Assembly: GCA_031406385.1 (NCBI GenBank)
Contig: JANOHI010000012.1
Coordinates: 7,110-71,109 of the forward strand
Reading direction: 5' to 3'
Length of the DNA stretch: 64,000 nucleotides
From: Acidimicrobiia bacterium
GTDB taxonomy: Bacteria; Actinomycetota; Acidimicrobiia; Acidimicrobiales; JANYDT01
The notes beneath the pieces were generated by a model that was given only the letters and a program-made list of their open reading frames with translations, had not been told where the DNA came from and did no database searches. Numbering within the stretch: the stretch's first letter is position 1; each line of letters starts with the position of its first letter. Shown piece by piece: positions 1 to 64,000 of the stretch. Made by a program: the position numbers and the translations under genes.

Positions 1-2
1 CC

Positions 3-941
3 TTGACGCGCCGCATCGCCGCTGATAACGGGCTTGGCGAGAAAGTCCACCATCATCACGCTCGGTCGACCGAGATCGCCCTCGACCGGCTGGCCGATGT
101 GGTTGTCTGCGATCAGATCGGCGGCCTCGTGCACGACGCCGGGATCCTTCGGTTCTTTGCCGATGCGCGCAAGCGTCTGTCATCACCCGGGGCAACGCTC
201 GTACCCGCTTCGTTCCGGATCTACCTCGCTCCGGCGTGTTTCGACGAGGGCCGCGAGGCAGTCGAGTTCTGGTCCTCACGACCGGGCAACATCGATGTCT
301 CCGCCGCACGTGTGTTCGCCGTTAACACCGAGTGGCACTATGCACGAGTCGCGGGTTCGTTTCCGCTGGCCGACGGAGCCGGCATTGCCGAGTTCTCTTC
401 CGATCACGACGAACCGATCTCGGGGAAAGCAACCTTCACCATTCATACCAAAGGGCGTATGGATGGTCTGATGGGTTGGTTCGACGCTCAGATGTCGCCG
501 TCGGTTCGGCTGAGCAATGACCCTTGGTCGCCCGAGCGCTTCGACAGGTGGTGCAATTTCTACCCGATCGAATCATCTGTCGATCTCACACCTGGCGACC
601 GAGTGGAGGTCTCGCTCGAAATCCGACCGAAGCTCAACCTCGTTGCCTGGGACATCACGGTCCGGCCCGAAGGTGGGCAAGCACAGCGATTCCGCCATTC
701 CACGCTCACCGGCACCTTCGTCACCAGAGCCTCGTTCGATCGACGGACCGAGGAGAAGGCTCCGGTACCGTCGGGCCGAGTGGAGATTGTGCGCGAGGTC
801 CTTGCCTTCATCGATGGAAGTCGTTCCCGGGCGGACATCGTGCAGGCGCTCGCTGGTCGAGTGGGTACCGACTTCTCAACGGAAGCGCAGCTGGACAGGT
901 TTGTGGGCAACTGCATTGAGCTCACGAGAGCGTTGACGTGA
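3..941 (+). CDS. PRMT-like class I SAM-dependent methyltransferase (5' end cut by window edge) with a C-terminal PqqD/RRE-like winged-helix extension
   Basis: The ORF is open from the window edge. Segments LADVVVCDQIGGLV, GATLVPASFRIYLAPA and DRWCNFYPIESSVDLTPGDRVEVSLEIRP align by eye with the post-I/double-E region, the following strand and the THW-loop/beta-barrel of protein arginine methyltransferases. The last ~55 aa (EIVREVLAFIDGSRSRADIVQALAGRVG..AQLDRFV) resemble the helical half of PqqD-type recognition elements. Confidence 0.6.
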   Translation: MTRRIAADNGLGEKVHHHHARSTEIALDRLADVVVCDQIGGLVHDAGILRFFADARKRLSSPGATLVPASFRIYLAPACFDEGREAVEFWSSRPGNIDVSAARVFAVNTEWHYARVAGSFPLADGAGIAEFSSDHDEPISGKATFTIHTKGRMDGLMGWFDAQMSPSVRLSNDPWSPERFDRWCNFYPIESSVDLTPGDRVEVSLEIRPKLNLVAWDITVRPEGGQAQRFRHSTLTGTFVTRASFDRRTEEKAPVPSGRVEIVREVLAFIDGSRSRADIVQALAGRVGTDFSTEAQLDRFVGNCIELTRALT

Positions 942-963
942 TCGTTCGCCGGCGGCGGTAGCA

Positions 964-1869
964 GTGAGAGTCGACGCCACGGTCATCGGCGCCGGTGGAG
1001 TTCACATCGCGCAACGCGGCGCAGCTGCTCCCGAGCGGAAGGGCGCGCTCCGTGTGGGTCCCGTCGCCGCTGTTCGTCAGCCGATCGACGCCCCGATCGA
1101 ATCGCAGCGCGCAGACCATGTCGTGTGGCGTCGCCTCTGGGCAGGCTCTGGTCGCCTGGTCATCGACTTTGTAGGACTTGCGATCGTGCAGATCGACGAT
1201 GCTGACGGACTGGTGACGTTCGACCGCGCCTTGCCTGCCGACGTTGAGCAACATCTTCTGCTCGATCAGGTACTGCCCCTCGTGCTCGCACGGCGCGGAC
1301 ACCTCGTGTTGCATGGGGCACTGATCAGCCTTGCGGGACGCGGGGTCGTGCTCATCGGCGCATCAGGCGCGGGAAAGTCGACTCTCTCTGCGTTTGCGTG
1401 GACGCGGGGTTGGTCGGTCGGGGGAGATGACGGAACTGTTCTCAGCACAACTCGGCCGCCTCGCGCCGAGCCAACGTACGCCACCGTGCGCCTCACGGAC
1501 GAAGGCGCAGCTCTCCTGGGATTCGACCAAAGTGGGGCGCCCACCGTCGTTGGGAAGACTCGCTTCCAAGGAGATTCGGAGCGTGGACTGCTGTCAGACA
1601 GCGTCACGGTCGATCTGATCGCGGCCATTGAGCCGACGACCGACGGCTCCGCTGCTCGGATGGAATCCATCCGCGGAGTTGCTGCCCATGCGATGCTTTT
1701 TTCATCGACGTTCCATGCCGACGTCGCGATAACGGGCAATCTGCCGACGGTCATGGCTGACCTCGGCCACGTCGTCGAGACGACACGGATTGGGCGGTTG
1801 TTCGTGCCCCGCGGAATTGACGGCCTATCGGCTGCGGAACGCGTTCTGCGCCTCGAGCTCGCGCGCTGA
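964..1869 (+). CDS. HprK-related kinase-like P-loop protein (lasso-cluster kinase type), copy 1
   Basis: A GTG start lies 22 nt after the previous stop. The P-loop GASGAGKSTLSAF followed by GGDDG matches the HPr-kinase C-terminal domain layout. The stop overlaps the next start (TGATG at 1867-1871). Confidence 0.7.
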   Translation: MRVDATVIGAGGVHIAQRGAAAPERKGALRVGPVAAVRQPIDAPIESQRADHVVWRRLWAGSGRLVIDFVGLAIVQIDDADGLVTFDRALPADVEQHLLLDQVLPLVLARRGHLVLHGALISLAGRGVVLIGASGAGKSTLSAFAWTRGWSVGGDDGTVLSTTRPPRAEPTYATVRLTDEGAALLGFDQSGAPTVVGKTRFQGDSERGLLSDSVTVDLIAAIEPTTDGSAARMESIRGVAAHAMLFSSTFHADVAITGNLPTVMADLGHVVETTRIGRLFVPRGIDGLSAAERVLRLELAR

Positions 1870-2327
1870 TGTTGTTGCCGCGTTGGGTGGCCGTCAAACG
1901 ATTCGTCCACGAACTATCCAAAACGACCCGGATGAGCGCGGTCCGCGCCGTCGGCGATGGATGCGTTGTCGCCGTCACGATGAAGCGCCGGGGAGTGCGA
2001 CCACTTCTGACCGGTTTGGGCAGTCGCGGCGACGTCATCGATCCGCTCCGGGCACGGCGTGTCGCCCACGCGGCTGATGCGGGGCTGGGCCTCGTTCCCG
2101 TGCGCCCGACCTGTCTGCGACGCTCCTTGGTGCTGCTTCGGGAGTTGCGGCGGCTCGGGCTGGCCGGGACCTTGCATGTCGGCGTGAGGAGCGAGAATGG
2201 AGTGGTGCTGGCGCATGCGTGGATACAGGTCGGCGACGAAGTGGTCAACGATGACCGCGCAGTCACGGACCGTTTCTCGTCGATCGCAGCCGGGGAGCTC
2301 GAAGACCTTCTGCCCCGGTTCACATGA
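1869..2327 (+). CDS. lasso peptide biosynthesis B2 protein (transglutaminase-like leader peptidase), copy 1
   Basis: 152 aa. The Cys/His/Asp signature PTCLRRSL...LAHAWIQVGDEVVNDD is typical of lasso B2 proteases. An ATGA overlap with the cyclase gene lies at 2324-2327. Confidence 0.85.
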   Translation: MLLPRWVAVKRFVHELSKTTRMSAVRAVGDGCVVAVTMKRRGVRPLLTGLGSRGDVIDPLRARRVAHAADAGLGLVPVRPTCLRRSLVLLRELRRLGLAGTLHVGVRSENGVVLAHAWIQVGDEVVNDDRAVTDRFSSIAAGELEDLLPRFT

Positions 2328-4048
2328 GCTTCACGATCGCGACGGCGCGGGGGAGCCGGGCCGTGGAGGCGCTGAGGACCACCAACGCCCAGCAGGTGGA
2401 CCAGGGAAGTGTCGCCGTTGTGCAGCACGGAGACGCGGCGGTCGCGTGGTCGACGACCTGTCTTTGGGTCGACGTTCACGACGACGGCGACGTGCTCGTT
2501 CTGGTTGACGGCATCTTTCACGGCCAGATCGCCCGACGTGGGCGCGCGGCAGCGGTTGCCGAGCGTTTTCGGGCCGTCGGTGACCGCTTCGCCGCCGGTC
2601 TTCTTGGCGATTTCGTCGTCGTCGTGCTCGACAAGAACCGACGACGCATGCTGGAGGCCAGGGATCCCCTGGGCGTACGACCCTGGTATCAGTCCGACAG
2701 CGGCCGTCTGCACGCTGCCGCATCTGACGTTGCGTCGCTCGTCAACCTCTCCTGGGTGAACACGCAGATCAACGAACGACAGGCGATCGAATATCTCGCG
2801 AATGTCTGGCTGAGCCGTGGCGAAACGCTGTATGCCGGCGTCCGGACGCTCGCGCCCGGCGCCACGTGGGTGTCGCGGACGGACGGAGGCGACACGTTCG
2901 CGCACCATCGTTGGGATGTGGAGCCCGATGTTGCCATCACTTGGGACGATGCCGCAGAACGGTGCCGGTCCGTGCTGGATGAGGTCGTGAAGGATCGATT
3001 GGATGGATCGTTCCCGGCGACATGCGAGCTGAGCGGCGGTCTCGATTCGTCAGCAGTTGTCGGAACCGTTGTTGGCTTGGACCAACCCGATCTTTTGGCG
3101 GGCAGGCTGCTGTTCGACGGACCGACTGCCGACGAACGGGAATACTCGACTGCCGTGATCGACCACTGGCACGTGGACTCGATTGGGATGCCGCCGTGGA
3201 TACCGACGCCTGCGGAATGGGACCAATTGACGCGTCAGCTCTGTCGACCTGCTCCGGCGCCGAACTTCGTGATGTTCGAAGGCCTGCATGGAGCCATGCT
3301 TGCCAAGGGCCGCCCGGAATGCCTGACAGGGCTCGGTGGCGACGACGCGTTTGTCGCCATGGGGAACGGGAGCCGGATCGTCAGCTCGTTCCAATTGCGT
3401 CAATACAGAACGTTGCGCCAAGTCGCTGCCTGGACGGTGCGCAATCCGCGCGAGTCGTGGCGTGAGGCCGTTCGTCCGACGTTGCGTCGCTTCTTTCCCA
3501 ACGACAGCACGCCTCCGTGGGTTCGTAAGGAGGCCGCCGAAGAGGCCGGAATCACCGAACTGCTCCGGCAGCGACCCCGCGCTGTCAGCGGCATCGCCGC
3601 CATCGACGAGCGCCTCGCCAACGTGACATCGGGGTATGACGCCTCGATCCTGGAAGAAGCGGCGGCCATTCAGGATGTGACCGGCCGTCGAGCCTCACAC
3701 CCGTTCCTCGACCCTCGAATGATTACGGCGACTTACGGCCTCAATCCATGGTGGCCGACGTATGGGGGACATACCAGAGCGCTTGAGGTCGCGGCGTTCG
3801 CCGACCTCCTCCCCCCGCTCGTCAGCGGAAGGCGGACAAAAGCCGAGTTCTCCGAGGTCTTCTGGGCGCTGCGCCCGGACGAGGCTGAGGCTTTGAAACT
3901 CCGCGACGGAGTGCTAGCGGCCGCCGGTTGGCTCGATCGGACAGGCTTTGATGCGCTGTTGCGCAGCGCCTACGCCGGCGACCCATGGTCTGCGATACCA
4001 CTTGCCCAGTGTGTTGCCTTGGACCGGTGGCTGACACAAACCCTGTAG
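2324..4048 (+). CDS. lasso cyclase (asparagine synthetase B-like, McjC type), full length
   Basis: 574 aa. It carries the PP-loop motif CELSGGLDSSAVVG. The N-terminal domain is present but lacks the Cys2 glutaminase nucleophile (MSFTIA..), as in lasso cyclases. Confidence 0.85.
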   Translation: MSFTIATARGSRAVEALRTTNAQQVDQGSVAVVQHGDAAVAWSTTCLWVDVHDDGDVLVLVDGIFHGQIARRGRAAAVAERFRAVGDRFAAGLLGDFVVVVLDKNRRRMLEARDPLGVRPWYQSDSGRLHAAASDVASLVNLSWVNTQINERQAIEYLANVWLSRGETLYAGVRTLAPGATWVSRTDGGDTFAHHRWDVEPDVAITWDDAAERCRSVLDEVVKDRLDGSFPATCELSGGLDSSAVVGTVVGLDQPDLLAGRLLFDGPTADEREYSTAVIDHWHVDSIGMPPWIPTPAEWDQLTRQLCRPAPAPNFVMFEGLHGAMLAKGRPECLTGLGGDDAFVAMGNGSRIVSSFQLRQYRTLRQVAAWTVRNPRESWREAVRPTLRRFFPNDSTPPWVRKEAAEEAGITELLRQRPRAVSGIAAIDERLANVTSGYDASILEEAAAIQDVTGRRASHPFLDPRMITATYGLNPWWPTYGGHTRALEVAAFADLLPPLVSGRRTKAEFSEVFWALRPDEAEALKLRDGVLAAAGWLDRTGFDALLRSAYAGDPWSAIPLAQCVALDRWLTQTL

Positions 4049-4076
4049 GAGTCAGCGAGACGACGGTAATTGTCGG

Positions 4077-4220
4077 CTACGGCCCGCTTTGGCCACAGTC
4101 GCTCATTCCGCCGACCTGAGTGACGTTCATACCGCCGCCGTCCGGGCAGCTGCCGCCCTGACCAAGGGTGAGGCTGCTGAGGGTACCGAACCGCTTCAGT
4201 GTGGGTGTCTTATATACCAT
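4077..4220 (-). CDS. lasso precursor peptide A1 (47 aa: MVYKTPTLKRFGTLSSLTL / GQGGSCPDGGGMNVTQVGGMSDCGQSGP)
   Basis: This is an internal ATG (4220) of the 74-aa ORF, with GGAG 6 nt upstream (4227-4230). The leader fits YxxPxLx3Gx5Tx exactly (Y3,P6,L8,G12,T18). The core starts with Gly and has Asp at position 8. It lies between the cyclase and ABC exporter genes. Confidence 0.75.
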   Translation of the reverse strand: MVYKTPTLKRFGTLSSLTLGQGGSCPDGGGMNVTQVGGMSDCGQSGP

Positions 4221-4327
4221 GAGAGTCTCCTGGTCGACGATGATGAAACGACCATACCTGAACCGGCCACTCTCCGCAACTGATTTTTGTTGTTCAAGCA
4301 CACACTGCGTTCCGACGCAGCCTCATA

Positions 4328-6280
4328 TCAGACCGGCTGTTCGGGCTGGTAGGCCGCCGCCTGGAGATTGAACAACCGGGCGTAGGTGCCATCGAGTTCG
4401 AGCAGCGCCCGATGCGTTCCCGACTCCACGATGTGTCCGGCGTCCAACACATAGATGCGGTCGGCGCTCGAGACGGTGCTGAACCGATGGGAGATCACAA
4501 TGACGGCCTTGCCCGCGCACAGCTGCCGAAGGCTGCCGAACAGCGCGGCTTCAGCGTCGGGGTCAAGCGACGATGACGGTTCGTCCAAGACGACCAGTGC
4601 AGCCTTGCGGAAGAAGGCTCGGGCAATTGCGACCCGCTGCCATTGGCCCAACGAGAGGTCGCGTCCGCCCGTGAACTGGGGGGCAAGAAGTGTGTCGTAT
4701 CCGGCCGGGAATTCCTCGAGGAAGTCAGCCGCTCCGGCGTCGCGTGCGGCCTCCCTCACCGCTTCTCGATCATCGGCGTGCTGCCACCGCCCGAAGCCGA
4801 TGTTCTCCGCTGCCGAGAAGAAGAAGCGGGTGTAGTCCTGGAAGACGAAGGCCACATGTTCGCGGACGCTCACGTCGTCCATCTGCTGAACATCTGAACC
4901 GTTCCACGACACCGTTCCGCGGTCTGCGACATACAGGCCGCCGAGCAGCTTGGCGAGGGTGGTCTTTCCAGACCCATTGGCCCCGACCAGTGCGATGACT
5001 TCACCCGTTCGAACGGTGACGTTCACGTCGACGACAGCGTCGTTCGGAGCATTGGGATAGCGAAACCCGAGTCGGTCGCTGCGAACGGTGAGCGGTTCGT
5101 CGGCGGCAAGATCGAAATGTGCTCGAGCGCTCATCTCGGCCTGACGATTGGCGGCGTCGCCGAGGAATCGGTCGACCTCGTGGAGGAAGGTTGTGCACTC
5201 GAAGATCATGCCGAATCCGCCGATGAGTGATTGCGCTCGTTGCGCCAAGAGCACGATGGCAGCGGCAGCGACCGCACTTTCGGCGATGGTAATCGTGCCC
5301 TCGTCGAGGAGGCGGATGAGGATCGCAAGCGTGCCGCCCATCACCACTGCGCTGATCAGCCGAGCGATCGTTCCGATCGCGAAGCGGCGGCGCCCAACTT
5401 CGCGAAGCCGCTTGATTCGGGCCGACCACAGCCCTGAGTGTCGGCTGGTGAGGTACGACGCAAGGTTGTAGCCCCGGACCTCCTTGGCGGTGTCCTTCTG
5501 ACTCAAGAGGTGAAGGAGGTAGTGGCGCTGTCGCGAGACTTCGGTCTGCTCGACCTCGAAATCGATGTTCAACAGTGTTGCCGCACGCGTCGCCAGCACG
5601 ATCGGAAGCGATCCCGCAAGGGCCACGAACAACAGCGCGGGTTGGATCATCGCCAGCGTGATGGCCACGGCAACCATGGCCAGCAGCGACCCGACCATGC
5701 CGATCAACGCCGTTGCGAGTTGCATAGGCCGAAACGTCGAGTTGGCGAGGACTCGCTCGAGCCGGTTGTGAAACGCCGAGCGGTCGAAGTCGATCAGGTC
5801 GGCTGCGGACGCAGCGCGCACAACGTCCTCCTGTGCCTCGCGAGCGAGCAGATCGGTGACCACCTTTTGCAGCTCCCCGCGCGCCAAGTTGATGATCGCC
5901 GAGATCGTGAGCAGGACAACGACGACCATGGCCCATGGCAGAGCGTCGCCGGCATCGGCGGTCTTGCCGAGGTTGACAACTCTGGTGAGGAGTTGACGAA
6001 TCGCTAGGAGCTGAGCGGCCGCCAGCAGCGAGCTGACGAGCTGAAGGACGGCGACAGCGACGAACTCCCGCCTCGCGGCGCGCATGATCAACCGTAGGGA
6101 CGACCGGAGCAAGGCAGGGAACGCTCGGAGCGAGCGTTTCTGCCGAAGGTCGACGAGCTCGTCGTACGTGAAGGTGTCTAGGTCCAACGGTTCGGGTGCG
6201 GCCGCGGTAGTCGCGCCTGAGGAATTGGCCGAAGCATCCTCGGCAGTTCCGGAGACGCCGCTTTTCATAACGTTCGTCAC
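4328..6280 (-). CDS. ABC exporter, fused permease-ATPase (McjD-like lasso exporter candidate)
   Basis: 650 aa with a multi-TM N-terminal half. It carries Walker A GANGSGKTT, signature LSLGQWQRV and Walker B LVVLDEPSSSLD. Confidence 0.9.
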   Translation of the reverse strand: MTNVMKSGVSGTAEDASANSSGATTAAAPEPLDLDTFTYDELVDLRQKRSLRAFPALLRSSLRLIMRAARREFVAVAVLQLVSSLLAAAQLLAIRQLLTRVVNLGKTADAGDALPWAMVVVVLLTISAIINLARGELQKVVTDLLAREAQEDVVRAASAADLIDFDRSAFHNRLERVLANSTFRPMQLATALIGMVGSLLAMVAVAITLAMIQPALLFVALAGSLPIVLATRAATLLNIDFEVEQTEVSRQRHYLLHLLSQKDTAKEVRGYNLASYLTSRHSGLWSARIKRLREVGRRRFAIGTIARLISAVVMGGTLAILIRLLDEGTITIAESAVAAAAIVLLAQRAQSLIGGFGMIFECTTFLHEVDRFLGDAANRQAEMSARAHFDLAADEPLTVRSDRLGFRYPNAPNDAVVDVNVTVRTGEVIALVGANGSGKTTLAKLLGGLYVADRGTVSWNGSDVQQMDDVSVREHVAFVFQDYTRFFFSAAENIGFGRWQHADDREAVREAARDAGAADFLEEFPAGYDTLLAPQFTGGRDLSLGQWQRVAIARAFFRKAALVVLDEPSSSLDPDAEAALFGSLRQLCAGKAVIVISHRFSTVSSADRIYVLDAGHIVESGTHRALLELDGTYARLFNLQAAAYQPEQPV

Positions 6281-6399
6281 GGTAGTTCACGAAGGTCGAA
6301 TGGCACAGGCGACGGGAACCCGAGGAATGAGCAGCCGTGCCTCTTAAGTGAAGAGCGGGTGTCGCCGATGTTGCCTTCACCTGCGTTGGAACGAGTGGT

Positions 6400-9300
6400 A
6401 TGAGCATCGATAGGCGAACCGGAAACCCACTGTCGAAAGCGCCGAGAGGCCTATGGCTCGGTGTGATCACCTTGGTTGCCCTGGCCACGCTCATTCCTGT
6501 CATTGACTCAATCGTCAGCACAGTTCGCGTCTCCGCAGCGGCGCCTGAGAGCACTCAGGCTTCACCGGCGGTGTTGACTCCCTCGCCCTATTCGGTCGCC
6601 CCATGCGGTGTGCTTCGTCCTGCAGATGAGCCCAGTTCCCCGACAATCGTTCTGAAACCCCGTGTCGTATCGGCGTCGATACGCCCCGATGCGATGGTGT
6701 CGTTCGACTCCGGCCTCGTCCTCGTCGATGGTGCAGGTTCGAAGATGATGGGACTCGCCACCGACGGTACGGTGCGCTGGTCCTATGCGACCAACACCGA
6801 TTCTTCAGCCGGGGATAGAGGTTCGCTCGCAGTCGACCCATCCGGTTCGACCTACCGGGTGAAGTACCCGAACGAAGTGCTGAAGCTGAGCCCGACCGGA
6901 CAAACGCTGTGGACCGCCACCCTCAGCTCGCCAATCGCACGAATCTTCGGAACAGTAGTGCAGGGAACGTGGCGTGTTGTAGTCGTCACTTCAACATCGA
7001 CCCGAGTGCTTTCGATGGCAGGCGCTGACGTTGGCTCAGCACCCGTCAGCGGACGCAGCTCTACACCGACCGGGGACGGCGGACTGTTGGTCAGCGACGG
7101 TACGTACGTCCGAAAGTACCGTCCATCATTCGTCCCTCAATCGGTGTTCGGGTCCCCATACAAGGACAACGACCCCATGCCTGAAGGGGCTCCGTTGCAC
7201 TTCTACCAGCAAGGTGACGCGGTCGAGCTGCTTGACGGCCGAATCCTCGTGGGCGACGGAGGTTGGGGAGTTTGGTTGGTGGACAGCCGAGGGCTCGTTC
7301 TCGGTCTCGTGCCCACCGCCGAGCTCGGTGGACTGACGGAACAGCCGAAACTCGTCATCATCGGAAGCGAGCTTTACTACACGGCGGGCGCCAAGTTCAC
7401 AAACGATCAAAAGGTGCTGGCGCTGCCGATCAGCGACCTTGTTGCCCGCGCCGTCCAAAATGGTGGAGGCGCCCGACTGGGTTTCGGAGCTGGGCTCGTT
7501 ACCTCGGTCGCAGGAAACTACTTCGCACCTGGATCGCCTGCGACGGTAGAGCTCGAGCTCGACGCATGGTGGGGGAGCATCGGCGCCGCAAGCCTCCAGT
7601 ACACCGTTCGTCGATCTTCCGAAGTGGCGGCCGACGCTCCCGCGATCACGCAATCCATGGCAATCGCGCCAGGAGCTCGGCAAGCGTTAGCGCTTCCACC
7701 GCCCGTTCCGGGAGCATACGAAGTGGATGCTCGTTTGCTCGTCGACGGAACACCGGTTGGAGCTACCTGCCTCCACTACGCGATCGGTGCACCGGGACAT
7801 TCACTGAACATGGCAACGCTTCCGCCCGGCGCAGATGCCGGTGGACCGAGTGGTCCCCGGGGTGTCGCTTTGGCTGATGAGCTCGGAACTGGCTCGCACC
7901 GGATTACGTTGCATTGGAACCGGTTGCTCGACCCCGCCGGCCTCACGACATTTGACAACTATGACGCCGAGATCAAGGCCGCCGCAGCCGAGTCGGCAAG
8001 GCGGGGAGTGCCATTTAGCGTTCAGCTGGGTGAGGGCGGCGTTGAACGAGCATTCGTCGACAACGGCACATGGGAGAACCGGACCCGCGAGGTCGTGGCT
8101 CATTGGGCGCCGTACGTCGACTATTGGGAGGCCTGGAACGAACCGAACATCACCTTCGGGTCAGCCGCGGCGTATGTGGATCAAGTTCTCGTACCCTTTC
8201 GGCGAGCTGTTCGAGCAGCAGATCCCGGGGCAAGAGTGATCGGCGGCTCTCCGGTCGGCATGTCGATTCAGTATTTTCGCGAGATTGGCCAGGCTGGCGG
8301 TTTCAATTCGATGGATATCGTGGCCATCCATCCATACACCGGGCACAATAGATCCTGGGAAGAGGAGGGCGTGCCGGGTCGGATCCAAGAGCTCAAGGCG
8401 ATTCTGACAAGTAACGGCAAGAGTGCGATGCCGATCTGGATAACCGAGTTTGCATTTTGGTCGAATGGTCCGGCCAACTGGTTCGCCCAAGCAGATAAGA
8501 GTGCGCGTGTTGTCATCTGGAACAAAGCACTGGCCAGCGGCGTGTGGCAGTATTTCCTCCCCGAAGGTAGTTGGGGAAATGATGGTGTGACGTTTTCGGC
8601 AATCGAGACCGGTGGCCCGGTGAAGCCAGCCGCTCTTGCGCTCATGGAGACGAAGAACCAATTGACTGGACGCACCTTCTCCGGGTGGATTACGACGAAC
8701 ACTCCGCACACCTATGCTGCCCGCTTCGGTCCGGCGCCCGGCGGGAACGATCAGTTGGTTGTGCTCTGGGCGGACGACCAATCGTTGGATGGCACGCTGA
8801 GCACCGATCGAGCGCTCGACGCAACGCTCATCGACCAGTACGGAGCGAGCGGACCCCTCGCCCTATCGGAAACGGAAACGAAGCTTACGTTCCGGTCATC
8901 GGTGCAGTATGTGCGACTTCCCGCCGACGCCGATCTGAGTATCAGCGCGGGGTCCGCATGGGGCAAGAACCTGGCCGCAACCGAGGCGGGCGGCGTGGCG
9001 GTCGCCTCGAGTAGCAGCCCTTGGAACCCGCCGTCGGCCGCCATCGACGGCATCGCTGACGCTCGCGGCGTTGGAGAATTCCCTGGTTCACCCGCGTGGG
9101 CGTCGGCGGTTGGCGATCCGCTGCCAACGTTGACGGTCACGTTGTCACCATCGGCTTCTGTGAACACGGTGTTGTTCTCGACTGCCGGTTTGGGGAGCGT
9201 GCTTTCCGGTGTGCGCGACATCGATGTTGAGGTCCAAGCGTCTGACGGCACGTGGGCGTATGTCGGCGGTGTGCGCGATCTGTTCTTCGAGCGCGCCTCT

Positions 9301-10404
9301 GCCATCACATTCCCAGCGAGAACCGCCAAGGCCGTGCGTCTCAAAGTCTTGCGGGTGAACTTCAGTGGTTATGCGGGAGGCGCAAAGCCTTGGTTCTGGC
9401 CGCCGCCGGGCAGCCCGGATCTCGAACTTCCGGGATACGCGCTCTATGGCCCGGCGATCATCCGAGAGCTCGAGGTGTATGCCGCGACAGCTACAGGCCC
9501 GGCGCCTGCGACGACCACGTCATCAAGCTCTACGACTACGACCTTCGGAACATCGACCACGACGTCGCTGATCCCGCCGAGCACCACGAGCAGCACTGTG
9601 GCCCCTGCACCTTCTACGAGCGTGCTCACGGTTCCGGGTGTGGTGAGCACGATCGGACCGACGAGCTCTGTGGCGCCGTCAGTCACGCCGTCATCCATAC
9701 CCTCGACAACGTCCACTTCGCTCACGCCGAGCAGTTCCACGTCAGCTCCACCGACCACGACCACTGCACCGAGCTCGTCGACCACGACCACACCACCGAC
9801 CACCACCACTGCACCGAGCACCACCACTGCACCGACCACGACCACACCGACCACGACCACTCCACCGACCACGACCACTCCACCGACCACCAGCGCACCG
9901 ACCACGACCACTCCGCCGGCCACGAGCGCACCGGCCCTGACAGTCCCGGTGTACGTGTACACGCCGCCCCCGGGACAGACGTCACTGAGGCTGCCGCCAC
10001 TTTCGCCTCCCGAGCCCGTCGGGAATCCTGCTCCGCCATCCTCGACCAGTACGCCAACGACGATCACGAGCATTCCCGAGCCTCTGGTCTTTGCCACGGG
10101 CCGTACCGATGTGATTGTGACAAACACCTTAAATGCCGCGGGAGTGACTTCGGCGGTGCCGACCTCCACCAGCGCCAAGCGAAGGACATCCACGACGATT
10201 CCGTCGTTGCTCCCCCTGGTTCCGGCGCGCAAGGAATCCGCAAGCAAAACTCTTCCTCGCAAAGCGAGCCCGACAACGACGGCCCCGAAGGCCAAGAGGA
10301 AGGCCGCAGCGACCTCATCGCGCGCTGCGTCCCGCAAAGCCGTTCGCCAGACGACCCGGACCACGTCTCGTTCAACAACACGCGTCTCCACTCCGAATCG
10401 CTGA
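6400..10404 (+). CDS. large secreted multidomain protein: clan GH-A-like glycoside hydrolase + discoidin (F5/8 type C)-like domain + Thr/Pro/Ser-rich tail
   Basis: It has an N-terminal TM/signal (LWLGVITLVALATLIPVI). The motifs YWEAWNEPN and PIWITEFAF match the acid/base and nucleophile Glu contexts of clan GH-A. A discoidin-like segment ends at VRLKVLRVNF. A ~300-aa T/P/S-rich tail ends in a Lys/Arg-rich stretch. Confidence 0.8.
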   Translation: MSIDRRTGNPLSKAPRGLWLGVITLVALATLIPVIDSIVSTVRVSAAAPESTQASPAVLTPSPYSVAPCGVLRPADEPSSPTIVLKPRVVSASIRPDAMVSFDSGLVLVDGAGSKMMGLATDGTVRWSYATNTDSSAGDRGSLAVDPSGSTYRVKYPNEVLKLSPTGQTLWTATLSSPIARIFGTVVQGTWRVVVVTSTSTRVLSMAGADVGSAPVSGRSSTPTGDGGLLVSDGTYVRKYRPSFVPQSVFGSPYKDNDPMPEGAPLHFYQQGDAVELLDGRILVGDGGWGVWLVDSRGLVLGLVPTAELGGLTEQPKLVIIGSELYYTAGAKFTNDQKVLALPISDLVARAVQNGGGARLGFGAGLVTSVAGNYFAPGSPATVELELDAWWGSIGAASLQYTVRRSSEVAADAPAITQSMAIAPGARQALALPPPVPGAYEVDARLLVDGTPVGATCLHYAIGAPGHSLNMATLPPGADAGGPSGPRGVALADELGTGSHRITLHWNRLLDPAGLTTFDNYDAEIKAAAAESARRGVPFSVQLGEGGVERAFVDNGTWENRTREVVAHWAPYVDYWEAWNEPNITFGSAAAYVDQVLVPFRRAVRAADPGARVIGGSPVGMSIQYFREIGQAGGFNSMDIVAIHPYTGHNRSWEEEGVPGRIQELKAILTSNGKSAMPIWITEFAFWSNGPANWFAQADKSARVVIWNKALASGVWQYFLPEGSWGNDGVTFSAIETGGPVKPAALALMETKNQLTGRTFSGWITTNTPHTYAARFGPAPGGNDQLVVLWADDQSLDGTLSTDRALDATLIDQYGASGPLALSETETKLTFRSSVQYVRLPADADLSISAGSAWGKNLAATEAGGVAVASSSSPWNPPSAAIDGIADARGVGEFPGSPAWASAVGDPLPTLTVTLSPSASVNTVLFSTAGLGSVLSGVRDIDVEVQASDGTWAYVGGVRDLFFERASAITFPARTAKAVRLKVLRVNFSGYAGGAKPWFWPPPGSPDLELPGYALYGPAIIRELEVYAATATGPAPATTTSSSSTTTTFGTSTTTSLIPPSTTSSTVAPAPSTSVLTVPGVVSTIGPTSSVAPSVTPSSIPSTTSTSLTPSSSTSAPPTTTTAPSSSTTTTPPTTTTAPSTTTAPTTTTPTTTTPPTTTTPPTTSAPTTTTPPATSAPALTVPVYVYTPPPGQTSLRLPPLSPPEPVGNPAPPSSTSTPTTITSIPEPLVFATGRTDVIVTNTLNAAGVTSAVPTSTSAKRRTSTTIPSLLPLVPARKESASKTLPRKASPTTTAPKAKRKAAATSSRAASRKAVRQTTRTTSRSTTRVSTPNR
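9745..9925 (+). repeat. imperfect short tandem repeats (ACCACGACCAC / CCGACCACC units) encoding the (T)nP(P) linker
   Basis: Reiterated ccgaccacgaccac(t/a)cc units are visible. They translate to TTTTPPTTTTAPSTTTAPTTTTPTTTTPPTTTTPP. Confidence 0.8.
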
Positions 10405-10488
10405 CGATCCACCAGCCGAGTTCGAAGGCAACTACTATGCACACCTACGGACTGGAATCAACCTGCCAACCCTAAACACCTAGATGTC

Positions 10489-11619
10489 TCATGTTCGCGC
10501 CTCGAGCAGTCTCTCGATTTGCCTCATAATCTCCGTCCACTCGTACGGTGCGGCTGCTTGAGGTGCCTTCGACGACCACGCTGCGAGGGTGTCGCCACTC
10601 AGTGCGTCGCCGAGCAGCAGCGCCAATTCATCTACATCGTCGGGGTTTTGTTGGAGCAGTCCCGCACCAGAACCGGCGATCGCTGAAGCCGCTCCTGCAA
10701 GGCTGGTCGTTATCACTGGTATCCCCATGGCGAGTGCTTCGACGATCACGATGCCGAACGGCTCGTACTGGGTCGGGAGTAGAAAGAGATCGGCAGCGGC
10801 GAAGGACTTCCCGACGTCGTTGGTCGGGCCGTGCCAACGCACGCGGCCCTCGAGGCCGAGCTGCTGGATAAGCCGGGCGTAGTCGGAGATGTCGGCCTTG
10901 CCCACCACGTGGACCTCGACGCGTTGATCGGCGGTGAGTGCGACCGCCCGCAAGAGCACCCCGAAACCCTTTCGGTGAAGTTCGTTGCCGACGAAGAGCA
11001 CTGCGATGGCTTCGTCGGCGATGCCCATGGCTGCCCGGGAGGACGCACGTTCGCTGACGCGTCGCTCGGCCGAGAACTCGGAAGCACTGAATCCGTTGGG
11101 TATCACCACGATCGCTGATGGATCGACCCCGTAGTGCGCGATCAGGTCCGCCTTCACCTGTTCGCCGACGACCACGACCTTTCGAGACCCAGAGGCCCTG
11201 AAGTAGATCCGCTCGAGGCGCAGAAGGGTTCGGTGGCGAGGCATCAAGAATCGAACCCATGCGGGTATCGACAGTCCTTTGACCGGGATAGGTCGGCCTG
11301 CCCGGAGCCACGCTCGGTGCACGCTTCCGACCATCAACAAATCACCGGGGGGGCAGTTCGCACCGAGAGTCACCACGCGATCGACCCCGATCGTGCGCAA
11401 CGCCTCGGCGGCAAGATTGCGGAACTTCGCCGGGCGTTGAGCATCGGCGCGCTCAATCTCGATATGGCGGATTCCGGCCGGCAGGAGTTCGGGCGACTCC
11501 AGTTCCCCTCCGACGAACCACGTGGTGTGTCGTTCGCCGAGATGCCGCAACAACTCCCAGGCGACGCGTTCGACCCCGCCCCGTCGGTGGGCGCCACTGA
11601 ACACCACGGCGACCTTCAC
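10489..11619 (-). CDS. glycosyltransferase family 4
   Basis: 376 aa with a GTG start. It has the N-terminal MKVAVVFSGAHRRGGVERV and the C-terminal GT-B motif EPFGIVIVEALAMGIPVITT. A GTGA overlap with the upstream GT4 gene lies at 11616-11619. Confidence 0.9.
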   Translation of the reverse strand: MKVAVVFSGAHRRGGVERVAWELLRHLGERHTTWFVGGELESPELLPAGIRHIEIERADAQRPAKFRNLAAEALRTIGVDRVVTLGANCPPGDLLMVGSVHRAWLRAGRPIPVKGLSIPAWVRFLMPRHRTLLRLERIYFRASGSRKVVVVGEQVKADLIAHYGVDPSAIVVIPNGFSASEFSAERRVSERASSRAAMGIADEAIAVLFVGNELHRKGFGVLLRAVALTADQRVEVHVVGKADISDYARLIQQLGLEGRVRWHGPTNDVGKSFAAADLFLLPTQYEPFGIVIVEALAMGIPVITTSLAGAASAIAGSGAGLLQQNPDDVDELALLLGDALSGDTLAAWSSKAPQAAAPYEWTEIMRQIERLLEART

Positions 11620-12701
11620 GCGCAGACCGACCGATAGAGCGCGGCGAGCTTGTCCGCGTGCGTCTCAATCGAGTAGCGCTCGCGCTGAACTGCCTGGAGC
11701 CGGGCACCCAGTTGGGGCCGGTCCGGGCGCTCGGCCGTGTGGCGCAGCGCAGCCCCCAACGCGTCGGGATCACCTGCCGGGTAGAGCAGTTCGGGGAAAT
11801 CCCGAAGTATCTCCCGGTGGCCTCCACCGTCGGCGGCCAGCACCACAAGACCGTCGGCCATCGATTCGGCGACGCTGAGCCCAAATGGTTCGTCTGATCG
11901 GGGGGCGAGTTGAAACGCCGATGCCGCCCGGATCGGACAAAGGTCGGTCTGAGCTCCAACGAACTGAACCGAACCTTTCACTCCCAAGGTGCCGGCCAGT
12001 CGTTCCAGCGATGGGCGCTCTGCTCCATCGCCGGCGATGACCAGTCGCCAACCTTCGCTCCCGAGCTGGGAGCGCGCCCATCCACGGATCGCTTCATCGG
12101 TTCGCTTCTCGCGTTCGAGGCGCTGCGCAACCAGCACCTGTCTTCCGGCGTTCGGGACGAGTTCGGCGCTCGCAACGCCGTTTGGGATGACGATTGTGGT
12201 TCCCGGGACCCGTTGAGCCACATAGTCGCTGATTGCGATCTGCGCAGACAGCCGTGACGAAATGAAACGATCGGCGGAGCGGGGAATTCCGCGTGACTGA
12301 GCAAAGTGAAGTGTCGCAACCACCCGTGATCGCCGCAGTGCGCTCACTCCCACGGCAACCATCTCTGCTGCGGTCATGTGGGCGTGGATGACATCCGCCC
12401 GACCGCTTCGCAGCAGCGCGTACGCAACTGCTGGGGAACTCGTCGCCTCCCGGTGTTTGACGCTCTGGGGCAGTGCTGAACGCATGCGGACGGGATCTCC
12501 CCCGATCACTTCCACGGCGAACCCGCGTGCGACCAGTGCCGGGGCCACCATCGTTATGTACCGTTCGACACCGGCAAATGCGTCGGATCGCACGACGTGG
12601 ACTACTCGCATGGACGGATGCTTCTCATCCCCGTCGTCGTCGTCTGCCCGGCCCTGCCACGTTCGCACGCTATCGGGGCTTCGGTATTCGTCGGACAACA
12701 C
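11616..12701 (-). CDS. glycosyltransferase family 4 (start may be the internal ATG at 12611, MRVVHVV..)
   Basis: It carries MRVVHVVRSDAFAGVERY and EPFGLSVAESMADGLVVLAADGGGHREIL. The longest start lies 3 nt after the stop of the cyclase-like gene. Confidence 0.85.
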   Translation of the reverse strand: MLSDEYRSPDSVRTWQGRADDDDGDEKHPSMRVVHVVRSDAFAGVERYITMVAPALVARGFAVEVIGGDPVRMRSALPQSVKHREATSSPAVAYALLRSGRADVIHAHMTAAEMVAVGVSALRRSRVVATLHFAQSRGIPRSADRFISSRLSAQIAISDYVAQRVPGTTIVIPNGVASAELVPNAGRQVLVAQRLEREKRTDEAIRGWARSQLGSEGWRLVIAGDGAERPSLERLAGTLGVKGSVQFVGAQTDLCPIRAASAFQLAPRSDEPFGLSVAESMADGLVVLAADGGGHREILRDFPELLYPAGDPDALGAALRHTAERPDRPQLGARLQAVQRERYSIETHADKLAALYRSVCA

Positions 12702-12704
12702 CGG

Positions 12705-13883
12705 CTAGTGACGGATCGCCGACTTGGTCGTAGCCAAGGTCGATAGCCACGCCAGGTGCAGCAACATCGAGGTGTTGGCGTGCGGCTCGGATTCGGTTGA
12801 CCAGTGAGTCTTCAACCACGACGCGTCGATGCCTTCGGGGAGTCCGGTGCCGTCCCAGCCACGTGCGAACTCGCGAACAGCCGGCCCAAACATCGCGCGG
12901 GTGAGGTGGGATTTCGTTTCCCGGCGGAGCAGTGCCGGCGGGAGCCGATCTCGGAAAGCAGTTTCTATGAGTCTTCGGCGTCCGGAGTGCCGATAGGGCG
13001 GTAGAACGAAAGCCGCCTCCTTGACGATATCCGGGTCCATGAGAGGACTTCTCACCTTGAGTCCACACCACTCCCCGAACGCACCCATGTTGTGACGGAT
13101 CGTCTGGACACTTGGTCTGCCGAGGTAATACGTGACCCAGCTACGAGCCGAGAGGGGCTCTCTCGCCGCCTCAATCGAGCCCTTCTGTATCGCCTCAGAC
13201 AGCAACTCTTCGCTGAGCCAAGGAAGATCCCATCCGAATCGATTCTGACGTTCGATCATCCTCGCCCGTAGGGAAACTGGCGCAACCATGAAGGCAAGAT
13301 CTCGTGGCACCGAGCGAAGGTCCCAAGCGAAAATCTTCGCCTTCATCTCCGGCAGAGCCCCTAGCCGCCGAGGACCAAAGACTTCATCGCCACCTTCGCC
13401 CGTAAGCAGAACACCCGGCGCTAGTGAGCGCCAAATGTCAGCCCTGGTCAGTAGCCCTGGCGGCCAAACTGCGCCAAGGTCACGAAGCGCTTGTTGTGGT
13501 CCCGGCCCGAGCAGATCCAGATCCGGGTTCGTCCGAACGATCGCATCGGTGATCCCGAGAAAACCCAGGACCAATTCCTGGTAGCGCGTCTCGTGCGTTT
13601 CCGTCAGGTCGGGAAAACGGAAGGTGACCGGAACCGGAGGATCATGGGAGGAGGAGCGGCAAGCTTCGGCTGCGGCAGCGAGCACAACGGACGAGTCGCA
13701 GCCGCCGGAGAACTCGACGTATAGCGGTTGGTCGGTGAGTTCACGAGCGACGCGCTCGACCAAGCACGCCCAAAGATCGCCACACCGCTCTTCGCCCGCC
13801 GGCGGGAAGGCAACGCCACCGGCCCAAGAGAACGGGTAGTTGAAGAGCTGTTGGTCACGGTCAGGCGACAGAACCGAGACCAC
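12705..13883 (-). CDS. asparagine-synthetase-domain protein: lasso cyclase homologue lacking the N-terminal domain
   Basis: 392 aa with a GTG start. The PP-loop YVEFSGGCDSSVVL is already at residue ~55, so there is no room for the ~200-aa N-terminal domain. It lies 31 nt downstream of precursor A2. Confidence 0.8.
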   Translation of the reverse strand: MVSVLSPDRDQQLFNYPFSWAGGVAFPPAGEERCGDLWACLVERVARELTDQPLYVEFSGGCDSSVVLAAAAEACRSSSHDPPVPVTFRFPDLTETHETRYQELVLGFLGITDAIVRTNPDLDLLGPGPQQALRDLGAVWPPGLLTRADIWRSLAPGVLLTGEGGDEVFGPRRLGALPEMKAKIFAWDLRSVPRDLAFMVAPVSLRARMIERQNRFGWDLPWLSEELLSEAIQKGSIEAAREPLSARSWVTYYLGRPSVQTIRHNMGAFGEWCGLKVRSPLMDPDIVKEAAFVLPPYRHSGRRRLIETAFRDRLPPALLRRETKSHLTRAMFGPAVREFARGWDGTGLPEGIDASWLKTHWSTESEPHANTSMLLHLAWLSTLATTKSAIRH

Positions 13884-13914
13884 TGCGACGGACTCGTGGC
13901 GTGAACGTCAGGCG

Positions 13915-14103
13915 CTACGACGCAAATTGAAACCCGCCAACACCATTGGGAAGATCTCCTGGCTGCAAGGGTCCGCCCTGGACCGAGTAGAAACCGTCGG
14001 ATTTCGGGAAGAGCGGAGACTGCGCCAGCGTGAGGTCCTGCACAGACCCGAGGGTCTGGATCGCGGGAGCTTCGTAGGGCAGCTTGCTAGAGGAGTTGTT
14101 CAT
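13915..14103 (-). CDS. lasso-type precursor peptide A2 (62 aa: MNNSSSKLPYEAPAIQTLGSVQDLTL / AQSPLFPKSDGFYSVQGGPLQPGDLPNGVGGFQFAS)
   Basis: The leader fits YxxPxLx3Gx5Tx (Y10,P13,I15,G19,T25) and aligns position by position with the A1 leader, including the shared LTL(G/A)Q junction. It sits directly upstream of the cyclase-like gene. The C-terminal residue is Ser. Confidence 0.7.
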   Translation of the reverse strand: MNNSSSKLPYEAPAIQTLGSVQDLTLAQSPLFPKSDGFYSVQGGPLQPGDLPNGVGGFQFAS

Positions 14104-14145
14104 ATACCCAGTCTACCGAGCAGGGGACCATGACCGGCATGCCCG

Positions 14146-14664
14146 GTGTCCCCTAGGGGATTGCGCTATCCACTAGGCCGAGGAGCCGGGCCTAGGGTGC
14201 TCCAGGTGGAGCTCGTCGAGACCCTTTCCGCGTTGTGCCGAACCTGTGGCTCGTGCTGCGATGGCTCACTGTTCGAGCTCGTAGTGCCGTCGGAGGGGGA
14301 CCTCTTCGAGGTTCGCCAGCCGTGCGAATTCCTTGCGGACCTGACGTGTCAACGGTACCTCGAGCGCCCTCGGTCGTGCCGGAAGTTCCACTGCGGCGTT
14401 CTCGGCAGATTCGCAGATGGGAGCAGTTCCGCAGACGAGGCTGGAGATGCGATCCGGAAGTTTCGTGAGGTCGTTTCCGACTTGTCCGCTCGCCTTCCGG
14501 GCGATCCCGGGAAGGCATTGGCTCGCCGTATCTATGAGTCCGAGCCAGAGTTGATGCTGAGGGCGCGAAACGGTGAGTCCGTTGCCGTCGATACGCTGTT
14601 TCTCGTCGCCGGCTACCGCGAACTCAGGCTGCGATTCATTGGTTCCTCTGACTGGAACGGATGA
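14146..14664 (+). CDS. YkgJ/CxxCxxCC-family cysteine-cluster protein (start possibly GTG at 14197)
   Basis: CRTCGSCCDGSLF ... CEFL..CQRYLERPRSCRKFHC matches the putative zinc/iron-chelating CxxCxxCC domain pattern. AGGAG at 14181-14185 favours the 14197 start. Confidence 0.7.
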   Translation: MSPRGLRYPLGRGAGPRVLQVELVETLSALCRTCGSCCDGSLFELVVPSEGDLFEVRQPCEFLADLTCQRYLERPRSCRKFHCGVLGRFADGSSSADEAGDAIRKFREVVSDLSARLPGDPGKALARRIYESEPELMLRARNGESVAVDTLFLVAGYRELRLRFIGSSDWNG

Positions 14665-15634
14665 TCCCGCCGGACGGTGAACCGCTCACGATGTTCGCCA
14701 CTGCCTCGAACAGCTCCGCGTTGCGCTCTCGATCGTAAGCATCAGCCCACGGCACGTCCATCACGGCGACCGGCAACCGTGCGGACAGCGCAGTCGCCGC
14801 TTGGAACTCCTGCATTTGATAGGTCGGTCCGCTCCACCCGATGAGACGAGACGACGGGAGCAACCAACGAAGTGCCTCGAGGGGGTCGGCAATCCGCAAG
14901 GTCACTTCAGAGGCGTCTCGGGACGCCCGAGGGATCACAATGCCAGCGAGCTCACCCGAACCGTTGTCGATCGCCTCTGGTCTAACGGCGATCCGGCCAT
15001 CGGCGGTACGGCGCACGACCCCGCGTATGTGATCCGCCAGGTAGCCTGCCCTTTCGCGGAGGCGAAGTTCGACGAGACCGGTCGACACGGTGAGCGAGCC
15101 GATGCCTTGGATGTTCTGAACGCAGGAAACATCGTCGGCGACCAGTTTCGCACCTTCGGATATCAGGGTTGCGGCCACCGTGCTCTTGCCGACCCCCGAA
15201 GGACCGGCGATGGCCACTCGAAATCCGTTGATCGCGACCGTCGTTGCGTGGAGGCAGTACGCACCCCTCAGGGTGGTGAGCGCGGCGAAGACCGCCCCCT
15301 GGAGTAGCACTGCGGCGAAGTCCGCATCATCGCCTGGCGTGAGCACCACCCGGACGGAGCGCAATTGCTCGTCCACCCAGAAGTCCGCATGGCCCGCATA
15401 GCGCATGCAGTATCCGCTCGTCGGTGTGCGAGTGATCGTGAGTGGCCAGTGCAGCGGCGAGTCGAACAACTGCTCGCCGACGGGCGGGTCCTCCGGTACT
15501 TCGGCCCATTCGATCGGCCCTACCGAAACGTCCGCTGGGCCCGACGTCTCCAGCGCGGAGATGCGAAGGCTTGATGTAACGGCCAAACCGTGCAACGAAT
15601 ACGTCGACGGTTCGTCCGAGAGGTCAGTTCTCAC
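14636..15634 (-). CDS. HprK-related kinase-like P-loop protein, copy 2
   Basis: 332 aa. The P-loop IAGPSGVGKSTVAATL followed by VADDV gives the same architecture as the 964-1869 product. Confidence 0.75.
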   Translation of the reverse strand: MRTDLSDEPSTYSLHGLAVTSSLRISALETSGPADVSVGPIEWAEVPEDPPVGEQLFDSPLHWPLTITRTPTSGYCMRYAGHADFWVDEQLRSVRVVLTPGDDADFAAVLLQGAVFAALTTLRGAYCLHATTVAINGFRVAIAGPSGVGKSTVAATLISEGAKLVADDVSCVQNIQGIGSLTVSTGLVELRLRERAGYLADHIRGVVRRTADGRIAVRPEAIDNGSGELAGIVIPRASRDASEVTLRIADPLEALRWLLPSSRLIGWSGPTYQMQEFQAATALSARLPVAVMDVPWADAYDRERNAELFEAVANIVSGSPSGGIIRSSQRNQ

Positions 15635-15949
15635 GTAGCGACGTCTGAGCGGCGGGAACGAAGTTCCACCCTGGGTTCGTGCCGATCGGCGCAGTCAACC
15701 GCGGGACGCTTTCCACTCTGTCATCTTTGCTCACTCCGTCGCGGGCCGGGGCATCAACAAGCCGGTCCACAGGAAATGGCAATTCCCCGAGTGGGCCCCT
15801 AGGAATTCTGATTTTCGCGATTCGGCTGGCACTTGGCGTCCGCGACCTGCGACTTCGCATAAACTGCCCCTGAGACAAGAGGCATTTCCCTCTCCAGTTT
15901 CGCGATCGCGCGGTCGACATCAAGGTAGGCAAGCGCCGATGGAGTCATT

Positions 15950-16222
15950 GTGGAACGCACGTATCAACTGAGGAAGGCCGAACTCACCTGGCGCGAAGTC
16001 GGCGACGCCATCGTGATCTTGGATCTGTCCGATTCTTCGTACCTGTCGGTCAGCGGAGCGGGACGCGTGATTTGGGACCGCCTCGACAGCGGCGCAACGC
16101 TCGCCGAACTGGTGGCCGCCGTGGTGGAAGTGTTCGACGTGAGCGAAGCGTTGGCCGCCTCGGACACGTCGTCGTTCCTCGATGCGCTGGAGGATCGCAA
16201 ACTCCTTGTTGCCCGGGCCTAG
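15950..16222 (+). CDS. PqqD-family protein (stand-alone RiPP recognition element / lasso B1)
   Basis: 90 aa with a GTG start and GGAG 5 nt upstream (15941-15944). AIVILDLSDSSYLSVSGAGRVIWDRLDSGATLAELVAAVVEVFDV..A..D..SFLDALEDRKLL is the classic PqqD pattern. Confidence 0.8.
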   Translation: MERTYQLRKAELTWREVGDAIVILDLSDSSYLSVSGAGRVIWDRLDSGATLAELVAAVVEVFDVSEALAASDTSSFLDALEDRKLLVARA

Positions 16223-16833
16223 TTCTTCGCCTTGGCGTCAGGCTCGGCCAAGAGTCCGAGCTCGTGCGCCCGTGCCATCGCTTGGGCCCGGTTGCGCACG
16301 TCGATCTTGCGGAACAACAACCGTTGGGTGTTCTCGACCGTCTTGATGGCGATACCCAGCGTCCGAGCCGTCTGCTTGACCGATTCGCCCCTTTCGATGG
16401 AACGGAGCAGGTCGAGCTCACGCCCCGAGATCGAGATCGGTGAGATCGGTTCTGGATTGCCGCTCCGCAGCGCACCGCACAGCGAATCGACCTGCAACTC
16501 GGTCAGCACGGCCCGACCATCCGCAGCAGTGTGAACCGCCCGAATCAGCGCCTCGACGGTTTCGTCGTCTGCGACCACTGCGAGGGCGCCGGAGCGAACG
16601 GCTCGGAGGAGTTCGGCACCATCCGGTGCGGACCGAACAGCGAGGACGGCCTTCGGGGAACGCGGAGTCAACCCGGCGAGAAGATCAGTGCCTTCAGTGC
16701 CTGTCACGACCACGACATCAGCTGCGTCGGCATCGGCCAGGACCACGTGCTCATCCAACACGCGCGCCAGCAGTGCGACCAGCAGAGGTTGGTTGCCAAC
16801 GACTGCCGCCGATGGCCGCGCCGGCCTCGTCAC
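16219..16833 (-). CDS. LuxR/NarL-type HTH regulator with degenerate receiver-like N-terminal domain
   Basis: The C-terminal HTH reads ISGRELDLLRSIERGESVKQTARTLGIAIKTVENTQRLLFRKIDVRNRAQA. The proposed GTG start at 16833 overlaps the upstream stop (GTGA, 16830-16833). The longer 282-aa ORF would overlap the upstream gene. Confidence 0.75.
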   Translation of the reverse strand: MTRPARPSAAVVGNQPLLVALLARVLDEHVVLADADAADVVVVTGTEGTDLLAGLTPRSPKAVLAVRSAPDGAELLRAVRSGALAVVADDETVEALIRAVHTAADGRAVLTELQVDSLCGALRSGNPEPISPISISGRELDLLRSIERGESVKQTARTLGIAIKTVENTQRLLFRKIDVRNRAQAMARAHELGLLAEPDAKAKN

Positions 16834-17471
16834 GAAGCAACCTCGGTCTGGGTGAGCAGCCCGAGCCGAATTGCTGTGGCGACAGCCTGTGACTGACTCT
16901 GAACCCCGAGGCGTCGGAATACGCGCTGCTTGTGGTTCTCGATGGTTCGGTGACTTACCCCGAGCGCTTCGGCCATGTGCCTGGAGGTGTGCCCCCGGGC
17001 CAGCAGGTGCAATACCTCGAGCTCCCGGGCGGTGAGCGGGACAGGGCCGAGACGGGGCGCCTCCCATCGGCGCAGCGTGCGCTGAGCCGGATCGATCACT
17101 GCCCTCACTAGGACAGCTTCCCCGGAGGCCTCGTCGACGAAGGAGTCGAAACCATCAGACAGCGCGCTCGCCAGTTCGGCGACGGACAGGCTGGCGTGCA
17201 CGCCGACGATACGTGCGGCCGGCGCGGCGGACCGAACCGCCCGGGCTGCAGCTCGCCACTGCGCCTCCGATCCAGTTCGCTGCCCGCCTTGATGGATCAC
17301 CACGATGTCGGGTTCGAGAGCTGCGAGATCGGCCATGGACGTCGGCTCGGTGGCGGCGACGACCTGCAGCCCGGCCGCAACGTCGAAGAGCAACTCGAGG
17401 CCTCGCCGCCACCAGTGAGAAGGGTCGACGATTGCGAGACGGAGGGGAGGCGCCACCGATGACTCTTTCAT
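16830..17471 (-). CDS. LuxR/NarL-type response-regulator-like protein lacking the canonical phospho-acceptor Asp
   Basis: The HTH reads LTARELEVLHLLARGHTSRHMAEALGVSHRTIENHKQRVFRRLGV. The receiver-like N-terminus reads RLAIVDPS..PDIVVIHQGG, where DIVVIH replaces the usual D-x-V-L-x-D. Confidence 0.8.
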   Translation of the reverse strand: MKESSVAPPLRLAIVDPSHWWRRGLELLFDVAAGLQVVAATEPTSMADLAALEPDIVVIHQGGQRTGSEAQWRAAARAVRSAAPAARIVGVHASLSVAELASALSDGFDSFVDEASGEAVLVRAVIDPAQRTLRRWEAPRLGPVPLTARELEVLHLLARGHTSRHMAEALGVSHRTIENHKQRVFRRLGVQSQSQAVATAIRLGLLTQTEVAS

Positions 17472-17478
17472 CCGAGCA

Positions 17479-17830
17479 TCATTCCATGCGTGGTCGACGG
17501 GACGCCCAGCGCGAGGAATTCAGCCGACGGCGTAGAGCGGCGAGTCCTGAGTGGTCCCGCGCATCGGAGCCACCAGAACCAGGTCGATGACTGGGGGCGG
17601 TTGGGCCTGCCCAGACTTCCGGAGCCTGCTCAGGTTCAGGCTGCGTGCGCGCGAAGGGCAGCTGAATGAAGTGTCTCAAATCAGCCGGCTTCAGCCAGTT
17701 GTTCTACGACGCCTCGCTGATTCCGAGATCCTTCACGATCTCTTGGAACGACGCTTCGCCTCCGGGCGACAAAAACCAGGTCACGACGGAACTCCAACGG
17801 CTTGGCTTCGGCGAGACGACTCACTCTCTC
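17479..17830 (-). pseudogene. remnant of an IS3-family orfA (HTH transposase subunit) with an in-frame stop
   Basis: The minus-strand translation ..SPGGEASFQEIVKDLGISEAS*NNWLKPADL.. resembles the IS3 OrfA HTH (..ARELGIS...LRNW..). A TAG lies at 17704-17706 where Leu is expected. The boundaries are approximate. Confidence 0.45.
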
Positions 17831-17998
17831 GCGTGAAGACAACGTCTCCACTCGTTGGGTTCACCTAAAACCTGGGCGGGCCCACCCCGCCTAGCTCGAA
17901 TCGCCACGATGCTCGAAACGGTAGGCGTCCCTTGTGGTGTTGGGGTTTCAGGGGGTTCGGAGGATCCACCCGCGGGCGAGCCATCGGCGTGATCCTCG

Positions 17999-19279
17999 GT
18001 GTGTTCCTGCAAGAACGCACTCCAAGGCGAACGACCGGTGGCTCTTCCGGAGTCTGCCCTGTCCGAGCTCTTCGACGCGTTTCGCACTGGTGGTGACGGT
18101 GTCGCCCTGACACGAGACGCGGTGCGTCTCGTGATGCAGGAGTTGATCGAGTCCGAAGCGACCGGCGTGATCGGCGCCGAAGCCCATGAACGCGCGGCCA
18201 CACGCACGAACGAACGTAACGGGCACCGTGACCGGCTGCTGTCGACCAAGGCCGGTGAAGTGGAGCTGCGCATCCCGAAATTACGCCGTGGCTCGTTCTT
18301 CCCGAGCATCTTGGAACCCCGCCGCCGTATCGACCAGGCCCCGTACGCGGTAGTCATGACCGCTTACGTGAACGGTGTATCGACTCGCGCCGTCGACGAC
18401 CTGGTCGCCGCGTTGGGCGTCGATACGGGCATCTCCAAGTCGGAGGTGTCCCGGATCTGCAAACGCCTCGACGAACATGTCGACGCGTTCCGGAACCGGC
18501 CCGTGGGCCACACTTCCTTCCCGTACGTCTACCTCGTTGCCACCAACGTCAACGTCCGCGACACCGCCCTCGGCCAGGTCGTGTCCAAGGCCATCGTGAT
18601 CGCCACCGGCATCACTGCCGGCGGTGACCGTCAAATCCTCGGCCCCGCCGTCGGTGACTCGGAATCCGAAGCGTGCTGGGGCGAGTGCTGCCGGTCGTTG
18701 CGCCGCCGCAAGCTGGACGGGGTGCGGCTCGTCATCTACGACGCCCACGAAGGCCTCAAAGCGGCGATCCGCAAACACTTCACCGGCGCGTCATGGCAAC
18801 GCTGCCGGGTGCATCTCGCCCGCAACCTGCTGCCGCGCGTCCCGAAAGGCCCACCAGGACACGGTCGCCGCAGCGTTCCGGATGGTGTTCATGCATCCCG
18901 ACCCGGCCGCCGTCACCGCGGCGTGGGCGACACCACCAAACTCCTCACGAAACAGTTCCCCCGCGTCGCGGAACTCATGACCTCGGCCAAGACCGACGTC
19001 CTCGCATTCTGTCCGTTCCCGCCCGAACACTGGCGCAAGATCTGGTCAAACAACCCGCTCGAGCGACTCAACAAGGAAGTGAAACGACGCTCGAACGTCG
19101 TGCAGATCTTCCCCGACGAAGCCTCCGTGATCCGACTCGTCGGCGCCATACTCGCCGAACAACACAACGAATGGACCACCGCCCGCCACTACCTCTCCGA
19201 AGGCTCAATGGCGAAACTCAACCTCGAGCGCGAAACTCCATCCCTGTCAGTCGGCGAACTCATCAACGGCCAACCGTAA
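17999..19279 (+). mobile_element. IS256-family (mutator-type) transposase gene, apparently degenerate
   Basis: It has strong family motifs (ERNGHRDRLLSTKAGEVELRIPKLRRGSFFPSILEPRRR, VSTRAVDDLV, IWSNNPLERLNKEVKRR). The first catalytic Asp context reads YVYLVATNVNVR instead of YLDAT. The conserved segment KAHQDTVAAAFRMVFMHPDPAAVTAAW lies in another frame between ~18845 and ~18935, which implies two compensating frameshifts. Confidence 0.8.
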
Positions 19280-19608
19280 CGAGGACCACACCTCGAAGCC
19301 CACCAGCCCCGGGGACGGAATCGGCAGCCCCAAGGGTCCGCAGGAAGGTCAAGAGAAGCAACGTGAACTGGACGCACCGGTTGCACCAATCGAAGACCTT
19401 TCGAACTGCCCTCGGCGCGTGGGGACCCGCCGTACGAACCCTCGACCCACAGATCCGTCGTCGGCTACGTACGGATCGGGCCCAGTCCCGAACCGCAGCG
19501 AGGATCTATCGCTTCGGCGATGCGGAGCGGGTGAGGCGACCTGATCAGGCGACTCTGCCCTCTAACTGGCCGAGATCGTCTGGCTACTCCCTCCCTCAAC
19601 CGTTCGTG

Positions 19609-20532
19609 ATGGTTCATCGGGACGTCTGGCTCGTCGGAGAACACGCGACGCCGGTCACATCGACCGGAGAGATCCTTCTCGGTCCGTACCGAAACCTCCC
19701 ATGGTCATACGCCGCGGAACCTCATCCGGACGTCGACGATTTCATCCGCCGCGGCGACTACGGATCACAAGCAGAACAGGCCCACGATGGGCCAGTCTTC
19801 AGCACAGTTGGGCGCTTCGACCGGAACTACTTCCACTGGCTGACCGAAACCTGTGCCCAGCTCGAAGCACTCGAGGCACTGCGCTCAGTCAGCTCACTGG
19901 AGCCGGAGCTACTCACGAGGGCAAGCCCGCTGCCCTTCCAACAGCAGTCACTGAACCTCTTCGCGCCGTCGGCTCGCACGTTTGCTTGGAATCCGGCAGA
20001 CGGACCCCTCCGAGTGACCGAACTGATTGTTCCCTGGCAACCAGGAGTTCCCTCCGGTTGCAGCCCTCGAAGCCTCAGATGGCTGCAGCGGGCCGCGGAT
20101 TCAGAAATCAGTTCAACGCGCCGGACTCGGCGGCTCCACATCCAACGCAGCGTCCAAGGGTGGCGGTCTATCGCGAACCATGCGGATTTGAACGCGGCCC
20201 TCGACAAGTTCGGATTCGAATCGATCGATCCTGCATCGCTGACGCTCCGGCAGCAGATCCGGCTGTTCTCCGAGGCGAACTGGATTCTCGGGCAACACGG
20301 CGCGGGCCTGACAAACATGATCTGGGCCGACCGACCTCAGGTCATCGAGATCAAGGGCACGTATGGTGCTGCGGAGTTCGTCAACCTCTGCGCGTGCGTG
20401 GGCGCGATGCACCACGGCGTCGCTGCAAGCGAACAAGTCGAGGACTCTCTGTATGTTCACCCGAAGGCGGCGGTCGACATACTCACTCGGCTTTCCACGG
20501 CCGAGCGGCGACAGAATCAGCGTGGCGATTGA
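19609..20532 (+). CDS. glycosyltransferase family 61 / DUF563 protein
   Basis: NYFHWLTETCAQL and ILGQHGAGLTNMIWA are the two signature blocks of DUF563/GT61. The long upstream extension of the ORF (from 18673) overlaps the transposase in another frame and is not counted. The true N-terminus is uncertain and may have been truncated by the IS. Confidence 0.7.
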   Translation: MVHRDVWLVGEHATPVTSTGEILLGPYRNLPWSYAAEPHPDVDDFIRRGDYGSQAEQAHDGPVFSTVGRFDRNYFHWLTETCAQLEALEALRSVSSLEPELLTRASPLPFQQQSLNLFAPSARTFAWNPADGPLRVTELIVPWQPGVPSGCSPRSLRWLQRAADSEISSTRRTRRLHIQRSVQGWRSIANHADLNAALDKFGFESIDPASLTLRQQIRLFSEANWILGQHGAGLTNMIWADRPQVIEIKGTYGAAEFVNLCACVGAMHHGVAASEQVEDSLYVHPKAAVDILTRLSTAERRQNQRGD

Positions 20533-20682
20533 CCAACCAGGCGGTGCCTGAACAGGGTGAAGAATCGCCCGGCGGTGTTCTCAGCAGGCCGAACGGCCGG
20601 GCCGCTTTCGTCAAGCACTACGCTTCATTCGGTGGTTCTTGCTGACGATCGCTCGGCTCGTGGAAGCGGAAGGGGCGGCTCG

Positions 20683-22329
20683 ATGACCCAGGAGCGGGTG
20701 TTCCGGTGGATCGGCGTGCTGCGCCGCCACGTGTGGTGGCTGATGATCCCGGCCGTGATCATCGCCAGCGCCGCATTGTTTGCCGCATCCCGGGATGGTG
20801 CAACGACGTACCAAGCGAAGACCATCCTCTACGCCCAGTCGCAACTTCCGTCAGCCTCGTCAAACCTCCAGAACCAAACTGAGGACTGGGGACCGTTCCT
20901 TCGAGCGCAGGCGCAACTTGCGAAGAGCAGCGGCGTCCTGACAAAAGCCGCGGCTGCGGCCGGCAACACCAGCGGCTCGGATCTGCGGGGCAGCATTTCG
21001 ACATCCACCGACGGTGCGAGCAACACCCTCACGCTCAGCGCCGTCAGTGCGAGCCCGGGACGAGCCATCTCTGTTGCCAATACCGTTGCCCAAACGTTGT
21101 CGGAGACGGGCCTGCAGGAACTCGCTGCCCGCCTCAAGGTCCGATCCGCTGACCTTCAACGCCAAATCGACCGCCTCGACCAGACCGTGCAGAAACTCAA
21201 TGCCGATCTGTTGGCGGCCCGTTCCTCCCTGCAGGACACCACAACGATCGAAGCTCGTCGGAACACTGCCACCAACCAGTACGGCTCCCTCGTGTCGAGC
21301 CAACAGGAACTCCTGAACGAGGTTGCACTCCAGCGCGCGCCCCTCGCCATCCTCGAGCCGGCGTCAAAAGCCGAGCGGACCGCTCGGCCATCGCTACCGC
21401 TTCGCGGCGTGCTCGGGGCGCTCATCGGACTCGTTCTCGGCGCCGCAGCGCTGTGGATTCGTCAACTGCTCGACGACACGGTTCGACGGGTCGAACAGGT
21501 CGAAGAGCTCATCGACGCGCCACTGCTTGCCGAGCTTCCGAGCGAGAAGCTCCGCCGGGGCTCCACCCTTCCGACGCTCGATCACCCGAGCGGAGGTCTC
21601 GCCGAAAGTTTCCGCGGACTACGAACGGCGCTGAAGTTCGTCGACCACGGGGAACGGCTACGGAGTTTCGCGATCGTGAGCTCCGAACCGCGCGACGGCA
21701 AGACGTTCACCGCAGCGAACCTGGCAATCAGCTTTGCGCAAGCGGGAGCGGAGGTATGTGTTGTGTCAGCCGACCTCCGCAACCCCGCCCTCGACAGTGT
21801 GTTCGGAGTGGCCGACTTGCCGGGACTCGCCGAGCTGCTCGGCGAACCGACCAGTCGTGACGAGGTACCCGTCATCGAGATCACCCGCTACATCCGTTCC
21901 ACCCAGGTCGAAGGGCTCTCGGTGCTCCCTGCCGGGAAGGTTCCGTCGAACCCGTCGGAGCTCCTTGCCGGTTTTCGCGCCACCTTGGTGATGGCTGAAC
22001 TGCATCAGAGCTTCGATGTGGTGATCGTGGACTCACCTCCTTTACTTGTCGCTGACCCCGAGATCATCGGTGATCTCGTCGATGGCCTCGTGCTCGTGGT
22101 GTCGGTCAACAGCACGAGGATCCGTCGCCTTCGCCGAGCGGCCGAACGGCTCGCCGACAGCCCGCTCCGACTCGCCGGCGTCGTCGTGAACCGGACCGAG
22201 CCAAGCAAGGGTTACTACGGTCCGTACGGATCGGCGTACTCGCCGTATACCAAGGGAAGCGGACGAGGTGGCCGGACCAAATCCGAGAGCACCGCCGCAA
22301 CTGACCCGGTGGCGGCCGGGAACACGTGA
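20683..22329 (+). CDS. polysaccharide co-polymerase / BY-kinase (Wzc-like), copy 1, with C-terminal Tyr cluster
   Basis: ATG at 20683 is preceded by GGAAGGGG. It has an N-terminal TM plus a coiled periplasmic region. It carries Walker A SSEPRDGKTFTAANLA, A' CVVSADLRNP and B DVVIVDSPP. The tail is KGYYGPYGSAYSPYTKG. Confidence 0.85.
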   Translation: MTQERVFRWIGVLRRHVWWLMIPAVIIASAALFAASRDGATTYQAKTILYAQSQLPSASSNLQNQTEDWGPFLRAQAQLAKSSGVLTKAAAAAGNTSGSDLRGSISTSTDGASNTLTLSAVSASPGRAISVANTVAQTLSETGLQELAARLKVRSADLQRQIDRLDQTVQKLNADLLAARSSLQDTTTIEARRNTATNQYGSLVSSQQELLNEVALQRAPLAILEPASKAERTARPSLPLRGVLGALIGLVLGAAALWIRQLLDDTVRRVEQVEELIDAPLLAELPSEKLRRGSTLPTLDHPSGGLAESFRGLRTALKFVDHGERLRSFAIVSSEPRDGKTFTAANLAISFAQAGAEVCVVSADLRNPALDSVFGVADLPGLAELLGEPTSRDEVPVIEITRYIRSTQVEGLSVLPAGKVPSNPSELLAGFRATLVMAELHQSFDVVIVDSPPLLVADPEIIGDLVDGLVLVVSVNSTRIRRLRRAAERLADSPLRLAGVVVNRTEPSKGYYGPYGSAYSPYTKGSGRGGRTKSESTAATDPVAAGNT

Positions 22330-22429
22330 TGGACCGGCCGGTCGGTCGACGCCGCATCCTCATCGGTGTCGGGAGCCAACTCGGCAACGGCGCGGTGGCC
22401 ACCGTGCTCTAGACGCTCGTGCTCCTCAT

Positions 22430-22684
22430 CGACTGCGGTCGAATCACCGTCGCATTGGTTCGATGTTGGAGAGCGCGCCGTTCCTCTTCGCTGACCTGCG
22501 CTCGCTCTGCGTTGGATAAGCCGTGCTGGTGATCTCCCACCGATTCAGCACCGTGTCGAGCGCCGACCGGATCTACGTGCTCGACGCCGGCCGAATCATC
22601 GAGCACGGCACCCACGCTGACCTACTGGCAGCCGACGGATCGTATGCACGCTTGTTCAAGCTGCAAGCCGCTGCCTACACCTGA
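22430..22684 (+). pseudogene. 3' remnant of a second ABC exporter gene (paralogue of 4328-6280)
   Basis: Positions 22520-22684 translate to [54 protein letters not shown]. The C-terminus of the 4328-6280 product reads [54 protein letters not shown]. An in-frame TAA lies at 22517-22519 where Lys is expected, and the upstream similarity decays quickly. Confidence 0.65.
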
Positions 22685-22737
22685 TTCGTTCGAAATCTCT
22701 AGCGGACAAGGCGGGTCGCAGGAGAGAAGGGGAACGG

Positions 22738-23913
22738 TCAAGGACGAAGCGCGGACCGATACTGCTCGATGTAGACGTCGGCGATAGCCGACCAGTCGAA
22801 GGCTTCCGCTCGCGTTCGACCAGCAGCGCCGAGCGCCAATCGAAGCGCAGGGTCGTTCGCGAGGTGACGAAGCGCACCGGCAAGAGCGCCGACATCATCT
22901 GCAGTGACGAGAATGCCCGTCACTCCGTCGAGCACGATCTCCGGAACACCACCGACGCGCGACGCGATCACGGGACGTCCTGATGCCATCGCTTCGAGGT
23001 TCACGATCCCCATCGGTTCATGGCGAGAGGGTAGGACGAAGATGTCGCAGCCTCGGAACAGTTCGGCGGTTCGCCTCCGATCCGTTCTGCCCACGAGAGA
23101 GACCGAATCATCAAGGCCGAGTTCGGCCGCAAGGGCAGCGAGTTCTGATCGTGCCGGGCCATCGCCGGCGAGAACCAACTCCCGTGTGTCGGCCAACCCC
23201 GACTCGGCGAAGGCACGAAGCAGAACATCGAAGCCTTTGTTATTGACGTGACGTCCGATTGCCAGGAGATAGGGGCGTGACCGCCGTTCCGGAGCAGCGC
23301 TGTCGAACTCGGACAGCGTGATCCCGTTGTAGACGACGTGTCCGCGATCACCGAGATCGACTCCGCCGAACGAGGTGCCCTCCGCGAGGGTTTGTGCGCT
23401 GCAACCGGTCACGACGTCGGCATGTCGCAGCAGGTGGCGCAGGAGCTTGGGCAGGAAAGGCGTCCGCTGATACACGCCGGTCGCATCCATCGTGAGCTCA
23501 CCCTGCATCGACACGACCAATGGCAGCCGCAACAGTCGGGCGGCGATGAGAGCATAGAGTCCGTTGTTCGACACGCACTGCACGTGGACGATTTCGCTCT
23601 GATGCTCACGAAGCGAGCGCACGATGCTGATCACATCGGGAACGAGATGGACGACGAATCGGACTGTCGTCTTCCACGATCCGATAGGTGGAAGGAAGCG
23701 CCAGCGGCGCACCTCGATGCCGTCGAGGATCTCTCGGCCGGGGAGGCTTTTTGGATAGCGCGTGGTGGCAACAACGACGTTCGAACCGCGATTGGTCAAC
23801 TCGATGGCGAGGCGTCTCGTGAGCTCCTCCACCCCGCCAAGGTGCGGATGGAAGGCACTCGAAAAGATCGCGACGTTCGGGACGGGCGAGCCAACGTGGG
23901 GTTCAGCCATCAT
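22738..23913 (-). CDS. glycosyltransferase family 4
   Basis: 391 aa. It carries VAIFSSAFHPHLGGVEELTRRLA and HEPMGIVNLEAMASGRPVIASRVGGVPEIV. Confidence 0.9.
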   Translation of the reverse strand: MMAEPHVGSPVPNVAIFSSAFHPHLGGVEELTRRLAIELTNRGSNVVVATTRYPKSLPGREILDGIEVRRWRFLPPIGSWKTTVRFVVHLVPDVISIVRSLREHQSEIVHVQCVSNNGLYALIAARLLRLPLVVSMQGELTMDATGVYQRTPFLPKLLRHLLRHADVVTGCSAQTLAEGTSFGGVDLGDRGHVVYNGITLSEFDSAAPERRSRPYLLAIGRHVNNKGFDVLLRAFAESGLADTRELVLAGDGPARSELAALAAELGLDDSVSLVGRTDRRRTAELFRGCDIFVLPSRHEPMGIVNLEAMASGRPVIASRVGGVPEIVLDGVTGILVTADDVGALAGALRHLANDPALRLALGAAGRTRAEAFDWSAIADVYIEQYRSALRP

Positions 23914-24188
23914 GACTGCTTGATCGGCGTCGATGTCGACTGTCCGACGAACATCCCAGGTGCAAAGTCCATGAGGGCCCCAGAGGCCGCGGCAATCGTG
24001 ACGCCGTCATCGAGCTCACGTCGAGCGACCAAATGGATCGTGCCGCCGCGATCGATTTGGATGCGGTACCAACGACCAACTTGCACTCCACCCGGTGCTG
24101 ACCAACCCGGCTGGGTCGCATGCAGTGTTTGAGCGAACACGCGAGCGATCAACCGCTTCGCCCATGAGCGGTGCAATCGAAGGTTCAT
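23910..24188 (-). CDS. hypothetical small protein (92 aa)
   Basis: The ORF overlaps by 4 nt both the upstream giant GT gene (24185-24188) and the downstream GT4 gene (23910-23913). I recognise no motif. Confidence 0.45.
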   Translation of the reverse strand: MNLRLHRSWAKRLIARVFAQTLHATQPGWSAPGGVQVGRWYRIQIDRGGTIHLVARRELDDGVTIAAASGALMDFAPGMFVGQSTSTPIKQS

Positions 24189-27100
24189 TGCCCCATGTTT
24201 TCCGCCGCGCCGCGACGAAGTGGCCCTGTTGGAACGGTTACACGGCGGTAGATCGCTTCGACCTGTGCGGCAATCCGCTCCGGAGCGAACTCAGCCGCGG
24301 TCACTCGCCCACCATCGCCCAGTCGCCGACGACGGCCCGGGTCTGCCTCGAGCATTCGCAACGTCCGTGCCAGCGCGCCCACGTTGCCAGGTTCGACCAG
24401 GATCCCATCGACACCTTCGGTAATGATCTCGGCCGGACCGCCAGCGTTGGAGGCGACCACGGCGATCCCCGCAGCCATACCCTCGACCACGACCTGACCG
24501 AATGGCTCCGGGATGACCGACGCATGCACCAACACGTCGAACTCACCTAGGAGCGTTGCCACGTCGTCGACGAAGCCGCGGAAGCTGACGCGATCCGTGA
24601 TGCCAAGCTCTTCGGCAAGCGGGGCGAGCGTGTTCGCGAAATCATCCTCTCCGAACATGGCCGAGCCGGCGATGACTGCCCGGGCCGGGCCATTCGGGAA
24701 GGCCTCAGCAAAGGCACGCAGGAATATGTCCTGACCCTTCCACGGGGCGAGACGTCCGACCATCCCCACCGTGAACGGTCGATTCTCGGAGGCACGCGGT
24801 TGGAATGATCCAGGGACAGCGTCGAACACCACTGTGCTGGGCGCCACGTAGCGGGTCCGCCCTGCCGCCCCCATCGTTCGCATCGTTGCCGTGGAATTGG
24901 CGATGATCGCATCGGGCACGAAGCGGGACATGGCGCGAATGGCGACGACCGCGACGCGGGGCAGATAGTCGTCGGCAATCCGGTCACGGACATGCCAGAT
25001 CAGCTTTGACCGAAGGCCGATGCTGACGATCGACCCGTACACCATCGCTTTGAGCGAGTTCGTGTGGATGATATCGGGATCGAGCTCTCGCACGCGGCGA
25101 CGCAGAACCCGGCAGTAGCGAAGGGTTCCGAAGATGGCGCCAAAGGGCAGTCGTCCCGGCACGACGGCGGCTCGGTGCAGATCGTTCGTCCGAGGATCGA
25201 GTGGAATCACCTCGACCGGGACGCCGGCCTCGCGGAGAAGTCCAACGAAGTCGCCGTCCTCGGCGAGCAGCACGGTCGGCGAAACCGATGTGAACCCCGA
25301 AAGTAGCCGAAGCAACGCGAGCTCACCGCCCGAACGTTTGGCGCAGTGGTCCAGGTAGACGACACGGAACGTGTCGACCGCATCGGTGTCGATCGTCGCA
25401 TCTCTCGCCTCTTCAAGCACGGCAGCAAACTCCGTTGCCCGTCCGCGCCATGACGGCGCTTCGCGATCGGTTCGCGGTGGCGGATTTTCCAGCGTGCGCG
25501 CGACTGCATCGGCGAACGACGATCTATCGGCAATGGTCACGTGTTCGGCGATTTCACGGAATCCGGCGACCGGAGTCGCCACACACGGGCGGCCGACGGC
25601 CAGCACCTCGTAGGCCTTGATCGGATCGAGGCTCTCGGTGAACGGGCTCACGACATGCGGAATGATGATCACGTCGGCGTGCTGCAGGTATGCCGGGACA
25701 TCGTCATAGGGTCGCGGACCAAGGAGAGCAACGTTCCTCACAGTCGCCAGCAATGCTCGGTCCTGTCGTCGAAGCGAGTCCGGTCCGACAAACACGAATG
25801 ACACGGCCGGTAGTTCGCGAGCTGCGTTCACCACCAGCTCGACATCGACTCGTTCTCGATGCAGAGAACCGACATAGACCGCTGTCTGCATCCCGCTCGG
25901 AGGGAGATCCGTTGGGCGCGGACGAGGCCGCTGGAAGTGCTGAGTATCTACTGCGTTCGGAATCAAGACAACGGAGCGGCTGGACCCTCGGCGCGCTGCG
26001 AGTTCGGGAGAGCAGACAACCACGCGGTTCGCTCGCCGGAGCAAGATCGATTCATACGTCCGGAGTCGATCGAGGTTCCGATCGGTGCCTCCGAAGTCGA
26101 GCCAATCGTCGGTGATGTCGTAAACGACTGGCCACACGGTCTCGTCGGTCAACGGAGTGAGGGACGAATCGTTCAGCCACAAGACCGGATCGACGAAGCC
26201 GAGCTGATTGGCAACTCTCCGAACCTGGCGGGAGAGACCTCGATCCGTCCACGGCCAAACTCGTCGTGGGAGGAGCTTCGTTGGCTGGAACAGCGTGACC
26301 TGCTGGTAACCCTCGGGAGATGCGAGGCGGCCACGAGGGCGCGAACGACGAAACCCTGACCGAACCGCGTGGAGAGCATCGTGCGCCGGTTCCACCCAGA
26401 GGACACGAGTAGCGGGATCGGCTTGCGTCAGTTCGCGGACGAGGAACTGGTTGCGGCGCCACACGTCGTCCCACGGCTCGAGGCTGGCGAGGATGATCTC
26501 GTTTCCTCTCTTGATGTCGGGAACGTGGACGAGAGTCGGATGGTGCCGTAAGGCATGCGCCGAGCGTCGGAGGTTGGCGCGGTCGACGTCACCCGTCGGT
26601 CCACGTCGGACGATGGAACGCAACCCATGGCGAACGACGGCTCCCAGCCGATAGCTCACCAGGCCAGCGGTCCCGTGGTGCTTGAACACGAAGCGTTCGG
26701 AGCCGCGCACGAAGTGCTCGAACGTGGCCTCCCCGAGTGCCTTTCCACTGACACCGCCAATGTGGTCGACGGCCGCAGCCTCGACCAGTTGCGCGCGGTA
26801 CCCGAGATCAAACGCGCGACGGCAGAAATCCGCCTCCTCGCCGTAGAGCCAGAAACTCTCGTCGAGTCCGCCCAACTTGTCCCAGAGCGAGCGAGTGGTG
26901 AGAAGACAAGCGCCGACGACGAAACCGGGGCCATCTCGGCGCGAACGTGGACCGGGAGCGAGAGCCGTGCGCCATTGGCGACGCGGCGACGGGAACGGCC
27001 AGAACGGCCGCTGCTCAGAACCGTCGGGCATGATCAGACGAGGACCGGCGATCCCAACGCCGTCCTCCTTGAGCGCTTCGACCAGCAACGTGAGGTTTGC

Positions 27101-27421
27101 CTCGTCGACGACGGCGTCCGGGTTGAGAAGGAGCACGAGTTCCCCATCACCGAGCGCGACACCTTGGTTGGCTGCGACAGCGAACCCACGGTTGGTGGTG
27201 TTGCGCACAACTGTTGCCCCAAAGCGATCGGCCACCGATGCGGACTCGTCGTTCGAGGCGTTGTCGACGACGATCACCCGCACCCAACCCGGCAACGAAC
27301 GCAGGCACGCCGGAAGATCGACAGCGCTTTCGTAGGTAACGATGACGACGTCACAGGATCGTGTCTTGACGCGAGCACTGTCTCGTAGAACTCGAGTTGG
27401 CGGCGAGCGATCTCCGACCAT
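24185..27421 (-). CDS. three-module glycosyltransferase fusion (GT2 + GT-B/GT4-like + GT4)
   Basis: 1078 aa. The N-terminal module reads CDVVIVTYESAVDLPACLRSL..VIVVDNASNDES (GT2). The middle module has TESLDPIKAYEVLAVGRPCVATPVAGFREI. The C-terminal module has EPFGQVVVEGMAAGIAVVASNAGGPAEII. The start is uncertain because the annotated 5' end overlaps the upstream GT4 ORF. Confidence 0.85.
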   Translation of the reverse strand: MVGDRSPPTRVLRDSARVKTRSCDVVIVTYESAVDLPACLRSLPGWVRVIVVDNASNDESASVADRFGATVVRNTTNRGFAVAANQGVALGDGELVLLLNPDAVVDEANLTLLVEALKEDGVGIAGPRLIMPDGSEQRPFWPFPSPRRQWRTALAPGPRSRRDGPGFVVGACLLTTRSLWDKLGGLDESFWLYGEEADFCRRAFDLGYRAQLVEAAAVDHIGGVSGKALGEATFEHFVRGSERFVFKHHGTAGLVSYRLGAVVRHGLRSIVRRGPTGDVDRANLRRSAHALRHHPTLVHVPDIKRGNEIILASLEPWDDVWRRNQFLVRELTQADPATRVLWVEPAHDALHAVRSGFRRSRPRGRLASPEGYQQVTLFQPTKLLPRRVWPWTDRGLSRQVRRVANQLGFVDPVLWLNDSSLTPLTDETVWPVVYDITDDWLDFGGTDRNLDRLRTYESILLRRANRVVVCSPELAARRGSSRSVVLIPNAVDTQHFQRPRPRPTDLPPSGMQTAVYVGSLHRERVDVELVVNAARELPAVSFVFVGPDSLRRQDRALLATVRNVALLGPRPYDDVPAYLQHADVIIIPHVVSPFTESLDPIKAYEVLAVGRPCVATPVAGFREIAEHVTIADRSSFADAVARTLENPPPRTDREAPSWRGRATEFAAVLEEARDATIDTDAVDTFRVVYLDHCAKRSGGELALLRLLSGFTSVSPTVLLAEDGDFVGLLREAGVPVEVIPLDPRTNDLHRAAVVPGRLPFGAIFGTLRYCRVLRRRVRELDPDIIHTNSLKAMVYGSIVSIGLRSKLIWHVRDRIADDYLPRVAVVAIRAMSRFVPDAIIANSTATMRTMGAAGRTRYVAPSTVVFDAVPGSFQPRASENRPFTVGMVGRLAPWKGQDIFLRAFAEAFPNGPARAVIAGSAMFGEDDFANTLAPLAEELGITDRVSFRGFVDDVATLLGEFDVLVHASVIPEPFGQVVVEGMAAGIAVVASNAGGPAEIITEGVDGILVEPGNVGALARTLRMLEADPGRRRRLGDGGRVTAAEFAPERIAAQVEAIYRRVTVPTGPLRRGAAENMGQ

Positions 27422-28518
27422 CGGTACTGGCCTGCGTGAGCAATCCCGTCATCGCGCATCTTCTCCCGGCGAGCGGGGTCTGCGGCCACGGCGTTCATTG
27501 CGTCAACCCACGCGTCGACCGATCCGGGCGTCACAAGGAGCCCCGCAGCTCCGACCACGTCGGGCAGTGCTCCGCTGTTCGATGCAATCACCGGCACGCC
27601 GCAGGCCATGGCTTCGACGGCGACGCGCCCGAACTGTTCCACCCAGGACGGGGTGTCGAGCGAGGGGACAACGAGAACGTCGAACGAGCGGTAGACCTCG
27701 GCGACCTCATCGGGTGGACAGAACCCGTGCACCGTGACTCGGGCCTCAAGACCGAGACGAACGATTTGGTCCTGGAGCGAAGGCGTCATGGGACCGTCGC
27801 CGACGATCGTGAGTTGTGCATCCTCGAGACGAGACATCGCCTCTATCACGATGTGCACACCCTTGTGCTGTTCGAGCCTGCCGACGTAGCCGAACATGAT
27901 CGATGAGCCAGAGGACCGCCCGCGCGTCGACGGGTGAAACCGGTCGACGTCGACACCGAGGCCGAGCAGACAGACTTCGCCGCGAAGACCGCGTTTGACG
28001 AACAACTCGCCGGCACGCACATTGCACACATGGACACCATCGGCTCGACGCAAGGCCAAGCTCTCGATCCAGCGGAACGGCATCGGAAACCTCTTGTCCA
28101 AATTCTGTGCCCCGTAAAACACCAGCTTCGCCTTCGACCGTGTGACTGCCATTAACATCATGATTTCGAGGGCGGCAAGGCTGGCCGGCTCTTCGTGGAC
28201 ATCGACGAGATCGGGATGCCGACGCAACTCGCGCAGAAGCGGCAGCGGGTTGTACACAAAGACATAGGGGTGACGGCCGACAGTTCGAGCCGGAACAACG
28301 AACACCGCATCCTCTTTGGCCTCGAGCGCCACGTCGCGTCCGCCTTCGTTCCACCGGCGCGGCGCAATGGTGTTCAGATCAATACCGCGGCCGCGCAACT
28401 GGCGGTCACGTTCCCGCCAGGCTCCGACCACTGCGGAGTGGTAGATCCGCAGCACTCGAGTGGCGCGATCCGTCGAAGCATTCGTCACAGCGCAGGCAAA
28501 TGACGGTTGTGTTCTCAT
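27274..28518 (-). CDS. glycosyltransferase family 4
   Basis: The start is ATG at 28518 (MRTQPSF..). It carries RVLRIYHSAVVGAWRERDR and PSWVEQFGRVAVEAMACGVPVIASNSGALPDVV. The 3' end overlaps the next gene by up to 148 nt. Confidence 0.8.
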   Translation of the reverse strand: MRTQPSFACAVTNASTDRATRVLRIYHSAVVGAWRERDRQLRGRGIDLNTIAPRRWNEGGRDVALEAKEDAVFVVPARTVGRHPYVFVYNPLPLLRELRRHPDLVDVHEEPASLAALEIMMLMAVTRSKAKLVFYGAQNLDKRFPMPFRWIESLALRRADGVHVCNVRAGELFVKRGLRGEVCLLGLGVDVDRFHPSTRGRSSGSSIMFGYVGRLEQHKGVHIVIEAMSRLEDAQLTIVGDGPMTPSLQDQIVRLGLEARVTVHGFCPPDEVAEVYRSFDVLVVPSLDTPSWVEQFGRVAVEAMACGVPVIASNSGALPDVVGAAGLLVTPGSVDAWVDAMNAVAADPARREKMRDDGIAHAGQYRWSEIARRQLEFYETVLASRHDPVTSSSLPTKALSIFRRACVRCRVGCG

Positions 28519-28544
28519 GAAAAGACCTGTGGCGTTGCCAGTCG

Positions 28545-29999
28545 ATGAGTCGAGGACGCAAGAATCAGCCTCGGCTTCTCCCTGCCCGAGTGACGGACCC
28601 CCTTCGCTACAGTAGTGGCGTGCTCGCTGGTGCCCTATCCGGATGGAACCGGACCAACCAGTGGCGCATTCGTCGGGCAGGCACACTCGCCGCAGCGATT
28701 GTGGCGCTGCAAGTCACGGTCGGTTGGTTGCTCTCCAACGACATGAATGCGGCGATCGCCGCTTCGGTTCTCATTCCCGCAGTTGCCGTGCTCGTCATTC
28801 GTCCGCAGTGGTTGTGGATTACTGCCTTCCCGGCGAACTTTCTTTACTGGCGTGTCGGCCCGACACGCATCGACCTCAGCCTTGCGGACGTTACCCTCGT
28901 CCTGGCCGCTATCGCCGCGCTCCCGTCCGTCCCCTGGCGGTCCCCGATGTTGCACCGGATCGAACGGCTCTACGCCGCGTACCTGGGGATCATGTCGATC
29001 GCGTTCTTCGCTGTGCCGGAGCGCGAGACCCTAATTTCGTTGATGCAGCGAAGCTCAATTTTTCTGGGTGCGGTTCTCATCGGGGCCGCAGTTGGCAACC
29101 GCGGCAAGGCGAAGGCCGCGCTGGCCGCGCTGCTCCTCGGTTCGAGTGCTGTCGCAATCGAAGCAGTACGCCGCTCCGTTCAGTCTGATTTCGAGCCCGC
29201 CTATCCGTTCGGAATCCAAAAGAACGCGGCCGGCGCCATAATTGGTATGAGCATTATCGTGTCGTTGGCGGCATTCACCATCTTCCGTCGCACAGCGACC
29301 AACCGAGTAGCCATCGGACTCTGCCAATTGCTTCTGATCTGCGGGCTCCTCGCTACAGGAGCACGAGGTGCCGCCGTCGCCCTTCTGGCAACGCTCCTCG
29401 TCGCCGTGTTGCGCAATGAGCCAGGCGCTCGTCGGCCGATCGCTATTGCAGTCCTCGGATGTGTCACCGTCGTGGCCATGGCAACCATAAGATCGGTGGA
29501 CTCGGAAAAGACGAACGATCGCTTCTCCAGTGGCAATAGCCGCTTGATCACGTACGAAGCGGCAATCAAGCTGTGGCAACAGGAGAAGCTCACCGGTATC
29601 GGGATCAAGTACTGGCGAAATCCGGCATATGCCGACAACACGGGCTTCGGCGAGCCCCACAACGTCTTCGTCTCATCGCTGACCGAGACTGGCGTGGTCG
29701 GACTCGTTGCGATCCTCCTGCTGATGGGCGGCACGCTCTTGATCGCGATGCGTCCACGAACCCCGCTCCATCGAATGGCATTCTTGCTCATCGTGTACCG
29801 ACTTGTTGAGAGTCAGTTCGGGATCCTCTGGGTTGCCGTCGGAGGGTCCCTTCCCTGGCTTGTTCTCGGTGCGGCGATCGGCGCAGCGTATGCCGATACC
29901 GATCGACAACGCCTCGCGGCGGAGTCGGAAACAGTTTCAACAAACGTGCTGCGCCCGCGAATCTACCGACCGCGCACCCTGCCAACTGCGGCGAGATAA
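28545..29999 (+). CDS. O-antigen ligase / Wzy-like polytopic membrane protein, copy 1 (start uncertain)
   Basis: It is predicted to have about 10 or more TM segments. The characteristic loop reads LLICGLLATGARGAAVALLATLL and the periplasmic loop reads ITYEAAIKLWQQEKLTGIGIKYW. Confidence 0.8.
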   Translation: MSRGRKNQPRLLPARVTDPLRYSSGVLAGALSGWNRTNQWRIRRAGTLAAAIVALQVTVGWLLSNDMNAAIAASVLIPAVAVLVIRPQWLWITAFPANFLYWRVGPTRIDLSLADVTLVLAAIAALPSVPWRSPMLHRIERLYAAYLGIMSIAFFAVPERETLISLMQRSSIFLGAVLIGAAVGNRGKAKAALAALLLGSSAVAIEAVRRSVQSDFEPAYPFGIQKNAAGAIIGMSIIVSLAAFTIFRRTATNRVAIGLCQLLLICGLLATGARGAAVALLATLLVAVLRNEPGARRPIAIAVLGCVTVVAMATIRSVDSEKTNDRFSSGNSRLITYEAAIKLWQQEKLTGIGIKYWRNPAYADNTGFGEPHNVFVSSLTETGVVGLVAILLLMGGTLLIAMRPRTPLHRMAFLLIVYRLVESQFGILWVAVGGSLPWLVLGAAIGAAYADTDRQRLAAESETVSTNVLRPRIYRPRTLPTAAR

Positions 30000-31153
30000 G
30001 CCTCTCGAAAGGCAGACGAACCTCCGTGGGGTTGGGGAGCGGGGAGAGCGATCAGTTCGGTGGTCGAAGGAAACCGTCGCCGCCATGGGTGCCCCGAATC
30101 CGTTCGGAACACACCGACTTCCGTCTTCACGCGACCGACAAGTTGTCGAACGGATTCACGGGAGTTTGCTCTGGTCGCGCCACAGAGCAAGTGACCGGTG
30201 AGCGAACCGCCATGCCAACGCTCGGGCGGACGGACTCGGTCGAGGCCGGCAACGACATCTGGCCAACGCCCCCGACCGCACATCGACGCTTCCAGGCGCT
30301 GGTCCCACGGCACCACGCCGAGAGCCCGGCGGACCTTGCCGAGCATGACGCCGACGGGTAATCCGATTCGTTGTTGGTGCGCCCGCCGCACAACCTCGTC
30401 GAAGTCCATCGCCGGAATCGCACCGGCGAGGCTGAGGTCGCGCATCCACGAAAGCTTTTGCCCGCCGGCAAGACATGCATGGAGCGCGAGGTGGAGGAAG
30501 GTATCGACCGGGTCGAGCGTCGGCACATCAATCCGGGGGAGGAGATGAGCCCTGACTCGACGCTCCAGTGCCGCACCATCGCTGAACGCGAATTGCGAAC
30601 GAAGGGTCGAGTCGTAGAGAAGGCTCCAGTGAAGGTCGACAACGACGCGCGTTGAGAGAGCGAAGTTGAGCTCACCCTTCAACTCGTGCAGGACAAGCTC
30701 CCAATCCGTTTCCAGCCCAGAACCGCCGAGGTTCTCGATCGCCTCTACCGCGGTAGTGAAATCAGCACGTTCGACAAGGACGTCGAGATCGGCGTAGCTA
30801 CGCAAGTCGTTGCGTCGGTAGAGACGCTCGGACAGCACAGGGCCCTTCAGCGTCAGCCATCGAACCCCGGCGCCATCGAGCACCTTCGCAAGTCGAGCCA
30901 ACTCGAGGATCATCACGAGGTGGTGCATCTTCCAGAACTCGTAGATCGACCGGAGCTGTTCTCGTAACGACTCCGGAATGTCCGCGTCGACGAGGCCCAG
31001 GTGCACGGCCATCGAGATGCCGTGATGGCTGGCCGCTTCAGCCACGTGTTGCAGACTGCCCCGTGCGTCGTCAACCAGTTCGGAGGGGACGGGCTCGCCA
31101 TCGCTCATCGTGCACGCGACGAGCAGACGGCCGAGGGCGCGTGCTTCACCCAT
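29963..31153 (-). CDS. nucleotidyltransferase family protein (NTP_transf_5 / PsmN-like type)
   Basis: WLTLKGPVLSERLYRRNDLRSYADLDVLV is the hallmark block of the uncharacterised nucleotidyltransferase family often seen next to HprK-like kinases. The start overlaps the upstream GT4 stop by 8 nt. Confidence 0.75.
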   Translation of the reverse strand: MGEARALGRLLVACTMSDGEPVPSELVDDARGSLQHVAEAASHHGISMAVHLGLVDADIPESLREQLRSIYEFWKMHHLVMILELARLAKVLDGAGVRWLTLKGPVLSERLYRRNDLRSYADLDVLVERADFTTAVEAIENLGGSGLETDWELVLHELKGELNFALSTRVVVDLHWSLLYDSTLRSQFAFSDGAALERRVRAHLLPRIDVPTLDPVDTFLHLALHACLAGGQKLSWMRDLSLAGAIPAMDFDEVVRRAHQQRIGLPVGVMLGKVRRALGVVPWDQRLEASMCGRGRWPDVVAGLDRVRPPERWHGGSLTGHLLCGATRANSRESVRQLVGRVKTEVGVFRTDSGHPWRRRFPSTTELIALPAPQPHGGSSAFREAYLAAVGRVRGR

Positions 31154-32192
31154 GCGAAGCCAACTCCGACTCGATCAGCGCGACGTAGGAATTGGCGACC
31201 GTGGCGAAGTCGTATCGCTCGATTTGTCTCAGGCCGTGCGTCTCGAGAGTCGCTCGGAGGTCATCGTCGACAAGCAGTTCGACCAATGCCCGACCGAGCT
31301 CCTTGTCGGATGCAAGCCGTCCGAGGCGGCCGTCTTCGAGGACTTCACGTGACCCTTGGTTCGGCGTGGCGACGACGGCTGTGCCGCTGAGAAGCGCCTC
31401 GATGTAGGGAACGCCGAAACCCTCGTACGTGCTCGGCAGACAGAACACCCACGCGCGTCGGTACCGATCCGCGAGCTCAGCATCGTCGATCCGCCCGAGT
31501 ACCGAGACCCCTGGCGATTCCGGAGCGTCGGTGCACACCATCCACAGCTGGGCGTCGGGGACACGAGGACGCACGTAGTTCGTGAACGTCTCCACCAGAA
31601 GCCGCCCACGTTTGCGGCTGTCGTAGGTTCCGACGAACAGAATCGTCGGAACCGCTTCCTTCTCCTGCGGCCGATCGCCAGCACCACCGACGCCGAACAG
31701 CGAGGTGTCAACGCCGTTGGGGATCACCCGATGAAGCCAGGGGTAGAACCGTATCGAGTTCTTCGAAACCCCGACGACGATGGGCGTGCGAACCGACGAG
31801 ACGGCCTCGGTGACGCCGAGCGCAAACATGCGCAGCCGACCGAGCCACGTTGACTGGTACCGGGCCTCGTCAAAGCACGAGCCGTGCATCGTCCGAATGT
31901 GCACCGGAACGGCATGGCGCCGCACGAAGTGGTCGTCACCTTGCGCAATGAGGGCGTCGAACCCGCTGAGGTCGATACGTCGCATCGCGAGCCCCCACCG
32001 GAAGCTCCGCATCCGGCCGTGCTGCTCGAGCTGCCGATGTTCGTACAACGCGTCAACAGTCTTCGCCGCCGGGCTGAACATCGTGACGTCATGGCCGGCG
32101 GACAGAAGGGCGTTCGCCAGCCGGTGGGCCATCCACCCGACGCCGATCTTGCTGCTCGATGGGAGGTAGAGCGAGGTCATCGCGATCTTCAT
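31146..32192 (-). CDS. glycosyltransferase family 4
   Basis: It carries MKIAMTSLYLPSSSKIGVGWMAHRLA and YEGFGVPYIEALLSGTAVVATPNQGSREVL. Confidence 0.85.
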   Translation of the reverse strand: MKIAMTSLYLPSSSKIGVGWMAHRLANALLSAGHDVTMFSPAAKTVDALYEHRQLEQHGRMRSFRWGLAMRRIDLSGFDALIAQGDDHFVRRHAVPVHIRTMHGSCFDEARYQSTWLGRLRMFALGVTEAVSSVRTPIVVGVSKNSIRFYPWLHRVIPNGVDTSLFGVGGAGDRPQEKEAVPTILFVGTYDSRKRGRLLVETFTNYVRPRVPDAQLWMVCTDAPESPGVSVLGRIDDAELADRYRRAWVFCLPSTYEGFGVPYIEALLSGTAVVATPNQGSREVLEDGRLGRLASDKELGRALVELLVDDDLRATLETHGLRQIERYDFATVANSYVALIESELASHG

Positions 32193-32205
32193 CGGTCGTG
32201 TGCCG

Positions 32206-34014
32206 TCACTGCGTGGTCAGAGCGGCGCTCTCCGTCGCCGGGTCGCCACCTGGTTCCGACTTCGATGCATCCGGGCGAACCATCGAGGTCGCTGCAGGAT
32301 GGCGAGAGGGTGCGCGTGCGACGCCTCGCACGGGTTGCTTCTCGCTCTCGCATCGAGTGACAACGACGCCGATTGGTGAAGCACCGGCGAGGCGGAGTTG
32401 TTTGACCGCTCGCTCGGCGTCCGCCGCTCGCGTCACGTTTCGAGACAGCACAACAAGCGTTGCGTCGGCGAGCGACGCAACGACCGCGCCATCGGCCGTC
32501 GACATCGGGGCACAGTCGAACACCACGATGTCGGCCATCGAGGCCAGTTGCGAGACCAGTGAAACGGCATCGGGCGAGGAGAGGCGCTCCGCGCTGGCCA
32601 CCGCTGTTCGAGACGCCGGGAGAAGGCGCAATCGGGCGACTGTCGGCGAGCGGAGGAGGTAGGAACCGACCACGTCCTCCGCGTCGTCCTCAGGCGTCGC
32701 ATCCTCGCCAAGCTCGAGGAGGTTCCGAACTCGAAGACTCTTCGCCGCCGAACCCAGTTCGAGAACGTCCGCCCGCTCGCTGAACTGCTCGCGGCGCTTG
32801 AGCTCGGTCCAGTCGCCCAGCAACTCATGGAGCCCTGGCTGATCAACGATGCTGAACCAGCGGCCGAGGTCCGAGCCGCGGATGTCGGCCGACACCAGGA
32901 TGGTCCGAAGACCCGAGCCGGCGAATGCCGCCGCCAGATTGGCGGCAACCGCGGTCTTATCGCCGCCGGCATCGGGGCTCGTGATCGCCAGTGTCGCCAA
33001 CCGGTGATCGGCACGCTGAAACAGGACCGCAGTACGGAGCTTGCGAAAGGCTTCTGCTCCCGCACCAGTGGGATCGTGGAGAACGAGGAGGCGACGCTGG
33101 TGGGCGCGGCGGCGACGCCGATCACTTCGTCGAAGACGGCTCCGCGGCGTCAGGCGCGGAAGCTCACCGAGGACCGGCAAACCGATGAGCTCCTCGGCCT
33201 GTTCAACGCTGCGCAGCCGACCATCGAGCAACGTCCGAAGGGCAACGAGTCCGGCGCCTAGCACGAATCCGATCGACGCCCCGAGCAGCCCACGGCGCAC
33301 CGGCGACGGGCTCGCATCGCGCGTCACGGTGCCCGCATCGAGGATCACCATCGGCCGACGCTGCACGGCAATCTGGTTCAGCAGCCGCTGCTGACTGGCG
33401 AACAGTGCGGTGTATTGCGCCAACGCCGTGGACTGCTGCGCAGTAAACAGCGACGTGTCTCGGCCGTTGGTGGTGGCGTCGAGGAGGCGCTGATTGATCT
33501 TCTCGAGCCGCGTTTCGAGGCTGGTGATCTGCGTGTCGAGCTCGACCGAGCGTTCCCGAAGGCTTCGGGAAATGTCGTTGTACTTCGAACCCTCGAACAC
33601 CGAGGCCACGGTGGTCACGCGGGCGAACGCCTGTTGGGGGTTGACGCTTTGCGAACGGAGATTGATCAGTCCGCTCCGAACATCGACGGAAGCCCTGACC
33701 GATCTCCGCAGACCGTCGACCGTCTCGCCGGGCAGCTCCTTGACCACCGTCGAGAGGAATTCACTCCCTCCGAGCACCAGGGTCTGGCGCCGCAGGAACG
33801 GCTCGGTCAGTCCAGAGGTCGGGTCGGCGACGCTTGGATCAGCGGTCGTGCTGCGGACGTCGTACACCAGCGAAGCCGTGGCGACATACGGAGGATCGGG
33901 AGCGCGGGACGCGAAATATGCCGCAGCTACAGCGACGGTGAGCACGGACTGCACGAGGATCCATCCGTGGCGTCGGAGGACGGCGAGCAGCTTGAGTAAC
34001 TGTTCTTGATCCAT
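32206..34014 (-). CDS. Wzc-like co-polymerase / P-loop ATPase, copy 2, without C-terminal Tyr cluster
   Basis: The ATG at 34014 overlaps the upstream stop (TGATG). It has an N-terminal TM plus a coiled region. It carries Walker A TSPDAGGDKTAVAANLA, A' LVSADIRGS and B DIVVFDCAPM. The C-terminal 50 aa contain no Tyr. Confidence 0.8.
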   Translation of the reverse strand: MDQEQLLKLLAVLRRHGWILVQSVLTVAVAAAYFASRAPDPPYVATASLVYDVRSTTADPSVADPTSGLTEPFLRRQTLVLGGSEFLSTVVKELPGETVDGLRRSVRASVDVRSGLINLRSQSVNPQQAFARVTTVASVFEGSKYNDISRSLRERSVELDTQITSLETRLEKINQRLLDATTNGRDTSLFTAQQSTALAQYTALFASQQRLLNQIAVQRRPMVILDAGTVTRDASPSPVRRGLLGASIGFVLGAGLVALRTLLDGRLRSVEQAEELIGLPVLGELPRLTPRSRLRRSDRRRRRAHQRRLLVLHDPTGAGAEAFRKLRTAVLFQRADHRLATLAITSPDAGGDKTAVAANLAAAFAGSGLRTILVSADIRGSDLGRWFSIVDQPGLHELLGDWTELKRREQFSERADVLELGSAAKSLRVRNLLELGEDATPEDDAEDVVGSYLLRSPTVARLRLLPASRTAVASAERLSSPDAVSLVSQLASMADIVVFDCAPMSTADGAVVASLADATLVVLSRNVTRAADAERAVKQLRLAGASPIGVVVTRCESEKQPVRGVARAPSRHPAATSMVRPDASKSEPGGDPATESAALTTQ

Positions 34015-35444
34015 CAGCGACGTGCTTCCTCGACGAGCGGAGAGGGGAGAGTCACGGACTCCCACCGTTGGAACAGGTTAGGTGGTGACGGTCGCTCCTG
34101 ATTCGCCTCGCCGATCCCGATGGCCAGCCAGCTGATCGCGCCGAGTTGAATGGCGAGGACCTGGAGAGGGAAATCGATCAGTGCGTGCACGCCTACGACG
34201 CCGAGCGCGACCTGCGAGGCGATGAGAAGGAGTGATGGTCGACCGCTCGACGATCGAAGGGCCCGAACGGCGCAGAACAAGGCGAACCCGGCGAACACTG
34301 CGCCCGGCAGACCCCATTCGAGGAGGAACTGGAGTGGGTCGTTGTGGGCGTTCATCCACATTCCCGTCGGATTTCCGGGTCTCCATGGGGTCACGATCCA
34401 GCGGCGAAAGACGCCGGGGTCGCGGTATCCGATCTCGGTCGGGAAGACGATCTTGAAGCCTCCCGGTCCCACGCCACCAGAAGCGTCTCGCCAGATCGAG
34501 GCAGCGACGCGCCACACGGCGAACCGAGCTGACACGCCGTCCGGTTCCGCGGCTGCAGCCCGCCACCGTTCCAGGTTGGCCAGAAACGCCGCAAACCCAA
34601 TGAGCGCGATGGCGAGGACGCCGGCACGGTCAGTCGTCCTCGTCGGCACCGGGCCAGCCCTTCGGCGGAGCCTCGCCCCGAAAACGATGGCGAGAAGGGC
34701 GCTCAGCACGATGCCCGCCTTCGAAACGTGGAAGACGCAACCGAAGGTCGTCGCCGCAACCAGACCCATGGCAACCCGTCGCTTCACCCCGGTCGAGGAA
34801 AGCGCGAGCACGATGCCCGCCGGCAGACAGAGGTTGAGGTACGCCGCAGCGTTGGCGTGGTAGGCGAACGGGCCGAAATGAGAACCCTCGCCCGGTAGCT
34901 GAGGGAAGGCGACCGGGCCGACGCCGAATCGGTCCAGGGTCCCGAAAAGGCCCAGCACGGCACCGTTGGCCGCCAACACCAAGACGAGGGCCCGGCGGAA
35001 CTCGACGCGTTGGGAAAGATCGATCAGCACGGCGGCCCCCAGAGCGAGGAGTGTCAACGTCCGCAGAACCGCCACACTCGCGTTGCGGTCGACACTGCCG
35101 GGCCATTCGGCGAGCAGTGGTTGCCGCTCGATGAGTCGCAGGGTCACCGGGTCATAGACGGTCCGAGCGTTCAGAGCGAGAAACCAACCCCACGCCAGGG
35201 CGAGGGTGACCCCGACAAAGACGCCGAATGGCCCGCGAGGCCATCGTTGCCTGAGGAGAAGTGCGAGGACCCACAGCCCGAGGCTCACGCCCAGCCCGAT
35301 CTCGATGAGTTTCGTCCGCGTTGGGGTGATGGGCGTCTGCAACCAGGGTGCCGTTGCGACCGTCGCGGCGAGGGCCGCGAACGACGCACCTTCGACCCAG
35401 CCCGCAACCCGAACACGAGCCGCCACGTCGGCAGACAGGTTCAT
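34014..35444 (-). CDS. O-antigen ligase / Wzy-like polytopic membrane protein, copy 2
   Basis: The ATG at 35444 lies 1 nt after the B2 stop (TGAcATG). It is multi-TM, with the loop VFHVSKAGIVLSALLAIVFG and NAHNDPLQFLLEWGLPG. Confidence 0.75.
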   Translation of the reverse strand: MNLSADVAARVRVAGWVEGASFAALAATVATAPWLQTPITPTRTKLIEIGLGVSLGLWVLALLLRQRWPRGPFGVFVGVTLALAWGWFLALNARTVYDPVTLRLIERQPLLAEWPGSVDRNASVAVLRTLTLLALGAAVLIDLSQRVEFRRALVLVLAANGAVLGLFGTLDRFGVGPVAFPQLPGEGSHFGPFAYHANAAAYLNLCLPAGIVLALSSTGVKRRVAMGLVAATTFGCVFHVSKAGIVLSALLAIVFGARLRRRAGPVPTRTTDRAGVLAIALIGFAAFLANLERWRAAAAEPDGVSARFAVWRVAASIWRDASGGVGPGGFKIVFPTEIGYRDPGVFRRWIVTPWRPGNPTGMWMNAHNDPLQFLLEWGLPGAVFAGFALFCAVRALRSSSGRPSLLLIASQVALGVVGVHALIDFPLQVLAIQLGAISWLAIGIGEANQERPSPPNLFQRWESVTLPSPLVEEARR

Positions 35445-35445
35445 G

Positions 35446-35892
35446 TCAGCCGAGCAGGGGCTGATCGAACGCGTGGAGCTGCGCCACGTGCTGGGGGTCT
35501 TCGTTGATGTCGGTTCCGGCCACCCGGACCCACGCATGTGCACCGAGACCTTCCTGCGTCGGGTCGACGCCGAGCAGCACCTGGGCGTCGACGCCTCGGC
35601 GACGCAGAAGCGTCCAGAGGGTGAGTGATCGGGGCAGACAGACTACGTTTGCCGGAGCGAGCCGGGTGGCGAGGAGCACGCCCGTTCCGATCCTTCGGGC
35701 GCGGTGAACGTCGTAGCGGTCCGACGGGTGGATCCTCCCGCGTCCGCCCAGCCGGACGGCGAGTTGACGTGCTGGGATCGTCCCTCGCCGGTGAAGCACG
35801 CGTTCGAACAGCGGGTTGAGGGCGAGGGCGGCGAGGAACGCGAGCTGGCTCCCCCGGGGCAGCGCGACGAAGCGACGGAGGCGTGAACGCAT
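35446..35892 (-). CDS. lasso peptide biosynthesis B2 protein (transglutaminase-like protease), copy 2
   Basis: VVCLPRSLTLWTLLRRRGVDAQVLLGV...GAHAWVRVAGTDINED gives the same Cys/His/Asp layout as the 1869-2327 product. ATG at 35892 gives 148 aa, and longer starts up to 35988 are possible. Confidence 0.8.
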   Translation of the reverse strand: MRSRLRRFVALPRGSQLAFLAALALNPLFERVLHRRGTIPARQLAVRLGGRGRIHPSDRYDVHRARRIGTGVLLATRLAPANVVCLPRSLTLWTLLRRRGVDAQVLLGVDPTQEGLGAHAWVRVAGTDINEDPQHVAQLHAFDQPLLG

Positions 35893-36077
35893 CCTGGTCT
35901 GAGGGACCGAAGGGTCGGTCGACCCGACGTTTCTCATGCCCGGGCAACGGTAGTCGCCGGAATTCCGCCGGTACGATGGGCCGAGCATGAGTTCCCCTCA
36001 ACGCATCGGGTACTCGCCGGTAGGAACCGAACCGCCTGTTCCTCGGCCGACCCCCCGCCGATGACCGAGGGGCAACG

Positions 36078-38372
36078 ATGACCGAGGGGCAACGACACCG
36101 AGCCATCGTGGTGTCGACCGCGGTTGGCGGAGCTCTCGGCGCAGCGACCCGAGGGATGGCTCCGACCGGTTCGCCGGTCATCGACACCATCGAGGCCGCT
36201 GCCCTCGGCGCGTTCGTGGCCGTTGCCGCAGTCTCGTGCCCTTGGTTGCTGCTCGTCGCGGCGGCGATGATCGGCACGCTCGTTGCGCCGACCGGGGTGG
36301 TCGCGGCCGTGGTTGTCGTCGGTGGTCTCGCCGCGTTGGCGTCGGCGACCCGACGAGCGGTCGGGTGGCCGGCGGTGTCGGTCGGTCTTCGGGGAGTGGC
36401 CGGCGCCGCGCTCGTGTTCGCCTTCTGCCGGATTCGCATCTCCGTGTTTCATGGTGCTTCGGCGCTCGTCGCCGGCGCGGTGTTCGTCTTGATCAGTTGT
36501 TTCGCGGTCGCTCGTGGTCGGCGTTGGCGACGTGCGTCGGTGGCGGCCGCGCTCTCCGGCCTGGCCGCCGGACTTGCCGTTGCACTGTTTCTCCTCGGGG
36601 GGCTCGCCACCCGAGACGACCTCAACGGGGCAAAGGTCGCCGCCGAGCGAGCCCTCGACGAAGTCCGCTCCGGCGATTTCCCGCGAGCAAAGTCGTCGCT
36701 TGCCGTCGCCACAGCTTCGTTCCGTCGCGCCGATCGCCGGCTCCGGCACTGGTCCGTGGCGCCGGCCGCCGCCGTTCCCTTCGTCGGCCGGTACCGCGCT
36801 GCCTTGGTCGACCTCACCCGGGCCGGTCGACGACTCGGTGATGACGTCGGGCGAACTCTCGGGGAAGCGGATCTCGATCGGCTCAAACCCCGAGGTGGGC
36901 GCGTCGATCTGGCCGAGCTGCGGCGGATCACCCCGGCCCTCGATGCCAGTGACCGGGCGATCAGTGATCTCGACCGCCTGCTGGTGCGGACCATGGCCGA
37001 CCCGTGGATGGTTCCACCGGTCCGGCAACGCCTGGGTCCGCTGGCTGAGCGCGCCGCGAAGGCACGCTACGACTCGGCCACTGCGGCAATGGCGGTGCGA
37101 TCCGGCCGGGCCCTTCTCGGCGGCGACGGATTGCGGCGCTACCTGGTGCTGTTTACGACACCGGCGGAGGCGAGAGGCTTGGGTGGCTTCGCCGGAAACT
37201 TCGCCGAGCTCACGGCGGAGAACGGCCAGCTGACCATCACCCGCTTCGGTCGCAGCGAGGAACTGTTCCCTCCGGTCGGTGGCCCGGCGTTGACCATCAC
37301 GGGTCCCCCTGGATGGGCGGCTTCGTGGGCGAGATTCGGCGGAATCAGCCCGGAGAACGGGAAGATGCTGCGGGACTACTGGCTTGCCATCACCATGCCT
37401 CCGAGTCTCTCTGACGTCGGCGAACTGGCGGCGGAGATCTACCCGCAGGTCGGCGGCTCGCCTATCGACGGAGTGATCGCCGTGGATCCGTTCGGCTTGA
37501 GTGCGCTCCTGGCACTGACCGGGCCGATCAACGTGCCGAGCATCGGGACGAACCTCGACTCGTCGTCCGTGGTCGAATACCTCGTGCGGACGCAGTACCG
37601 CGACTTCGATACCAACGAGACCCGTGTTGACGGCCTGGAAGCGGTGGCACTGGCAACCACCGAAGCGCTTCTCGGCACCGGTTCCTCGCTTCCCTCTCCC
37701 CCGGACATTGCGAAGATTCTGAGTCCGGCAGCGCGGGCGAACCATCTCACGATGTGGTCGCGCCGAAGGGACGAGGAGGCGCTCCTTGGACGCATCGGGG
37801 CCGACAACGCTCTTCCACCGGTCAACGGGGATTCGCTTGCCGTCGTGTTTCAGAGCATCTCGTCGTCGAAGCTCGACGCCTTCACGAGGCGCTCCATCGA
37901 CTACGAAGCGACGGTGGACCCGAAGACCGGGGCGGCAAGAGGCGACATCACGGTCACCATCCGCAACGATGCCACCGAGACTGGTCTGCCCCCGTATGTC
38001 TACGGATTCAAGCCGGCGACCGGCGAGACCTCCTACGGCGAGCATATGCTCTATGTGACGGTGTACACGGCGTATCCCGTCGTCACCGCAACTGTGAACG
38101 GGGCGACCACGAACGTGTGGCGGTGGACTGAGCACGGACGCAATGCCACGACCGCGTTCATCCGGATTCCGGCTGGGCGGACGGAGGAGGTCCGGTTTTC
38201 GCTCCGGGGCTACCTGCCGCCGAACAGCACGTATCGCCTCGCCGTTCGTGCCCAAACCTCGGGGACCACCCCGGACCGGTACCGGATCCGGGTCAACGCC
38301 GGGGGGGCGGATGCTCTCGCCGTTGACGAGGAAATCGAGGGTGTACGGCGGTTCAAAGAAGGGGTACGATGA
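36078..38372 (+). CDS. DUF4012-like membrane protein
   Basis: The N-terminus is multi-TM. RYLVLFTTPAEARGLGGFAGNFAELTAENGQLTI resembles the core block of DUF4012 proteins common in actinobacterial polysaccharide loci. Confidence 0.75.
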   Translation: MTEGQRHRAIVVSTAVGGALGAATRGMAPTGSPVIDTIEAAALGAFVAVAAVSCPWLLLVAAAMIGTLVAPTGVVAAVVVVGGLAALASATRRAVGWPAVSVGLRGVAGAALVFAFCRIRISVFHGASALVAGAVFVLISCFAVARGRRWRRASVAAALSGLAAGLAVALFLLGGLATRDDLNGAKVAAERALDEVRSGDFPRAKSSLAVATASFRRADRRLRHWSVAPAAAVPFVGRYRAALVDLTRAGRRLGDDVGRTLGEADLDRLKPRGGRVDLAELRRITPALDASDRAISDLDRLLVRTMADPWMVPPVRQRLGPLAERAAKARYDSATAAMAVRSGRALLGGDGLRRYLVLFTTPAEARGLGGFAGNFAELTAENGQLTITRFGRSEELFPPVGGPALTITGPPGWAASWARFGGISPENGKMLRDYWLAITMPPSLSDVGELAAEIYPQVGGSPIDGVIAVDPFGLSALLALTGPINVPSIGTNLDSSSVVEYLVRTQYRDFDTNETRVDGLEAVALATTEALLGTGSSLPSPPDIAKILSPAARANHLTMWSRRRDEEALLGRIGADNALPPVNGDSLAVVFQSISSSKLDAFTRRSIDYEATVDPKTGAARGDITVTIRNDATETGLPPYVYGFKPATGETSYGEHMLYVTVYTAYPVVTATVNGATTNVWRWTEHGRNATTAFIRIPAGRTEEVRFSLRGYLPPNSTYRLAVRAQTSGTTPDRYRIRVNAGGADALAVDEEIEGVRRFKEGVR

Positions 38373-38824
38373 CCACTGTGAGCATTTTGGACGGGAAGGT
38401 GAACAAAGGCTTCGGGCCACTGACCAGCGCGAAACGATTGGCCACCCGGTGTGTGGCTGTCGGTCTGTTCGCTCTTGCATCGGCCGGACCTGCTTCCGCC
38501 CAGAGCGCGACAAGCCAGTTACCGATCCCACCGGTCGTTCCGCCGTCGCTCGTCCCCGTCCCCGCCTCCGCAGCCCCAGCGGCCGCCGGTCCGACGATCA
38601 GCGTGCAAGGGGCAACCCTGGTGTCAAGCACGACGCCGACGACGACGCCCACGACATTGGCGATCAAACCATCAGTCCTCGGCGAGGCCCTGGTTGCCCC
38701 TCAAGTCAGTCCCGCAGTCGCATTCACCGGCTCCGACGTCGCTGGGCCGCTTCGGCTCGCGTTCACCTTGGGGTTGGCCGGTGCCGGGCTCGTCCTGGTT
38801 ACCCGCCGACGCCGCTCGGCCTGA
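38369..38824 (+). CDS. small secreted protein with C-terminal sorting-signal-like tail
   Basis: It has an ATGA overlap with the DUF4012 gene. The signal peptide reads RLATRCVAVGLFALASAGPASA/QS. The C-terminus is AVAFTGSD followed by a hydrophobic stretch (LRLAFTLGLAGAGLVLV) and then TRRRRSA. Confidence 0.65.
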   Translation: MTTVSILDGKVNKGFGPLTSAKRLATRCVAVGLFALASAGPASAQSATSQLPIPPVVPPSLVPVPASAAPAAAGPTISVQGATLVSSTTPTTTPTTLAIKPSVLGEALVAPQVSPAVAFTGSDVAGPLRLAFTLGLAGAGLVLVTRRRRSA

Positions 38825-38855
38825 TCGGGCGCCGAACCGCCCGATTTGGGGCGCC

Positions 38856-39308
38856 CTACATCCAGACCGGGGCGTCGGTCCGGCCCAAGTCCTTGCGTGC
38901 TCCCGGCCCGGCCGGCTCGCCCGGCTGGTCGACGACCGTCCCGCAGGTCGGGCACCACGGACGCCATGACAGCGACGACCCGCACACGTCGTGGGTTCGG
39001 TGCTCGGGGAGGCCGTGCATGCGAGCGCCCCACGAGGAGAGCGCGCCGAGCACCGTGGCCAGTTCCCGGCCTGTCGTCGTGAGCTCGTAGGCCAGCCGTC
39101 GGGGCCGTTCCTGATACGGGCTCGACGTCAGCAGCCTCTCCGTTTCGAGGTGCCGGAGCCGGGCGGCCAACACGTTCGGAGCGATGCCGGGCACATCGCC
39201 GGCGAGTTCGTTGTAGCGACGCGGCCCGCTGAGCAGGGCCCGGACAACGAGGAGCGACCAACGGTCACCGACCTGATCGAGGGCCAGCGCGAGAGCTTGA
39301 TCGTGCAC
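38856..39308 (-). CDS. HxlR-family winged-helix transcriptional regulator
   Basis: ALDQVGDRWSLLVVRALLSGPRRYNELAGDVPGIAPNVLAARLRHLETERLL is the HxlR core. A GTG start is proposed at 39308. The longer ORF would run through the operator and the divergent gene start. Confidence 0.75.
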   Translation of the reverse strand: MHDQALALALDQVGDRWSLLVVRALLSGPRRYNELAGDVPGIAPNVLAARLRHLETERLLTSSPYQERPRRLAYELTTTGRELATVLGALSSWGARMHGLPEHRTHDVCGSSLSWRPWCPTCGTVVDQPGEPAGPGARKDLGRTDAPVWM

Positions 39309-39342
39309 AACGAAGAGTCTTGCAGTTGGGTGCCGAGATGAT

Positions 39343-39365
39343 GTAACTTGCAATCTGCAAGTTAC
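39343..39365. promoter_or_regulatory. perfect 10-bp inverted repeat GTAACTTGCA-atc-TGCAAGTTAC (candidate HxlR operator)
   Basis: It is seen directly in the AT-richer divergent intergenic region between the HxlR gene and the protease gene. Confidence 0.6.
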
Positions 39366-39424
39366 TAGTCGCGAACACCACCCCGCCAACACCAACCCCG
39401 CCCACACCTTCGAAGGACAACCCC

Positions 39425-40330
39425 ATGGCTTCCCCACTGCACGAACTCAACACCGCACTCGCCACCGTCTCCGCCAAAGCGGCAGCCGCAACCGTCGCCA
39501 TAGGTCGCGACGGCCGAGGCTCCGGAGTGGTCATCGCCGAAGGGGTCGTCATCACGAACGCCCACTCGCTGCGCGCCCGCACCACCCAGGTCCGCTTCGC
39601 CGACGGCCGCATCGAGCAGGCCGAGGTGCGCGGCTCGGACACCGACGGGGACCTCATCGCCCTCACCGTCGACACCGGTTCCGTGAAACCCCTCGAGGCC
39701 GCGGAAGCAGCACCGCAACCCGGCCACTTCGTCGTGGCCGCCCACGGCGACGGCTCCGTCGGGGTTGGCACGGTGGCCGCCGTGAACCGCACGTTCCCCG
39801 GTCCGCGTGGACGCTCGATCGACAACGCCATCGAGCACACCGCCGCCTTGGCACGCGGTGCATCAGGCGGACCGCTAGTCGATGTCGACGGCAACCTCAT
39901 CGGCATCAATACCAATCGGTCCGACGTCGGATACCAAGCGATTGCCTATGCCGGGGCGACACGCGCCCGCATCGACGCGCTTATCACCGGAACATCGTTC
40001 CATCGACGCCAACTCGGCGTGGCCCTCGCACCGGCAGCGGCAACTGCAGCAGTGCGTCGTGCCGCAGGACTGCCCGAGATCACCGGGCTGCTGGTCCGTG
40101 GGGTGGCTGAGGACTCTCCGGCCCATCGCGCCGGCCTGGCCCAGGGGGATGTGATCGTGTCGGCCGGACCGGTGGCGATCGACAGCCTCGATGCGCTCGC
40201 TCGCGCCCTCGACACGAACGAGGACACCATCGTGCTCACCGTGGTCCGGGGTGTCGATGAGCGCACCGTCTCGGTGAGTTTCGCCGCGCCGGCGGAGCCG
40301 ACTACGACCGCCGACGCCGCAACCGCCTGA
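39425..40330 (+). CDS. trypsin-like (S1C/HtrA-type) serine protease with PDZ domain
   Basis: It has GSGVVIAEGVVITNAHS (His), DGDLIAL (Asp) and GASGGPLVDVDGNLIGINT (Ser). The PDZ-like segment reads LLVRGVAEDSPAHRAGLAQGDVIVS. Confidence 0.85.
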   Translation: MASPLHELNTALATVSAKAAAATVAIGRDGRGSGVVIAEGVVITNAHSLRARTTQVRFADGRIEQAEVRGSDTDGDLIALTVDTGSVKPLEAAEAAPQPGHFVVAAHGDGSVGVGTVAAVNRTFPGPRGRSIDNAIEHTAALARGASGGPLVDVDGNLIGINTNRSDVGYQAIAYAGATRARIDALITGTSFHRRQLGVALAPAAATAAVRRAAGLPEITGLLVRGVAEDSPAHRAGLAQGDVIVSAGPVAIDSLDALARALDTNEDTIVLTVVRGVDERTVSVSFAAPAEPTTTADAATA

Positions 40331-40367
40331 ACCCCGAAGACCCTGTGGCGGCGAGCCGCGCGTTGCG

Positions 40368-41708
40368 TCAGGAGGGGACGTCGAGGATGTGGTCGAGCCA
40401 GTCGTGGTAGTGCTGCACGCGGGACTCGTCAGCCGACAGAAGCGCGGTGCTGAACCCGCGTGAGCGCATCCCCCGCTGCACGTCACGGATGAGATGGATG
40501 TCCTGATCGATGGTGATGGTCATCGTCTTCCGCCCGGCGATCACGTCGTCCTGGGTGAACTCGTCGTGCTCCGGTCGAGACGGTTGTTCGAAGAGCGTCG
40601 ACGGATGCGGCGTGAACGCAACGCCGGCACGGTCGGCGACCGCTTCGCTCGGAGCGAGTCGGAATGTGAACTTGTCCCACAGACATCGACCCGGATCGGT
40701 CGGGTGCGGCCGTGCCCGCATGACCAACGCGCTGTCGGGCTGGACGGTCAGCATCATGTTCGGGAAGACGTTGTATTGCTCCACGTCGCTGAGCCGATCG
40801 TCGGACAGCGCGTCGAAGTCGAAGCCGAGCTGTGGGGCGCGCTCGCGTCGGAGCTTCTGGATGTCGTGACGGATGTCGAGCACCCGCCCGACGTAGTCCT
40901 CGGGGTCGAGTCCCCACACCTTCAGTTGCTGCGTGAGGAACGGCGTCGGCTCGTCGGGAATCGGCAGACGGGTGTTCACGGTGTGCCCGTCGATGGTCAC
41001 ACTGGAATGCCCGTTGCCGAACAGGTCGACCTGCGCGGTGGGACAGTCGAACAGGGTCTTGTGCTGCGGATGGATGTGCTCGACGTGGTACAGCTCTCCG
41101 AAGTTGTCGAACACGGCCTTCCAGTTGCAGTCGAGATGCACGGTCTGATCGCCGATGAGCGTCATCTCCTCGAGCCGGTACGGATCAACGAGCTCGGCGA
41201 CACCGGCGAGGTAGTCGCGCAGCGGCACCGCATCCGGATCCATGCACACCCACACGAGGCCGGCCCAGGTGTCGACGCGCAGCGGTTGCAGCGATCGCGT
41301 CGACCGGTCGACTCCCCCGTCGAATCGGGCATTGTCGGGAACGACGATCAGTCGCCCATCGTTGCGGTACGTCCAACCGTGATAGCCGCACTCGAAGCTC
41401 TTCGCACATCCCCGTTCACCGGTCACGAGGCGCATGCCGCGGTGCTGGCACACGTTGTACATCGCCGCGAGTTCACCGGCGTCGGTGCGCACGATCAGGA
41501 TCGACTCGTCGGCGATGTCGAACCTTGCGAACTCCCCCGGCGTGGCAACGTCGCGCTCCAAGCACGCGAAGATCCAGACGCGGTCCCAGAGCGACTCCGC
41601 CTCGCGTGACATCCACACCGGCGACACATACCGGTCGGCCGAGATCGTCACGGGCCCCCGGGGCGCGGCCTGGTGGACGATCGTTGGTCGGGCCTGCACT
41701 CTCTCCAC
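40368..41708 (-). CDS. Rieske (2Fe-2S) aromatic-ring-hydroxylating oxygenase alpha subunit
   Basis: The Rieske motif is CQHRGMRL...CGYHGWTY. The catalytic-domain His/Asp region reads YHVEHIHPQH. Confidence 0.9.
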   Translation of the reverse strand: MERVQARPTIVHQAAPRGPVTISADRYVSPVWMSREAESLWDRVWIFACLERDVATPGEFARFDIADESILIVRTDAGELAAMYNVCQHRGMRLVTGERGCAKSFECGYHGWTYRNDGRLIVVPDNARFDGGVDRSTRSLQPLRVDTWAGLVWVCMDPDAVPLRDYLAGVAELVDPYRLEEMTLIGDQTVHLDCNWKAVFDNFGELYHVEHIHPQHKTLFDCPTAQVDLFGNGHSSVTIDGHTVNTRLPIPDEPTPFLTQQLKVWGLDPEDYVGRVLDIRHDIQKLRRERAPQLGFDFDALSDDRLSDVEQYNVFPNMMLTVQPDSALVMRARPHPTDPGRCLWDKFTFRLAPSEAVADRAGVAFTPHPSTLFEQPSRPEHDEFTQDDVIAGRKTMTITIDQDIHLIRDVQRGMRSRGFSTALLSADESRVQHYHDWLDHILDVPS

Positions 41709-41767
41709 GCGCTTCCTCTCGCTTCGGTTCGGCTTACGGCTTACGGCAGCGTCGCCCTCACGAGATC

Positions 41768-41920
41768 GTGGCCGGATCGACCCCGCACCCGCAAACTACA
41801 GCAGCGTTGCTCTGCTCGATCATCACCGGACCGACGCCGCGCCAGCGAGCAACAGCAGCGCGGCTCTGCTCGATCATCACCGGATCGACGCCGCGCCGCG
41901 AGCTACAGCAGCGTTGCCTC
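41768..41920. repeat. ~54-bp tandem repeat (about 2.5-3 copies) reiterating the 3' end of ilvA
   Basis: Copies start at 41796, 41850 and 41903 (ctacagcagcg..gctctgctcgatcatcaccgga.cgacgccgcgcc..gag). The third copy contains the actual ilvA stop codon, and a partial copy lies at 41768-41795. Confidence 0.75.
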
Positions 41921-43129
41921 GAAACCCTCGGCGCGGAGGGTGTCGATCACGTTGTTGCGATGCTCGGGGTTGCGGGTCTCGAGGACCATGAGGACCTCGA
42001 CCTGATCGACACCGATCTGCACGCCGGTGCGGTGGTGCTCCACGTCGAGGACGTTGAGTCCGAGGCGGGCGATGACCGCGGTCAACGCGGCGAGCGAGCC
42101 GGGGCGGTCACGGAAGACGATCCGCAGGCGTAGATACCGGCCCGCGGCCGACAGTCCGCGCGTGACGATCGAGGTGAGCAGCATCGGATCGACGTTGCCG
42201 CCCGACAGCACCACCACCGCCGGGTGGGCACCGCTGATCCTGCCGGCCAGCAGAGCCGCCAGGCCGACCGCACCGGAAGGCTCGACAACGGCCTTGGCCC
42301 GCTCCATGAGGAACAGCACAGCCTCGGCGATCTCGTCCTCCGTCACGGTGATCACGTCGTCGACGAGCGTTCGGGTCATTTCGAAGGTGATGTCGCCGGG
42401 CGCACGCAGCGCAATGCCGTCGGCCATCGTCGACGTGGAATCGAGGGTCACCACATGACCGGCGTCGAGCGACAGCCGCATCGACTTCGCCCCTTCCGCC
42501 TCCACCCCGACGATGGTCGCGTTCGGCATCGCATGCCGCAGCGCGAAGGCCGAGCCGGCGACCAACCCGCCACCACCGACGGGGATCAGGATCACCGGAT
42601 GGTCCGAGGCGTTGGCGGTTTCGGCATACTCCTCGGCCACTTCGACGCCGACCGTTGCTTGGCCGGCGATGATCAGCGGATCGTTGAAGGGCGGCACGAA
42701 CACCGCGCCGTGTTCCGCGGCATATGCACGCGCCAGACCGAGGCAGTCGTCGAGGCTCGGCCCGCCGATGATCACCTCAGCGCCATAGCCCTCCGTGGCC
42801 TTGAGCTTGGGCAGCGACACCGACTCGGGCATGAAGATCACCGAGCGACGGCCCGTCAGCGACGAGGCGAGAGCGACACCCTGGGCATGGTTTCCCGCTG
42901 ACGCGGCCACCACGTCGACACCCGGGTCGAGTCGGCTGATCCGGTTGTAGGCACCACGGATCTTGAACGATCCAGCCCGCTGAAGATGCTCGGGCTTCAG
43001 GTAGACCGGCCGCCCGAGGGCCCGCGACACCGCGTCGGCGAGACGTGTCGGTGTCTTGCGGATCACCCCGTCGAGTCGACGGCGCGCGTCGATGACATCG
43101 TCGTGGGTGATCGGTGAGGGGTCGTTCAT
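41903..43129 (-). CDS. ilvA: threonine ammonia-lyase (threonine dehydratase) with C-terminal ACT-like domain
   Basis: 408 aa. It carries the PLP-Lys block LQRAGSFKIRGAYN and a glycine-rich loop PVGGGGLVAG. Confidence 0.9.
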   Translation of the reverse strand: MNDPSPITHDDVIDARRRLDGVIRKTPTRLADAVSRALGRPVYLKPEHLQRAGSFKIRGAYNRISRLDPGVDVVAASAGNHAQGVALASSLTGRRSVIFMPESVSLPKLKATEGYGAEVIIGGPSLDDCLGLARAYAAEHGAVFVPPFNDPLIIAGQATVGVEVAEEYAETANASDHPVILIPVGGGGLVAGSAFALRHAMPNATIVGVEAEGAKSMRLSLDAGHVVTLDSTSTMADGIALRAPGDITFEMTRTLVDDVITVTEDEIAEAVLFLMERAKAVVEPSGAVGLAALLAGRISGAHPAVVVLSGGNVDPMLLTSIVTRGLSAAGRYLRLRIVFRDRPGSLAALTAVIARLGLNVLDVEHHRTGVQIGVDQVEVLMVLETRNPEHRNNVIDTLRAEGFEATLL

Positions 43130-43144
43130 GGTGAGCGAAGCGCT

Positions 43145-44377
43145 TCAGCCGAGGACAACGCCGGGAGGAAGGTCGGCGAGCAGAGCGTCGCTGATCCACA
43201 TCTCGGTGAGGTGCAACGTCGAGCGGATCCGGACGACGCGTTTCGGTTCGTGGACCGGTCGGCCGCACATCGAAAGCGCAGCTTTGATCGCGTCTTCCCC
43301 GGTGGGCAGCGCCATCGGCATGCGCGAACGACGAACGCCCGCGGGGCCGGCGGTGAAGCAATTGATGTAGGTCTTGTGCCAATCGACCTTGGCGGCGACC
43401 TCGGTGGTGATGAAGTCGGCGAGACCAATACCCAACGCGTTGCCGTGGCCCCCGTCGGTGAGGCCGAGCGCCACGATGGTCGCCGTTGTCGACTGACCAT
43501 CGAGCCCGTTGACCCAGTAGCGGCCCGTGACGTTCGGGTCCATCATCACGCCGCTGATGTCCTTGCCGATCTCGTTGATGATGAGCACATCGATCGGTTC
43601 GAACGCCAAGCGAGTCACGTGCGTCTTGGCAAGATCGGTGAGGGCGATCTCGCGCGCCGCGCCGATCTCCGATCCGAGCAGGGCCTCGGCCACGACAACG
43701 TCACCGGCGGCGTTCTCGATACTGGCGAATCCACCGAGGAGTCGACCGGTGGTCCGATGCGCGACGATACCGTCGATGATCATCTGACGCATCACCTCGG
43801 GGCCGGACGCATGGATCTGAGCAGCGCCGGGCTGCTTGCCGAATCCGACCACGCACATCTTCGACAGTCCGCTCTCCAGCGGACCGGTGAAGCACGTGTG
43901 CGGCTTGATCCGATTGACCGGAAAGAAGTGGTCGGCACCGGCGGCATGGCGGTCGAGGAACATCGGAACACCGCCGGGCGTGCGGGCCACTTCGACGGTC
44001 TCCATCGTCGCCCGGATGGGTGCGCCCACGGCGTCCTCGGTGATCCCGTAGCCGGTCAGCACTTCGAGCTGTCCCTCGGCCGTCCCACCGCCATGGCTGC
44101 CCATCGCTGGGACGATGAACGGATCGGCGCCTACGGAGCGAAGCCCCTCGATCACGCCGGCGAGCATCTCGACGCGGGCCGTGAGACCACGACTGCCGGC
44201 ACCCACCGCCACGGTTGCTCCGGGGCGGACCACGCCGTCGAAGCGAGCCTTGACGGACGCGGCGGCAGCGGATCGCACGTCGTCGATCGGCACGCCGAAA
44301 GCAGCCGGGAGCACGACCCGGTGGAGTTCGGGGATCGTCAGGTCAGGGTGGAACGGGAGCTTCACACCGCGAAGCAT
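43145..44377 (-). CDS. conserved hypothetical protein (possibly LarA/DUF2088- or DUF362-like; function not assigned)
   Basis: The start is ATG at 44377 (MLRGVKLPF). The conserved-looking blocks IVPAMGSHGGGTAEGQLEVLTGYGI and VNRIKPHTCFTGPLESGLSKM are present. Family recognition is only from memory. Confidence 0.6.
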   Translation of the reverse strand: MLRGVKLPFHPDLTIPELHRVVLPAAFGVPIDDVRSAAAASVKARFDGVVRPGATVAVGAGSRGLTARVEMLAGVIEGLRSVGADPFIVPAMGSHGGGTAEGQLEVLTGYGITEDAVGAPIRATMETVEVARTPGGVPMFLDRHAAGADHFFPVNRIKPHTCFTGPLESGLSKMCVVGFGKQPGAAQIHASGPEVMRQMIIDGIVAHRTTGRLLGGFASIENAAGDVVVAEALLGSEIGAAREIALTDLAKTHVTRLAFEPIDVLIINEIGKDISGVMMDPNVTGRYWVNGLDGQSTTATIVALGLTDGGHGNALGIGLADFITTEVAAKVDWHKTYINCFTAGPAGVRRSRMPMALPTGEDAIKAALSMCGRPVHEPKRVVRIRSTLHLTEMWISDALLADLPPGVVLG

Positions 44378-44672
44378 CGCGGCGAAGTTCGCAGGATCAC
44401 TCGGCGTTGTGGGCACCTTCGCAGCGTATGCCGCTTTCGCGCTGACGACGAGGGCGAGCCGTCGGTGGCGGCTTAGCTCTCGAGGATGTCGGCGTTGCGC
44501 GTCCGGTTGGCGCCACGTTGTCGAGTTGACGACACGCTCAACCAGCCACGCAAGTCGCCAACCAACCACACAATCCGACAGTCCGAACGCCAACCCGGGC
44601 GCGAACGGCTTGGCGGAAGAACTAACCACCCGATTAGATTTCGCTCACACAACACCACCGATGGAGGACACC

Positions 44673-45197
44673 ATGGCCCGGATCGACGTACCGGAGGGCG
44701 AAGGACTCGAAGCAACCCGCATGTGGATGCTCGCTCCGCACATCGGAGCGGGGGTGGGTGCGCTCGGCAAGGCCACCTATGTGGAGAGCAGCCTGCCGAT
44801 CCGCGAGCGCGAAGTCGCCCGCATGCGGATCGCTCAGCTCAACCAATGCGTTGTTTGACTGAATACTCGAGCCGCATCGGCGATGCGGCAGGGACTCTCC
44901 GATGAGCTGTACAACGCTGTCGCCGACTACCGGACCGACGAGCGATTCACCCCCCGCGAAAAGCTGGCCATCGAGTTCGCCGAATGGTTCGCCATCGACC
45001 ACACCGCCATCGACGACGCGTTCTTCGTCCGGCTGCGCGAACTGTTCTCCGACCCCGAGGTGTTGGAGTTGACGATCACCATCGGTTACTGCGTCGGGAT
45101 CGGCCGGGCATTTCACGTGCTCGACGTCGCCCGCGACTTCGAGGTGCTGTGGAGCAAGGAACCGAAGCCGGTCGAAGCAGCGGAGCCCAGCGCGTGA
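44673..45197 (+). CDS. carboxymuconolactone decarboxylase (CMD/AhpD-like) family protein with in-frame TGA at 44856-44858 (candidate selenocysteine, CxxU)
   Basis: GGAGGA lies 4 nt upstream of ATG 44673. The two ORF-track pieces (..REVARMRIAQLNQCVV* and MRQGLSDELYNAVADY..) are in the same frame, and joined they give a 174-aa CMD-family protein. The TGA sits where the second Cys of CxxC is expected. Confidence 0.6.
44871..44889 (+). promoter_or_regulatory. SECIS-like hairpin: GCCGCATC-ggc-GATGCGGC, 12 nt downstream of the TGA
   Basis: It is a perfect 8-bp stem with a 3-nt G-rich loop. Its spacing from the UGA is comparable to bacterial SECIS elements. Confidence 0.5.
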
Positions 45198-46438
45198 GCG
45201 ATACCACGATCACCGAGCGAAACAACGGCGTCTCATACGACCCGTTCGCACCGGAGACTCTGGCCGACCCCATGGCTGCGTACGCCGAGCTGCGCGAGAA
45301 GTGCCCCGTCCACCGGTTCGAAGACTTCACCCCCTCGTTCGCCACGATCACGCGCTACGACGATGTCGTCGCCGTGCTCAAGGACACGGCGCAGTGGAGC
45401 AGCCGCTACGGACAGACGCCGCAGTTCACCCGCGGCACCGGGCTGAACCAGGACCCGCCCGACCACACGGAGTTCCGCAAGCTCTTCCAGAAGGGCTTCA
45501 CGCCGCGCATGATCGGTCGCCTCGACGATGAGGTGCACGAGCTGGCCGTCGCTCTGGTCGACGACATGGCGGCCGTTGCGAAGCGTCGCGGCGATCTTCA
45601 CGATCTCCTCGCCTGCCCGCTCCCGGTGATCGTTATCGCCAAACTGCTCGGTGTCCCGCCGACCGAGCTCGTGCAGTTCAAGCAGTGGTCCGACGATCTC
45701 GTCGCGTGCTTCAACAATCCCGATCCACGCGCGCCCGACAAGATCCGGGCCGAGCTCAACGCCTACTTCCAAGGGTTCATCGACGATCGACGCGCCCTGC
45801 TGGCAGCGGCCGGCGTCGACGAGCCGGACGAATCACACCTCGGCACGGTCGTGCCGAACGACCTCATCGGCGGCTTCGTGGTCGCGACCTATCAAGGCCG
45901 ACGGCTCAGCGACCCGGAACTCCATCAGGTGCTCATCCAGCTCCTCGCCGGCGGCAACGAGACCACCACCTCGCTCATCACGAACTGCGTCCTCCGCCTG
46001 TTGGAGGACCGCACTCGCTGGGAGGCGCTTTGCGCCGACCCATCGCTGGTCGACACGGCGCTCGAGGAGAGCCTCCGCTTCGACCCACCGGTTCTGGGCT
46101 TGTTCCGCACGAACAACGAAGCGGTGGAGATGCACGGCGTGTGCCTTGGCGAGAAGACCAAGGTCATGGTCACCTACGCCTCGGCGAACCGTGATGCGTC
46201 GGTGTTCTCCGACCCCGACACGTTCCGCCTCGATCGTCCCGCGGAAGAACTGCGCCGTCACCTGTCCTTCGGTCTCGGTCACCACTACTGCCCGGGCGCG
46301 TCGCTGTCGCGGCTCGAAGCACGCACTGCACTGCGTCTACTTGTCGAACGCTTCCCCGACCTCCGGCTCGATGGTGCACCGGTGCGCATTGCCCCGTTCA
46401 ACCTGTGGGGACGTCGCTCGCTCCCCGTGGCATGGTGA
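45194..46438 (+). CDS. cytochrome P450
   Basis: The GTG start overlaps the upstream stop (GTGA 45194-45197). It carries the EXXR block and the heme-binding FGLGHHYCPGASLS. Confidence 0.9.
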   Translation: MSDTTITERNNGVSYDPFAPETLADPMAAYAELREKCPVHRFEDFTPSFATITRYDDVVAVLKDTAQWSSRYGQTPQFTRGTGLNQDPPDHTEFRKLFQKGFTPRMIGRLDDEVHELAVALVDDMAAVAKRRGDLHDLLACPLPVIVIAKLLGVPPTELVQFKQWSDDLVACFNNPDPRAPDKIRAELNAYFQGFIDDRRALLAAAGVDEPDESHLGTVVPNDLIGGFVVATYQGRRLSDPELHQVLIQLLAGGNETTTSLITNCVLRLLEDRTRWEALCADPSLVDTALEESLRFDPPVLGLFRTNNEAVEMHGVCLGEKTKVMVTYASANRDASVFSDPDTFRLDRPAEELRRHLSFGLGHHYCPGASLSRLEARTALRLLVERFPDLRLDGAPVRIAPFNLWGRRSLPVAW

Positions 46439-46443
46439 TCCCC

Positions 46444-46827
46444 ATGGAACAACTCACTCCTCTCGAAACCGTCCGGGCCTTCATCGCCGCCATCGAGCGA
46501 CGAGACATCGAAGCCGCCCTCGTCTTTGTCGACGAGCACTGCGAATACGACAACGTGCCCATGGGCAAGAACTTCGGCCGCGAATCGATCGGCAAGGTGC
46601 TCGGCCCGTTCATCACTGGTTGTTCCGAGGTCGAGTGGGTCACCCATCGTGAGGCGGCCACAGGGCCGATCGTGTGCAACGAACGGACCGACCGGTTCCG
46701 TCTCCCCCACGGCTGGGTGGAGATGCCAGTGACGGGAGTCTGGGAGGTACACGATGGCCTCATCACCTTGTGGCGCGACTACTTCGATGCCGCAACGTTC
46801 ACGTCGCAGATGCCGGGGCGGTCGTGA
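46444..46827 (+). CDS. limonene-1,2-epoxide hydrolase / SnoaL-like (NTF2 fold) protein
   Basis: LETVRAFIAAIERRDIEAAL..NERTDRF..VTGVWEVHDGLITLWRDYFD matches the LEH-family pattern. An alternative start lies at 46432. Confidence 0.75.
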   Translation: MEQLTPLETVRAFIAAIERRDIEAALVFVDEHCEYDNVPMGKNFGRESIGKVLGPFITGCSEVEWVTHREAATGPIVCNERTDRFRLPHGWVEMPVTGVWEVHDGLITLWRDYFDAATFTSQMPGRS

Positions 46828-47279
46828 CGGCTGTTGCTGCTGCGCTGTACGCCGAACGACTCGGCCATGCTCCCGACGTCGCCGCCACACTCGACGCAGC
46901 CTGGGATGCGGCCTGGTCGTCGGTCGACCCGTGCCTGCTCGAGCTCTGCCGACTCGAGATCGCCACGATTCTGCGCAACCCCGCAGAGTTCGAGTCGCGC
47001 ACACCGGCGGCGATCGCCGCCGGTTTCGACGACCGCAAGGTCGCCGCACTCGCATCGTGGATGCGCTCTCCGATGATCACCGCGGCGGAGCAGGCATGCC
47101 TGGCCTTCACCGACGCCTTCGTCATCGACGTTGCGTCGCTGCCGGATGAGACCGCGGCCGCCGTTCGCGAACACCTGGGTGACGCCGGACTCGTCGACTT
47201 CGCATCTGCGCTGCTCGTGCTCGAACAGCGCCAGCGGCTCGCCCTCGTGTGGACATCGTTGTTCGCGCGGGCGTCATGA
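46824..47279 (+). CDS. CMD/AhpD-like family paralogue without the CxxC/CxxU motif
   Basis: The GTG start overlaps the upstream stop (GTGA 46824-46827). LLELCRLEIATILRNPAEF..ITAAEQACLAFTDAFV resembles the CMD fold but lacks redox Cys residues. Confidence 0.6.
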   Translation: MTAVAAALYAERLGHAPDVAATLDAAWDAAWSSVDPCLLELCRLEIATILRNPAEFESRTPAAIAAGFDDRKVAALASWMRSPMITAAEQACLAFTDAFVIDVASLPDETAAAVREHLGDAGLVDFASALLVLEQRQRLALVWTSLFARAS

Positions 47280-47776
47280 GCCGGGCACGCCGAGTAGCTC
47301 CGGGCACGCCGACCGCGCCGGCGCTGCGCCGATCGCTCGGTGACCTGGCGGCGGCGACGGTCCGCATGGACGCCATGGATCCGGTCATCACCGAACTCGT
47401 CCGCATGCAATGTGCCCGACACCACGATTGCGGCACTTGACTGTCCGTTCGCCTGGCAGTTGCCAGGGATCAAGGACTCGATGAAGCAACCATCGCCAAA
47501 GGTGACCCGCGATCACGGGCGGAGCTCGCACCGGCGCAGCGTGCCGCCCTCGACCTCGCGGATGCACTGATGACGATGCCTGCGCTGGTTCCGGCCGAGC
47601 TGATCGAACGTATGCACACACACTTCTCGCCGGAACAGATCGTCGAGCTCACCCTCGACGTGATGAAGTGGAACGCTCAGAAGGTCCCCGTGGCCCTCGG
47701 CATCGACGACTGGGTCCGCCCGGGCGAGCTATCCGACCTCGTCTTCGACACCGACGGCCGATGGGTCCGTGGCTGA
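47276..47776 (+). CDS. CMD/AhpD-like family protein with in-frame TGA at 47438-47440 (candidate selenocysteine, CxxU)
   Basis: The ATG overlaps the upstream stop (ATGA 47276-47279). The ORF-track pieces 47249-47440 (..ELVRMQCARHHDCGT*) and 47570-47776 are in the same frame with no other stop between them. The joined protein is 166 aa. The TGA is at the second Cys position of the CxxC motif (CGT-TGA). Confidence 0.6.
47452..47467 (+). promoter_or_regulatory. SECIS-like hairpin: CCTGGC-agtt-GCCAGG, 11 nt downstream of the TGA
   Basis: The inverted repeat CCTGGCA/TGCCAGG is seen directly. G and U in the loop lie about 22-23 nt from the U of UGA. Confidence 0.5.
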
Positions 47777-47808
47777 CCGAAGCCGCCGCTGCTTGCGCGC
47801 TCTGCTAA

Positions 47809-47889
47809 CGGTAGGGAGAACACGCTGCTGTTGGTAGCGTAAACCTGCTGCGAATGGTAGCGTGAATGATCGGCGTTTGGTAGCGTAAA
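47809..47889 (+). repeat. phased direct repeats TGGTAGCGT(A/G)AA at 23-bp spacing (3 good copies + 1 degenerate)
   Basis: Copies lie at 47832-47843, 47855-47866 and 47878-47889. A degenerate copy cGGTAGgGaGAA lies at 47809-47820. The last copy ends 3 nt before ATG 47893. Confidence 0.75.
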
Positions 47890-47892
47890 GGC

Positions 47893-49164
47893 ATGTCCTA
47901 TCAACGTCGGATCATCGACGATGAGCTCGATGCCCTGTTTCCGCACCTCGCCGCCATCGCGCTTGAAGGTCCGAAGGGTGTTGGAAAAACAGCTACCGGC
48001 CTAGAGCGGGCGCGCTCGACGCTTCACCTCGATGACCCGTTGCAGCAGTCTCTCTTGGGCGCCGACCCGGCTCGCCTTGACCGGCTGGAAACGCCCGTGT
48101 TGTTGGACGAATGGCAGCGCTACCCCCGGTCATGGGACCTGGTGCGTCGATCGGTCGATGCCGACTCGACAGGGGGACGATTCCTCCTCGCCGGGAGCGC
48201 CACACCGCCAGAGCTTCCGATGCACTCGGGCGCAGGTCGAATCGTTCGGCTGAAGATGCGCCCGCTCAGCTTGGTTGAACGCAACATCGCCGAACCTTCG
48301 GTCAGCCTCGCGGCGTTCCTGACCCAAGGTGTCAATGCCGTTGGTGGCGATTCACCGGTGCGCCTCGTTGACTACGTCGACGAGATCGTCGCATCGGGAA
48401 TGCCGGCAATTCGAGGCCTCCCGCCTCAGCCACGGGCCAAGCAACTCGACAGCTACCTCGAGCGCATTGCCGACGTCGAGTTCGCGGAGCAAGGTGTGCG
48501 CGTGAACCGCCCGGCGTCACTCCGAGCTTGGATGATGGCGTACGCGGCAGCAACCGCATCGACTGCGTCGTACGCAACGATCCTCGACGCCGCGACACCG
48601 GGCGAGTCGGACAAGCCGGCAAAGACCACTGCAATGCGCTACCGCGACGTGCTGTCTCGACTGTGGATTCTTGATCCCATTCCCGGTTGGTACCCGGCCG
48701 GGAACCTGCTGACTCGACTCGCCCAAGCACCCAAACATCACCTGGTCGATCCTGGCTTTGCCGCCAGGCTGGTTGGGGCAACGGCGTCGTCGCTGTTGAG
48801 CGGTCAAGTTCTTCGAGGTGCCAAGAACACCGACGAAGGATTTGTAGGTGCACTGTTTGAGTCGCTTGTCGCTCAGTCGGTCCGTGTCTATGCCCAGCGC
48901 GCGTCGGCAACGGTCCACCACCTCCGAACTCGCAACGGGGACCACGAGGTGGACCTGATTGTCGAAGGCGAAGACCGACGCATCGTGGCGATCGAAGTCA
49001 AGCTCGCACCCGACATTTCGGATCGAGACGTCAGGCATCTCCACTGGGTGCAATCACAGCTCGGCGACCGCGTCGCGGCAGCGGTGATTGTGACAACTGG
49101 TCAGTATGCATACCGACGGAGCGATGGCATCTTTGTTGTTCCAGCAGCGCTCCTCGGTCCGTAG
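47893..49164 (+). CDS. AAA-type ATP-binding protein with DUF4143-like C-terminal domain
   Basis: It carries the Walker A LEGPKGVGKTATG and Walker B-like VLLDEWQRYP. The C-terminal nuclease-like block reads HHLRTRNGDHEVDLIVEGEDRRIVAIEVK. Confidence 0.85.
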   Translation: MSYQRRIIDDELDALFPHLAAIALEGPKGVGKTATGLERARSTLHLDDPLQQSLLGADPARLDRLETPVLLDEWQRYPRSWDLVRRSVDADSTGGRFLLAGSATPPELPMHSGAGRIVRLKMRPLSLVERNIAEPSVSLAAFLTQGVNAVGGDSPVRLVDYVDEIVASGMPAIRGLPPQPRAKQLDSYLERIADVEFAEQGVRVNRPASLRAWMMAYAAATASTASYATILDAATPGESDKPAKTTAMRYRDVLSRLWILDPIPGWYPAGNLLTRLAQAPKHHLVDPGFAARLVGATASSLLSGQVLRGAKNTDEGFVGALFESLVAQSVRVYAQRASATVHHLRTRNGDHEVDLIVEGEDRRIVAIEVKLAPDISDRDVRHLHWVQSQLGDRVAAAVIVTTGQYAYRRSDGIFVVPAALLGP

Positions 49165-49260
49165 CGCTGTTCAAAATGGCTGCAGTGGGTCCGAGTTCGA
49201 GCGGGTCAAAGGCTGAAGCAACGGCGCCCGAAGGGTGCCGACACACACCAAGATGGGTCG

Positions 49261-49983
49261 ATGAGTGATCCATCGACTGCGACTGCCGGGCCTATCGCAC
49301 TTGTCGGGAGTGGCGAGTTCCTGCCGCAGATGGTCGACGTGGATCGGTGGCTCCTCACGGGGCGACGTCCGCGTGCTGCGTTCCTCCCGACCGCGGCCGG
49401 GGAAGAAGGGGCCGCATCGGTGAACCGATGGCTGAAGCTCGGCACCGACCACTACACGGCGATGGGTATCGAACCGGTTGCTGTCCCGGTACTCAACGCC
49501 GAGGACGCCAACCGGGAAGACCTGGCGGCGTTGATCGACGACGTCGGTCTGATCTACCTGTCCGGCGGGAATCCCGGCCACATCGCCCGGTCGCTGCGCA
49601 ACTCACTGGTGTGGGACGCGATCGTCCGGGCGTGGCAGAAGGGCGCCGCTCTAGCCGGATGCAGTGCAGGTGCGATCGCGCTCACCGCAAGCGCCATCGA
49701 CGTGCGCCGCGGAGGGCGAACCAGCGAGCCGGCCACGAATCTGATCGAACACGTCACCGTGATCCCACACTTCGACCGAATGGCGCACTGGTTCCCGAAC
49801 ATGGTGGAACAGGCACTGGCCCAGCTCCAGCCCGGCTTCCATCTCGTCGGGGTCGACGAGGACACCGCACTCGTCGGTGGTATGACCGAGTGGACCGTGA
49901 TGGGTCGTCAGCGGGTCACTGTGTTCGGGCCCGGTGGTCCGATCGAGTTCACCCACGGGCAACGGCTCAGCCTGCCCCGCTGA
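49261..49983 (+). CDS. peptidase S51 family (cyanophycinase / dipeptidase E-like) protein
   Basis: It carries IYLSGGNPGHI and LAGCSAGAIALTA (the Ser nucleophile context). Confidence 0.75.
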   Translation: MSDPSTATAGPIALVGSGEFLPQMVDVDRWLLTGRRPRAAFLPTAAGEEGAASVNRWLKLGTDHYTAMGIEPVAVPVLNAEDANREDLAALIDDVGLIYLSGGNPGHIARSLRNSLVWDAIVRAWQKGAALAGCSAGAIALTASAIDVRRGGRTSEPATNLIEHVTVIPHFDRMAHWFPNMVEQALAQLQPGFHLVGVDEDTALVGGMTEWTVMGRQRVTVFGPGGPIEFTHGQRLSLPR

Positions 49984-50179
49984 CCAACGAATGCGGGGCA
50001 CCACGCCCGTGAACCGATCGGCGGGATCGATGAGTTGGGTGGGCCTCCGCTGGCGTCCGGAAACGTTCGCAACGACATTCGGCGCAGGCTCCGATGAACG
50101 TTCACCTCACAAGTGCGTTGACCTACCGTCGGGCGAGAGCGACGGGGAGATTCGAAATCGGTGATGCGGGTCTGTACGT

Positions 50180-50428
50180 ATGTATGATACGTACGTGCCG
50201 AACAAAACGATCAGTGTTCCCGACGACGTCGTGCCGATCATCGAAAGCCTCGGCGTACCGTTCTCCACCTGGGTTGCCAATCAGCTGCGACATCACGCGG
50301 CCACACACTCCGAGCTCGGCCTCTCCGAGCAATTGCTGGCTGACGGCGAGCTCGCTGGGATCAAACCGCCGACTGCAGCGGAGTCGTTGCAGTCGTTGAA
50401 ACGTATGGAGCGTTCAGCGCCATGGTAG
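50180..50428 (+). CDS. putative antitoxin of the MazF-type toxin
   Basis: This 82-aa ORF overlaps the toxin start by 7 nt. An inverted repeat overlaps its start codon. I recognise no family motif. Confidence 0.55.
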   Translation: MYDTYVPNKTISVPDDVVPIIESLGVPFSTWVANQLRHHAATHSELGLSEQLLADGELAGIKPPTAAESLQSLKRMERSAPW

Positions 50429-50739
50429 CGAGGGGCTCGGTGTATTGGATCGGGCTCGACAAACGCAGACCCTGTGTGGTGGTGTCCTCCGAGGAGGTAC
50501 TCCGGGTGAATGTCTGGCAGACCCACGTCGTGCCCGTCACCTCGAACGTCGCCCGAGCGGGTATCGCCGGCAATGTCTTGCTCCCTGCCAGAGCGAGCGG
50601 GCTACCCCAAGATTCCGTAGCGGTTCCCCTCGGTCTCGAACTCATCGACCGATCGCTACTCGGCGAACAAGCCGGCCGCCTGCCCAAGGTCTTGGTTGAC
50701 GATATCGACGAGGGACTCCGAGCCATCCTCGGGATCTGA
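50422..50739 (+). CDS. mazF: MazF/PemK-family type II toxin (mRNA interferase)
   Basis: RGSVYWIGLDKRRPCVVVSS...HVVPVTSNVARAGIAGNVLLPA..GLPQDSVAVPLGLELIDRSLL matches the PemK/MazF pattern. Confidence 0.8.
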   Translation: MVARGSVYWIGLDKRRPCVVVSSEEVLRVNVWQTHVVPVTSNVARAGIAGNVLLPARASGLPQDSVAVPLGLELIDRSLLGEQAGRLPKVLVDDIDEGLRAILGI

Positions 50740-50927
50740 GTTCTTGCGTCCGTTGATGCCAATCCACGCGCTGGACGCTCGTCACATCGTGCGCATTCAC
50801 CGAGGGCTGGGAACTGGGAGAGAGGCCGATGCGCGAACCAACGCGTTTCGGCCGTGCTGGAGTCCGACGGGCCCACCTACGGACTTCTCCCGGGTGCCGA
50901 TTCGGACAGACGGTAGGCTTCACCTCC

Positions 50928-51719
50928 TCAGTTCGAGACAGTAAGCACACGTTCCATGGAGATGCGGACGGCTCGGGCTCGTTCGACCGGGTCGGGGAAC
51001 GCGGTCCGGAGCGACTCCGAGCGGAGCTCGAGCGAGATAGGAACTTGGGGGACCACGGCAAGAAGCTCGCTGATCGGAAGCGAACCATCGCCCGGCAGCA
51101 GACGACCGTGGAGTGCTTCGTGGAGCAGCGTCGGAATCGTGGTGTCGGCCGGCGCGCCCGGCGCGTCGCACACCTGGATGTAAGGGAGCAGATGTGCATC
51201 GACCGCGGCGAGGTCGCTGGGTTGGTGCCCGGCGCGAGACAGATGGAGGCTATCGATGAGAACGCCGAGACACCGATGATCGGCGGCGCGCACAATCGAC
51301 AACGCCTGGGGAAGCGTGCGCACGGCCATGATCGGAAGAAACTCGAGCGCGAGTCGGATGTCGGATCCTTCGAGACGTTGTGCGAGAACACGGAGACGCG
51401 CAGCCACTCGGCCGTCGTCGGGGTCTCGACTGGCCACGAGGATGTTGCGGGCGCCGATCCGCAGCGCGGCGTCGACGATCGCCTCTCCGTTGTCCGAGCC
51501 TGAGCTTCCCTCCGGCACCATGATGATCGGCTCGATGTCGAGAAGGATCATTCCGCGGCGAGTCGCCCGTTCGCGGACATCGTCGGCAACGGCATCGGTC
51601 CACGTTGCCGGATCGAACCAAATCCCGACGGCGAGGAATCCCGCATCGGCCGCAACGTCAACAGCGTCCGCCGGGCCAACGTCGAGGATGGTGCCGGCAG
51701 CAAGTGAGATCATCCGCAT
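50928..51719 (-). CDS. sugar phosphate isomerase/epimerase (xylose isomerase-like TIM barrel) family protein
   Basis: AADAGFLAVGIW..ILLDIEP..LALEFLP..GVLIDSLHLSRAG is the typical AP_endonuc_2 pattern. The start is ATG at 51719 (MRMISL). Confidence 0.75.
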   Translation of the reverse strand: MRMISLAAGTILDVGPADAVDVAADAGFLAVGIWFDPATWTDAVADDVRERATRRGMILLDIEPIIMVPEGSSGSDNGEAIVDAALRIGARNILVASRDPDDGRVAARLRVLAQRLEGSDIRLALEFLPIMAVRTLPQALSIVRAADHRCLGVLIDSLHLSRAGHQPSDLAAVDAHLLPYIQVCDAPGAPADTTIPTLLHEALHGRLLPGDGSLPISELLAVVPQVPISLELRSESLRTAFPDPVERARAVRISMERVLTVSN

Positions 51720-51942
51720 GGATACTGACGCTATCGGCTGTCTTGCGCCGATGTTCGGCACCACGGCCGCCGTTGGAACGGTGCCGAGGATGACGACGAC
51801 CAATCAATCCCAGACCGAGGGAAAGGGCATGCCACAGTGACCAACCCCGACGAAAAATGACCGAGTCCAGGGCTATCCGGGATGCCGAGACGGGCGGTGT
51901 GGGATGCCTCGTGAACAGGAACGAGCGTTACCCGGCGATCCG

Positions 51943-53229
51943 TCACCAGCGGACGGGGAGAGCCCAACAGGTGTGAACCTCGCCCACGCGCAAAGCCCGG
52001 CGCACGGGGACGACGCCACCGGCCAGTGCGATGCCCGGACACTCGTCGAGAAGCACCCGCGAAACCGTGATGGCGAGGTCACGGGTCAGCGCGTATGCCG
52101 ATCTCGGACGATCCTCCGGCACCGCGGGATGCTTCGACGGGGCACCCGTACCGAAGGAGACGCCACTCGCCAGACCATCGGCACGGTACGTCCCGCGCGG
52201 TTCGCGCTGGCAGACGTCCTTACGGAGGAGATCGAACCTGTCGGGATCTTCAAAGATCCTCGGGTCGCGGTTGGCCGCGGCGGCTGAACACCGAAGGAGC
52301 GCGCCGTCGGGAAGCAATCGCCCGAAGCGCTCGACCTCGTGCCGTGCGAATCGATCGGCCGACAGGATCGGCGGGCTGTGCCGGAGCGTTTCCGCCCATG
52401 CCGACTTGACGAGGCGGGGGTTGCGGCGAACCTCATCGAACTGGTCGGGGTTGGTGAGCAGCAGGCTCCACATGTTGGCGAGACCGCCGTGGAGCGTCTC
52501 GTGGTCGGCTTCGAGAAGGGTGGCCACGACATCATCGACAGTCCCGCCGAGACCGGCGATCACCGCCGCCAACCCCTCACCCTGATCCGTAGGTGCGCGT
52601 AGGAGTTCACGAAGTTCATCGATAGCTCTACGAGCGGCCTGTCGCGCTTGGGGCTCCCAACCGACGCCCCGCTGCATGGTGAGAAACGCCGCGACGAAGC
52701 GCTCCTCTTCTGCGTCGTCGACACCCAGAGTGCGGGCGAGCAGACGGATCGGGAATCGAGCGCAGAGCTCGATCGAAAGGTCGCGGGTCGTCCCTTCGAC
52801 CATCTCGCTGACGAGTTCGCGGGCGACCCGCTCACCGTGCTCGTCGGCATAGGCGGTGACGAACGATCGGACCGCGAGGTCGCTGCCGAAGTCGTTGGCC
52901 CAGCGATCGAGGCCGCTGCGCCAACGACGGGTTCGTGTCTCGTAGTTGGCCTCGTCGACGAACACCGACGTGACATCGTCGTAGCGGGTGACCCAGAACG
53001 CGTTGCCCGGCCAGTCGCGGTAGCAGGGATAGTTCTCGCGAAGGATGCCGACGAGCGTGAACGGGTCGTCGAGATAGGCCGACGACGAGAGTTGACGCGG
53101 TTTGATCAGCGGAGTTGTTTCTCGAACCCGCATGCGCTGGTACACCTCATACGAGCGGAAACCGGTCTTTGCTCCGCGCGGTGCGCTGACCGCAGGCTCA
53201 TCGACGGCGTAGCCGTCGGTCACGGTCAT
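51943..53229 (-). CDS. cytochrome P450 homologue lacking the canonical heme-ligand cysteine
   Basis: ATG 53229 has GGAG upstream, 1 nt after the stop of the upstream P450. It is paralogous to the 53231-54697 product (shared ..WVTRYDD.. and the unusual loop before the heme site). However, the FxxGxxxCxG position reads FGTGAPSKHPAVPEDRPRSAY. Confidence 0.7.
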   Translation of the reverse strand: MTVTDGYAVDEPAVSAPRGAKTGFRSYEVYQRMRVRETTPLIKPRQLSSSAYLDDPFTLVGILRENYPCYRDWPGNAFWVTRYDDVTSVFVDEANYETRTRRWRSGLDRWANDFGSDLAVRSFVTAYADEHGERVARELVSEMVEGTTRDLSIELCARFPIRLLARTLGVDDAEEERFVAAFLTMQRGVGWEPQARQAARRAIDELRELLRAPTDQGEGLAAVIAGLGGTVDDVVATLLEADHETLHGGLANMWSLLLTNPDQFDEVRRNPRLVKSAWAETLRHSPPILSADRFARHEVERFGRLLPDGALLRCSAAAANRDPRIFEDPDRFDLLRKDVCQREPRGTYRADGLASGVSFGTGAPSKHPAVPEDRPRSAYALTRDLAITVSRVLLDECPGIALAGGVVPVRRALRVGEVHTCWALPVRW

Positions 53230-53230
53230 C

Positions 53231-54697
53231 TCAGGTGCTCCGACGAAGGTGCAGCCACAGCGAACGGATCGCCCCGAGCCCGATCGGGGCGAGTGAGACG
53301 CCGTCGATGTCTTTGGGCATGCGGTCCACGTCGATGCGCATCTCGTAGCCCCGTCGGGCCATCGTCTCGGAGAGAACCTTCGAACCGACCACCGTCTCCT
53401 GCTGGGAGATCCACGCGCCGGGACACAGGTGCGGGCCGACACCGAACGCCATATGACTGGCGCGGCCGTCCTTGCGGTACCCGCTGCGCAGGATCTTGCC
53501 GGTGTAGAGATCGCGTCGGCTGATGTCGAATCGCTCCGGTTCAGCGAATACGCGATCGTCGTGGTTGGCGGAGAAGTCGACCATCTGCATCAGTGAGCCG
53601 GCCGGGACCCGCACGCCGTGCATCTCGAGATCGAAGCTGTTGTGACGGGGTTGGCCTCCGATCGACGACGAGTGTCGAAGCATCTCGTGGAACGCCGCGT
53701 CCCACAGAGATTCGTCAGCGCGCAGACCTTCGTATTGATCGAGATTGGTGAGCAGGAGATACCACAGGTTCATGATCGCACCCCGGGTCGTCTCCCCACC
53801 GCCACCGACGATGAGCGCGATGTTGGACGTGATCTCCTCGGTTGACAGCAGATCTCCGTCGACCCGGCTGGCACAGAGCTCGGAGATGATGTCGGGGCCG
53901 ATCGGGTCGCCGTTGTCGTCGAGAAGCATCGTCGGACGCGCCCGACGTTCGGCGACAAGGCTCTCGACGAAGTCCTCAAGGTCTTGACGGGCCTCGATAC
54001 CGCGGTGCGCCGACTCGGAGCCGCCGAGGCCGTTCATCATCGACGAGTACCAGTAGAAGAACTGCGAACGTGCCTCGTCCGGAAAGCCGAGCACCTGGCA
54101 GACAACGCGGATCGGGAACTCGTTGGCAAAACCGGCGCCCAGCTCGACGGAGAACTCGCGCGTCGAGTCGTTGGGGTCGGCCGGCACGACCGCTCCATCG
54201 GGCGCCGTGCCGGAGGTCCAGGTGTCGATCATCTCAGCGGCCAGGCGTTCGATGACGCCAAGTCGGCGGTCCAGTGCTTTGCCGATGAGGTGGCGTCCAT
54301 AGAGGTTGCGGCGACGGCGATGCTCGATCCCCGAGAGCTCCAACTGCGTGTTCCCGAGCACACCCGAAGACATGCCCTTCGGAATCGTGTTGAACCCTTC
54401 CTCGTCCATGTAGCACGCCGTGATGTCGTCGTAGCGGGTGACCCAGTAGGCGTTGTGCAGGGGATCGTGGAAGACCGGATAGTGATCGCGCAAGATCCGG
54501 TAGTACGGGTACGGGTTGCGCTGGAACTCCGCGGAGTCGAAGATCCGGGGATCAACGAGTGGGACGCCGTTCGCATCGGTGCCCATGTCACACGGCTGCC
54601 CCAGGGGCATGAGGGGGAACTGCACGCGGGTGTCGGAAAACGCGTCGTCGAGGCCGAGGGCGTCGTCGAGGACGTTGCGGAACGGGCATGCACTCAT
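53231..54697 (-). CDS. cytochrome P450
   Basis: 488 aa with the heme-binding block MAFGVGPHLCPGAWIS. Confidence 0.9.
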   Translation of the reverse strand: MSACPFRNVLDDALGLDDAFSDTRVQFPLMPLGQPCDMGTDANGVPLVDPRIFDSAEFQRNPYPYYRILRDHYPVFHDPLHNAYWVTRYDDITACYMDEEGFNTIPKGMSSGVLGNTQLELSGIEHRRRRNLYGRHLIGKALDRRLGVIERLAAEMIDTWTSGTAPDGAVVPADPNDSTREFSVELGAGFANEFPIRVVCQVLGFPDEARSQFFYWYSSMMNGLGGSESAHRGIEARQDLEDFVESLVAERRARPTMLLDDNGDPIGPDIISELCASRVDGDLLSTEEITSNIALIVGGGGETTRGAIMNLWYLLLTNLDQYEGLRADESLWDAAFHEMLRHSSSIGGQPRHNSFDLEMHGVRVPAGSLMQMVDFSANHDDRVFAEPERFDISRRDLYTGKILRSGYRKDGRASHMAFGVGPHLCPGAWISQQETVVGSKVLSETMARRGYEMRIDVDRMPKDIDGVSLAPIGLGAIRSLWLHLRRST

Positions 54698-54833
54698 CGT
54701 TGTCTCCTTGGTCGATCTCGCTTATGCGCTCGGGGTCGCCGCCCAGCAGGGCGGGCGGGACACCGGCCGGGCCCGGTTCACGAGGTCGCCTGAACGGTCC
54801 AGTAGTTCTGGCGCCGCAACAGGCCAAGACGGT

Positions 54834-56372
54834 TCATGAGCTCGCCTCGACGGTCCAGTAGGGCGCTCGCAATGCTCGCTTGTTGACCTTGCCCATGGTC
54901 GTACGGCCGATGTCGTCGACGAACTCGACACTGCGCGGACACTTGAACGTGGAGAGGCGCTCGCGGCAGAACGCCACGAGCTCCGATGCCGGCGGCGGGT
55001 TGGCCGGATCGCGCAGCACCACCAACGCCTTGAGCTCCTCGCCCATCTCGTGGTGCGGCACACCGATGCAGGCGACGTCGAGCACGGCCGGATGTTCGGC
55101 CAGAACGTGCTCGGCTTCGGCGGGATAGATGTTCACCCCACCGGAGACGACCATGTCGCTGAAACGATCGGTGATGTAGACAAACCCGTCGGGGTCGACG
55201 TAGCCGATCTCGCCGAGCGTGAACACACCGGGTTCGATGTGAGCGGCAGCGCTCTTGGCTGGATCGTTCGGGTACACCACGCCGCGTCCGGTGGCGTCGG
55301 CGAAGAACAGCCGCCCTTCGGTGTTCGGAGGGAGGAGCTTGCCGTCGTCGTCATACACCCGGGCACTGAACGGCGGGATGCACCTTCCGACGGAACCCGG
55401 GTGTATGAGCCACTCGGTGCTGGAGATCGAACAGGTCGTGCCGACTTCGGTTGCGCCGTATGCGTCGGTGAAGACGGGTCCCCACCACTCGATCATCGAA
55501 CGCTTCACGTCGATCGGACACTTCGCTCCGGTGTGGGCGACGCTCTTCATCGACGACACGTCGTAGCGTGCCTTCACGTCGTCGGGCAGCGCGAGCAGGC
55601 GGACGAAATGCGTCGGCACCATCACCGCGCTCTCGGTCTGGTAGGTGTCGATGACGCGGAGTGTTTCTTCGGCGTCGAACTTCGCCAGGATGACCGAGGG
55701 GATGCCAGCGACGAGCAACCGCATGCCGCTCAGAGGACCGGTGTGATACATCGGCCCGACGACCAGATGCGTGCCGAACTGGGCGAAGCGATTGGCGCGA
55801 AGTCCGTCGAGGTGCTCGGCCATCGTGGCACCGCCGGCGAACATCGTGGGCGGCAGTTCGGTGCCCTTGGGGAGCCCCGTGGTGCCCGACGTGTAGAGCA
55901 GGTTCGGGCGCGGTGCGATGTCGAGCGACGGTGCGCCCGTCGGGGAAGCGGCGAGCCACTCGTCCCAGTCGAGTACGCCGGCGACACCACCGCAGCGCCA
56001 GCCGATGATCGTCTCCACCCCGGCCTGCGCGGCAGCCGCCACGCCGCGCTCCACCGTTTCCGGTCCGACGAAAAGCACCTTCGTCTGGGAGTCCGCCAAG
56101 ATGTAGGCCGCCTCGTCGGCGGTGAGATGAAAGTTGACGGGGACGGTCGATGCTCCGCCGAGCAGCGCGCCGAGATGAGCGAGTGCAGTTTGGGCAGCGT
56201 TCTCAGCGAACACGGACACCCGTTTGGCCGGGCCCAGGTCGATCCGCGCGAGGCCGTTGGCCACGCGGTCCAAGGCGTCGTCGACATCGGCCCACGTCAT
56301 CGCCACGAGGGGATCCCGGAGCGCGATCTCGTCGGGGCGTTCCTCAGCCAGGCGTTGGGCAAACAGCGGCAT
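54834..56372 (-). CDS. acyl-CoA synthetase / AMP-dependent ligase
   Basis: The start is ATG at 56372 (MPLFAQRL). It carries the AMP-binding motif LLYTSGTTGLPKGT and the later YGATE and GEIGYVDPDGFVYITDR blocks. Confidence 0.9.
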   Translation of the reverse strand: MPLFAQRLAEERPDEIALRDPLVAMTWADVDDALDRVANGLARIDLGPAKRVSVFAENAAQTALAHLGALLGGASTVPVNFHLTADEAAYILADSQTKVLFVGPETVERGVAAAAQAGVETIIGWRCGGVAGVLDWDEWLAASPTGAPSLDIAPRPNLLYTSGTTGLPKGTELPPTMFAGGATMAEHLDGLRANRFAQFGTHLVVGPMYHTGPLSGMRLLVAGIPSVILAKFDAEETLRVIDTYQTESAVMVPTHFVRLLALPDDVKARYDVSSMKSVAHTGAKCPIDVKRSMIEWWGPVFTDAYGATEVGTTCSISSTEWLIHPGSVGRCIPPFSARVYDDDGKLLPPNTEGRLFFADATGRGVVYPNDPAKSAAAHIEPGVFTLGEIGYVDPDGFVYITDRFSDMVVSGGVNIYPAEAEHVLAEHPAVLDVACIGVPHHEMGEELKALVVLRDPANPPPASELVAFCRERLSTFKCPRSVEFVDDIGRTTMGKVNKRALRAPYWTVEASS

Positions 56373-56401
56373 TGGGGCGTGGTCCCTGGTTCTCGTAGTG
56401 C

Positions 56402-56854
56402 TTACGCCGACGGGGCCGCGGGCGCGGCGGTATTGAGGAACCGGGCGGAGAGGTCCGGTGGTCCCTGGTAGTGCGGGAACAATTGACGGCTGGTGAACAG
56501 CCAGTCTCCGTCGACGCACGCATAGGTGTCCTGGTAATGCGCCAGCAGGATCCCCGGCGTTCCGTCGGCCCGGAGGAAGTGTTCGCCGATGTACCAGCGG
56601 CCGGTCGCGGTGAGGCCGTGGACTTTGACTTCGCCGTTGTAGACGTTCTGCACGACCGCCGTCATTCCGGTCATGGCTTTGGTCCACAAGCTGACGATTG
56701 CGTCTCGACCGACCACGTCGCGGTCGGCGGACAGGATCCACCGTGACTCGAGGGCCCAGCAGTTCCCCCACTGCTCACCGTCGCGGTGCACCACTGCGTC
56801 GGCGTAGCGATGGACCAATTCGGCGATGGCTTCTCTTGTTGTGGGCTCACTCAT
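56402..56854 (-). CDS. SnoaL-like / NTF2-fold family protein
   Basis: 150 aa. REAIAELVHRYADAVVHRDGEQW...DTYACVDGDWLFTSR is typical of the SnoaL_4-type pattern. Confidence 0.8.
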   Translation of the reverse strand: MSEPTTREAIAELVHRYADAVVHRDGEQWGNCWALESRWILSADRDVVGRDAIVSLWTKAMTGMTAVVQNVYNGEVKVHGLTATGRWYIGEHFLRADGTPGILLAHYQDTYACVDGDWLFTSRQLFPHYQGPPDLSARFLNTAAPAAPSA

Positions 56855-56990
56855 GATCCAACCCCAAACAAAACCGGCGAAACATCAACAAGCACTGTGG
56901 GCTCACTCATGATCCGGCCCCCAAACAAATCGGCGAAACATCAACAAGCACGGTGGGCTCACTCATGGTGGGTTCTCCTGTCGGAATCTG
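56841..56990 (-). repeat. 56-bp tandem triplication that includes the start codon of the SnoaL-like gene
   Basis: GTGGGCTCACTCAT (the reverse complement of ATGAGTGAGCCCAC) recurs at 56841, 56897 and 56953. Only the most upstream copy is preceded by AGGAGA. Confidence 0.85.
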
Positions 56991-57104
56991 CTGAACGGTG
57001 CGATCGTAGGAGACGGGCGCAGGAATTGATCAATCGGTAGATTCCGTGTCCTATCGCCTGCCGAGGTCGTTCCGCGCCCTTGAACCGACCACCCGAGGAG
57101 CCCC

Positions 57105-58190
57105 ATGTCCATCCCCCTCCAATCCACCGATATCGCTCCCGGATGGCTCAACGAGGTGCTCGCCGGACGTGACGATGTCGGGACGATCGCTGGCGTCCGC
57201 GTCGAGAACCTCGGCGAAGGCGTCGGCATCCTTGGCGAGGTCGCCCGGATCCACCTCACCTACGATCCCGGCCAGACCGGCCCCGCCACCATGGTGGCGA
57301 AGTGCCAATCGCTCTTTCCGGCCAACGTGTTCGTGAGCCAGATGATGGGCTTCTATGTGCGCGAAGTGAACTTCTACAACGATCTTGCGCCTTCGCTCTC
57401 GCTGCGGGTCCCCCATTGCTTCCATGCATCAGCGGACCCCTCGGGCGCCCCGTTCGTGATCCTGATGGAAGAGGTCACTGGCGCACGGATGATCGACCAG
57501 ATCGTCGGCGCGACGCTCGACGATTGCGAGCGCATCGTCGACATCGGTGCCACCCTGCACGCCACGTTCTGGGAGAAGCCCGAGCTCTACGCCATGGAGT
57601 GGCTTCCACCGTGGAACAACCCGGCGTACAAGGGCGCCAAGGAGTTGGTCGAGTCGAAGATCGGTGCGTTCGAAGACCGGTGGGCAGCCAAGCTGCCGGC
57701 CGAAACGATGGCTTGGGCGAACGAGCTCACGGCGCGCTATCCCGACATGCTTGATTGGTGGGTCGAGCGGGGCAACGTCACCCTGACCCACACCGATTTC
57801 CGGGCCGACAACTTCCTGTTCGGCGGTTCGGCCGGCGACGGTGTCGTGACGATGCTCGACTTCCAGATCATGACCCGCCATGTCGGCGTGTGGGACGTCG
57901 CCAACTTCCTCGGGATGTCGGTCACCCCGGAGCATCGCCGCGAGTGGCAGGACGGCCTGCTGCAGCGGTATCACGCGGCGCTCGTCACCCAGGGGGTCAC
58001 CGGGTATTCGTTGGAGCGTTGCGTCGAGGACTACCGCTTCTGCACGCTGCAGCAGGCCTGGGCCCAGATCGCCATCAGTGACGCCGACCCGGGGAACGAA
58101 CGCGGTCGGACCCTGCTCGACGCCATGATCACCCGATCGTTCGAAAGCGCTCAGGACAACGCTGCCGGCGAGCTCTTCGACCACCTGTAG
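57105..58190 (+). CDS. phosphotransferase (APH/choline-kinase-like, DUF1679/EcKL type) family protein
   Basis: LTHTDFRADNFLFGG (Brenner/catalytic loop) and VTMLDFQ are present. Confidence 0.85.
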   Translation: MSIPLQSTDIAPGWLNEVLAGRDDVGTIAGVRVENLGEGVGILGEVARIHLTYDPGQTGPATMVAKCQSLFPANVFVSQMMGFYVREVNFYNDLAPSLSLRVPHCFHASADPSGAPFVILMEEVTGARMIDQIVGATLDDCERIVDIGATLHATFWEKPELYAMEWLPPWNNPAYKGAKELVESKIGAFEDRWAAKLPAETMAWANELTARYPDMLDWWVERGNVTLTHTDFRADNFLFGGSAGDGVVTMLDFQIMTRHVGVWDVANFLGMSVTPEHRREWQDGLLQRYHAALVTQGVTGYSLERCVEDYRFCTLQQAWAQIAISDADPGNERGRTLLDAMITRSFESAQDNAAGELFDHL

Positions 58191-58285
58191 AGCGACCCCC
58201 ACAACGCCTCGCCGCCGCTCTCGGCGTCGACATCGGCTGAAACCCGCCCCCATTTCGCTCGGTTATGTAAGACGGGTGGGTTAAC

Positions 58286-58549
58286 ATGTACTACATGCCC
58301 GACAAGACGGTCACTCGGTCCGTGCGCCTCGATGAGCAGACGAACAACAGTCTCGAAGCGCTGGCTGCCGGCGCCGAGATGACGGTATCGGAATACATCC
58401 GCTGGGCCATCACCGAGCTCGCGCTGCGAGAGCCCCGAGTGACCGGCCGTCGACGTGCGCTCGCCGCGCTCGCGCTGCTCCCAACGCCGGATGACCCTGA
58501 TGCCGAGCGCGAGCAGATGTGGGGACACGGTTCGCGTGTTCCTCGTTGA
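58286..58549 (+). CDS. vapB: ribbon-helix-helix antitoxin (VapB-like)
   Basis: VTRSVRLDEQTNNSLEALAAGAEMTVSEYIRWAI has an RHH pattern. It overlaps the PIN gene, and the short palindrome CATGTAcTACATG (58285-58297) spans its ATG. Confidence 0.65.
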   Translation: MYYMPDKTVTRSVRLDEQTNNSLEALAAGAEMTVSEYIRWAITELALREPRVTGRRRALAALALLPTPDDPDAEREQMWGHGSRVPR

Positions 58550-58937
58550 CACCTCGGTCTTCACACGGATTCGGAGGCCGACGATTTCCGCGGCGCTCGA
58601 ACCGCTTCTGTCGTTCGACATTCGCTATTCGGCACTCACCGCATTGGAAGTTCGGCATTCGGCGAGCAGCAGCGACGAATGGCATGCGTTCGCAGACGCG
58701 CTGGCCGAGTTCACCCGTGAGCCTCCCGCAGCCGAGGACTTCGACCGAGCCGACGATGTGCAGCGGATGCTGGCCGGTGCCGGTCTGAAGGGCCGCAAGC
58801 CCGTCGATCTCATCATCGCCGCGCAGGCCGAACGGCTCCGTTTGGTAGTCGTCCACTACGACCACGACTTCGAGCTCATCGCCAGGGTCACCGGCCAGGT
58901 CCACGAGTGGATCGTCCCGCGCGGAACCGTCGACTGA
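58536..58937 (+). CDS. vapC: PIN-domain toxin (VapC-like)
   Basis: VFLVDTSVF... ...DLIIAAQAERLRLVVVHYDHDFELIA shows the PIN acidic residues. A GTG start is proposed and earlier in-frame ATGs exist. Confidence 0.75.
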   Translation: MFLVDTSVFTRIRRPTISAALEPLLSFDIRYSALTALEVRHSASSSDEWHAFADALAEFTREPPAAEDFDRADDVQRMLAGAGLKGRKPVDLIIAAQAERLRLVVVHYDHDFELIARVTGQVHEWIVPRGTVD

Positions 58938-59050
58938 TCGACCCACCGCCGAGCTCGACGTCCGCACGTGGATCGTCCGCTCGACCTTCGGTATCTCGGT
59001 TGCTCTCCCAGCGACCGAGACTCCGAGACCTACCTCGGTGCGACCGGTCG

Positions 59051-60364
59051 ATGCGTCAGGTCGGGAGTACGGGTCACGAAGCCTCCATCAGTAGCGTGCC
59101 CCTCGTGTCTGTGACAACACCCCTCGGCGGTCCTCGCAAGTTCTTCTACGGATGGGTGATCGTCGGCGCGGTGTTCGTGCAGCTGATGTTCGCCGCCGGC
59201 CTCACGTTCTACGGGCTGCCGCTGTTTCTCAACACGCTCACCAAACAGCGCGGGTTCTCGGTGTTCGAGGTTTCGCTGGCAACATCGGCCTTTTGGGTCG
59301 CGTCCGGTTTCACCGGTGTGGTGGTCGCCCGGCTGCTCGCCCGTTTCGATCCGCGGCTGTTCGTCGTTGTCGGCGCCGCCGTTGCGTCCATCTGCATGGT
59401 GCTCATCGGCCACCTCACGAAGCTGTGGCAGCTCTATCCCGTCTATGCGCTCTTCGGCGCGGGCTTCACGTGTACCGCCGTGCTCGTTGCCAACACCGTG
59501 ATCACCCGCTGGTTCCATCGACGCCGCTCGGTTGCGCTGTCGATCGCCACGACGGGCCTATCCGTCGGCGGCATCGCCCTCACCCCGATCGCCGCCCGCC
59601 TGCTCAAGGACCACAGCCTTCCATCGGCAATGACAACCATCGCGGTCGTGTTCTTCCTCGGCGTCGTAGTGATCCCCGTGCTCGCGCTCCGGCCGGACCC
59701 GGCCCGGATGGGTCTTGCTCCCGACGGTGATCCGGTCGTCGTATCGACGACGGCCACCGTCGCTCCCGGATTCCCATTTGGTGACGCGATTCGGTCTCTC
59801 GCCTTCACCGCCATTACCGGTTCGTTCGCTCTCGGTCTTCTCGGACAGGTCGGCGGGATCTCCCAACTCGTGAAGTTGGCGAACGAGCGGGCGGGCGAGT
59901 CGACCGGCACCAAGGTCGTGAGCCTTCTGGCCGCGTGCAGCGTCATCGGTCGCCTCGCCGGTGGAGCGATCGTGACCCGCTTCTCCAGCTATCGCTTTGC
60001 CATATGCGCGCTGTCGATTCAATCGTCAGGCCTCGCCGCGCTCGCCTTCGCCCAATCGTCAACGAGCATTTACCTCGGCGCAGTGCTCTTCGGGCTCGGC
60101 GTCGGGAATGTGCTGCTCCTCCATCCGCTGCTCCTCGCCGAGGTCTTCGGCGTACGCGACTATGCACGGATCTATGGCCGCTCGGCGATCTTCATCGCCG
60201 CTGGCAACGCCATCGGCCCCCTCTCCATGGGGTGGCTCCGCGACAACGGCGGCGGGTACCGCACCGCGTACCTGATGGCCGCCGGACTCAACCTCGTCGG
60301 CCTGGCGATCTACGCCACCCGCGGCGCATCAGCCCCGGAGGTTCTGCGACAACGCGTCGCGTGA
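59051..60364 (+). CDS. MFS transporter (OFA-like)
   Basis: It is predicted to have about 12 TM segments. It carries KFFYGWVIVGAVFVQLM and an MFS loop RLLARFDPR. The start is ATG 59051, and a GTG alternative lies downstream. Confidence 0.85.
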   Translation: MRQVGSTGHEASISSVPLVSVTTPLGGPRKFFYGWVIVGAVFVQLMFAAGLTFYGLPLFLNTLTKQRGFSVFEVSLATSAFWVASGFTGVVVARLLARFDPRLFVVVGAAVASICMVLIGHLTKLWQLYPVYALFGAGFTCTAVLVANTVITRWFHRRRSVALSIATTGLSVGGIALTPIAARLLKDHSLPSAMTTIAVVFFLGVVVIPVLALRPDPARMGLAPDGDPVVVSTTATVAPGFPFGDAIRSLAFTAITGSFALGLLGQVGGISQLVKLANERAGESTGTKVVSLLAACSVIGRLAGGAIVTRFSSYRFAICALSIQSSGLAALAFAQSSTSIYLGAVLFGLGVGNVLLLHPLLLAEVFGVRDYARIYGRSAIFIAAGNAIGPLSMGWLRDNGGGYRTAYLMAAGLNLVGLAIYATRGASAPEVLRQRVA

Positions 60365-60517
60365 TCTAGGTCCATCTTCGCAAAAGTTCCTCTCACGTCG
60401 ACATGCTCCGATTCCTTGTGCTTCGTGCACTGTACGAAGGATCGAAGGGAAAGGAACTTCCGACTCAGTGCACTAGGGCCGCATGTCGGGCCGGCGCCGA
60501 AATCCACTGCGCAGGTT

Positions 60518-61135
60518 CTACGCCACGTGGGCGCGTCCTTCGAAGGTCCAGCCGAAGGGCTTGGGTTCTTTCGGGTGCTGGAACGTCGACATGGTGTCGA
60601 TCACGAAACCGGCGTCCGTGATGAGGGCGGGAATGTCACGAGTGAGATGGCATCCGCCGAAGAGGACCTTGCTCACGGGTTCGATGCGACCCTGACGCCG
60701 CAGCACCTTTGGATCAGGAGAGAGCCCGTGCTCGACGAAGTGCAAGACGCCGTCGGGCTTGAGGATCCGACGGATCTCGGCGAGCGCGGCAGCGACGTCT
60801 GGGATCGAGCAGAGCGTCCAGGTAGACAGGACAGCGTCGGCCGAGCTACCTGGGAGATCGATGCGTTCGCCGTTGAGACCGGCGTGATGGACGTTCGCAT
60901 GGCCAGACTCGATGCGGTCCGCCGCTTTGGCGACGGAGCGGGCGAGTGGCTCGACGGCATGGACGGTATGCACGCCGGCCGGGTAGTGCGGGACGTTCAG
61001 GCCTGATCCGAACCCGATCTCGACGACCGTACCTTCGAGGTCGGCACACACACGGGTTCGGATCTCGCGGTTCTCTTCGGAGCTCATGGCGGCGTTCATG
61101 ATGTGCGGGAGGATTCGGGAGCGGTAGATGCCCAT
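60518..61135 (-). CDS. class I SAM-dependent methyltransferase
   Basis: It carries motif I VVEIGFGSGLN and the post-II LKPDGVLHFVEH. Confidence 0.85.
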   Translation of the reverse strand: MGIYRSRILPHIMNAAMSSEENREIRTRVCADLEGTVVEIGFGSGLNVPHYPAGVHTVHAVEPLARSVAKAADRIESGHANVHHAGLNGERIDLPGSSADAVLSTWTLCSIPDVAAALAEIRRILKPDGVLHFVEHGLSPDPKVLRRQGRIEPVSKVLFGGCHLTRDIPALITDAGFVIDTMSTFQHPKEPKPFGWTFEGRAHVA

Positions 61136-61381
61136 GCTGGCAGTTTGCGCCGATGCGAGGTCCAGCGCAACCGGAGCATCCCGAGAACTTCCGAATGCAC
61201 CGGCCGAACACGACCAGCCAACCCAGATGAGACGGCATCCGCCGAAGATCCTGGGACTTTCGACAAAACCGCGCGGCGAAAATGAACTGTCTGGGATGGC
61301 GATCGGGGCGGTCTGGGATGCCTGGTCCCCCTGCGGTGCGACCGGAGGGGCGCAGTAGTTGCGGGGTCGGACGGGGGGTTG

Positions 61382-61786
61382 CTACTGGCGCGGCGGCCAC
61401 CACTCGGCAATATGGGCGGCGAAGCGCTGGGCGTACTTGGCCGTGAGCTCGTCGGCATCGGCCGGCACATCCTGCGACGCGGTGGGCGGCAGGGTCGACG
61501 CGCCCTGGATCGGGTCGACCCATTCGAGGCGCATGGCCTCGATGCACCCACCGAGTGCCGGTGACGCTATCTCGTGGTGGTCACTTGTCTGGTGGTTGAT
61601 GAAGTCGAGGAAGCTGTCGAAGGCGAGGACCGTGTAGTACGTGCGAGGTTCGCTTCCGCGCCAGTATCCGTAGGCGCGCAGATGAGGTTCGGTGGCGTGC
61701 GACGCCGCATGAAGTGTTTGCGCGATCGTTTCGAATTCGGCTTCCTTGCCGGCCCTGATGGTGATGTGGGCGAGGATCGTGGCCAT
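61382..61786 (-). CDS. antibiotic biosynthesis monooxygenase (ABM) domain protein
   Basis: ILAHITIRAGKEAEFETIAQTL...EPHLRAYGYWR..YYTVLAFDSFLDFINH is a ferredoxin-like ABM pattern. Confidence 0.8.
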   Translation of the reverse strand: MATILAHITIRAGKEAEFETIAQTLHAASHATEPHLRAYGYWRGSEPRTYYTVLAFDSFLDFINHQTSDHHEIASPALGGCIEAMRLEWVDPIQGASTLPPTASQDVPADADELTAKYAQRFAAHIAEWWPPRQ

Positions 61787-61889
61787 GTGTTAACTCACTT
61801 TCGTTGTGCCGGGCGTGCGGGAGAAAGCACGTGCGGCGGAGCGAACGCCAGGTTGACGTGCGGGCAGGACATGAGATCCACCGTTTCCG

Positions 61890-62354
61890 TCAGCCCCGGC
61901 CGACGAAACCCCACTCGCCCATGATCTCTACCTCGGTGGCACTTCGAGCGGCAAGGAGTGCTGCACCGCGATCCGCAAGTTCGCCGTGACCACCGCCCAA
62001 CGCCGCTTCGATCGCACACGAGAATGCTTCGCCAGCAAGGCTGTAGACCTTGGCGACATCATCGAGGTGGAGGCTCTGATGCGGACCCGCTTCGAGAGCG
62101 GCGAGGGCAGCGCTGATCGCCGACGTGCCGGGAGCGGCGGCGAGTGTGTCCCGGGCGAACGTTTCCATCGAGATCGTTTCCCCGCGCATCCATGCGATCT
62201 CGTGCGCCGCGCGGGTGGCGACGTTGCGGAGGATGTTCTCCAACATCTGCACGCTTACTTTCCCGGCATCTGACTGCACCTCAGGACCGATGACCTCAAG
62301 TAGCTCGCGTCGGCAGTCGAGGATGATCTGGGCAGTGGTGGGAAGAGCGATCAC
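61890..62354 (-). CDS. hypothetical protein downstream of the APH-type kinase (start uncertain)
   Basis: It is an open frame with good GC3. GTG 62354 is proposed, and the longest ORF (62525) would overlap the kinase 3' end by 89 nt. I recognise no motif. Confidence 0.45.
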   Translation of the reverse strand: MIALPTTAQIILDCRRELLEVIGPEVQSDAGKVSVQMLENILRNVATRAAHEIAWMRGETISMETFARDTLAAAPGTSAISAALAALEAGPHQSLHLDDVAKVYSLAGEAFSCAIEAALGGGHGELADRGAALLAARSATEVEIMGEWGFVGRG

Positions 62355-62436
62355 GGGTTGACTCCCGGGGTGGCGAGATGACCGGTGTTGCGAGCAGTGA
62401 AGCGAAGCGAAGCAGCGCAGCGCAATCGGCTTTCCA

Positions 62437-63537
62437 TCACTGCGCACCTCCCGCTGAGGACGCGAGCTGTTCGTGCATGGCCCGCAACGCGTCAATCGGT
62501 TCGGCCAGCGCACTACAGGCGGCAAGGAAGTTCATGTGCCCGACGGTCGCCGCGTTGATGTTGTACGTCGTCAGCACACCTCCCGTCTTCCCCTCCGCCA
62601 TTGTCGACATGGCCTGCACGATCTGGCTGAACACCTTCACCGCCGAGACCACCGAGAAGTAGCCGACGGTCGCCTGGTTGACGTGGAGTTCTGACGTTCC
62701 GGTCTTCTCCCGGTATCGGGCGAGGAAGCCCTCCGGATCAGCACCGTAGAGCTGCGGGCCGGAAGCGGCCGAGTAGGTCACGTACCAGCCGAGGTCTTCG
62801 CGGGGGTCGCCGATGTGGGCGTACTCCCAGTCGATGAGGCGGTGGCCGCCGTCGGACGGGTCGATCAGGATGTTGGCTGGTTGCAGGTCGCCGTGCTGAA
62901 GCACGAGAGGCATCGGCGGCGGGCGGTGTGCGTCGAGCCATGCGGCCAGGTACCGCATTGTCGGGTTCGACTCGGCAAGGAGCCTCTCGTTGTCCGCCCA
63001 CGAGCGGTTCACGCTCGACATGTAGGCATCCCAATCCGCCGGACGCTCGAGTACGGACGGGAGTGCGTCGAGATCGACCTTCGGCACCGTGGCAATGGTG
63101 TCGACGAATGCGTCGCGGATCGCCGTGAACCGAGCGTCGTCGGGTGCCGCCCCTTCGGCGACGAGCGCGTTGAGCTCGGCTTGCAGCGAGGGGCCGGCAC
63201 AGAACTCGAGCACGATGGCCTTGGTGCCGAGGTGCTCACCCGTGCCGTCGTAGTGCAGTGCAGCGGGCATCGGGATCGACGGCTGACTGGAGAGGCTTTG
63301 CAGAACAGCCCACTCGGTGTCGCGGTCGGTGACCAGCATGGTCTTGTCGGGCGGCGGGTCGCCGCGAAGGACCAGCGTTTGCACAACGCCGTCGCTCCAC
63401 TCGACTTCGGCGCGCGCCATGATCCGGCTATAGCCACCGGTCATCAACGCATAAGAACGCACCGTTGCCGTCCGTCCAGTCCGTTGGGCGTTGAGGAACG
63501 CCGATACCCGGGCGGGCATGGCTTCGAGATCATGCAT
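62437..63537 (-). CDS. phosphotransferase (aminoglycoside phosphotransferase/APH) family protein
   Basis: LVLQHGDLQPANILID and LIDWEYAHIGDPREDLGW are the catalytic and Mg-binding loops. Confidence 0.85.
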   Translation of the reverse strand: MHDLEAMPARVSAFLNAQRTGRTATVRSYALMTGGYSRIMARAEVEWSDGVVQTLVLRGDPPPDKTMLVTDRDTEWAVLQSLSSQPSIPMPAALHYDGTGEHLGTKAIVLEFCAGPSLQAELNALVAEGAAPDDARFTAIRDAFVDTIATVPKVDLDALPSVLERPADWDAYMSSVNRSWADNERLLAESNPTMRYLAAWLDAHRPPPMPLVLQHGDLQPANILIDPSDGGHRLIDWEYAHIGDPREDLGWYVTYSAASGPQLYGADPEGFLARYREKTGTSELHVNQATVGYFSVVSAVKVFSQIVQAMSTMAEGKTGGVLTTYNINAATVGHMNFLAACSALAEPIDALRAMHEQLASSAGGAQ

Positions 63538-63587
63538 GCGGTGTTCCGTTCATGCGCTCGCTTGAGCCAGAGCTGAAAGTGCCGACC

Positions 63588-63995
63588 TCAAGCGAGCGCA
63601 CCGCCGGCGAACCACCGCTGGAACATCGGCTCGATTGCACTCCACACGAGCTCGACGATCAGCCCACTCGGGGGTACGACATAGGTGAACGCACCGAAAC
63701 CGTCTTCGGGTGCTTTGCCGGCAGCAGCCAGTGTCCAGCCCTTGGCCAGCAGAGACCGTGTTTCTCCGGCCACGTCGTCGACCCACACCCCGGTGTGGTG
63801 GATGCCCGGGTTGATGCGTCCGTCCCAGATCGATCCGCTCGCCCCTTCGAGGAGCTCGAGATGCTGAGGTCCCTCGGCCGAGTACGTGAACCGCAACGGC
63901 ACCTTGATCGCGCCGGTCGAAGGGGTCCAAACATCTTGTTCACGCTCTTGGAGCGAGCACCAGGTGAGCCCGAGGTTCGCTCCCAACTCGCTCAT
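63588..63995 (-). CDS. VOC (glyoxalase/bleomycin-resistance/dioxygenase) family protein, probably 5'-incomplete at window edge
   Basis: HLELLEG...GIHHTGVWVDDVAGETRSLLAKGW...GLIVELV has a VOC-like pattern. The first Met is 5 nt from the window end, so the true start may lie outside. Confidence 0.65.
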   Translation of the reverse strand: MSELGANLGLTWCSLQEREQDVWTPSTGAIKVPLRFTYSAEGPQHLELLEGASGSIWDGRINPGIHHTGVWVDDVAGETRSLLAKGWTLAAAGKAPEDGFGAFTYVVPPSGLIVELVWSAIEPMFQRWFAGGALA

Positions 63996-64000
63996 GGCGA

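Follow-up and report, generated by a model that had tools for sequence, protein, structure and literature searches.

Analysis of a 64,000-nucleotide stretch of DNA (hereafter, the window), whose source is most likely an uncultured actinobacterium of the Acidimicrobiia type, confirmed that a sugar-polymer gene cluster at positions 3–38824 is interwoven with two lasso-peptide gene sets. The lasso complement includes two precursors, two B2 proteases, two HprK-like kinases, one PqqD, one full-length and one short cyclase, and one ABC exporter plus the remnant of another. The glycan complement comprises five free-standing GT4 glycosyltransferases, one GT2-GT4-GT4 protein, a GT61, two Wzy_C-type and two Wzc proteins, an NTP_transf_5 protein (NTP5), and a DUF4012 protein. 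We regard it as fairly probable that this is a composite locus, in which two lasso sets lie inside a glycan-assembly locus and the peptide of set 2 is phosphorylated and glycosylated at its C-terminal Ser. By analogy with pseudomycoidin, the product of set 2 would most likely be a C-terminally phospho-glycosylated lasso peptide. The co-location of RiPP and glycan genes is already known from Bacilli; the actinobacterial short-cyclase family has so far been uncharacterised.

The RiPP genes share operons with glycosyltransferases, WaaL/Wzy-like proteins, Wzc paralogues, and the NTP_transf_5 gene. One operon has the order Pre2, short cyclase, GT4b, GT4a; another runs B2 (set 2), Wzy2, Wzc2, GT4e, NTP5, and a further one GT4d, GT2-GT4-GT4, a 92-aa protein, GT4c. 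Direct reading of the junctions bore out the claim of the initial annotation that RiPP genes are embedded in glycan operons, several junctions having overlapping stop and start codons. The TGA of the set 2 B2 gene (35446) is 1 nt from the ATG of wzy2 (35444), wzy2 and wzc2 overlap in TGATG at 34014, GT4e and NTP5 overlap by 8 nt, the TAG of the short cyclase (12705) is 3 nt from the GTG of GT4b (12701), GT4b and GT4a overlap by 4 nt, and 31 nt separate Pre2 from the short cyclase. The description of a Wzy/Wzc-type locus held for the two Wzy_C and two Wzc proteins; however, neither a Wzx flippase nor a priming phosphoglycosyltransferase (PGT) was detectable among the window ORFs scanned, so the locus does not resemble a self-sufficient Wzx/Wzy pathway.

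Set 2 consists of Pre2, the short cyclase, kinase 2, PqqD, B2-2, and NTP_transf_5, and is best explained as a member of an extensive actinobacterial branch, so far uncharacterised, of the paeninodin/pseudomycoidin type. Its signature gene encodes a 392-aa Asn-synthetase-type cyclase (12705–13883, minus strand; Asn_synthase E 8e-15), which has only the Asn_synthase domain, without the N-terminal domain, and retains the SGGxDS and GEGGDE motifs. Precursor 2 (13915–14103, minus strand), recognised from its translation, has a leader ending in YEAPAIQTLGSVQDLTL, followed by a core that begins AQSPLFPKSD and ends GGFQFAS, with a C-terminal Ser. This core has its first Asp at position 10, beyond the range of 7–9 known for lasso rings. 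Kinase 2 (14636–15634, minus strand) scored 39.4 bits on Hpr_kinase_C, over the cut-off of 33.3, and has the Walker A motif GPSGVGKS. The free PqqD-family RRE (lasso B1; 15950–16222, plus strand; 50.9 bits) was found as annotated; the additional PqqD-like fusion was not, as the PqqD profile with filters off matched nothing else in the window. The leader peptidase B2-2 (35446–35937, minus strand; NF033537 65.3 bits, cut-off 33) opens its operon, and its homologues adjoin the short cyclase in the related loci L002 and L003. A Cys-cluster protein of the CxxCxxCC type (14146–14664, plus strand; weak YcgN-family match) was found by a jackhmmer search to be conserved beside the precursor in the window, L002, and L006 only.

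Judged by its relatives, the short cyclase is a conserved short form and not a remnant, so that "truncated" does not apply to the second of the two cyclases annotated. The actinobacterial family falls into at least 199 clusters when grouped at 50% identity, and its members are uniformly about 390 aa long. Together with the precursor, B2, PqqD, the kinase, and the ABC exporter, it occurs in about 50 species; the carriers include Acidimicrobiia, Nocardioides, Terrabacter, Gryllotalpicola, Georgenia, Jiangella, Amycolatopsis, Actinophytocola, Pseudonocardia, Isoptericola, and Rhodococcus. For comparison, 43 loci of at least 16 kb were sampled, comprising the window and loci from other species or metagenomic contigs. 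A precursor and a kinase accompanied the short cyclase in all 43, B2 and PqqD in 42 each, and an ABC exporter in 41. Core sequences differ greatly among species. Of the 63 distinct cores, 54 end in Ser, and in another seven Ser is the penultimate residue; Asp occupies position 9 in 40 cores, position 8 in 17, and position 10 in four. The exceptional cores lacking Ser are accompanied by a methyltransferase, in two cases without a kinase. To our knowledge, the N-terminal domain is present in all characterised lasso cyclases; since the short cyclase is without it, the product may lack the threaded lasso topology.

The linkage with glycan genes, like the conserved C-terminal Ser, is family-wide. 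Among the 43 loci, NTP_transf_5 was found in 34, glycosyltransferases in 28, Wzy_C-like proteins in 15, and a priming PGT in 13. At least one glycan gene (glycosyltransferase, Wzy_C-like, priming PGT, or Wzx) lies within 10 kb in 34/43 loci. Homologues of these RiPP genes thus very often neighbour glycan genes in other genomes, the opposite of the outcome that the initial annotation named as refuting. With growing distance from the RiPP core, glycan genes thin out about fourfold, from 1.67 to 0.41 per 10 kb. In six loci, including L003 and L044, NTP5 and glycan genes are both missing within 10 kb, so glycan genes are not a fixed component. The interleaving of RiPP with glycan genes that the initial annotation described occurs in at least four gene orders (the window, L002, L088, and L091); in most related species, however, the RiPP core is compact and has glycan genes to its sides, with none within the core span. 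In L012, L013, L016, and L033, the PGT gene touches RiPP genes in an operon-like manner.

This flanking arrangement would also fit a model in which two independent products, a free lasso peptide and a separate exopolysaccharide, are encoded on one island, which we consider rather unlikely. The peptide would then carry no more than a phosphate and one or two hexoses, the latter added via NTP5 and one glycosyltransferase, whereas Wzy, Wzc, DUF4012, and most glycosyltransferases would serve the exopolysaccharide, and the clustering would reflect only co-regulation or co-inheritance on a cell-surface or biofilm island. In line with this, only some loci have Wzc (5/43), DUF4012 (3/43), or blocks of several glycosyltransferases, and Wzc1 is a BY-kinase of the standard kind. 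The IS256 transposase and the decay of one exporter indicate rearrangement of the window locus. The paper on co-location of RiPP and capsule genes in Bacilli likewise proposed at most a possible biofilm role (Popov et al., 2026; PMC13381572). Against two separate products stand the translationally coupled operons common to RiPP and glycan genes in the window, L002, and L091, as well as the lack of Wzx and a priming PGT in the window. Moreover, the rare types PGT and Wzy_C occur within 10 kb of the core in 28/43 loci, compared with about 2% of 20-kb windows expected by chance (our own estimate), and the variation of gene orders among lineages argues for selection over a single inherited accident.

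The recurrence of the pairing in about 50 actinobacterial species suggests that the glycan is placed on the phosphorylated last Ser of the peptide. In pseudomycoidin, the C-terminal Ser is phosphorylated by the kinase PsmK, and the addition of one or two hexoses to the Ser phosphate requires the NTP transferase PsmN, an uncharacterised protein with an essential DxD motif (PMC6993621), although PsmN activity has never been demonstrated in vitro (PMC11912497). Most of the cores analysed here end in Ser, as do those of paeninodin and pseudomycoidin, in which this Ser receives a phosphate and, by way of an NTP transferase, hexose. The earlier statement that no product or function is established is outdated, since paeninodin, pseudomycoidin, and the LPP family have been published (PMC6993621, PMC9266682, PMC13381572). 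The HPr-rel-A label misses its curated cut-offs, at about 30 bits against 200; kinase 1 reaches 30.8 bits on TIGR04352 with a cut-off of 200. The interpretation as a whole was supported in part, through the glycan linkage and the glycosylation precedent in pseudomycoidin.

The PsmN-type candidate in the window is NTP5 (29963–31153, minus strand; PF14907 120 bits), a nucleotidyltransferase-fold enzyme with invariant KG, DxD, and DxHW motifs. Its AF2 model (pLDDT 91) has an NTase fold, with PDB matches to MenT1, LnuA, ANT(2''), and FKRP; for PsmN, likeness to ANT(2'') was obtained by Phyre2. The proposed likeness of NTP5 to PsmN draws on the Pfam family name and the modelled fold. The coupled gene GT4e (31146–32192, minus strand) has orthologues with 58–63% identity, which overlap NTP5 again in L002, L007, and L008.

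In the proposed phospho-glycosylation pathway, the YxxPxI...LT leader would be bound by PqqD, the C-terminal Ser phosphorylated by the HprK-like kinase, the leader cleaved by B2 after Thr(-2)-Leu, and the Ala1–Asp macrolactam closed by the Asn-synthetase homologue lacking the N-terminal domain. NTP_transf_5 and GT4e would begin a sugar chain on the phosphate (Ser-O-P-O-sugar), as in pseudomycoidin, further glycosyltransferases would extend it, and the ABC transporter would export the product. The WaaL-like Wzy1, Wzc, and DUF4012 might then lengthen the glycan on the exported product or transfer glycan onto it, or else make a co-produced surface polymer. The peptide itself might, as the initial annotation proposed, act as the polysaccharide acceptor, or as a regulator of the polysaccharide.

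Wzy1 (28545–29999, plus strand; Wzy_C 64.3 bits) is a WaaL/Wzy_C-type polytopic membrane protein with orthologues in L002, L004, L008, L009, L026, L088, and L091; outside the window, these orthologues occur together with NTP5. By analogy with PilO/TfpO-type enzymes, which glycosylate pilin at its C-terminal Ser, an en-bloc extracellular transfer may be envisaged here: the glycan would be started by a PGT, as in related loci, made on undecaprenyl phosphate, and moved onto the C-terminal Ser or phospho-Ser of the exported peptide by the WaaL/O-oligosaccharyltransferase-like Wzy_C protein. The AF2 model of Wzy1 (pLDDT 74), whose top PDB match is WaaL (7tpg, E 1.7e-6), is consistent with such a role, as are the ligase-type H[NSQ]x9Gxx[GTY] motif in Wzy1 and Wzy2 (HNx9GxxG in both), the near-universal C-terminal Ser, the PGT or Wzy_C proteins near the core, and Wzx in L014, L021, and L089. 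However, ligases and polymerases are inseparable by the Wzy_C domain and fold, and the sole NCBIfam match of Wzy1, to the O-linking oligosaccharyltransferase TfpM, has 25 bits against the required 600. PGT and Wzy_C hardly ever occur together within 10 kb in the 43 loci, the window has neither PGT nor Wzx, and the kinase and NTP5 would be left without a role; we consider this route improbable.

Among the other glycan genes, GT4a (10489–11619) and GT4b (11616–12701), identified by Pfam, are on the minus strand, as are GT4d, the 1078-aa GT2-GT4-GT4 protein, the 92-aa protein, and GT4c (22738–28686). The 1078-aa protein recurs beside the RiPP core or Wzy1 orthologues in L007, L009, L086, and L091, and the small-protein family adjoins its relatives in the first three. 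Wzc1 (20557–22329, plus strand), a PCP/BY-kinase, scored 149 bits on TIGR01007 (cut-off 108) and has the motifs Walker A, A', and B as well as a cluster of Tyr residues at its C terminus. Its paralogue Wzc2 (32206–34065, minus strand; 79 bits, under the cut-off; 33% identity to Wzc1) has GGDKT as Walker A and no Tyr tail, and thus looks like a pseudokinase. Wzy2 (34014–35444, minus strand; Wzy_C 36.9 bits), located between B2-2 and Wzc2, had no orthologue in the other loci compared.

The position of the pseudokinase-like Wzc2 in the B2-led operon, immediately after Wzy2, would suit a regulatory function, in which the peptide or the RRE–kinase–NTP5 trio controls polysaccharide assembly, for example with a phospho-peptide acting on the Wzc/pseudokinase pair. 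The glycan locus L090, with kinase, PqqD, and NTP5 and without B2, short cyclase, or exporter, points the same way. The conserved maturation and export set (B2 42/43, cyclase 43/43, ABC 41/43) instead fits the needs of a secreted product, and the strong core variation among species is unlike that of a ligand of a conserved partner, which makes such regulation very unlikely.

Set 1, comprising a methyltransferase, kinase 1, B2-1, the full-length cyclase, Pre1, and the ABC exporter, is best explained as a second, more ordinary lasso set, which probably relies, together with set 2, on the one PqqD and the one intact exporter. Its operon opens with a PRMT/PrmA-like methyltransferase (3–941, plus strand), whose 5' end is cut off by the window; it gave weak PRMT_C and PRMT5_C matches, and the full gene on contig L001 encodes 380 aa with a weak PrmA match. 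After a 22-nt gap follows kinase 1 (964–1869, plus strand), which scored 23.7 bits on Pfam Hpr_kinase_C, under the 33.3 cut-off, yet has an intact Walker A motif (GASGAGKS); both HprK-like kinases annotated were confirmed. Its stop overlaps by 1 nt the start of B2-1 (1869–2327, plus strand; Transglut_core3 E 3e-19, NF033537 62.7 bits, cut-off 33), which has the Cys and His motifs and 36% identity to B2-2; both B2 proteases were confirmed. The 574-aa cyclase (2324–4048, plus strand; GATase_7 and Asn_synthase) has lasso isopeptide cyclase as its top NCBIfam match, at 136 bits, under the 525 cut-off. Precursor 1 (4077–4220, minus strand), identified from its translation, has the leader MVYKTPTLKRFGTLSSLTL and the core GQGGSCPDGGGMNVTQVGGMSDCGQSGP; cleavage was read before GQGGSCPD, giving Gly1–Asp8, and a C-terminal Ser is absent. 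The homology of the two leaders was upheld: among 1123 window ORFs, the Pre2-family profile matched, besides Pre2, Pre1 alone (E 1.7e-4; next 1.7).

The sole intact exporter, MsbA/HlyB-like (4328–6280, minus strand; ABC_tran E 1e-29, MsbA-type NCBIfam matches), lies upstream of precursor 1 and has 54% identity to its counterpart in L002, a set-2-type locus. The annotated remnant of a second exporter was recovered by tblastn at about 22335–22681 (plus strand); it matches the intact exporter at 77% identity over residues 580–644, and fragment 276–316 is in another frame. L006 likewise has a fragmented exporter copy. With its own exporter decayed, its genes dispersed over 23 kb, and an IS256 transposase within the locus, set 2 might be viewed as a mosaic in decay, produced by rearrangements and now functionless. 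Such decay is highly improbable, as all set 2 ORFs are intact with catalytic motifs in place, stop–start coupling to neighbours is kept, and the layout is retained in the 85%-identical L006 and the syntenic L004/L005.

The 1334-aa secreted protein encoded at 6400–10404 (plus strand), with weak glycoside-hydrolase and galactose-binding matches and a Ser/Thr/Pro-rich tail, possibly has a role in glycan processing; GH5 cellulase genes are in a comparable position in the Rhodococcus locus L089. Two LuxR/GerE-type regulators (16219–17471, minus strand) also adjoin the module in L003, L006, L038, L041, L044, L045, and L050. The right edge is formed by the DUF4012 membrane protein (36078–38372, plus strand; 103 bits) and a Pro/Thr-rich anchored protein (38369–38824, plus strand), and DUF4012 adjoins B2 or PqqD in L002, L004/L005, and L026. 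Past 38824 lie an HxlR regulator and housekeeping genes.

The locus at 3–38824 contains two RiPP gene sets within a glycan locus, and this observation, made in the initial annotation, was confirmed as a whole save for one minor item. Long shadow ORFs are common in the window owing to its G+C content of about 64%; genes were assigned by Pfam and NCBIfam scans, and codon-position G+C was consulted where frames competed. The operon of set 1 lies on the forward strand and comprises a PRMT/PrmA-like methyltransferase (3–941, cut at the window edge), kinase 1, B2 protease 1, and a full-length lasso cyclase, with gaps of 22, −1, and −4 nt, respectively. The ABC exporter and precursor 1 (Pre1, 4077–4220) form a two-gene unit on the reverse strand. 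A secreted 1334-aa protein (6400–10404) has weak glycoside-hydrolase matches and a low-complexity Ser/Thr/Pro-rich tail of about 300 residues, where the codon-position G+C statistics were better for the shadow ORF 9252–10475. The GC3 of this ORF looked coding; it was rejected as a gene, being the shadow of the tail with a nonsensical His/Asp-rich translation.

Precursor 2 (Pre2, 13915–14103) begins a reverse-strand operon that continues with a short Asn-synthetase homologue (the short cyclase, 12705–13883), GT4b, and GT4a, with gaps of 31, 3, and −4 nt. The Cys-cluster protein, kinase 2, PqqD, and two GerE regulators are encoded by single genes; an IS256-family transposase comes next, then GT61, Wzc1, and the remnant of a second ABC exporter. 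GT4d, a 1078-aa GT2-GT4-GT4 protein, a 92-aa protein, and GT4c constitute another reverse-strand operon, and Wzy1 stands by itself on the forward strand. The reverse-strand operon of B2 protease 2, Wzy2, Wzc2, GT4e, and the NTP_transf_5 gene (NTP5) has as its successive junctions a 1-nt gap, a TGATG overlap, a 13-nt gap, and an 8-nt overlap. The genes for DUF4012 and a Pro/Thr-rich anchored protein form a forward-strand two-gene unit. The junctions listed in the initial annotation were found in the DNA as stated there.

To the right of 38.8 kb, unrelated housekeeping and catabolic genes are located. The stretch 39000–64000 encodes HxlR, a trypsin-PDZ protease, a Rieske oxygenase, a threonine-dehydratase-like PALP-ACT protein, two P450s, a limonene-epoxide-hydrolase-like protein, an acyl-CoA-synthetase-like AMP-binding enzyme, APH-type kinases, and an MFS transporter; no tRNA genes or Rfam families were found in the 64-kb window. 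The flank with HxlR, trypsin-PDZ, and PALP-ACT is syntenic with L004 and L005, two of the homologous loci collected from other species and metagenomic contigs (given L numbers here). Thus, the locus occupies the same chromosomal place in these relatives.

The duplication of the RiPP genes was borne out in most of its parts. A profile of the Pre2 family (60-odd relatives) additionally selected Pre1 alone among 1123 window ORFs (E-value of 1.7e-4 versus 1.7 for the next ORF), and the alignment spans the leader and the ring of Pre1 up to the Asp. Both B2 proteases exceed the NF033537 cut-off of 33 (62.7 and 65.3 bits) and contain the Cys and His motifs. Of the two proposed HprK-like kinases, the second scores above the Hpr_kinase_C cut-off of Pfam and the first below it, although kinase 1 has the P-loop. 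The exporter remnant matches the final 65 residues of the intact exporter with 77% identity, and a further fragment lies in another frame. The PqqD-type RRE (B1) scores 50.9 bits with PF05402 and 35.3 bits with the lasso-specific NCBIfam model, compared to a cut-off of 80. It is present in a single copy: with all filters off, the PqqD family profile matched only 15950–16222 in the window, so neither a second PqqD nor the “PqqD-like fusion” of the initial annotation was recovered. Such fusions occur elsewhere, as B2-PqqD proteins in L038 and L045 and, in L088, as a protein in which a PqqD domain accompanies the kinase. Set 1 lacks an RRE, and the exporter of set 2 has decayed; a single PqqD and a single ABC transporter probably serve both sets.

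The HPr-rel-A naming suggested earlier did not hold. HPr-rel-A systems likewise combine an HprK-related kinase with a PqqD-family chaperone; however, against curated cut-offs of 200 bits for the kinase (TIGR04352) and 35 bits for PqqD (TIGR04353), the window kinases reached 30.8 and 29.0 bits, and PqqD had no TIGR04353 match at E ≤ 0.01. Membership was rejected, as the cut-offs were missed by a wide margin.

The cyclase of set 1 has the two domains expected in a lasso cluster, a GATase-like one at the N-terminus and an Asn-synthetase one. The short cyclase of set 2 (392 aa) retains the PP-loop SGGxDS and GEGGDE motifs and lacks about 200 N-terminal residues relative to its full-length paralogue; the whole of its family likewise lacks the N-terminal domain. 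Neither cyclase reaches the NF033535 cut-off of 525: the set 1 cyclase scored 136 bits, and the short form gave no match. A scan of one genome per species recovered short-cyclase relatives with 29–85% identity in about 50 actinobacterial species, the closest (85%) in a metagenome-assembled genome of Acidimicrobiia. A search of 1.84 billion cluster representatives returned 199 clusters at E ≤ 1e-30, and all of the best 150 were 297–439 aa in length. In addition, most stop-to-stop frames in the loci are too short to include an N-terminal domain. Judging from these lengths, the spread among species, and the frames, the short cyclase is a conserved minimal form and not a relic. A pseudogene, as one reading of the “truncated” cyclase of the initial annotation, was ruled out by the uniform shortness of the family. 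A sequence search of the PDB yielded nothing for the short cyclase or DUF4012. To our knowledge, the N-terminal domain is present in every characterised lasso cyclase, so its absence from the cyclases of at least 199 sequence clusters is relevant to the making of the lasso fold, and the minimal form could provide a smaller engineering tool. An extra full-length Asn-synthetase homologue (650–740 aa) was observed beside the short cyclase in L011, L012, L013, L016, L033, and L035.

The family precursors have the common leader YEAPxIxxLGSVxDLT(L/Q). The lasso-precursor pattern against which they were compared, and which they were taken to fit, consists of a leader of the type YxxPxL...Thr(−2) and a core with a small residue 1 and with Asp/Glu at one of positions 7–9. 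Among 63 distinct cores, residue 1 was Ala in 39 and Gly in 18, and the first Asp occurred at position 9 in 40, at 8 in 17, and at 10 in 4. The C-terminal residue was Ser in 54 cores, and seven more had Ser second to last. Pre1 has Thr(−2), Gly1, Asp8, and a C-terminus other than Ser, while Pre2 has Thr(−2), Ala1, a first Asp at position 10, and a C-terminal Ser. The rings of characterised lasso peptides comprise 7–9 residues; the Asp at position 10 in the predicted Pre2 core (AQSPLFPKSD) is found in four of the 63 family cores (the window, L006, L002, and L017).

Cores lacking a terminal Ser (...GGDDD, ...DSPIP, ...VFSG, and ...QSGP in the window Pre1) accompany a PRMT/PrmA-like methyltransferase (L018, L020, L042, L026, and the window), which suggests an alternative C-terminal modification. 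The kinase is absent from L018 and L020, two of the loci with such cores.

As judged from its genes, the system is a lasso-peptide system of the paeninodin/pseudomycoidin type. In paeninodin of Paenibacillus dendritiformis and pseudomycoidin of Bacillus pseudomycoides, which have an Ala1-Asp9 ring, an HprK-like kinase phosphorylates the C-terminal Ser; in pseudomycoidin, one or two hexoses are added to the Ser phosphate, which requires the NTP transferase PsmN with its essential DxD, and Phyre2 indicated a likeness of PsmN to ANT(2'') (PMC6993621, PMC9266682). Split B1/B2 proteins, an HprK-like kinase, an ABC exporter, an uncharacterised NTP transferase, an Ala1-Asp9-type ring (at the family level), and a C-terminal Ser are common to both systems. 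In the genes examined here, kinase 2, the C-terminal Ser (in Pre2 and 54 of the 63 cores), and a PsmN-like NTP transferase were all found; the terminal Ser is missing from Pre1. NTP5 scored 120 bits with PF14907 and has an invariant D122xD124. Its predicted structure is an NTase-fold model (pLDDT of 91), with PDB matches including MenT1, LnuA, ANT(2'')-Ia, and the ribitol-phosphate transferase FKRP, a range within which nucleotidyl and phospho-sugar transfer are not separable by fold. NTP5 thus resembles PsmN, compared through Pfam family name and fold, in the DxD and in an NTase fold with ANT(2''). A metagenome scan with a narrower NTP5 alignment gave two loci only.

Unlike the Bacillota systems, the one in the window belongs to Actinomycetota, its set 2 cyclase lacks the entire N-terminal domain, and Pre2 has Asp at position 10. 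Dedicated GT4 enzymes, WaaL-like proteins, Wzc, and DUF4012 are added, along with a priming phosphoglycosyltransferase (PGT) in related loci. For the window system, unlike those of Bacillota, the product is a predicted one. New in this system are the minimal cyclase, its occurrence across actinobacteria, and a systematic recruitment of GT4, PGT, and WaaL-like genes. Literature searches on cyclases without the N-terminal domain and on an actinobacterial lasso–glycan linkage, conducted mostly outside subscription journals and constituting weak evidence, found nothing.

Paeninodin-like lasso and LPP clusters have been described within capsular polysaccharide loci of Bacilli, where a glycan modification was only suspected (Popov et al., Nat Commun 2026; PMC13381572). 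There, as in the window, a polysaccharide locus with a BY-kinase houses two adjacent RiPP systems whose YxxP leaders are similar, and the tool-kit of kinase, NTP transferase, and MsbA-like exporter is the same. In contrast, the window comes from another phylum, both of its sets are lasso-type with B2 and a cyclase, and its RiPP and glycan genes are joined in translationally coupled operons. A SipW-like archaeal-type signal peptidase I, the leader peptidase of the LPP family, gave no match in the region ORFs scanned. The lasso locus of Jiangella, described as uncharacterised in a genome-mining study (Mar Drugs 2026; PMC13608877), belongs to the same family as L023, with the leader end GSVRELTL, an Ala1-Asp9 ring, two precursors, B2, an Asn-synthetase-type cyclase, and PqqD. 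The kinase, NTP transferase, C-terminal Ser, and glycan genes, which L023 has within 10 kb, are not mentioned in that paper. Davasins, also lasso peptides, acquire their sugars by a different route, through iterative O-glycosylation by the GT2 enzyme IgtG (Sun et al. 2025; PMC11912497). They resemble the predicted window product in having an oligosaccharide on a single Ser; however, in davasins a single membrane GT2 links the sugar to Ser itself, without a kinase, NTP transferase, or Wzy/Wzc.

The conservation of the gene association was assessed with profiles grown from the window proteins against six-frame ORFs of all loci, and counts were made over the 43 loci of at least 16 kb. The precursor and kinase were found in all 43, B2 and PqqD in 42 each, the ABC exporter in 41, NTP_transf_5 in 34, and a glycosyltransferase in 28. 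Wzy_C-like membrane proteins, their identity checked with Pfam in two lineages, occurred in 15 loci, Bac_transf-type PGT in 13, Wzc in five, DUF4012 in three, and Wzx in two.

The association appears to be more than an accident for several reasons. A PGT or Wzy_C gene is present in 28/43 loci; with few such genes per genome, we estimate that about 2% of random 20-kb windows hold one, which indicates enrichment near the RiPP core. Glycan genes thin out away from the core, from 1.67 per 10 kb at distances up to 2 kb to 0.41 per 10 kb at more than 8 kb, and PGT genes are in operon-like contact with RiPP genes in Nocardioides (L012, L013, L016) and Pseudonocardia (L033). The overlap of GT4e and NTP5 recurs in the window, L002, L007, and L008, across which GT4e is 58–63% identical versus 38–43% for the cyclase. 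Wzy1 orthologues and the 1078-aa GT2-GT4-GT4 protein reappear beside NTP5 or the RiPP core in L007, L008, L009, L026, L086, L088, and L091, and the RiPP and glycan genes are interleaved in differing orders in the window, L002, L088, and L091. In a cultured Rhodococcus, the order is Wzx, NTP5, ABC, precursor, short cyclase, B2, kinase, and PqqD, with adjoining glycosyltransferases and GH5 enzymes. Taken together, these comparisons make a functional linkage between the RiPP and glycan genes well supported. The case is weakened by six of the 43 loci, in which glycan genes and NTP5 are both missing from the surrounding 10 kb, by the compact cores of the majority of species, which are flanked by glycan genes rather than interleaved with them, and by the limitation of the Wzc/DUF4012 apparatus to an Acidimicrobiia-like subset. 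The main rival explanation is that of two independent products kept together for co-regulation, which we consider rather unlikely.

Within 10 kb of the short cyclase, the Wzy_C-like (15 loci) and Bac_transf (13 loci) genes almost never occur together (L006–L057). L013, L016, L022, and L023 have PGT and NTP5 and no other glycosyltransferase.

The best-supported product, from the gene content and the analogy with pseudomycoidin, is a C-terminally phospho-glycosylated lasso-type peptide. PqqD would present the leader, the kinase would phosphorylate the last Ser, and B2 with the minimal cyclase would mature the ring. NTP5 and GT4e might then begin a sugar chain on the phosphate, which further glycosyltransferases would extend before export by the ABC transporter. 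The earlier interpretation of the peptides as glycosylated, or as acceptors or regulators for the polysaccharide machinery, is supported in part: the comparative genomics bear out the linkage, and glycosylation has a direct precedent, whereas attachment to a polysaccharide, or control of one, would be a conjecture.

Wzy_C-type membrane proteins, the PCP/BY-kinase Wzc1, and many glycosyltransferases are features common to the locus and the Wzx/Wzy pathway with a Wzc BY-kinase. Wzy1 (64.3 bits) and Wzy2 (36.9 bits) pass the Wzy_C cut-off of 31.7. Wzy1 has a WaaL-like fold (7tpg, E-value of 1.7e-6) and both proteins contain an HNx9GxxG ligase-type motif, features that do not separate ligase from polymerase. 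Membership of Wzy1 in the O-linking oligosaccharyltransferases (TfpM/PilO/PglL) was rejected: with TfpM NF058641, it scored 24.9 bits versus an equivalog cut-off of 600, and it has in common with them only the Wzy_C/WaaL fold and the His motif. Wzc1 and Wzc2 (32206–34065) are indeed paralogues, with 33% identity over 569 residues. Wzc1 scored 149 bits versus a TIGR01007 cut-off of 108 and has a five-Tyr tail; Wzc2 reached 79 bits, its Walker A motif is spoiled (GGDKT), and its C-terminal Tyr cluster is absent. Thus, Wzc1 looks canonical and Wzc2 looks like a tyrosine pseudokinase. The Wzc-like genes adjoining B2 in L002 and L004 are also weak-scoring.

Unlike in that pathway, RiPP genes lie inside the operons, and no Polysacc_synt, Bac_transf, or WecA-type match to Wzx or an initiating PGT was found among the window ORFs scanned, the left edge of the locus being cut by the window; PGT (13/43) or Wzx (L014, L021, L089) is present in related loci. 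By its gene content, the window thus looks unlike a self-sufficient Wzx/Wzy pathway, which leaves room for a phospho-peptide as the polymer acceptor or primer. The lasso-type peptide could accordingly be imagined as a polysaccharide primer or end-cap, its C-terminal phospho-Ser taking the place of undecaprenyl phosphate or of a lipid or protein acceptor. A long glycan would be assembled on the peptide, or joined to it, by PGT, NTP_transf_5, GT4, and WaaL-like enzymes, and Wzc and DUF4012 would control its length and export. We regard this as improbable; if true, such a peptide-phosphate-glycan conjugate would represent a class of bacterial glycoconjugates not yet described and widespread in Actinomycetota.

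The phospho-glycosylated lasso-type peptide remains our preferred product, and it leads to the prediction of a C-terminal Ser carrying phosphate and then sugars. The module lies beside glycan-priming, -extending, and ligase-like genes in about 50 actinobacterial species, many of them cultured, which offers a testable handle on the role of paeninodin-type phosphorylated and glycosylated lasso peptides and on their placement in capsule loci.

In L090 (5978–12293), a kinase, PqqD, and NTP_transf_5 are found within a glycan locus without B2, the short cyclase, or the exporter, and in L088 (1–3607), the protein combining kinase and PqqD domains is followed by a Wzc-like gene and NTP5. The kinase, PqqD, and NTP_transf_5 may form a module able to enter glycan loci separately from lasso maturation.

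Several smaller features of the locus were also recorded. The IS256/Mutator transposase (Transposase_mut, 396 bits) and GT61 lie at 17999–20532, between the GerE pair and Wzc1. They look like a recent insertion because the corresponding junction is unbroken in the 85%-identical relative L006; a search for terminal inverted repeats and a target duplication at the IS256 ends gave none that were convincing. The 151-aa Pro/Thr-rich protein (38369–38824), translationally coupled to DUF4012, has no family match, and its end (VAFTG, a hydrophobic stretch, and RRRRSA) resembles a class E sortase sorting signal. The Cys-cluster protein (CxxCxxCC type, with a weak YcgN-family match) is conserved as a neighbour of the precursor and short cyclase in just the three closest loci (window 14146–14664, L002 12307–13068, and L006 6742–7263). 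The 92-aa protein (23910–24188), whose gene overlaps that of the 1078-aa GT2-GT4-GT4 protein by 4 nt, was the seed of a small-protein family adjoining this gene also in L007, L009, and L086; the L086 counterpart has 190 aa and faint hexapeptide-repeat (acyltransferase-like) matches.

Follow-up and report, generated by a model that had tools for sequence, protein, structure and literature searches.

The question raised by this locus is whether a frame of only 47 codons, convergent with an asparagine-synthetase-like gene, encodes a lasso peptide, and what would keep so glycine-rich a product knotted. The window, that is, the whole stretch of DNA that was analysed, comprises 64,000 nucleotides of a metagenome-derived Acidimicrobiia contig. 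We consider it probable that the frame 4220->4077 specifies a 47-aa lasso precursor whose product would combine a Gly1-Asp8 ring with a Cys6-Cys23 disulfide and would be tailored by the proteins of two conserved genes. The features on which this reading is built are the following:

1..941, plus strand: methyltransferase M, of which the C-terminal 312 of 380 residues lie within the window
964..1869, plus strand: HPr-kinase-like/ScmC-like P-loop protein K, 301 aa
1869..2327, plus strand: leader peptidase B2 (transglutaminase-like Cys protease), 152 aa
2324..4048, plus strand: lasso cyclase C (asparagine-synthetase homologue), 574 aa
4220->4077, minus strand: precursor gene A, 144 nt including TAG, 47 codons, translating as MVYKTPTLKRFGTLSSLTL|GQGGSCPDGGGMNVTQVGGMSDCGQSGP
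4220-4164, minus strand: leader codons of precursor A, MVYKTPTLKRFGTLSSLTL, 19 aa
4163-4080, minus strand: core codons of precursor A, GQGGSCPDGGGMNVTQVGGMSDCGQSGP, 28 aa
4079-4077, minus strand: stop codon TAG of precursor A
4231-4227, minus strand: Shine-Dalgarno (SD) sequence AGGAG, 6 nt 5' of ATG 4220
4328..6268, minus strand: ABC exporter D, 646 aa counted from ATG 6268; the next gene 5' of the precursor, on the same strand

The cluster runs in the order B1 (off the left edge), methyltransferase, HPr-kinase-like protein, B2, cyclase, precursor and ABC exporter, and the partner genes present in the window are all intact. B2 matches Transglut_core3 (E 3e-19) and reaches 62.7 bits against lasso_biosyn_B2 (NF033537), above the cut-off of 33; a pattern search points to Cys82 (TCLRRS), His116 (AHAW) and Asp128 (VND) as its candidate catalytic residues. 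The cyclase contains an Asn_synthase domain (E 2e-19) together with a GATase domain, and its PP-loop motif SGGLDS (residues 237-242) is invariant in the homologues; against the lasso cyclase model NF033535 it scores 136 bits, well below the strict cut-off of 525. The exporter (ABC_tran, E 1e-29) is 96% identical to its orthologue in locus L002 and keeps its position in homologous loci. A hairpin of 6-7 bp is located 3' of its stop codon.

The gene of the PqqD-type protein B1 lies outside the window, and in syntenic loci it is found 5' of the methyltransferase gene, a 99-100% orthologue occurring in L002. A 4.4-kb Logan contig (L036), identical to the window over 4126 bp, reaches 244 bp further left and carries the last 13 B1 codons (LIDAKLLRRIVGG*) directly before the methyltransferase start. 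Since the end of B1 is present on a contig identical to the window, the cluster is almost certainly complete. The helper set of 964-4048 proposed in the first-pass annotation has to be amended in two respects: it lacks the leader-recognition protein B1/PqqD, encoded just left of the window, and the gene at 964-1869 that it includes is a candidate for HPr-kinase-like tailoring rather than part of the core maturation set. The standard rules for lasso loci (asparagine-synthase homologue, transglutaminase-like protease and PqqD) would flag this locus, and the kind of system is a known one.

The translation of precursor A given in the first-pass annotation was reproduced letter for letter, and the leader pattern YxxPxLx3Gx5Tx with Thr at -2 that it had recognised fits as Y3-x-x-P6-x-L8-x3-G12-x5-T18-x. 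Translated in all six frames, the 64-kb window matches this strict motif once, versus 0.065 matches expected from 200 shuffles. The GC3 of the gene (0.75) is similar to that of its neighbours. As for the start codon, L001, L009 and L011 have purine-rich equivalents of the SD sequence at the corresponding position, and nucleotide alignments show that the coding part holds with third-position wobble, the region 5' of the SD sequence diverging in distant homologues. The SD site, together with the divergence of the upstream region versus the aligned coding part, thus fixes ATG 4220 as the start, answering the concern that translation might begin elsewhere. A longer frame from GTG 4301 (74 aa) was rejected because the SD sequence precedes ATG 4220 and the upstream stretch is unconserved in distant homologues. 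Although some gene callers give 72-80 aa (P0003 and P0004), others arrive at 46-57 aa, which also told against the longer frame. Promoter-like and terminator-like sites were searched for around precursor A and none was found, and a structured RNA at this place was discarded (fold z-score -0.01).

A protein-database search with the precursor peptide returned 4 close relatives with 78-87% identity, which come from the Acidimicrobiia MAG GCA_031381685.1 and related metagenome assemblies. The window precursor was compared with 15 others by the Nei-Gojobori method. Against the 10 family precursors with estimable dS, dN/dS ranges from 0.17 to 0.43 (pS 0.24 versus the near-identical L001, and 0.57-0.74 versus the other nine); it rises to 0.81 against the divergent L008, and 4 further relatives, with pS of 0.76-0.87, are saturated and give no ratio. 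Judging from these substitution patterns, precursor A is under purifying selection. The claim that it is a real precursor is borne out by its place next to B2 and the cyclase, by the conservation of this position in related loci and by the selection acting on it, all of which indicate a genuine, conserved lasso precursor gene.

The conservation of position is best seen in the related loci. A convergent small ORF lies behind the cyclase homologue in all 21 of the loci that reach far enough past the cyclase gene, among them L001-L003, L007-L013, L015-L017 and L019-L024; these frames measure 45-68 aa and have the same leader. It had been suggested beforehand that homologous loci without such an ORF would speak against the precursor, and it is present in 21/21. 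The cyclase search returned 129 homologue clusters at E <= 1e-20, and 114 of the 120 listed show 44-59% identity; those listed are mostly from Acidimicrobiia/Actinomycetota MAGs, and also from Frankiales MAGs and one Blastococcus genome. A scan of reference genomes found one related locus only, in an Acidimicrobiia MAG, with a cyclase 91% identical. In close relatives the gene order is PqqD (B1), methyltransferase, ScmC/HPr-kinase-like gene, B2 and cyclase, with the small ORF and the ABC transporter on the opposite strand.

Across 20 aligned precursors, Y-17, P-14, L-12, G-8, L-3, T-2, G1 and D8 are invariant, and conservation reaches 90% or more at G4, S5, C6, G9, Q16, G18 and C23. The family signature can be written as Y-x-x-P-x-L-x-x-[LF]-G-[ST]-[LF]-x-x-L-T-[LM] for the leader and G1-x-[GN]-G4-[ST]5-x-x-D8-G9 for the start of the core, and the conserved tail of these 20 reads N-[NV]-[TN]-Q-[LVMFY]-G-G-[MG]-S-x-C-G-[VQT]-S-G. 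When 1.84 billion representative proteins were searched with a profile, 57 hits were obtained at E <= 0.001; two hits of the profile search, P0133 and P0143, proved to be repeat proteins and were set aside as false. Pooling profile hits and locus-derived precursors yielded 72 distinct cores that follow G-x-x-G-[ST]-x-x-D. In this wider family G4 is found in 67/68 cores, Ser or Thr at position 5 in 67/68 and G9 in 59/68; the frequencies of G1 and D8 in the same set are partly circular because the profile search was built on the ring. The family, known from sequence alone, is widespread; its members come chiefly from metagenome genomes of Acidimicrobiia and other Actinomycetota. A literature search found no report of lasso peptides from Acidimicrobiia.

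Elsewhere in the window, a second lasso-like precursor was observed on the minus strand at 14103-13915; it ends in Ser, scores 19.2 bits against lasso_leader_L3 (cut-off 19) and has as neighbours a further HPr-kinase-like gene and an Asn-synthase-like gene that is truncated. The region between 10 and 35 kb is a polysaccharide-biosynthesis locus, with a PF14907 nucleotidyltransferase at 29963-31153, and the related lasso loci L008 and L034 likewise sit among polysaccharide genes.

What ring would be closed on this core? Gly1 and Asp8 constitute the sole invariant amine/carboxylate pair among the 20 aligned precursors; Asp22 is replaced by S, E, G, T or N in relatives. Because Gly1, Asp8 and Thr-2 are all invariant in this set, the alignment supports the prediction of an 8-residue Gly1-Asp8 lactam, as the first-pass annotation had proposed. 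According to a route proposed by analogy with lasso systems already characterised, the PqqD-type B1 would bind the YxxPxL leader, B2 would cut after Thr-2/Leu-1, and the cyclase would activate the side chain of Asp8 with ATP and join it to the amine of Gly1, so that the ring closes around a pre-folded tail. The product would then be exported by the ABC transporter (6268-4328), and Cys6 and Cys23 would be oxidised to a disulfide, giving a bicyclic lasso of class III type. The computed monoisotopic masses are 2538.983 Da for the linear core, 2520.973 Da for the lactam and 2518.957 Da for the lactam with the disulfide.

Closing the ring and keeping the tail inside it are separate matters. It had been noticed earlier that the core is very rich in Gly and has no bulky plug residues, which is true and extends to the whole family: 54/68 family cores have tails free of aromatic residues, with a median Gly content of 29%. 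Aromatic plugs are usual in lasso peptides with 8-residue rings, and the replacement of bulky steric locks leads to unthreading (PMC13352647). A tail without the usual aromatic plugs may therefore fail to stay stably threaded. Thus, the lactam might form around a tail that is not stably threaded, leaving an unthreaded branched-cyclic or bicyclic peptide, or a lasso held only as long as the disulfide is intact. We judge this outcome unlikely; in its favour, the core (Gly 10/28, 36%) contains no F, W, Y, R, K or H at all. It has to be reconciled, however, with a cyclase, a B1 and a B2 that are canonical, and with a conserved x-G-G-x segment that is flanked by the largest residues and followed by a Cys, as expected of a threading point. 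Moreover, the fold of 9401-LP1 is held by disulfide and plug together (PMC5974421).

If the peptide is threaded, as we favour, the likeliest arrangement would place the conserved Gly18-Gly19 pair in the plane of the ring, between residue 17 (Val in the window core; Leu, Met, Phe or Tyr in relatives) and Met20. Cys23, three residues below Met20, would then reach Cys6. In 9401-LP1, Trp16 is followed by Cys18 (PMC5974421), a geometry similar to the one proposed here for Met20 and Cys23. Val and Met offer little bulk relative to an 8-residue ring; most of the locking would therefore fall to the disulfide, and the family probably relies on a ring-to-tail disulfide, not on bulky residues, to stay knotted. 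Being almost plug-free, it is a natural experiment on whether steric plugs can give way to a disulfide or a tailoring group.

The distribution of cysteines in the family bears directly on this lock. The first-pass annotation had located Cys residues at positions 6 and 21; the ring Cys stands, but residue 21 is a Ser and the tail Cys comes at 23. Among the 72 cores, 44 contain two Cys, 24 none, one contains four and three contain a single one; two of these three look frameshifted or truncated, and the third is a 145-aa protein. A Cys in the ring (position 6 or 7) is accompanied by an odd number of tail Cys in 37/39 cores, versus 1/33 of the cores without a ring Cys, an association with a Fisher p of 6e-17 by a test that ignores shared ancestry. 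Cysteines that come in pairs argue for Cys-Cys bonds and against thioethers or free thiols. Ring and tail Cys thus occur, or are missing, together across the family, in keeping with the ring-to-tail bond suggested beforehand, and this pattern supports a predicted Cys6-Cys23 disulfide of class III type. Class III is defined by exactly one disulfide, from ring to tail, and dedicated oxidoreductases have been found dispensable (PMC9266682, PMC13352647). By their cysteines, three kinds of core occur in the family: those with a ring-tail pair (class III type), to which the window core belongs, those with a tail-tail pair (class IV type), as in the Blastococcus-like contig L008, and Cys-free ones (class II type), as in L020.

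Other fates of the two thiols seem improbable to us. They could be tied up in a lanthionine-like thioether to a Dha derived from a kinase-phosphorylated Ser, S-methylated or bound to a metal; a kinase-like protein is encoded throughout, the conserved Ser5 and Ser21 neighbour the Cys residues, and a lasso peptide that contains Dha and comes from a hybrid system has been cited (PMC13352647). In addition, the methyltransferase accompanies 8/8 covered loci with a Cys6...tail-Cys core (a small and phylogenetically confounded sample) and is absent from L008 and L020, whose cores have no ring Cys, as well as from L025 and L026, where the precursor is not on the contig. Nevertheless, a Cys number that is even in 69/72 cores, with ring and tail Cys co-varying, is what Cys-Cys bonds predict and Cys-Dha links do not, and the kinase-like gene is equally present next to the Cys-free core of L020. 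No lyase or cyclase gene for such links was seen in the cluster, and M has the fold of an N-methyltransferase (PRMT). Finally, it is scarcely credible that the frame is open by chance or left over from a decayed gene, with the cluster making nothing from it: the ORF has only 47 codons, a Pfam search assigned it to no family and its score against the NCBIfam model lasso_leader_L3 (NF033521; 17.9 bits, E 0.0023) falls 1.1 under the cut-off of 19, but its position, sequence, SD site and purifying selection have been kept although the cyclases are only 44-59% identical, and the partner genes are all intact.

The reading of a class III type lasso precursor leaves two conserved genes to be accounted for, which are most likely, by their conservation in the cluster, genes for tailoring the peptide. 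One of them encodes K. Lasso kinases typically share a His-Lys-Asp-Asp motif (PMC9266682), and K has an intact equivalent, with His117, GASGAGKST at 132-140 and Asp155-Asp156. It matches HprK_rel_A (E 1.5e-7) and Hpr_kinase_C (E 4e-5), in neither case reaching the curated cut-off, and its orthologue in L001 matches PF27840 ScmC. K is encoded in 18/18 fetched loci that cover the region upstream of B2, and also in the window; L017, L019 and L027 break off inside B2 or shortly before it and say nothing about K. Even the distant locus L034, with a different gene order, carries a homologue of K (26% identity, E 3e-13). The lasso kinases characterised so far phosphorylate the peptide at its C-terminal Ser, which is strictly conserved (PMC9266682, PMC8498205). 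The window core ends in GQSGP, and a C-terminal Ser is found in only 2/68 family cores. Consequently K, if it is a kinase, needs an internal target, and it could be a peptide kinase acting, for example, on the near-invariant Ser/Thr5.

The second gene encodes M, whose full-length protein is available as P0189 and whose start is visible on L036. By sequence M aligns with PRMT6 (E 5e-18), and its AlphaFold model (pLDDT 92.3, pTM 0.81) superposes on PRMT2, PRMT6 and CARM1 over ~320 residues (Foldseek E 2e-25). On the basis of this model, M can be assigned with confidence to the SAM methyltransferases of type I PRMT fold. The double-E loop of PRMTs binds the guanidinium group. In M this loop is altered to D...D (CDQIGGLVHDAG), reading CDQIG.GLVHDA versus SEWMGyGLLHES in PRMT6, and the core, its presumed substrate, contains no Arg. 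The C-terminal ~100 aa of M were considered as a second RRE, an idea that found no support: the Pfam PqqD matches are weak (E 0.09-0.15), hhalign against the B1 of the cluster gives a probability of 0.3%, and the model shows only a short helical appendix. No lasso cluster with a PRMT-like enzyme came up in a literature search. A K that does not follow the C-terminal Ser rule and an M whose substrate has no Arg would together mean a tailoring of a kind undescribed for lasso peptides, and we infer that Ser/Thr5 and the N-x-T-Q-x-G-G motif of the tail are the best candidate targets.

It can be speculated further, as a suggestion that we hold to be doubtful, that the G-x-x-G-[ST]-x-x-D family is a distinct lasso branch whose maturation would need the action of K on an internal residue, most plausibly Ser/Thr5. 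If so, the Cys6 subfamily would gain from M a methylation new to RiPPs, for instance on Asn or Gln of N-x-T-Q-x-G-G, and the added groups, or a phospho-glycosylation by PF14907, would replace steric plugs together with the disulfide. In that case the peptides could be tied to exopolysaccharide loci such as those at 10-35 kb of the window, in L008 and in L034; a literature search returned nothing relevant on lasso, PqqD or HprK genes with exopolysaccharide, nor on the core motif GSCPDG.

How does the predicted class III type peptide compare with known lasso systems? BI-32169, from Streptomyces, has the ring GLPWGCPSD, and its structure is available as PDB 3NJW. It shares with the window core the starting Gly1 and a Cys-Pro at positions 6-7 just before the ring Asp (GQGGSCPD here), and the single tail Cys leads us to expect one ring-to-tail disulfide, as in BI-32169. 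The likeness to this peptide and to class III put forward in the first-pass annotation therefore applies to the presence of one ring and one tail Cys, but does not extend to the C-terminal position that the tail Cys has in both BI-32169 and 9401-LP1. In BI-32169 no residue follows the tail Cys, whereas 5 do in the window core and 0-16 in its relatives; BI-32169 also has a 9-residue ring and three Trp, in contrast to the 8-residue ring predicted for the aromatic-free core described here. The gene cluster of BI-32169 is not known (PMC9266682).

In 9401-LP1, from Streptomyces sp. ADI94-01, a bond from the ring Cys5 to a tail Cys helps to hold the fold (PMC5974421), the same pattern as predicted here, and its cluster combines an actinobacterial split B1/B2 with an ABC transporter, as appears to hold here with B1 encoded left of the window. 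Unlike the window core, the core of 9401-LP1, AFGPCVENDWFAGTAWIC, is aromatic-rich, with a Trp16 plug and a C-terminal Cys. Its cluster has nothing beyond A-D (PMC9266682), whereas kinase-like and PRMT-like genes are conserved here.

With the paeninodin/ThcoA/SyanA/pseudomycoidin group the window shares a cluster-encoded, HPr-kinase-related P-loop protein with His-Lys-Asp-Asp; the C-terminal Ser acceptor of that group is missing from the core. Those peptides are of class II and come from Firmicutes or Proteobacteria, in contrast to a core of class III type from Actinomycetota. A PF14907 nucleotidyltransferase, of the PsmN-like family, accompanies many of the family loci. As in the lassomycin/StspM and lihuanodin types, a SAM-dependent methyltransferase is encoded inside the cluster. 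Reviews describe the lasso methyltransferases known so far as O-methyltransferases whose target is the C-terminal carboxylate or a ring Asp (PMC8498205, PMC13352647), and M differs from the C-terminal O-methyltransferases of lassomycin/StspM type in its type I protein arginine N-methyltransferase fold and its D...D loop.

Taken together, what appears to be new, as far as can be read from the genes, is how these features come together: the tail Cys of a class III type pattern is not terminal, the core is rich in Gly and devoid of aromatics, the kinase-like partner is obligatory yet does not follow the C-terminal Ser rule, a methyltransferase of PRMT fold is encoded alongside, and the source lies among uncultured Acidimicrobiia. 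The only class III members characterised are BI-32169 and 9401-LP1 (PMC9266682, PMC13352647, PMC5974421). To this least understood lasso class the locus adds a complete and conserved cluster and dozens of natural variants, including cores without the Cys pair or with a tail-tail pair.

A large polysaccharide-biosynthesis locus (~10.5-35.5 kb in the window) borders the lasso cluster and carries several glycosyltransferases of the GT4, GT2 and GT61 types, together with two Wzy_C polymerase/ligase-like and two CbiA/Wzz-like proteins. Polysaccharide gene sets also flank the related lasso loci of a Blastococcus-like contig (L008:1-5300 and 12000-14100) and of a distant metagenome contig (L034:2394-3646 and 10645-14474), the surrounding genes being of the glycosyltransferase, Wzz, Bac_transf, NusG-like and UDP-sugar kinds. 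The pairing of lasso cluster and polysaccharide locus is recurrent, being found in the window, L008 and L034. Features noted in and around these clusters are:

1-941 (+), PRMT-like methyltransferase with a predicted type I PRMT fold (full length, P0189 / L036:43-1185)
6400-10404 (+), 1334-aa protein with weak glycosyl-hydrolase-core and galactose-binding-domain matches
13915-14103 (-), second lasso-like precursor matching the NCBIfam lasso leader model, leader/core MNNSSSKLPYEAPAIQTLGSVQDLTL/AQSPLFPKSDGFYSVQGGPLQPGDLPNGVGGFQFAS
17999-19279 (+), Mutator-family transposase (PF00872, E 3e-118)
29963-31153 (-), PF14907 (NTP_transf_5) nucleotidyltransferase (E 1e-34)
L034:7088-10409, locus of a distant precursor-family member, core GGPGSCPDGGESDNNNVNGNFGGQC

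The second precursor scores 19.2 with the leader model, above the cut-off of 19. Its last residue is Ser, a feature that it has in common with the substrates of paeninodin-type kinases. The earliest acidic residue of its core is Asp10, so that position 7-9 is without an acceptor. The genes reported with it lie at 14636-15634 (-), 12705-13883 (-) and 10489-12701 (-). Its neighbours include a second HPr-kinase-like protein, which shares 25% identity with that of the first cluster, two GT4 glycosyltransferases and an Asn-synthase-like protein of 392 aa, in which Pfam gave no match to a glutamine-amidotransferase domain; neither B2 nor PqqD was detected near this precursor. The transposase is placed between glycosyltransferase genes and this second lasso-like cluster, and overlaps an ORF matching Glyco_transf_61.

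In the first cluster, structural modelling confidently predicts a type I PRMT fold for the methyltransferase, with an additional C-terminal helical appendix of ~55 residues. Asp replaces both glutamates of the double-E loop, and the THW loop reads D-R-W when aligned to a PRMT1 sequence. The core of the main precursor, the presumed substrate of this enzyme, has no Arg. The gene for the 1334-aa protein immediately follows the ABC exporter; L001, the closest MAG locus, has a 1313-aa gene at the equivalent position, where more distant loci lack such a large gene.

PF14907 genes adjoin many lasso clusters of the precursor family (L008, L009, L011-L013, L028, L030 and L034). That of the window lies inside the polysaccharide locus, 24 kb away from the main precursor. 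The PsmN-type gene of pseudomycoidin is also a member of the PF14907 family. In L034 the genes run in the order NTP_transf_5, ABC, cyclase, A, kinase-like, PqqD; gene calling gave no B2 of the transglutaminase-like type in this locus. Its core carries Cys6 and a C-terminal Cys25, as BI-32169 likewise combines Cys6 with a C-terminal Cys.

Follow-up and report, generated by a model that had tools for sequence, protein, structure and literature searches.

Organization of the A2 locus

In the 64,000-nt stretch of Acidimicrobiia DNA analysed here (the window), a lasso-type precursor gene, A2, heads a string of four genes on the minus strand. The string, the other genes of the peptide module and features next to them are as follows.

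10489..11619, minus strand: GT4b, glycosyltransferase, 376 aa (PF00534, 6e-27; PF13439), EX7E motif EPFGIVIVE
11616..12701, minus strand: GT4a, glycosyltransferase, 361 aa (PF00534, 5e-20; PF13439), EX7E motif EPFGLSVAE
12705..13883, minus strand: short cyclase, Asn-synthetase-like, 392 aa (PF00733, E 8e-15, residues 41-344)
13915..14103, minus strand: A2, lasso-type precursor, 62 aa (ORF; NF033521; conserved homologues)
14110..14115, minus strand: TAGACT, -10-like hexamer, 6 nt upstream of the A2 ATG
14146..14664, plus strand: Cys-rich YkgJ/YcgN-like protein (weak NCBIfam YcgN match), divergent from A2
14636..15634, minus strand: HPr-kinase-like Ser kinase (PF07475, 5.8e-10; Walker A GPSGVGKST, then LVADD)
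15950..16222, plus strand: PqqD-type RiPP recognition element, B1 (PF05402, 2e-13)
16219-17067 and 16830-17471, minus strand: two LuxR-type regulator genes (PF00196; 84-89% identity in L001)
29963..31153, minus strand: NTP_transf_5 nucleotidyltransferase (PF14907, 1.3e-34), 16 kb from A2
35446..35988, minus strand: lasso B2 leader peptidase, transglutaminase-like (PF13471, 2.4e-20)

The four ORFs of the string are present at the coordinates assigned in the first-pass annotation, and their Pfam and NCBIfam matches identify them as genuine genes rather than chance ORFs. The spacings it described were also found: 31 nt between A2 and the cyclase gene, and a GTGA overlap of the GT4b GTG start with the GT4a stop. 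The 3-nt gap between the cyclase gene and GT4a holds for the longest GT4a start, but not for the probable one; since all GT4a orthologues start with MRVVHVV in an alignment, as does the gene as called in L001, the 86%-identical relative, GT4a probably starts at ATG 12611, leaving a gap of probably 93 nt. With that start, the gap could contain a promoter of its own. A terminator separating A2 and the cyclase gene from the GT4 genes had been named as evidence against a common unit; no terminator-like site was seen in any of the three junctions, and in neither gap was the fold more stable than that of shuffled sequence (z +1.06 and +0.20). The string is thus confirmed as tight, co-oriented and terminator-free. 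Its order, for which conservation in relatives had been the proposed check, is the same in L001, and A, the cyclase gene and a GT4a orthologue, again adjoining the cyclase gene, are found in L011 (cyclase identity to that of the window, 86% and about 37%, respectively). As the order A, cyclase, GT4a occurs in three lineages and is kept in these two loci, the GT4 linkage is not accidental. Upstream of A2, the position of the -10-like hexamer is conserved as TAGGCT in L001, which would fit a leaderless A2 transcript; a generic sigma-70 scan returned no promoter.

The assignment of A2 as a lasso-type precursor is borne out by the NCBIfam model lasso_leader_L3 (NF033521; 19.2 bits, cutoff 19) and by homologues (45-82% identity) that adjoin orthologous cyclases and retain the leader, A1...D10-G-[FY]-Y and the terminal Ser. 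The A2 leader, KLPYEAPAIQTLGSVQDLT-L, contains the lasso motif Y/WxxPx(L/V/I) and a Thr at -2, reading YEAPAIQTLGSVQDLT-L; this motif is common to the 76 neighbouring peptides of short-cyclase loci. The predicted core, AQSPLFPKSDGFYSVQGGPLQPGDLPNGVGGFQFAS, has Ala1, Asp10 and a C-terminal Ser (...FQFAS). It starts with Ala but has no Asp or Glu at position 7, 8 or 9, the first being at position 10. The rings of known lasso peptides comprise 7-9 residues. With cleavage after Thr(-2)-x, Asp at position 10 implies a larger ring, and the core would fit the 7-9 register only if cleavage occurred one residue later. The Asp10 register is conserved in L001, P0031, P0032 and L168/L170.

As for the other peptide-module genes, an HMM of the kinases from other short-cyclase loci gave the kinase a score of 251 bits, and B1 matched the lasso_PqqD NCBIfam models weakly, below cutoff. 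The Cys-rich protein, which probably starts near 14206, contains CxxCxxCC and four further conserved Cys residues and is encoded at the same position in relatives (39-41% identity in L168 and L170, 84% in L001). A B2 gene, an ABC exporter gene and the NTP_transf_5 gene were all absent from the A2 cluster itself. Two B2 genes lie in the window outside the cluster (1869-2327 and 35446-35988). The latter, previously proposed as a lasso B2, is a genuine one (NF033537, 64.7 bits, cutoff 33) and a candidate A2 partner; it and the cluster-1 B2 scored equally against the family HMM and are not distinguishable in this respect. In L002, L088 and L170, NTP_transf_5, A and cyclase genes form one contiguous block; by kind, the window's gene probably corresponds to PsmN/LppN of paeninodin-type clusters.

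The short-cyclase family

The gene following A2 had been called cyclase-like, in agreement with its PF00733 match. The short cyclase is a bare synthetase domain carrying the PP-loop FSGGCDSS; a glutaminase-like N-terminal domain is missing, whereas the canonical cyclase encoded in the window (574 aa) has an N-terminal domain. Its AF2 model (pLDDT 88.7) gave beta-lactam synthetase, TsnB9 and AsnB as the best folds, so that the fold is lactam-synthetase-like, and matches to the NCBIfam cyclase models were weak (25.6 bits, cutoff 300). The family, which is uncurated and made up of enzymes of about 390 aa, comprises 1,032 clusters (50% identity) at E<=1e-30, mostly from Actinomycetota, and its PP-loop is invariant. 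Among the best 150 of the 1,032 clusters, almost all members are 333-442 aa long, with one of 508.

Around short cyclases in 86 loci, we found a precursor (86%), HprK (86%), PqqD (80%), an ABC exporter (78%), B2 (69%) and NTP_transf_5 (66%); Bac_transf genes were near 28% of the loci, and another, full-length cyclase was present in 12%. Of 76 family precursors, 43 end with Ser and 70 have Ser or Thr among the last three residues; Asp or Glu occupies position 7, 8 or 9 in 66%, and the first core residue is Gly or Ala in 58%. The one third without Asp/Glu at 7-9 includes many with a fixed K-x5-D spacing. Through its usual neighbours (precursor, PqqD, B2, HPr-kinase-like kinase, NTP_transf_5 and ABC exporter), the short-cyclase system corresponds, in actinobacteria, to the paeninodin/pseudomycoidin type.

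The glycan module

GT4a and GT4b form part of a second module, the remaining genes of which are as follows; those from 20557 to 29999 were assigned by Pfam and NCBIfam.

6400..10404, plus strand: secreted glycoside-hydrolase-like, Thr/Pro-rich protein, 1334 aa (weak Pfam matches), convergent with GT4b
20557-22329, plus strand: Wzz/tyrosine-autokinase (TIGR01007, 149 bits)
22738-23913, minus strand: GT4c
24185-27421, minus strand: GT2-GT4-GT4 fusion
27274-28686, minus strand: GT4d
28545-29999, plus strand: Wzy_C protein WzyC1
31146..32192, minus strand: GT4e, its stop overlapping the NTP_transf_5 start by 8 nt
32206-34065, minus strand: second Wzz/CbiA-type protein
34014-35543, minus strand: second Wzy_C protein
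36078..38372, plus strand: DUF4012 protein (PF13196, 2.2e-29), the end of the module and the same edge as in RiPP-free loci

These genes include the features of a Wzy-dependent locus, namely a Wzy_C polymerase/ligase, a Wzz/BY-kinase and several GTs. The ORFs of 150 aa or more at 18-64 kb of the window included neither an initiating phosphoglycosyl transferase nor a Wzx flippase, whose genes may be located elsewhere in the genome. The closest relatives of GT4a and GT4b (41-49% identity) are mostly in RiPP-free Wzy-type loci (30/35, counting loci of at least 10 kb). We therefore rejected the two enzymes as dedicated peptide-tailoring enzymes, and on this point the first-pass interpretation did not hold as worded; both belong to the core of a widespread type of Wzy polysaccharide locus that usually lacks peptide genes. 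Their ancestral function was presumably polysaccharide assembly, for which contact with the peptide is unnecessary. GT4b orthologues occur in L009, L088 and L101 and in many RiPP-free loci. The secreted hydrolase-like protein belongs to the same module; its orthologues (31-34% identity) are encoded beside GT4a/GT4d in RiPP-free loci.

Linkage of the two modules in relatives

The peptide module accompanies this Wzy-type glycan module in about nine divergent loci, with the gene order shuffled. Orthologous glycan genes (44-71% identity) are located beside RiPP genes in L002, L009, L010, L016, L088, L101 and L170; for the genes at 20557-29999, such orthologues (47-71%) are in L010, L002, L016, L088 and L101. 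GT4e has orthologues in L010, L088, L101, L037, L052 and L078, and the GT4e-NTP_transf_5 pair is retained in L002. WzyC1 and NTP_transf_5 are adjacent in several loci, and Wzy_C proteins are encoded beside NTP_transf_5 or RiPP genes in L002, L010, L088, L101 and L170. The RiPP-linked loci represent a distinct glycan subtype, to which the triple GT fusion and GT4e are added, and their WzyC1 proteins are closer to that of the window (34-43% versus 26-29% identity). Between the window and L010, the glycan genes are 58-68% identical and the RiPP genes 35-39%. As a whole, gene content and identity across these loci show that the two modules are co-inherited.

Proposed pathway and alternative explanations

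The peptide module thus comprises A2, the short cyclase, PqqD, the HPr-kinase-like kinase and the Cys-rich protein, with NTP_transf_5 and B2 displaced by 16-22 kb; the glycan module comprises GT4a-e, the triple GT fusion, Wzy_C, Wzz/tyrosine kinase, DUF4012 and the secreted hydrolase-like protein. We propose that the string is the point at which a lasso-type RiPP module and a Wzy-type polysaccharide module meet, and that the C-terminal Ser is phosphorylated and then glycosylated, a reading that we regard as evenly balanced between right and wrong. PqqD would bind the YxxPxI leader, the kinase would phosphorylate the C-terminal Ser of A2, and a B2 peptidase would remove the leader after Thr(-2)-Leu. 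The short cyclase would then adenylate Asp10 and close the macrolactam onto Ala1, NTP_transf_5 and the co-transcribed or co-inherited GTs would add one or more sugars to the phosphate, and the product would be exported. The most likely product is a peptide with both phosphate and sugar on its C-terminal Ser; the GT4 enzymes may or may not act directly on the A2 peptide. A more specific structure, which we consider unlikely, is a peptide with a 10-residue Ala1-Asp10 macrolactam, made by a minimal cyclase without the N-terminal domain, the C-terminal phosphoserine of which is joined to a Wzy-pathway oligo- or polysaccharide via NTP_transf_5 and/or Wzy_C. If true, this would place a RiPP-phosphoglycan conjugate in the cell envelope.

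The presence of the nearest GT4a/GT4b relatives in RiPP-free loci is expected if GT4a and GT4b build only a lipid-linked surface polysaccharide and the lasso-type peptide is a separate product, at most phosphorylated and not covalently linked to the glycan, the modules being linked by a shared process (capsule or biofilm formation) or by co-regulation. The higher conservation of glycan genes than of RiPP genes between the window and L010 points the same way, as do paeninodin-like clusters of Bacilli that lie within capsule loci and are up-regulated with an exopolysaccharide gene (PMC13381572). However, the cyclase-GT4a adjacency is kept in three lineages, the peptide-side NTP_transf_5 overlaps GT4e and adjoins WzyC1 in several loci, and the glycan subtype of RiPP-linked loci is distinct in its triple GT fusion, GT4e and closer WzyC1. 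We regard two parallel products as a serious possibility, although not a probable one.

The lack of an initiating phosphoglycosyl transferase or Wzx flippase at 18-38 kb of the window would be accounted for if the phospho-Ser peptide primed the glycan instead of polyprenyl phosphate, or accepted the finished oligo- or polysaccharide from a Wzy_C-type ligase, yielding a peptide-phosphoglycan conjugate. The Wzy_C family includes O-linking oligosaccharyltransferases, and both the placement of Wzy_C beside NTP_transf_5 or RiPP genes in the five loci named above and the Bac_transf genes near short cyclases are consistent with such a role for the peptide; the only match of this kind in the window was to TfpM, weak and far below cutoff. 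However, the glycan gene set works without a peptide in most loci, the gene for the priming enzyme could be elsewhere in the genome, and a RiPP-polysaccharide conjugate is without known precedent, which makes a carrier or acceptor peptide improbable. The absence of a glutaminase domain from the short enzyme implies that its nucleophile must be an amine other than glutamine-derived ammonia, and it might not be a lasso cyclase but couple the carboxylate of Asp10 or of the C-terminus to another amine, such as that of an amino sugar or of a Lys residue. Asp10 outside the canonical register, the precursors with K-x5-D in place of Asp/Glu at 7-9 and the full-length cyclases in some loci favour this idea. 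We consider it very improbable, because most loci encode B1, B2 and an ABC exporter but no other cyclase, and the cores are lasso-like in their Asp/Glu at 7-9 and Gly or Ala start.

Comparison with known systems

In paeninodin and pseudomycoidin, HprK homologues phosphorylate the C-terminal Ser, after which PsmN adds hexoses (PMC6993621). The first-pass annotation had set the A2 cluster apart from pseudomycoidin. This contrast was mistaken, since A2 carries a C-terminal Ser and the window encodes an HPr-kinase-like protein (15634-14636) and an NTP_transf_5 protein (31153-29963). The hallmark of these systems, a C-terminal Ser with such a kinase, is therefore present in the A2 cluster. Like the Bacillota clusters (PsmA/C/K/B1/B2/N/D), the window has a lasso-type leader, a discrete PqqD and an NTP-transferase gene, likened to PsmN by gene kind rather than by sequence orthology; phosphorylation followed by glycosylation is here predicted. 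The missing local B2 parallels pseudomycoidin, whose heterologous production did not require B1/B2 (PMC6993621). Unlike these systems, the window has an actinobacterial host, a 392-aa synthetase-domain-only cyclase, Asp at position 10, GT4 genes directly behind the cyclase, an additional Cys-rich protein, and an NTP transferase and B2 displaced into a Wzy-type glycan locus. A predicted B-less cluster of Stanieria cyanosphaera PCC 7437, noted briefly in PMC6993621, encodes a precursor, cyclase, PsmK-like kinase and recognisable glycosyltransferase but is cyanobacterial.

Besides pseudomycoidin, the only glycosylated lasso peptide named in the first-pass annotation, the davasins form a second such family. 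In the igt cluster of Streptomyces davaonensis, the Ser of the lasso peptide is repeatedly glycosylated by a cluster-encoded enzyme, IgtG, a GT2/deacetylase fusion of the membrane whose direct target is a Ser hydroxyl of the mature lasso (PMC11912497). In its actinobacterial host and in Ser glycosylation by a cluster-encoded enzyme this system resembles the one proposed for A2, but its cluster has a canonical cyclase and neither kinase nor NTP transferase (PMC11912497). No IgtG-like fusion is present beside A2, the adjacent enzymes being GT4 (PF00534/PF13439). Compared with Wzy-dependent loci, the window has GT4a-e, two Wzy_C genes, a tyrosine autokinase and DUF4012 arranged as in many RiPP-free loci, but lasso genes are interleaved and no priming transferase or flippase was found in the window.

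The closest parallel in genomic setting is a 2026 report of paeninodin-like lasso and LPP clusters inside capsular polysaccharide loci of Bacilli (PMC13381572). As in the window, their RRE, HprK kinase and NTP transferase genes are located in glycosyltransferase-rich polysaccharide loci, and the NTP transferase seems to depend on a partner from beyond the core cluster (PMC13381572), as apparently does that of the window. Those clusters are from Bacillota and carry either the complete lasso machinery or a SipW-like peptidase, and neither a short cyclase nor GT4 genes right behind the precursor-cyclase pair are described for them (PMC13381572), whereas the glycan genes of the window have orthologues traceable across about nine loci. 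The embedding of lasso-type clusters in polysaccharide loci is thus already reported for Bacilli, and the window adds a short-cyclase actinobacterial form.

Organization of the A2 gene string

The lasso-type precursor gene A2, a gene for a short, asparagine synthetase-like cyclase and two GT4 glycosyltransferase genes (GT4a and GT4b) share one orientation and, together with the flanking genes, are arranged as follows.

14103–13915, minus: A2, 62 aa
13883–12705, minus: short cyclase, 392 aa, Asn_synthase at residues 41–344 (Pfam)
12701–11616, minus: GT4a, Glycos_transf_1 and Glyco_transf_4 (Pfam)
11619–10489, minus: GT4b, Glycos_transf_1 and Glyco_transf_4 (Pfam)
14146–14664, plus, divergent from A2: Cys-rich protein, CxxCxxCC pattern
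15634–14636, minus: HPr-kinase-like protein, Walker A and LVADD motifs
15950–16222, plus: PqqD, RiPP recognition element
17999–19279: Mutator-family transposase (PF00872, 2.7e-118)

The four ORFs of the string, their coordinates and the spacings reported in the first-pass annotation (gaps of 31 nt and 3 nt followed by a GTGA overlap) were reproduced, the 3 nt applying to the longest GT4a start. All GT4a orthologues, as well as the gene predicted in the closest relative, begin with MRVVHVV. This corresponds to ATG 12611, which is therefore the more likely start, and the cyclase-to-GT4a gap would then be 93 nt. The first-pass annotation had also named a terminator separating A2 and the cyclase from the GT4 genes as evidence against its proposal. 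A scan of the junctions detected no terminator-like site at any of them, and the A2–cyclase and cyclase–GT4a gaps folded no better than shuffled sequence, so that a terminator or attenuator hairpin in either gap was rejected.

The A2 cluster itself contains no B2 leader peptidase, exporter or NTP transferase gene. A second, canonical lasso cluster is located at 964–6280 (1–6.3 kb).

964–1869: HprK-like gene
1869–2327: B2
2324–4048: full-length cyclase, 574 aa
4220–4077, minus: precursor A1, core GQGGSCPD...
6280–4328, minus: ABC exporter

The A1 core predicts a Gly1–Asp8 ring. The B2 and the exporter of this cluster could be lent to A2. Another B2, situated in the polysaccharide locus of the window, is a true lasso B2 (NF033537, 64.7 bits versus a cutoff of 33). 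The two B2 genes scored alike (41.7 and 40.9 bits) against our family HMM, which is contaminated by fused B2–kinase ORFs, and assigning either of them to A2 would be presumptive. An ORF at 3–941, which runs past the window start and gave weak arginine-methyltransferase-like matches, has, on visual inspection, a PqqD/RRE-like C-terminal stretch and may be the recognition element of the canonical cluster.

The A2 precursor and its subclade

Against the NCBIfam lasso-leader profile NF033521, A2 scored 19.2 bits, barely above the cutoff of 19. Its C-terminal residue is Ser. The exact peptide was absent from a collection of 15 billion proteins in which the adjacent cyclase was present; gene calling on the source assembly apparently missed A2. 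Identity to A2 was 79% for P0031 and 71% for P0032, two A2-like peptides, and 45% for the 56-aa peptides of L168/L170. In all of these, Ala1 is followed after eight residues by Asp10-Gly-Phe/Tyr-Tyr, and the peptide ends in Ala/Gly-Ser. Because this register is shared across the subclade, Asp10, although off-register, is a conserved feature and not a sequencing quirk, and ring closure is predicted at this residue. The Cys-rich protein is likewise kept within the A2 subclade (39–41% identity).

A TAGACT hexamer ends 6 nt 5′ of the A2 ATG (TAGGCT in L001, the locus of the closest relative), a position that would fit a leaderless transcript. The divergent promoter region also contains a perfect 10-bp palindrome, CCCCTAGGGG, at 14150–14159, approximately 47–56 nt upstream of the A2 start. 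An identical copy is present in L001, and the adjacently encoded LuxR-type regulators may use the palindrome as an operator.

Short cyclases and the loci that carry them

A word-indexed search returned 30 relatives of the short cyclase, each of approximately 390 aa, and an exhaustive profile search with a threshold of E<=1e-30 returned 1,032 clusters at 50% identity; of the top 150, nearly all were 333–442 aa long, with one of 508. Scanning of species-representative genomes gave more than 200 short-cyclase loci, almost all in Actinomycetota, including the cultured genera Isoptericola, Cellulosimicrobium, Tessaracoccus, Microbacterium, Occultella and Amycolatopsis. The PP-loop is invariant across the family, and the short cyclases lack a domain carried by canonical lasso cyclases. 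Pfam detected no glutaminase domain in the 392-aa protein, and none of the NCBIfam models scanned recognised the family. A PDB sequence search returned solely the PP-loop region of AsnB. The confident AlphaFold model (pLDDT 88.7) matched beta-lactam synthetase, TsnB9, AsnB and carbapenam synthetase via the synthetase domain only, with no solved lasso cyclase among the fold matches. If active, enzymes of approximately 390 aa would be smaller than any lasso cyclase known and of use in engineering. Several loci (L025, L029, L034, L042, L045, L073, L074, L079 and L080) have a pair of short cyclase genes, in many cases in tandem, as in Cellulosimicrobium sp. PMB13 (L074; 8341–9549 and 9644–11074).

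We annotated 86 short-cyclase loci with custom-built HMMs, counting genes within 10 kb of the cyclase. A leader-bearing small ORF and an HprK-like kinase were each found in 86% of the loci, PqqD in 80%, an ABC exporter in 78%, B2 in 69%, NTP_transf_5 in 66%, GT4 in 38%, GT2 in 31% and Bac_transf in 28%. Since a full-length cyclase was additionally present in only 12%, the short enzyme is, by elimination, the predicted cyclase. The 76 precursors of these loci share a lasso leader; the core starts with Gly or Ala in 58%, Asp/Glu occupies core positions 7–9 in 66%, 57% end in Ser and 92% have Ser/Thr within the last three residues. Judged by gene content, these are clusters of the paeninodin/pseudomycoidin type.

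Approximately 18 of the 26 precursors without Asp/Glu at positions 7–9 show K-x5-D spacing, Lys preceding the first Asp by exactly six residues (loci L025, L028, L034, L042, L047, L061, L062, L066, L074, L075, L079, L081, L082, L084 and L085). Many of them contain a DKKxGxSDGFTF-like motif. Spacing to the leader Thr ranges from 10 to 15 residues. The pattern suggests a Lys side-chain lactam or else a shifted cleavage site.

Linkage of the peptide genes to a polysaccharide locus

The polysaccharide locus spans 18.6 to 38.4 kb and encodes GT61, a Wzz/tyrosine autokinase (TIGR01007, 149 bits), GT4c, a GT2–GT4–GT4 fusion (triple GT), GT4d, Wzy_C (WzyC1), NTP_transf_5 (PF14907, 1.3e-34), GT4e, a second Wzz-like protein, a second Wzy_C, the lasso B2 and DUF4012; neither a priming transferase nor a flippase was seen among the ORFs of at least 150 aa at 18–64 kb. 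Metabolism genes unrelated to this finding lie beyond 38.5 kb. At 29963–32192, the end of GT4e and the start of NTP_transf_5 share 8 nt, and WzyC1 (28545–29999) converges on NTP_transf_5 with overlapping ends. The former pair also occurs in L002 and the latter in L010, L088, L101 and L170. The main glycan locus is separated from the A2 cluster and its LuxR genes by the transposase, which overlaps the longest ORF of the GT61 gene (18673–20532) at its 3′ end and may be the cause of the peptide module being split here yet contiguous in L002 and L170.

Conservation of the A2–cyclase–GT4–GT4 order, proposed as a check in the first-pass annotation, was found in L001 (cyclase 86% identical). In L011, with a cyclase only about 37% identical, the kinase, precursor and cyclase genes are followed by a GT4a orthologue (53% identical across the 51 available residues). 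Next to RiPP genes, L002, L009, L010, L016, L088 and L101 carry orthologues of GT4a–GT4e, the triple GT, WzyC1 and the autokinase, with the gene order shuffled. A kinase–precursor–cyclase–ABC block is placed amid glycan genes in L010, and in L170 the kinase is directly followed by WzyC1 (43% identity) and NTP_transf_5 (49%) orthologues. Orthologous arrangements occur in about nine genomes. Chance adjacency, or an artefact of the transposase at 17999–19279, was rejected because the order is kept in L001 and L011 and the linkage recurs, reshuffled, in seven further loci. Seen from the peptide side, the GT4 link is real; the enrichment argument rests on orthologous synteny, not on glycan-gene frequencies in random actinobacterial windows.

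A control search from the glycosyltransferase side gave a different picture. The 80 closest GT4a relatives in metagenomes (41–49% identity) lie mostly in one recurrent locus type, consisting of GT4c, Wzy_C, Wzz/BYK (the tyrosine autokinase), in some cases GT4b, GT4a, GT4d, a secreted hydrolase-like protein and DUF4012. RiPP genes are absent from this locus type and, among the 35 loci spanning 10 kb or more, were present in only 5. This distribution argues that GT4a, GT4b and the 1334-aa protein at 6400–10404 are core polysaccharide genes and the peptide module an occasional guest. The RiPP-linked loci form a subtype with the triple GT, GT4e and NTP_transf_5 added, in which WzyC1 is 34–43% identical to that of the window, versus 26–29% in the others.

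Possible products of the locus

The first-pass annotation had read the string as encoding either a glycosylated lasso-type peptide or a peptide primer or acceptor for glycan assembly. The linkage on which it built is kept in relatives, whereas the control search weakens the view of GT4a and GT4b as dedicated RiPP tailoring enzymes, and any sugar transfer by them would be conjectural. In the best-supported reading, the short cyclase would close the ring of the A2 peptide, its C-terminal Ser would be phosphorylated and then glycosylated, and the sugars would be added with the help of the co-inherited glycan genes. In the main rival reading, a single functional island would make the peptide and the polysaccharide as two distinct products. 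A bolder reading makes the phospho-peptide the acceptor or primer of the glycan, at which the missing priming transferase and the recurrent Wzy_C–NTP_transf_5 adjacency hint, no more.

Comparison with known systems

Glycosylated lasso peptides are known in two types: pseudomycoidin (PMC6993621), and the davasins, which are products of the GT2 membrane enzyme IgtG (PMC11912497). In paeninodin/pseudomycoidin-type clusters a kinase phosphorylates the terminal Ser, and hexose addition requires the NTP transferase PsmN (PMC6993621). Kinases, NTP transferases and glycosyltransferases co-occur with lasso clusters in rumen Firmicutes (PMC7533575), and a cyanobacterial cluster that lacks B genes but includes a kinase and a recognisable glycosyltransferase has been mentioned (PMC6993621). 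In Bacilli, capsular polysaccharide loci are reported to contain paeninodin-like lasso and related LPP clusters, with roles called unknown, and the NTP transferase of these clusters probably depends on a partner from outside the core cluster (2026, PMC13381572). The general phenomenon is thus already on record.

The job of the NTP transferase in paeninodin-type clusters and the reason for their siting in polysaccharide loci are questions for the lasso field (PMC13381572, PMC6993621). Both can be approached genetically at this one compact locus, with precursor, cyclase and two GT4 genes in one string and an NTP-transferase gene overlapping another GT4. It also reveals a large family of cyclase-like proteins (about 1,000 clusters at 50% identity), and cultured carriers such as Isoptericola, Cellulosimicrobium sp. 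PMB13, Tessaracoccus oleiagri and Microbacterium ulmi make knock-outs feasible. Compared with the published lasso/glycan clusters, what is new here is the actinobacterial lineage, the short cyclase family, the conserved Asp10 register with its Cys-rich partner, the GT4 genes directly behind the cyclase, and a whole Wzy-type glycan module traceable by orthology across RiPP-linked and RiPP-free loci.
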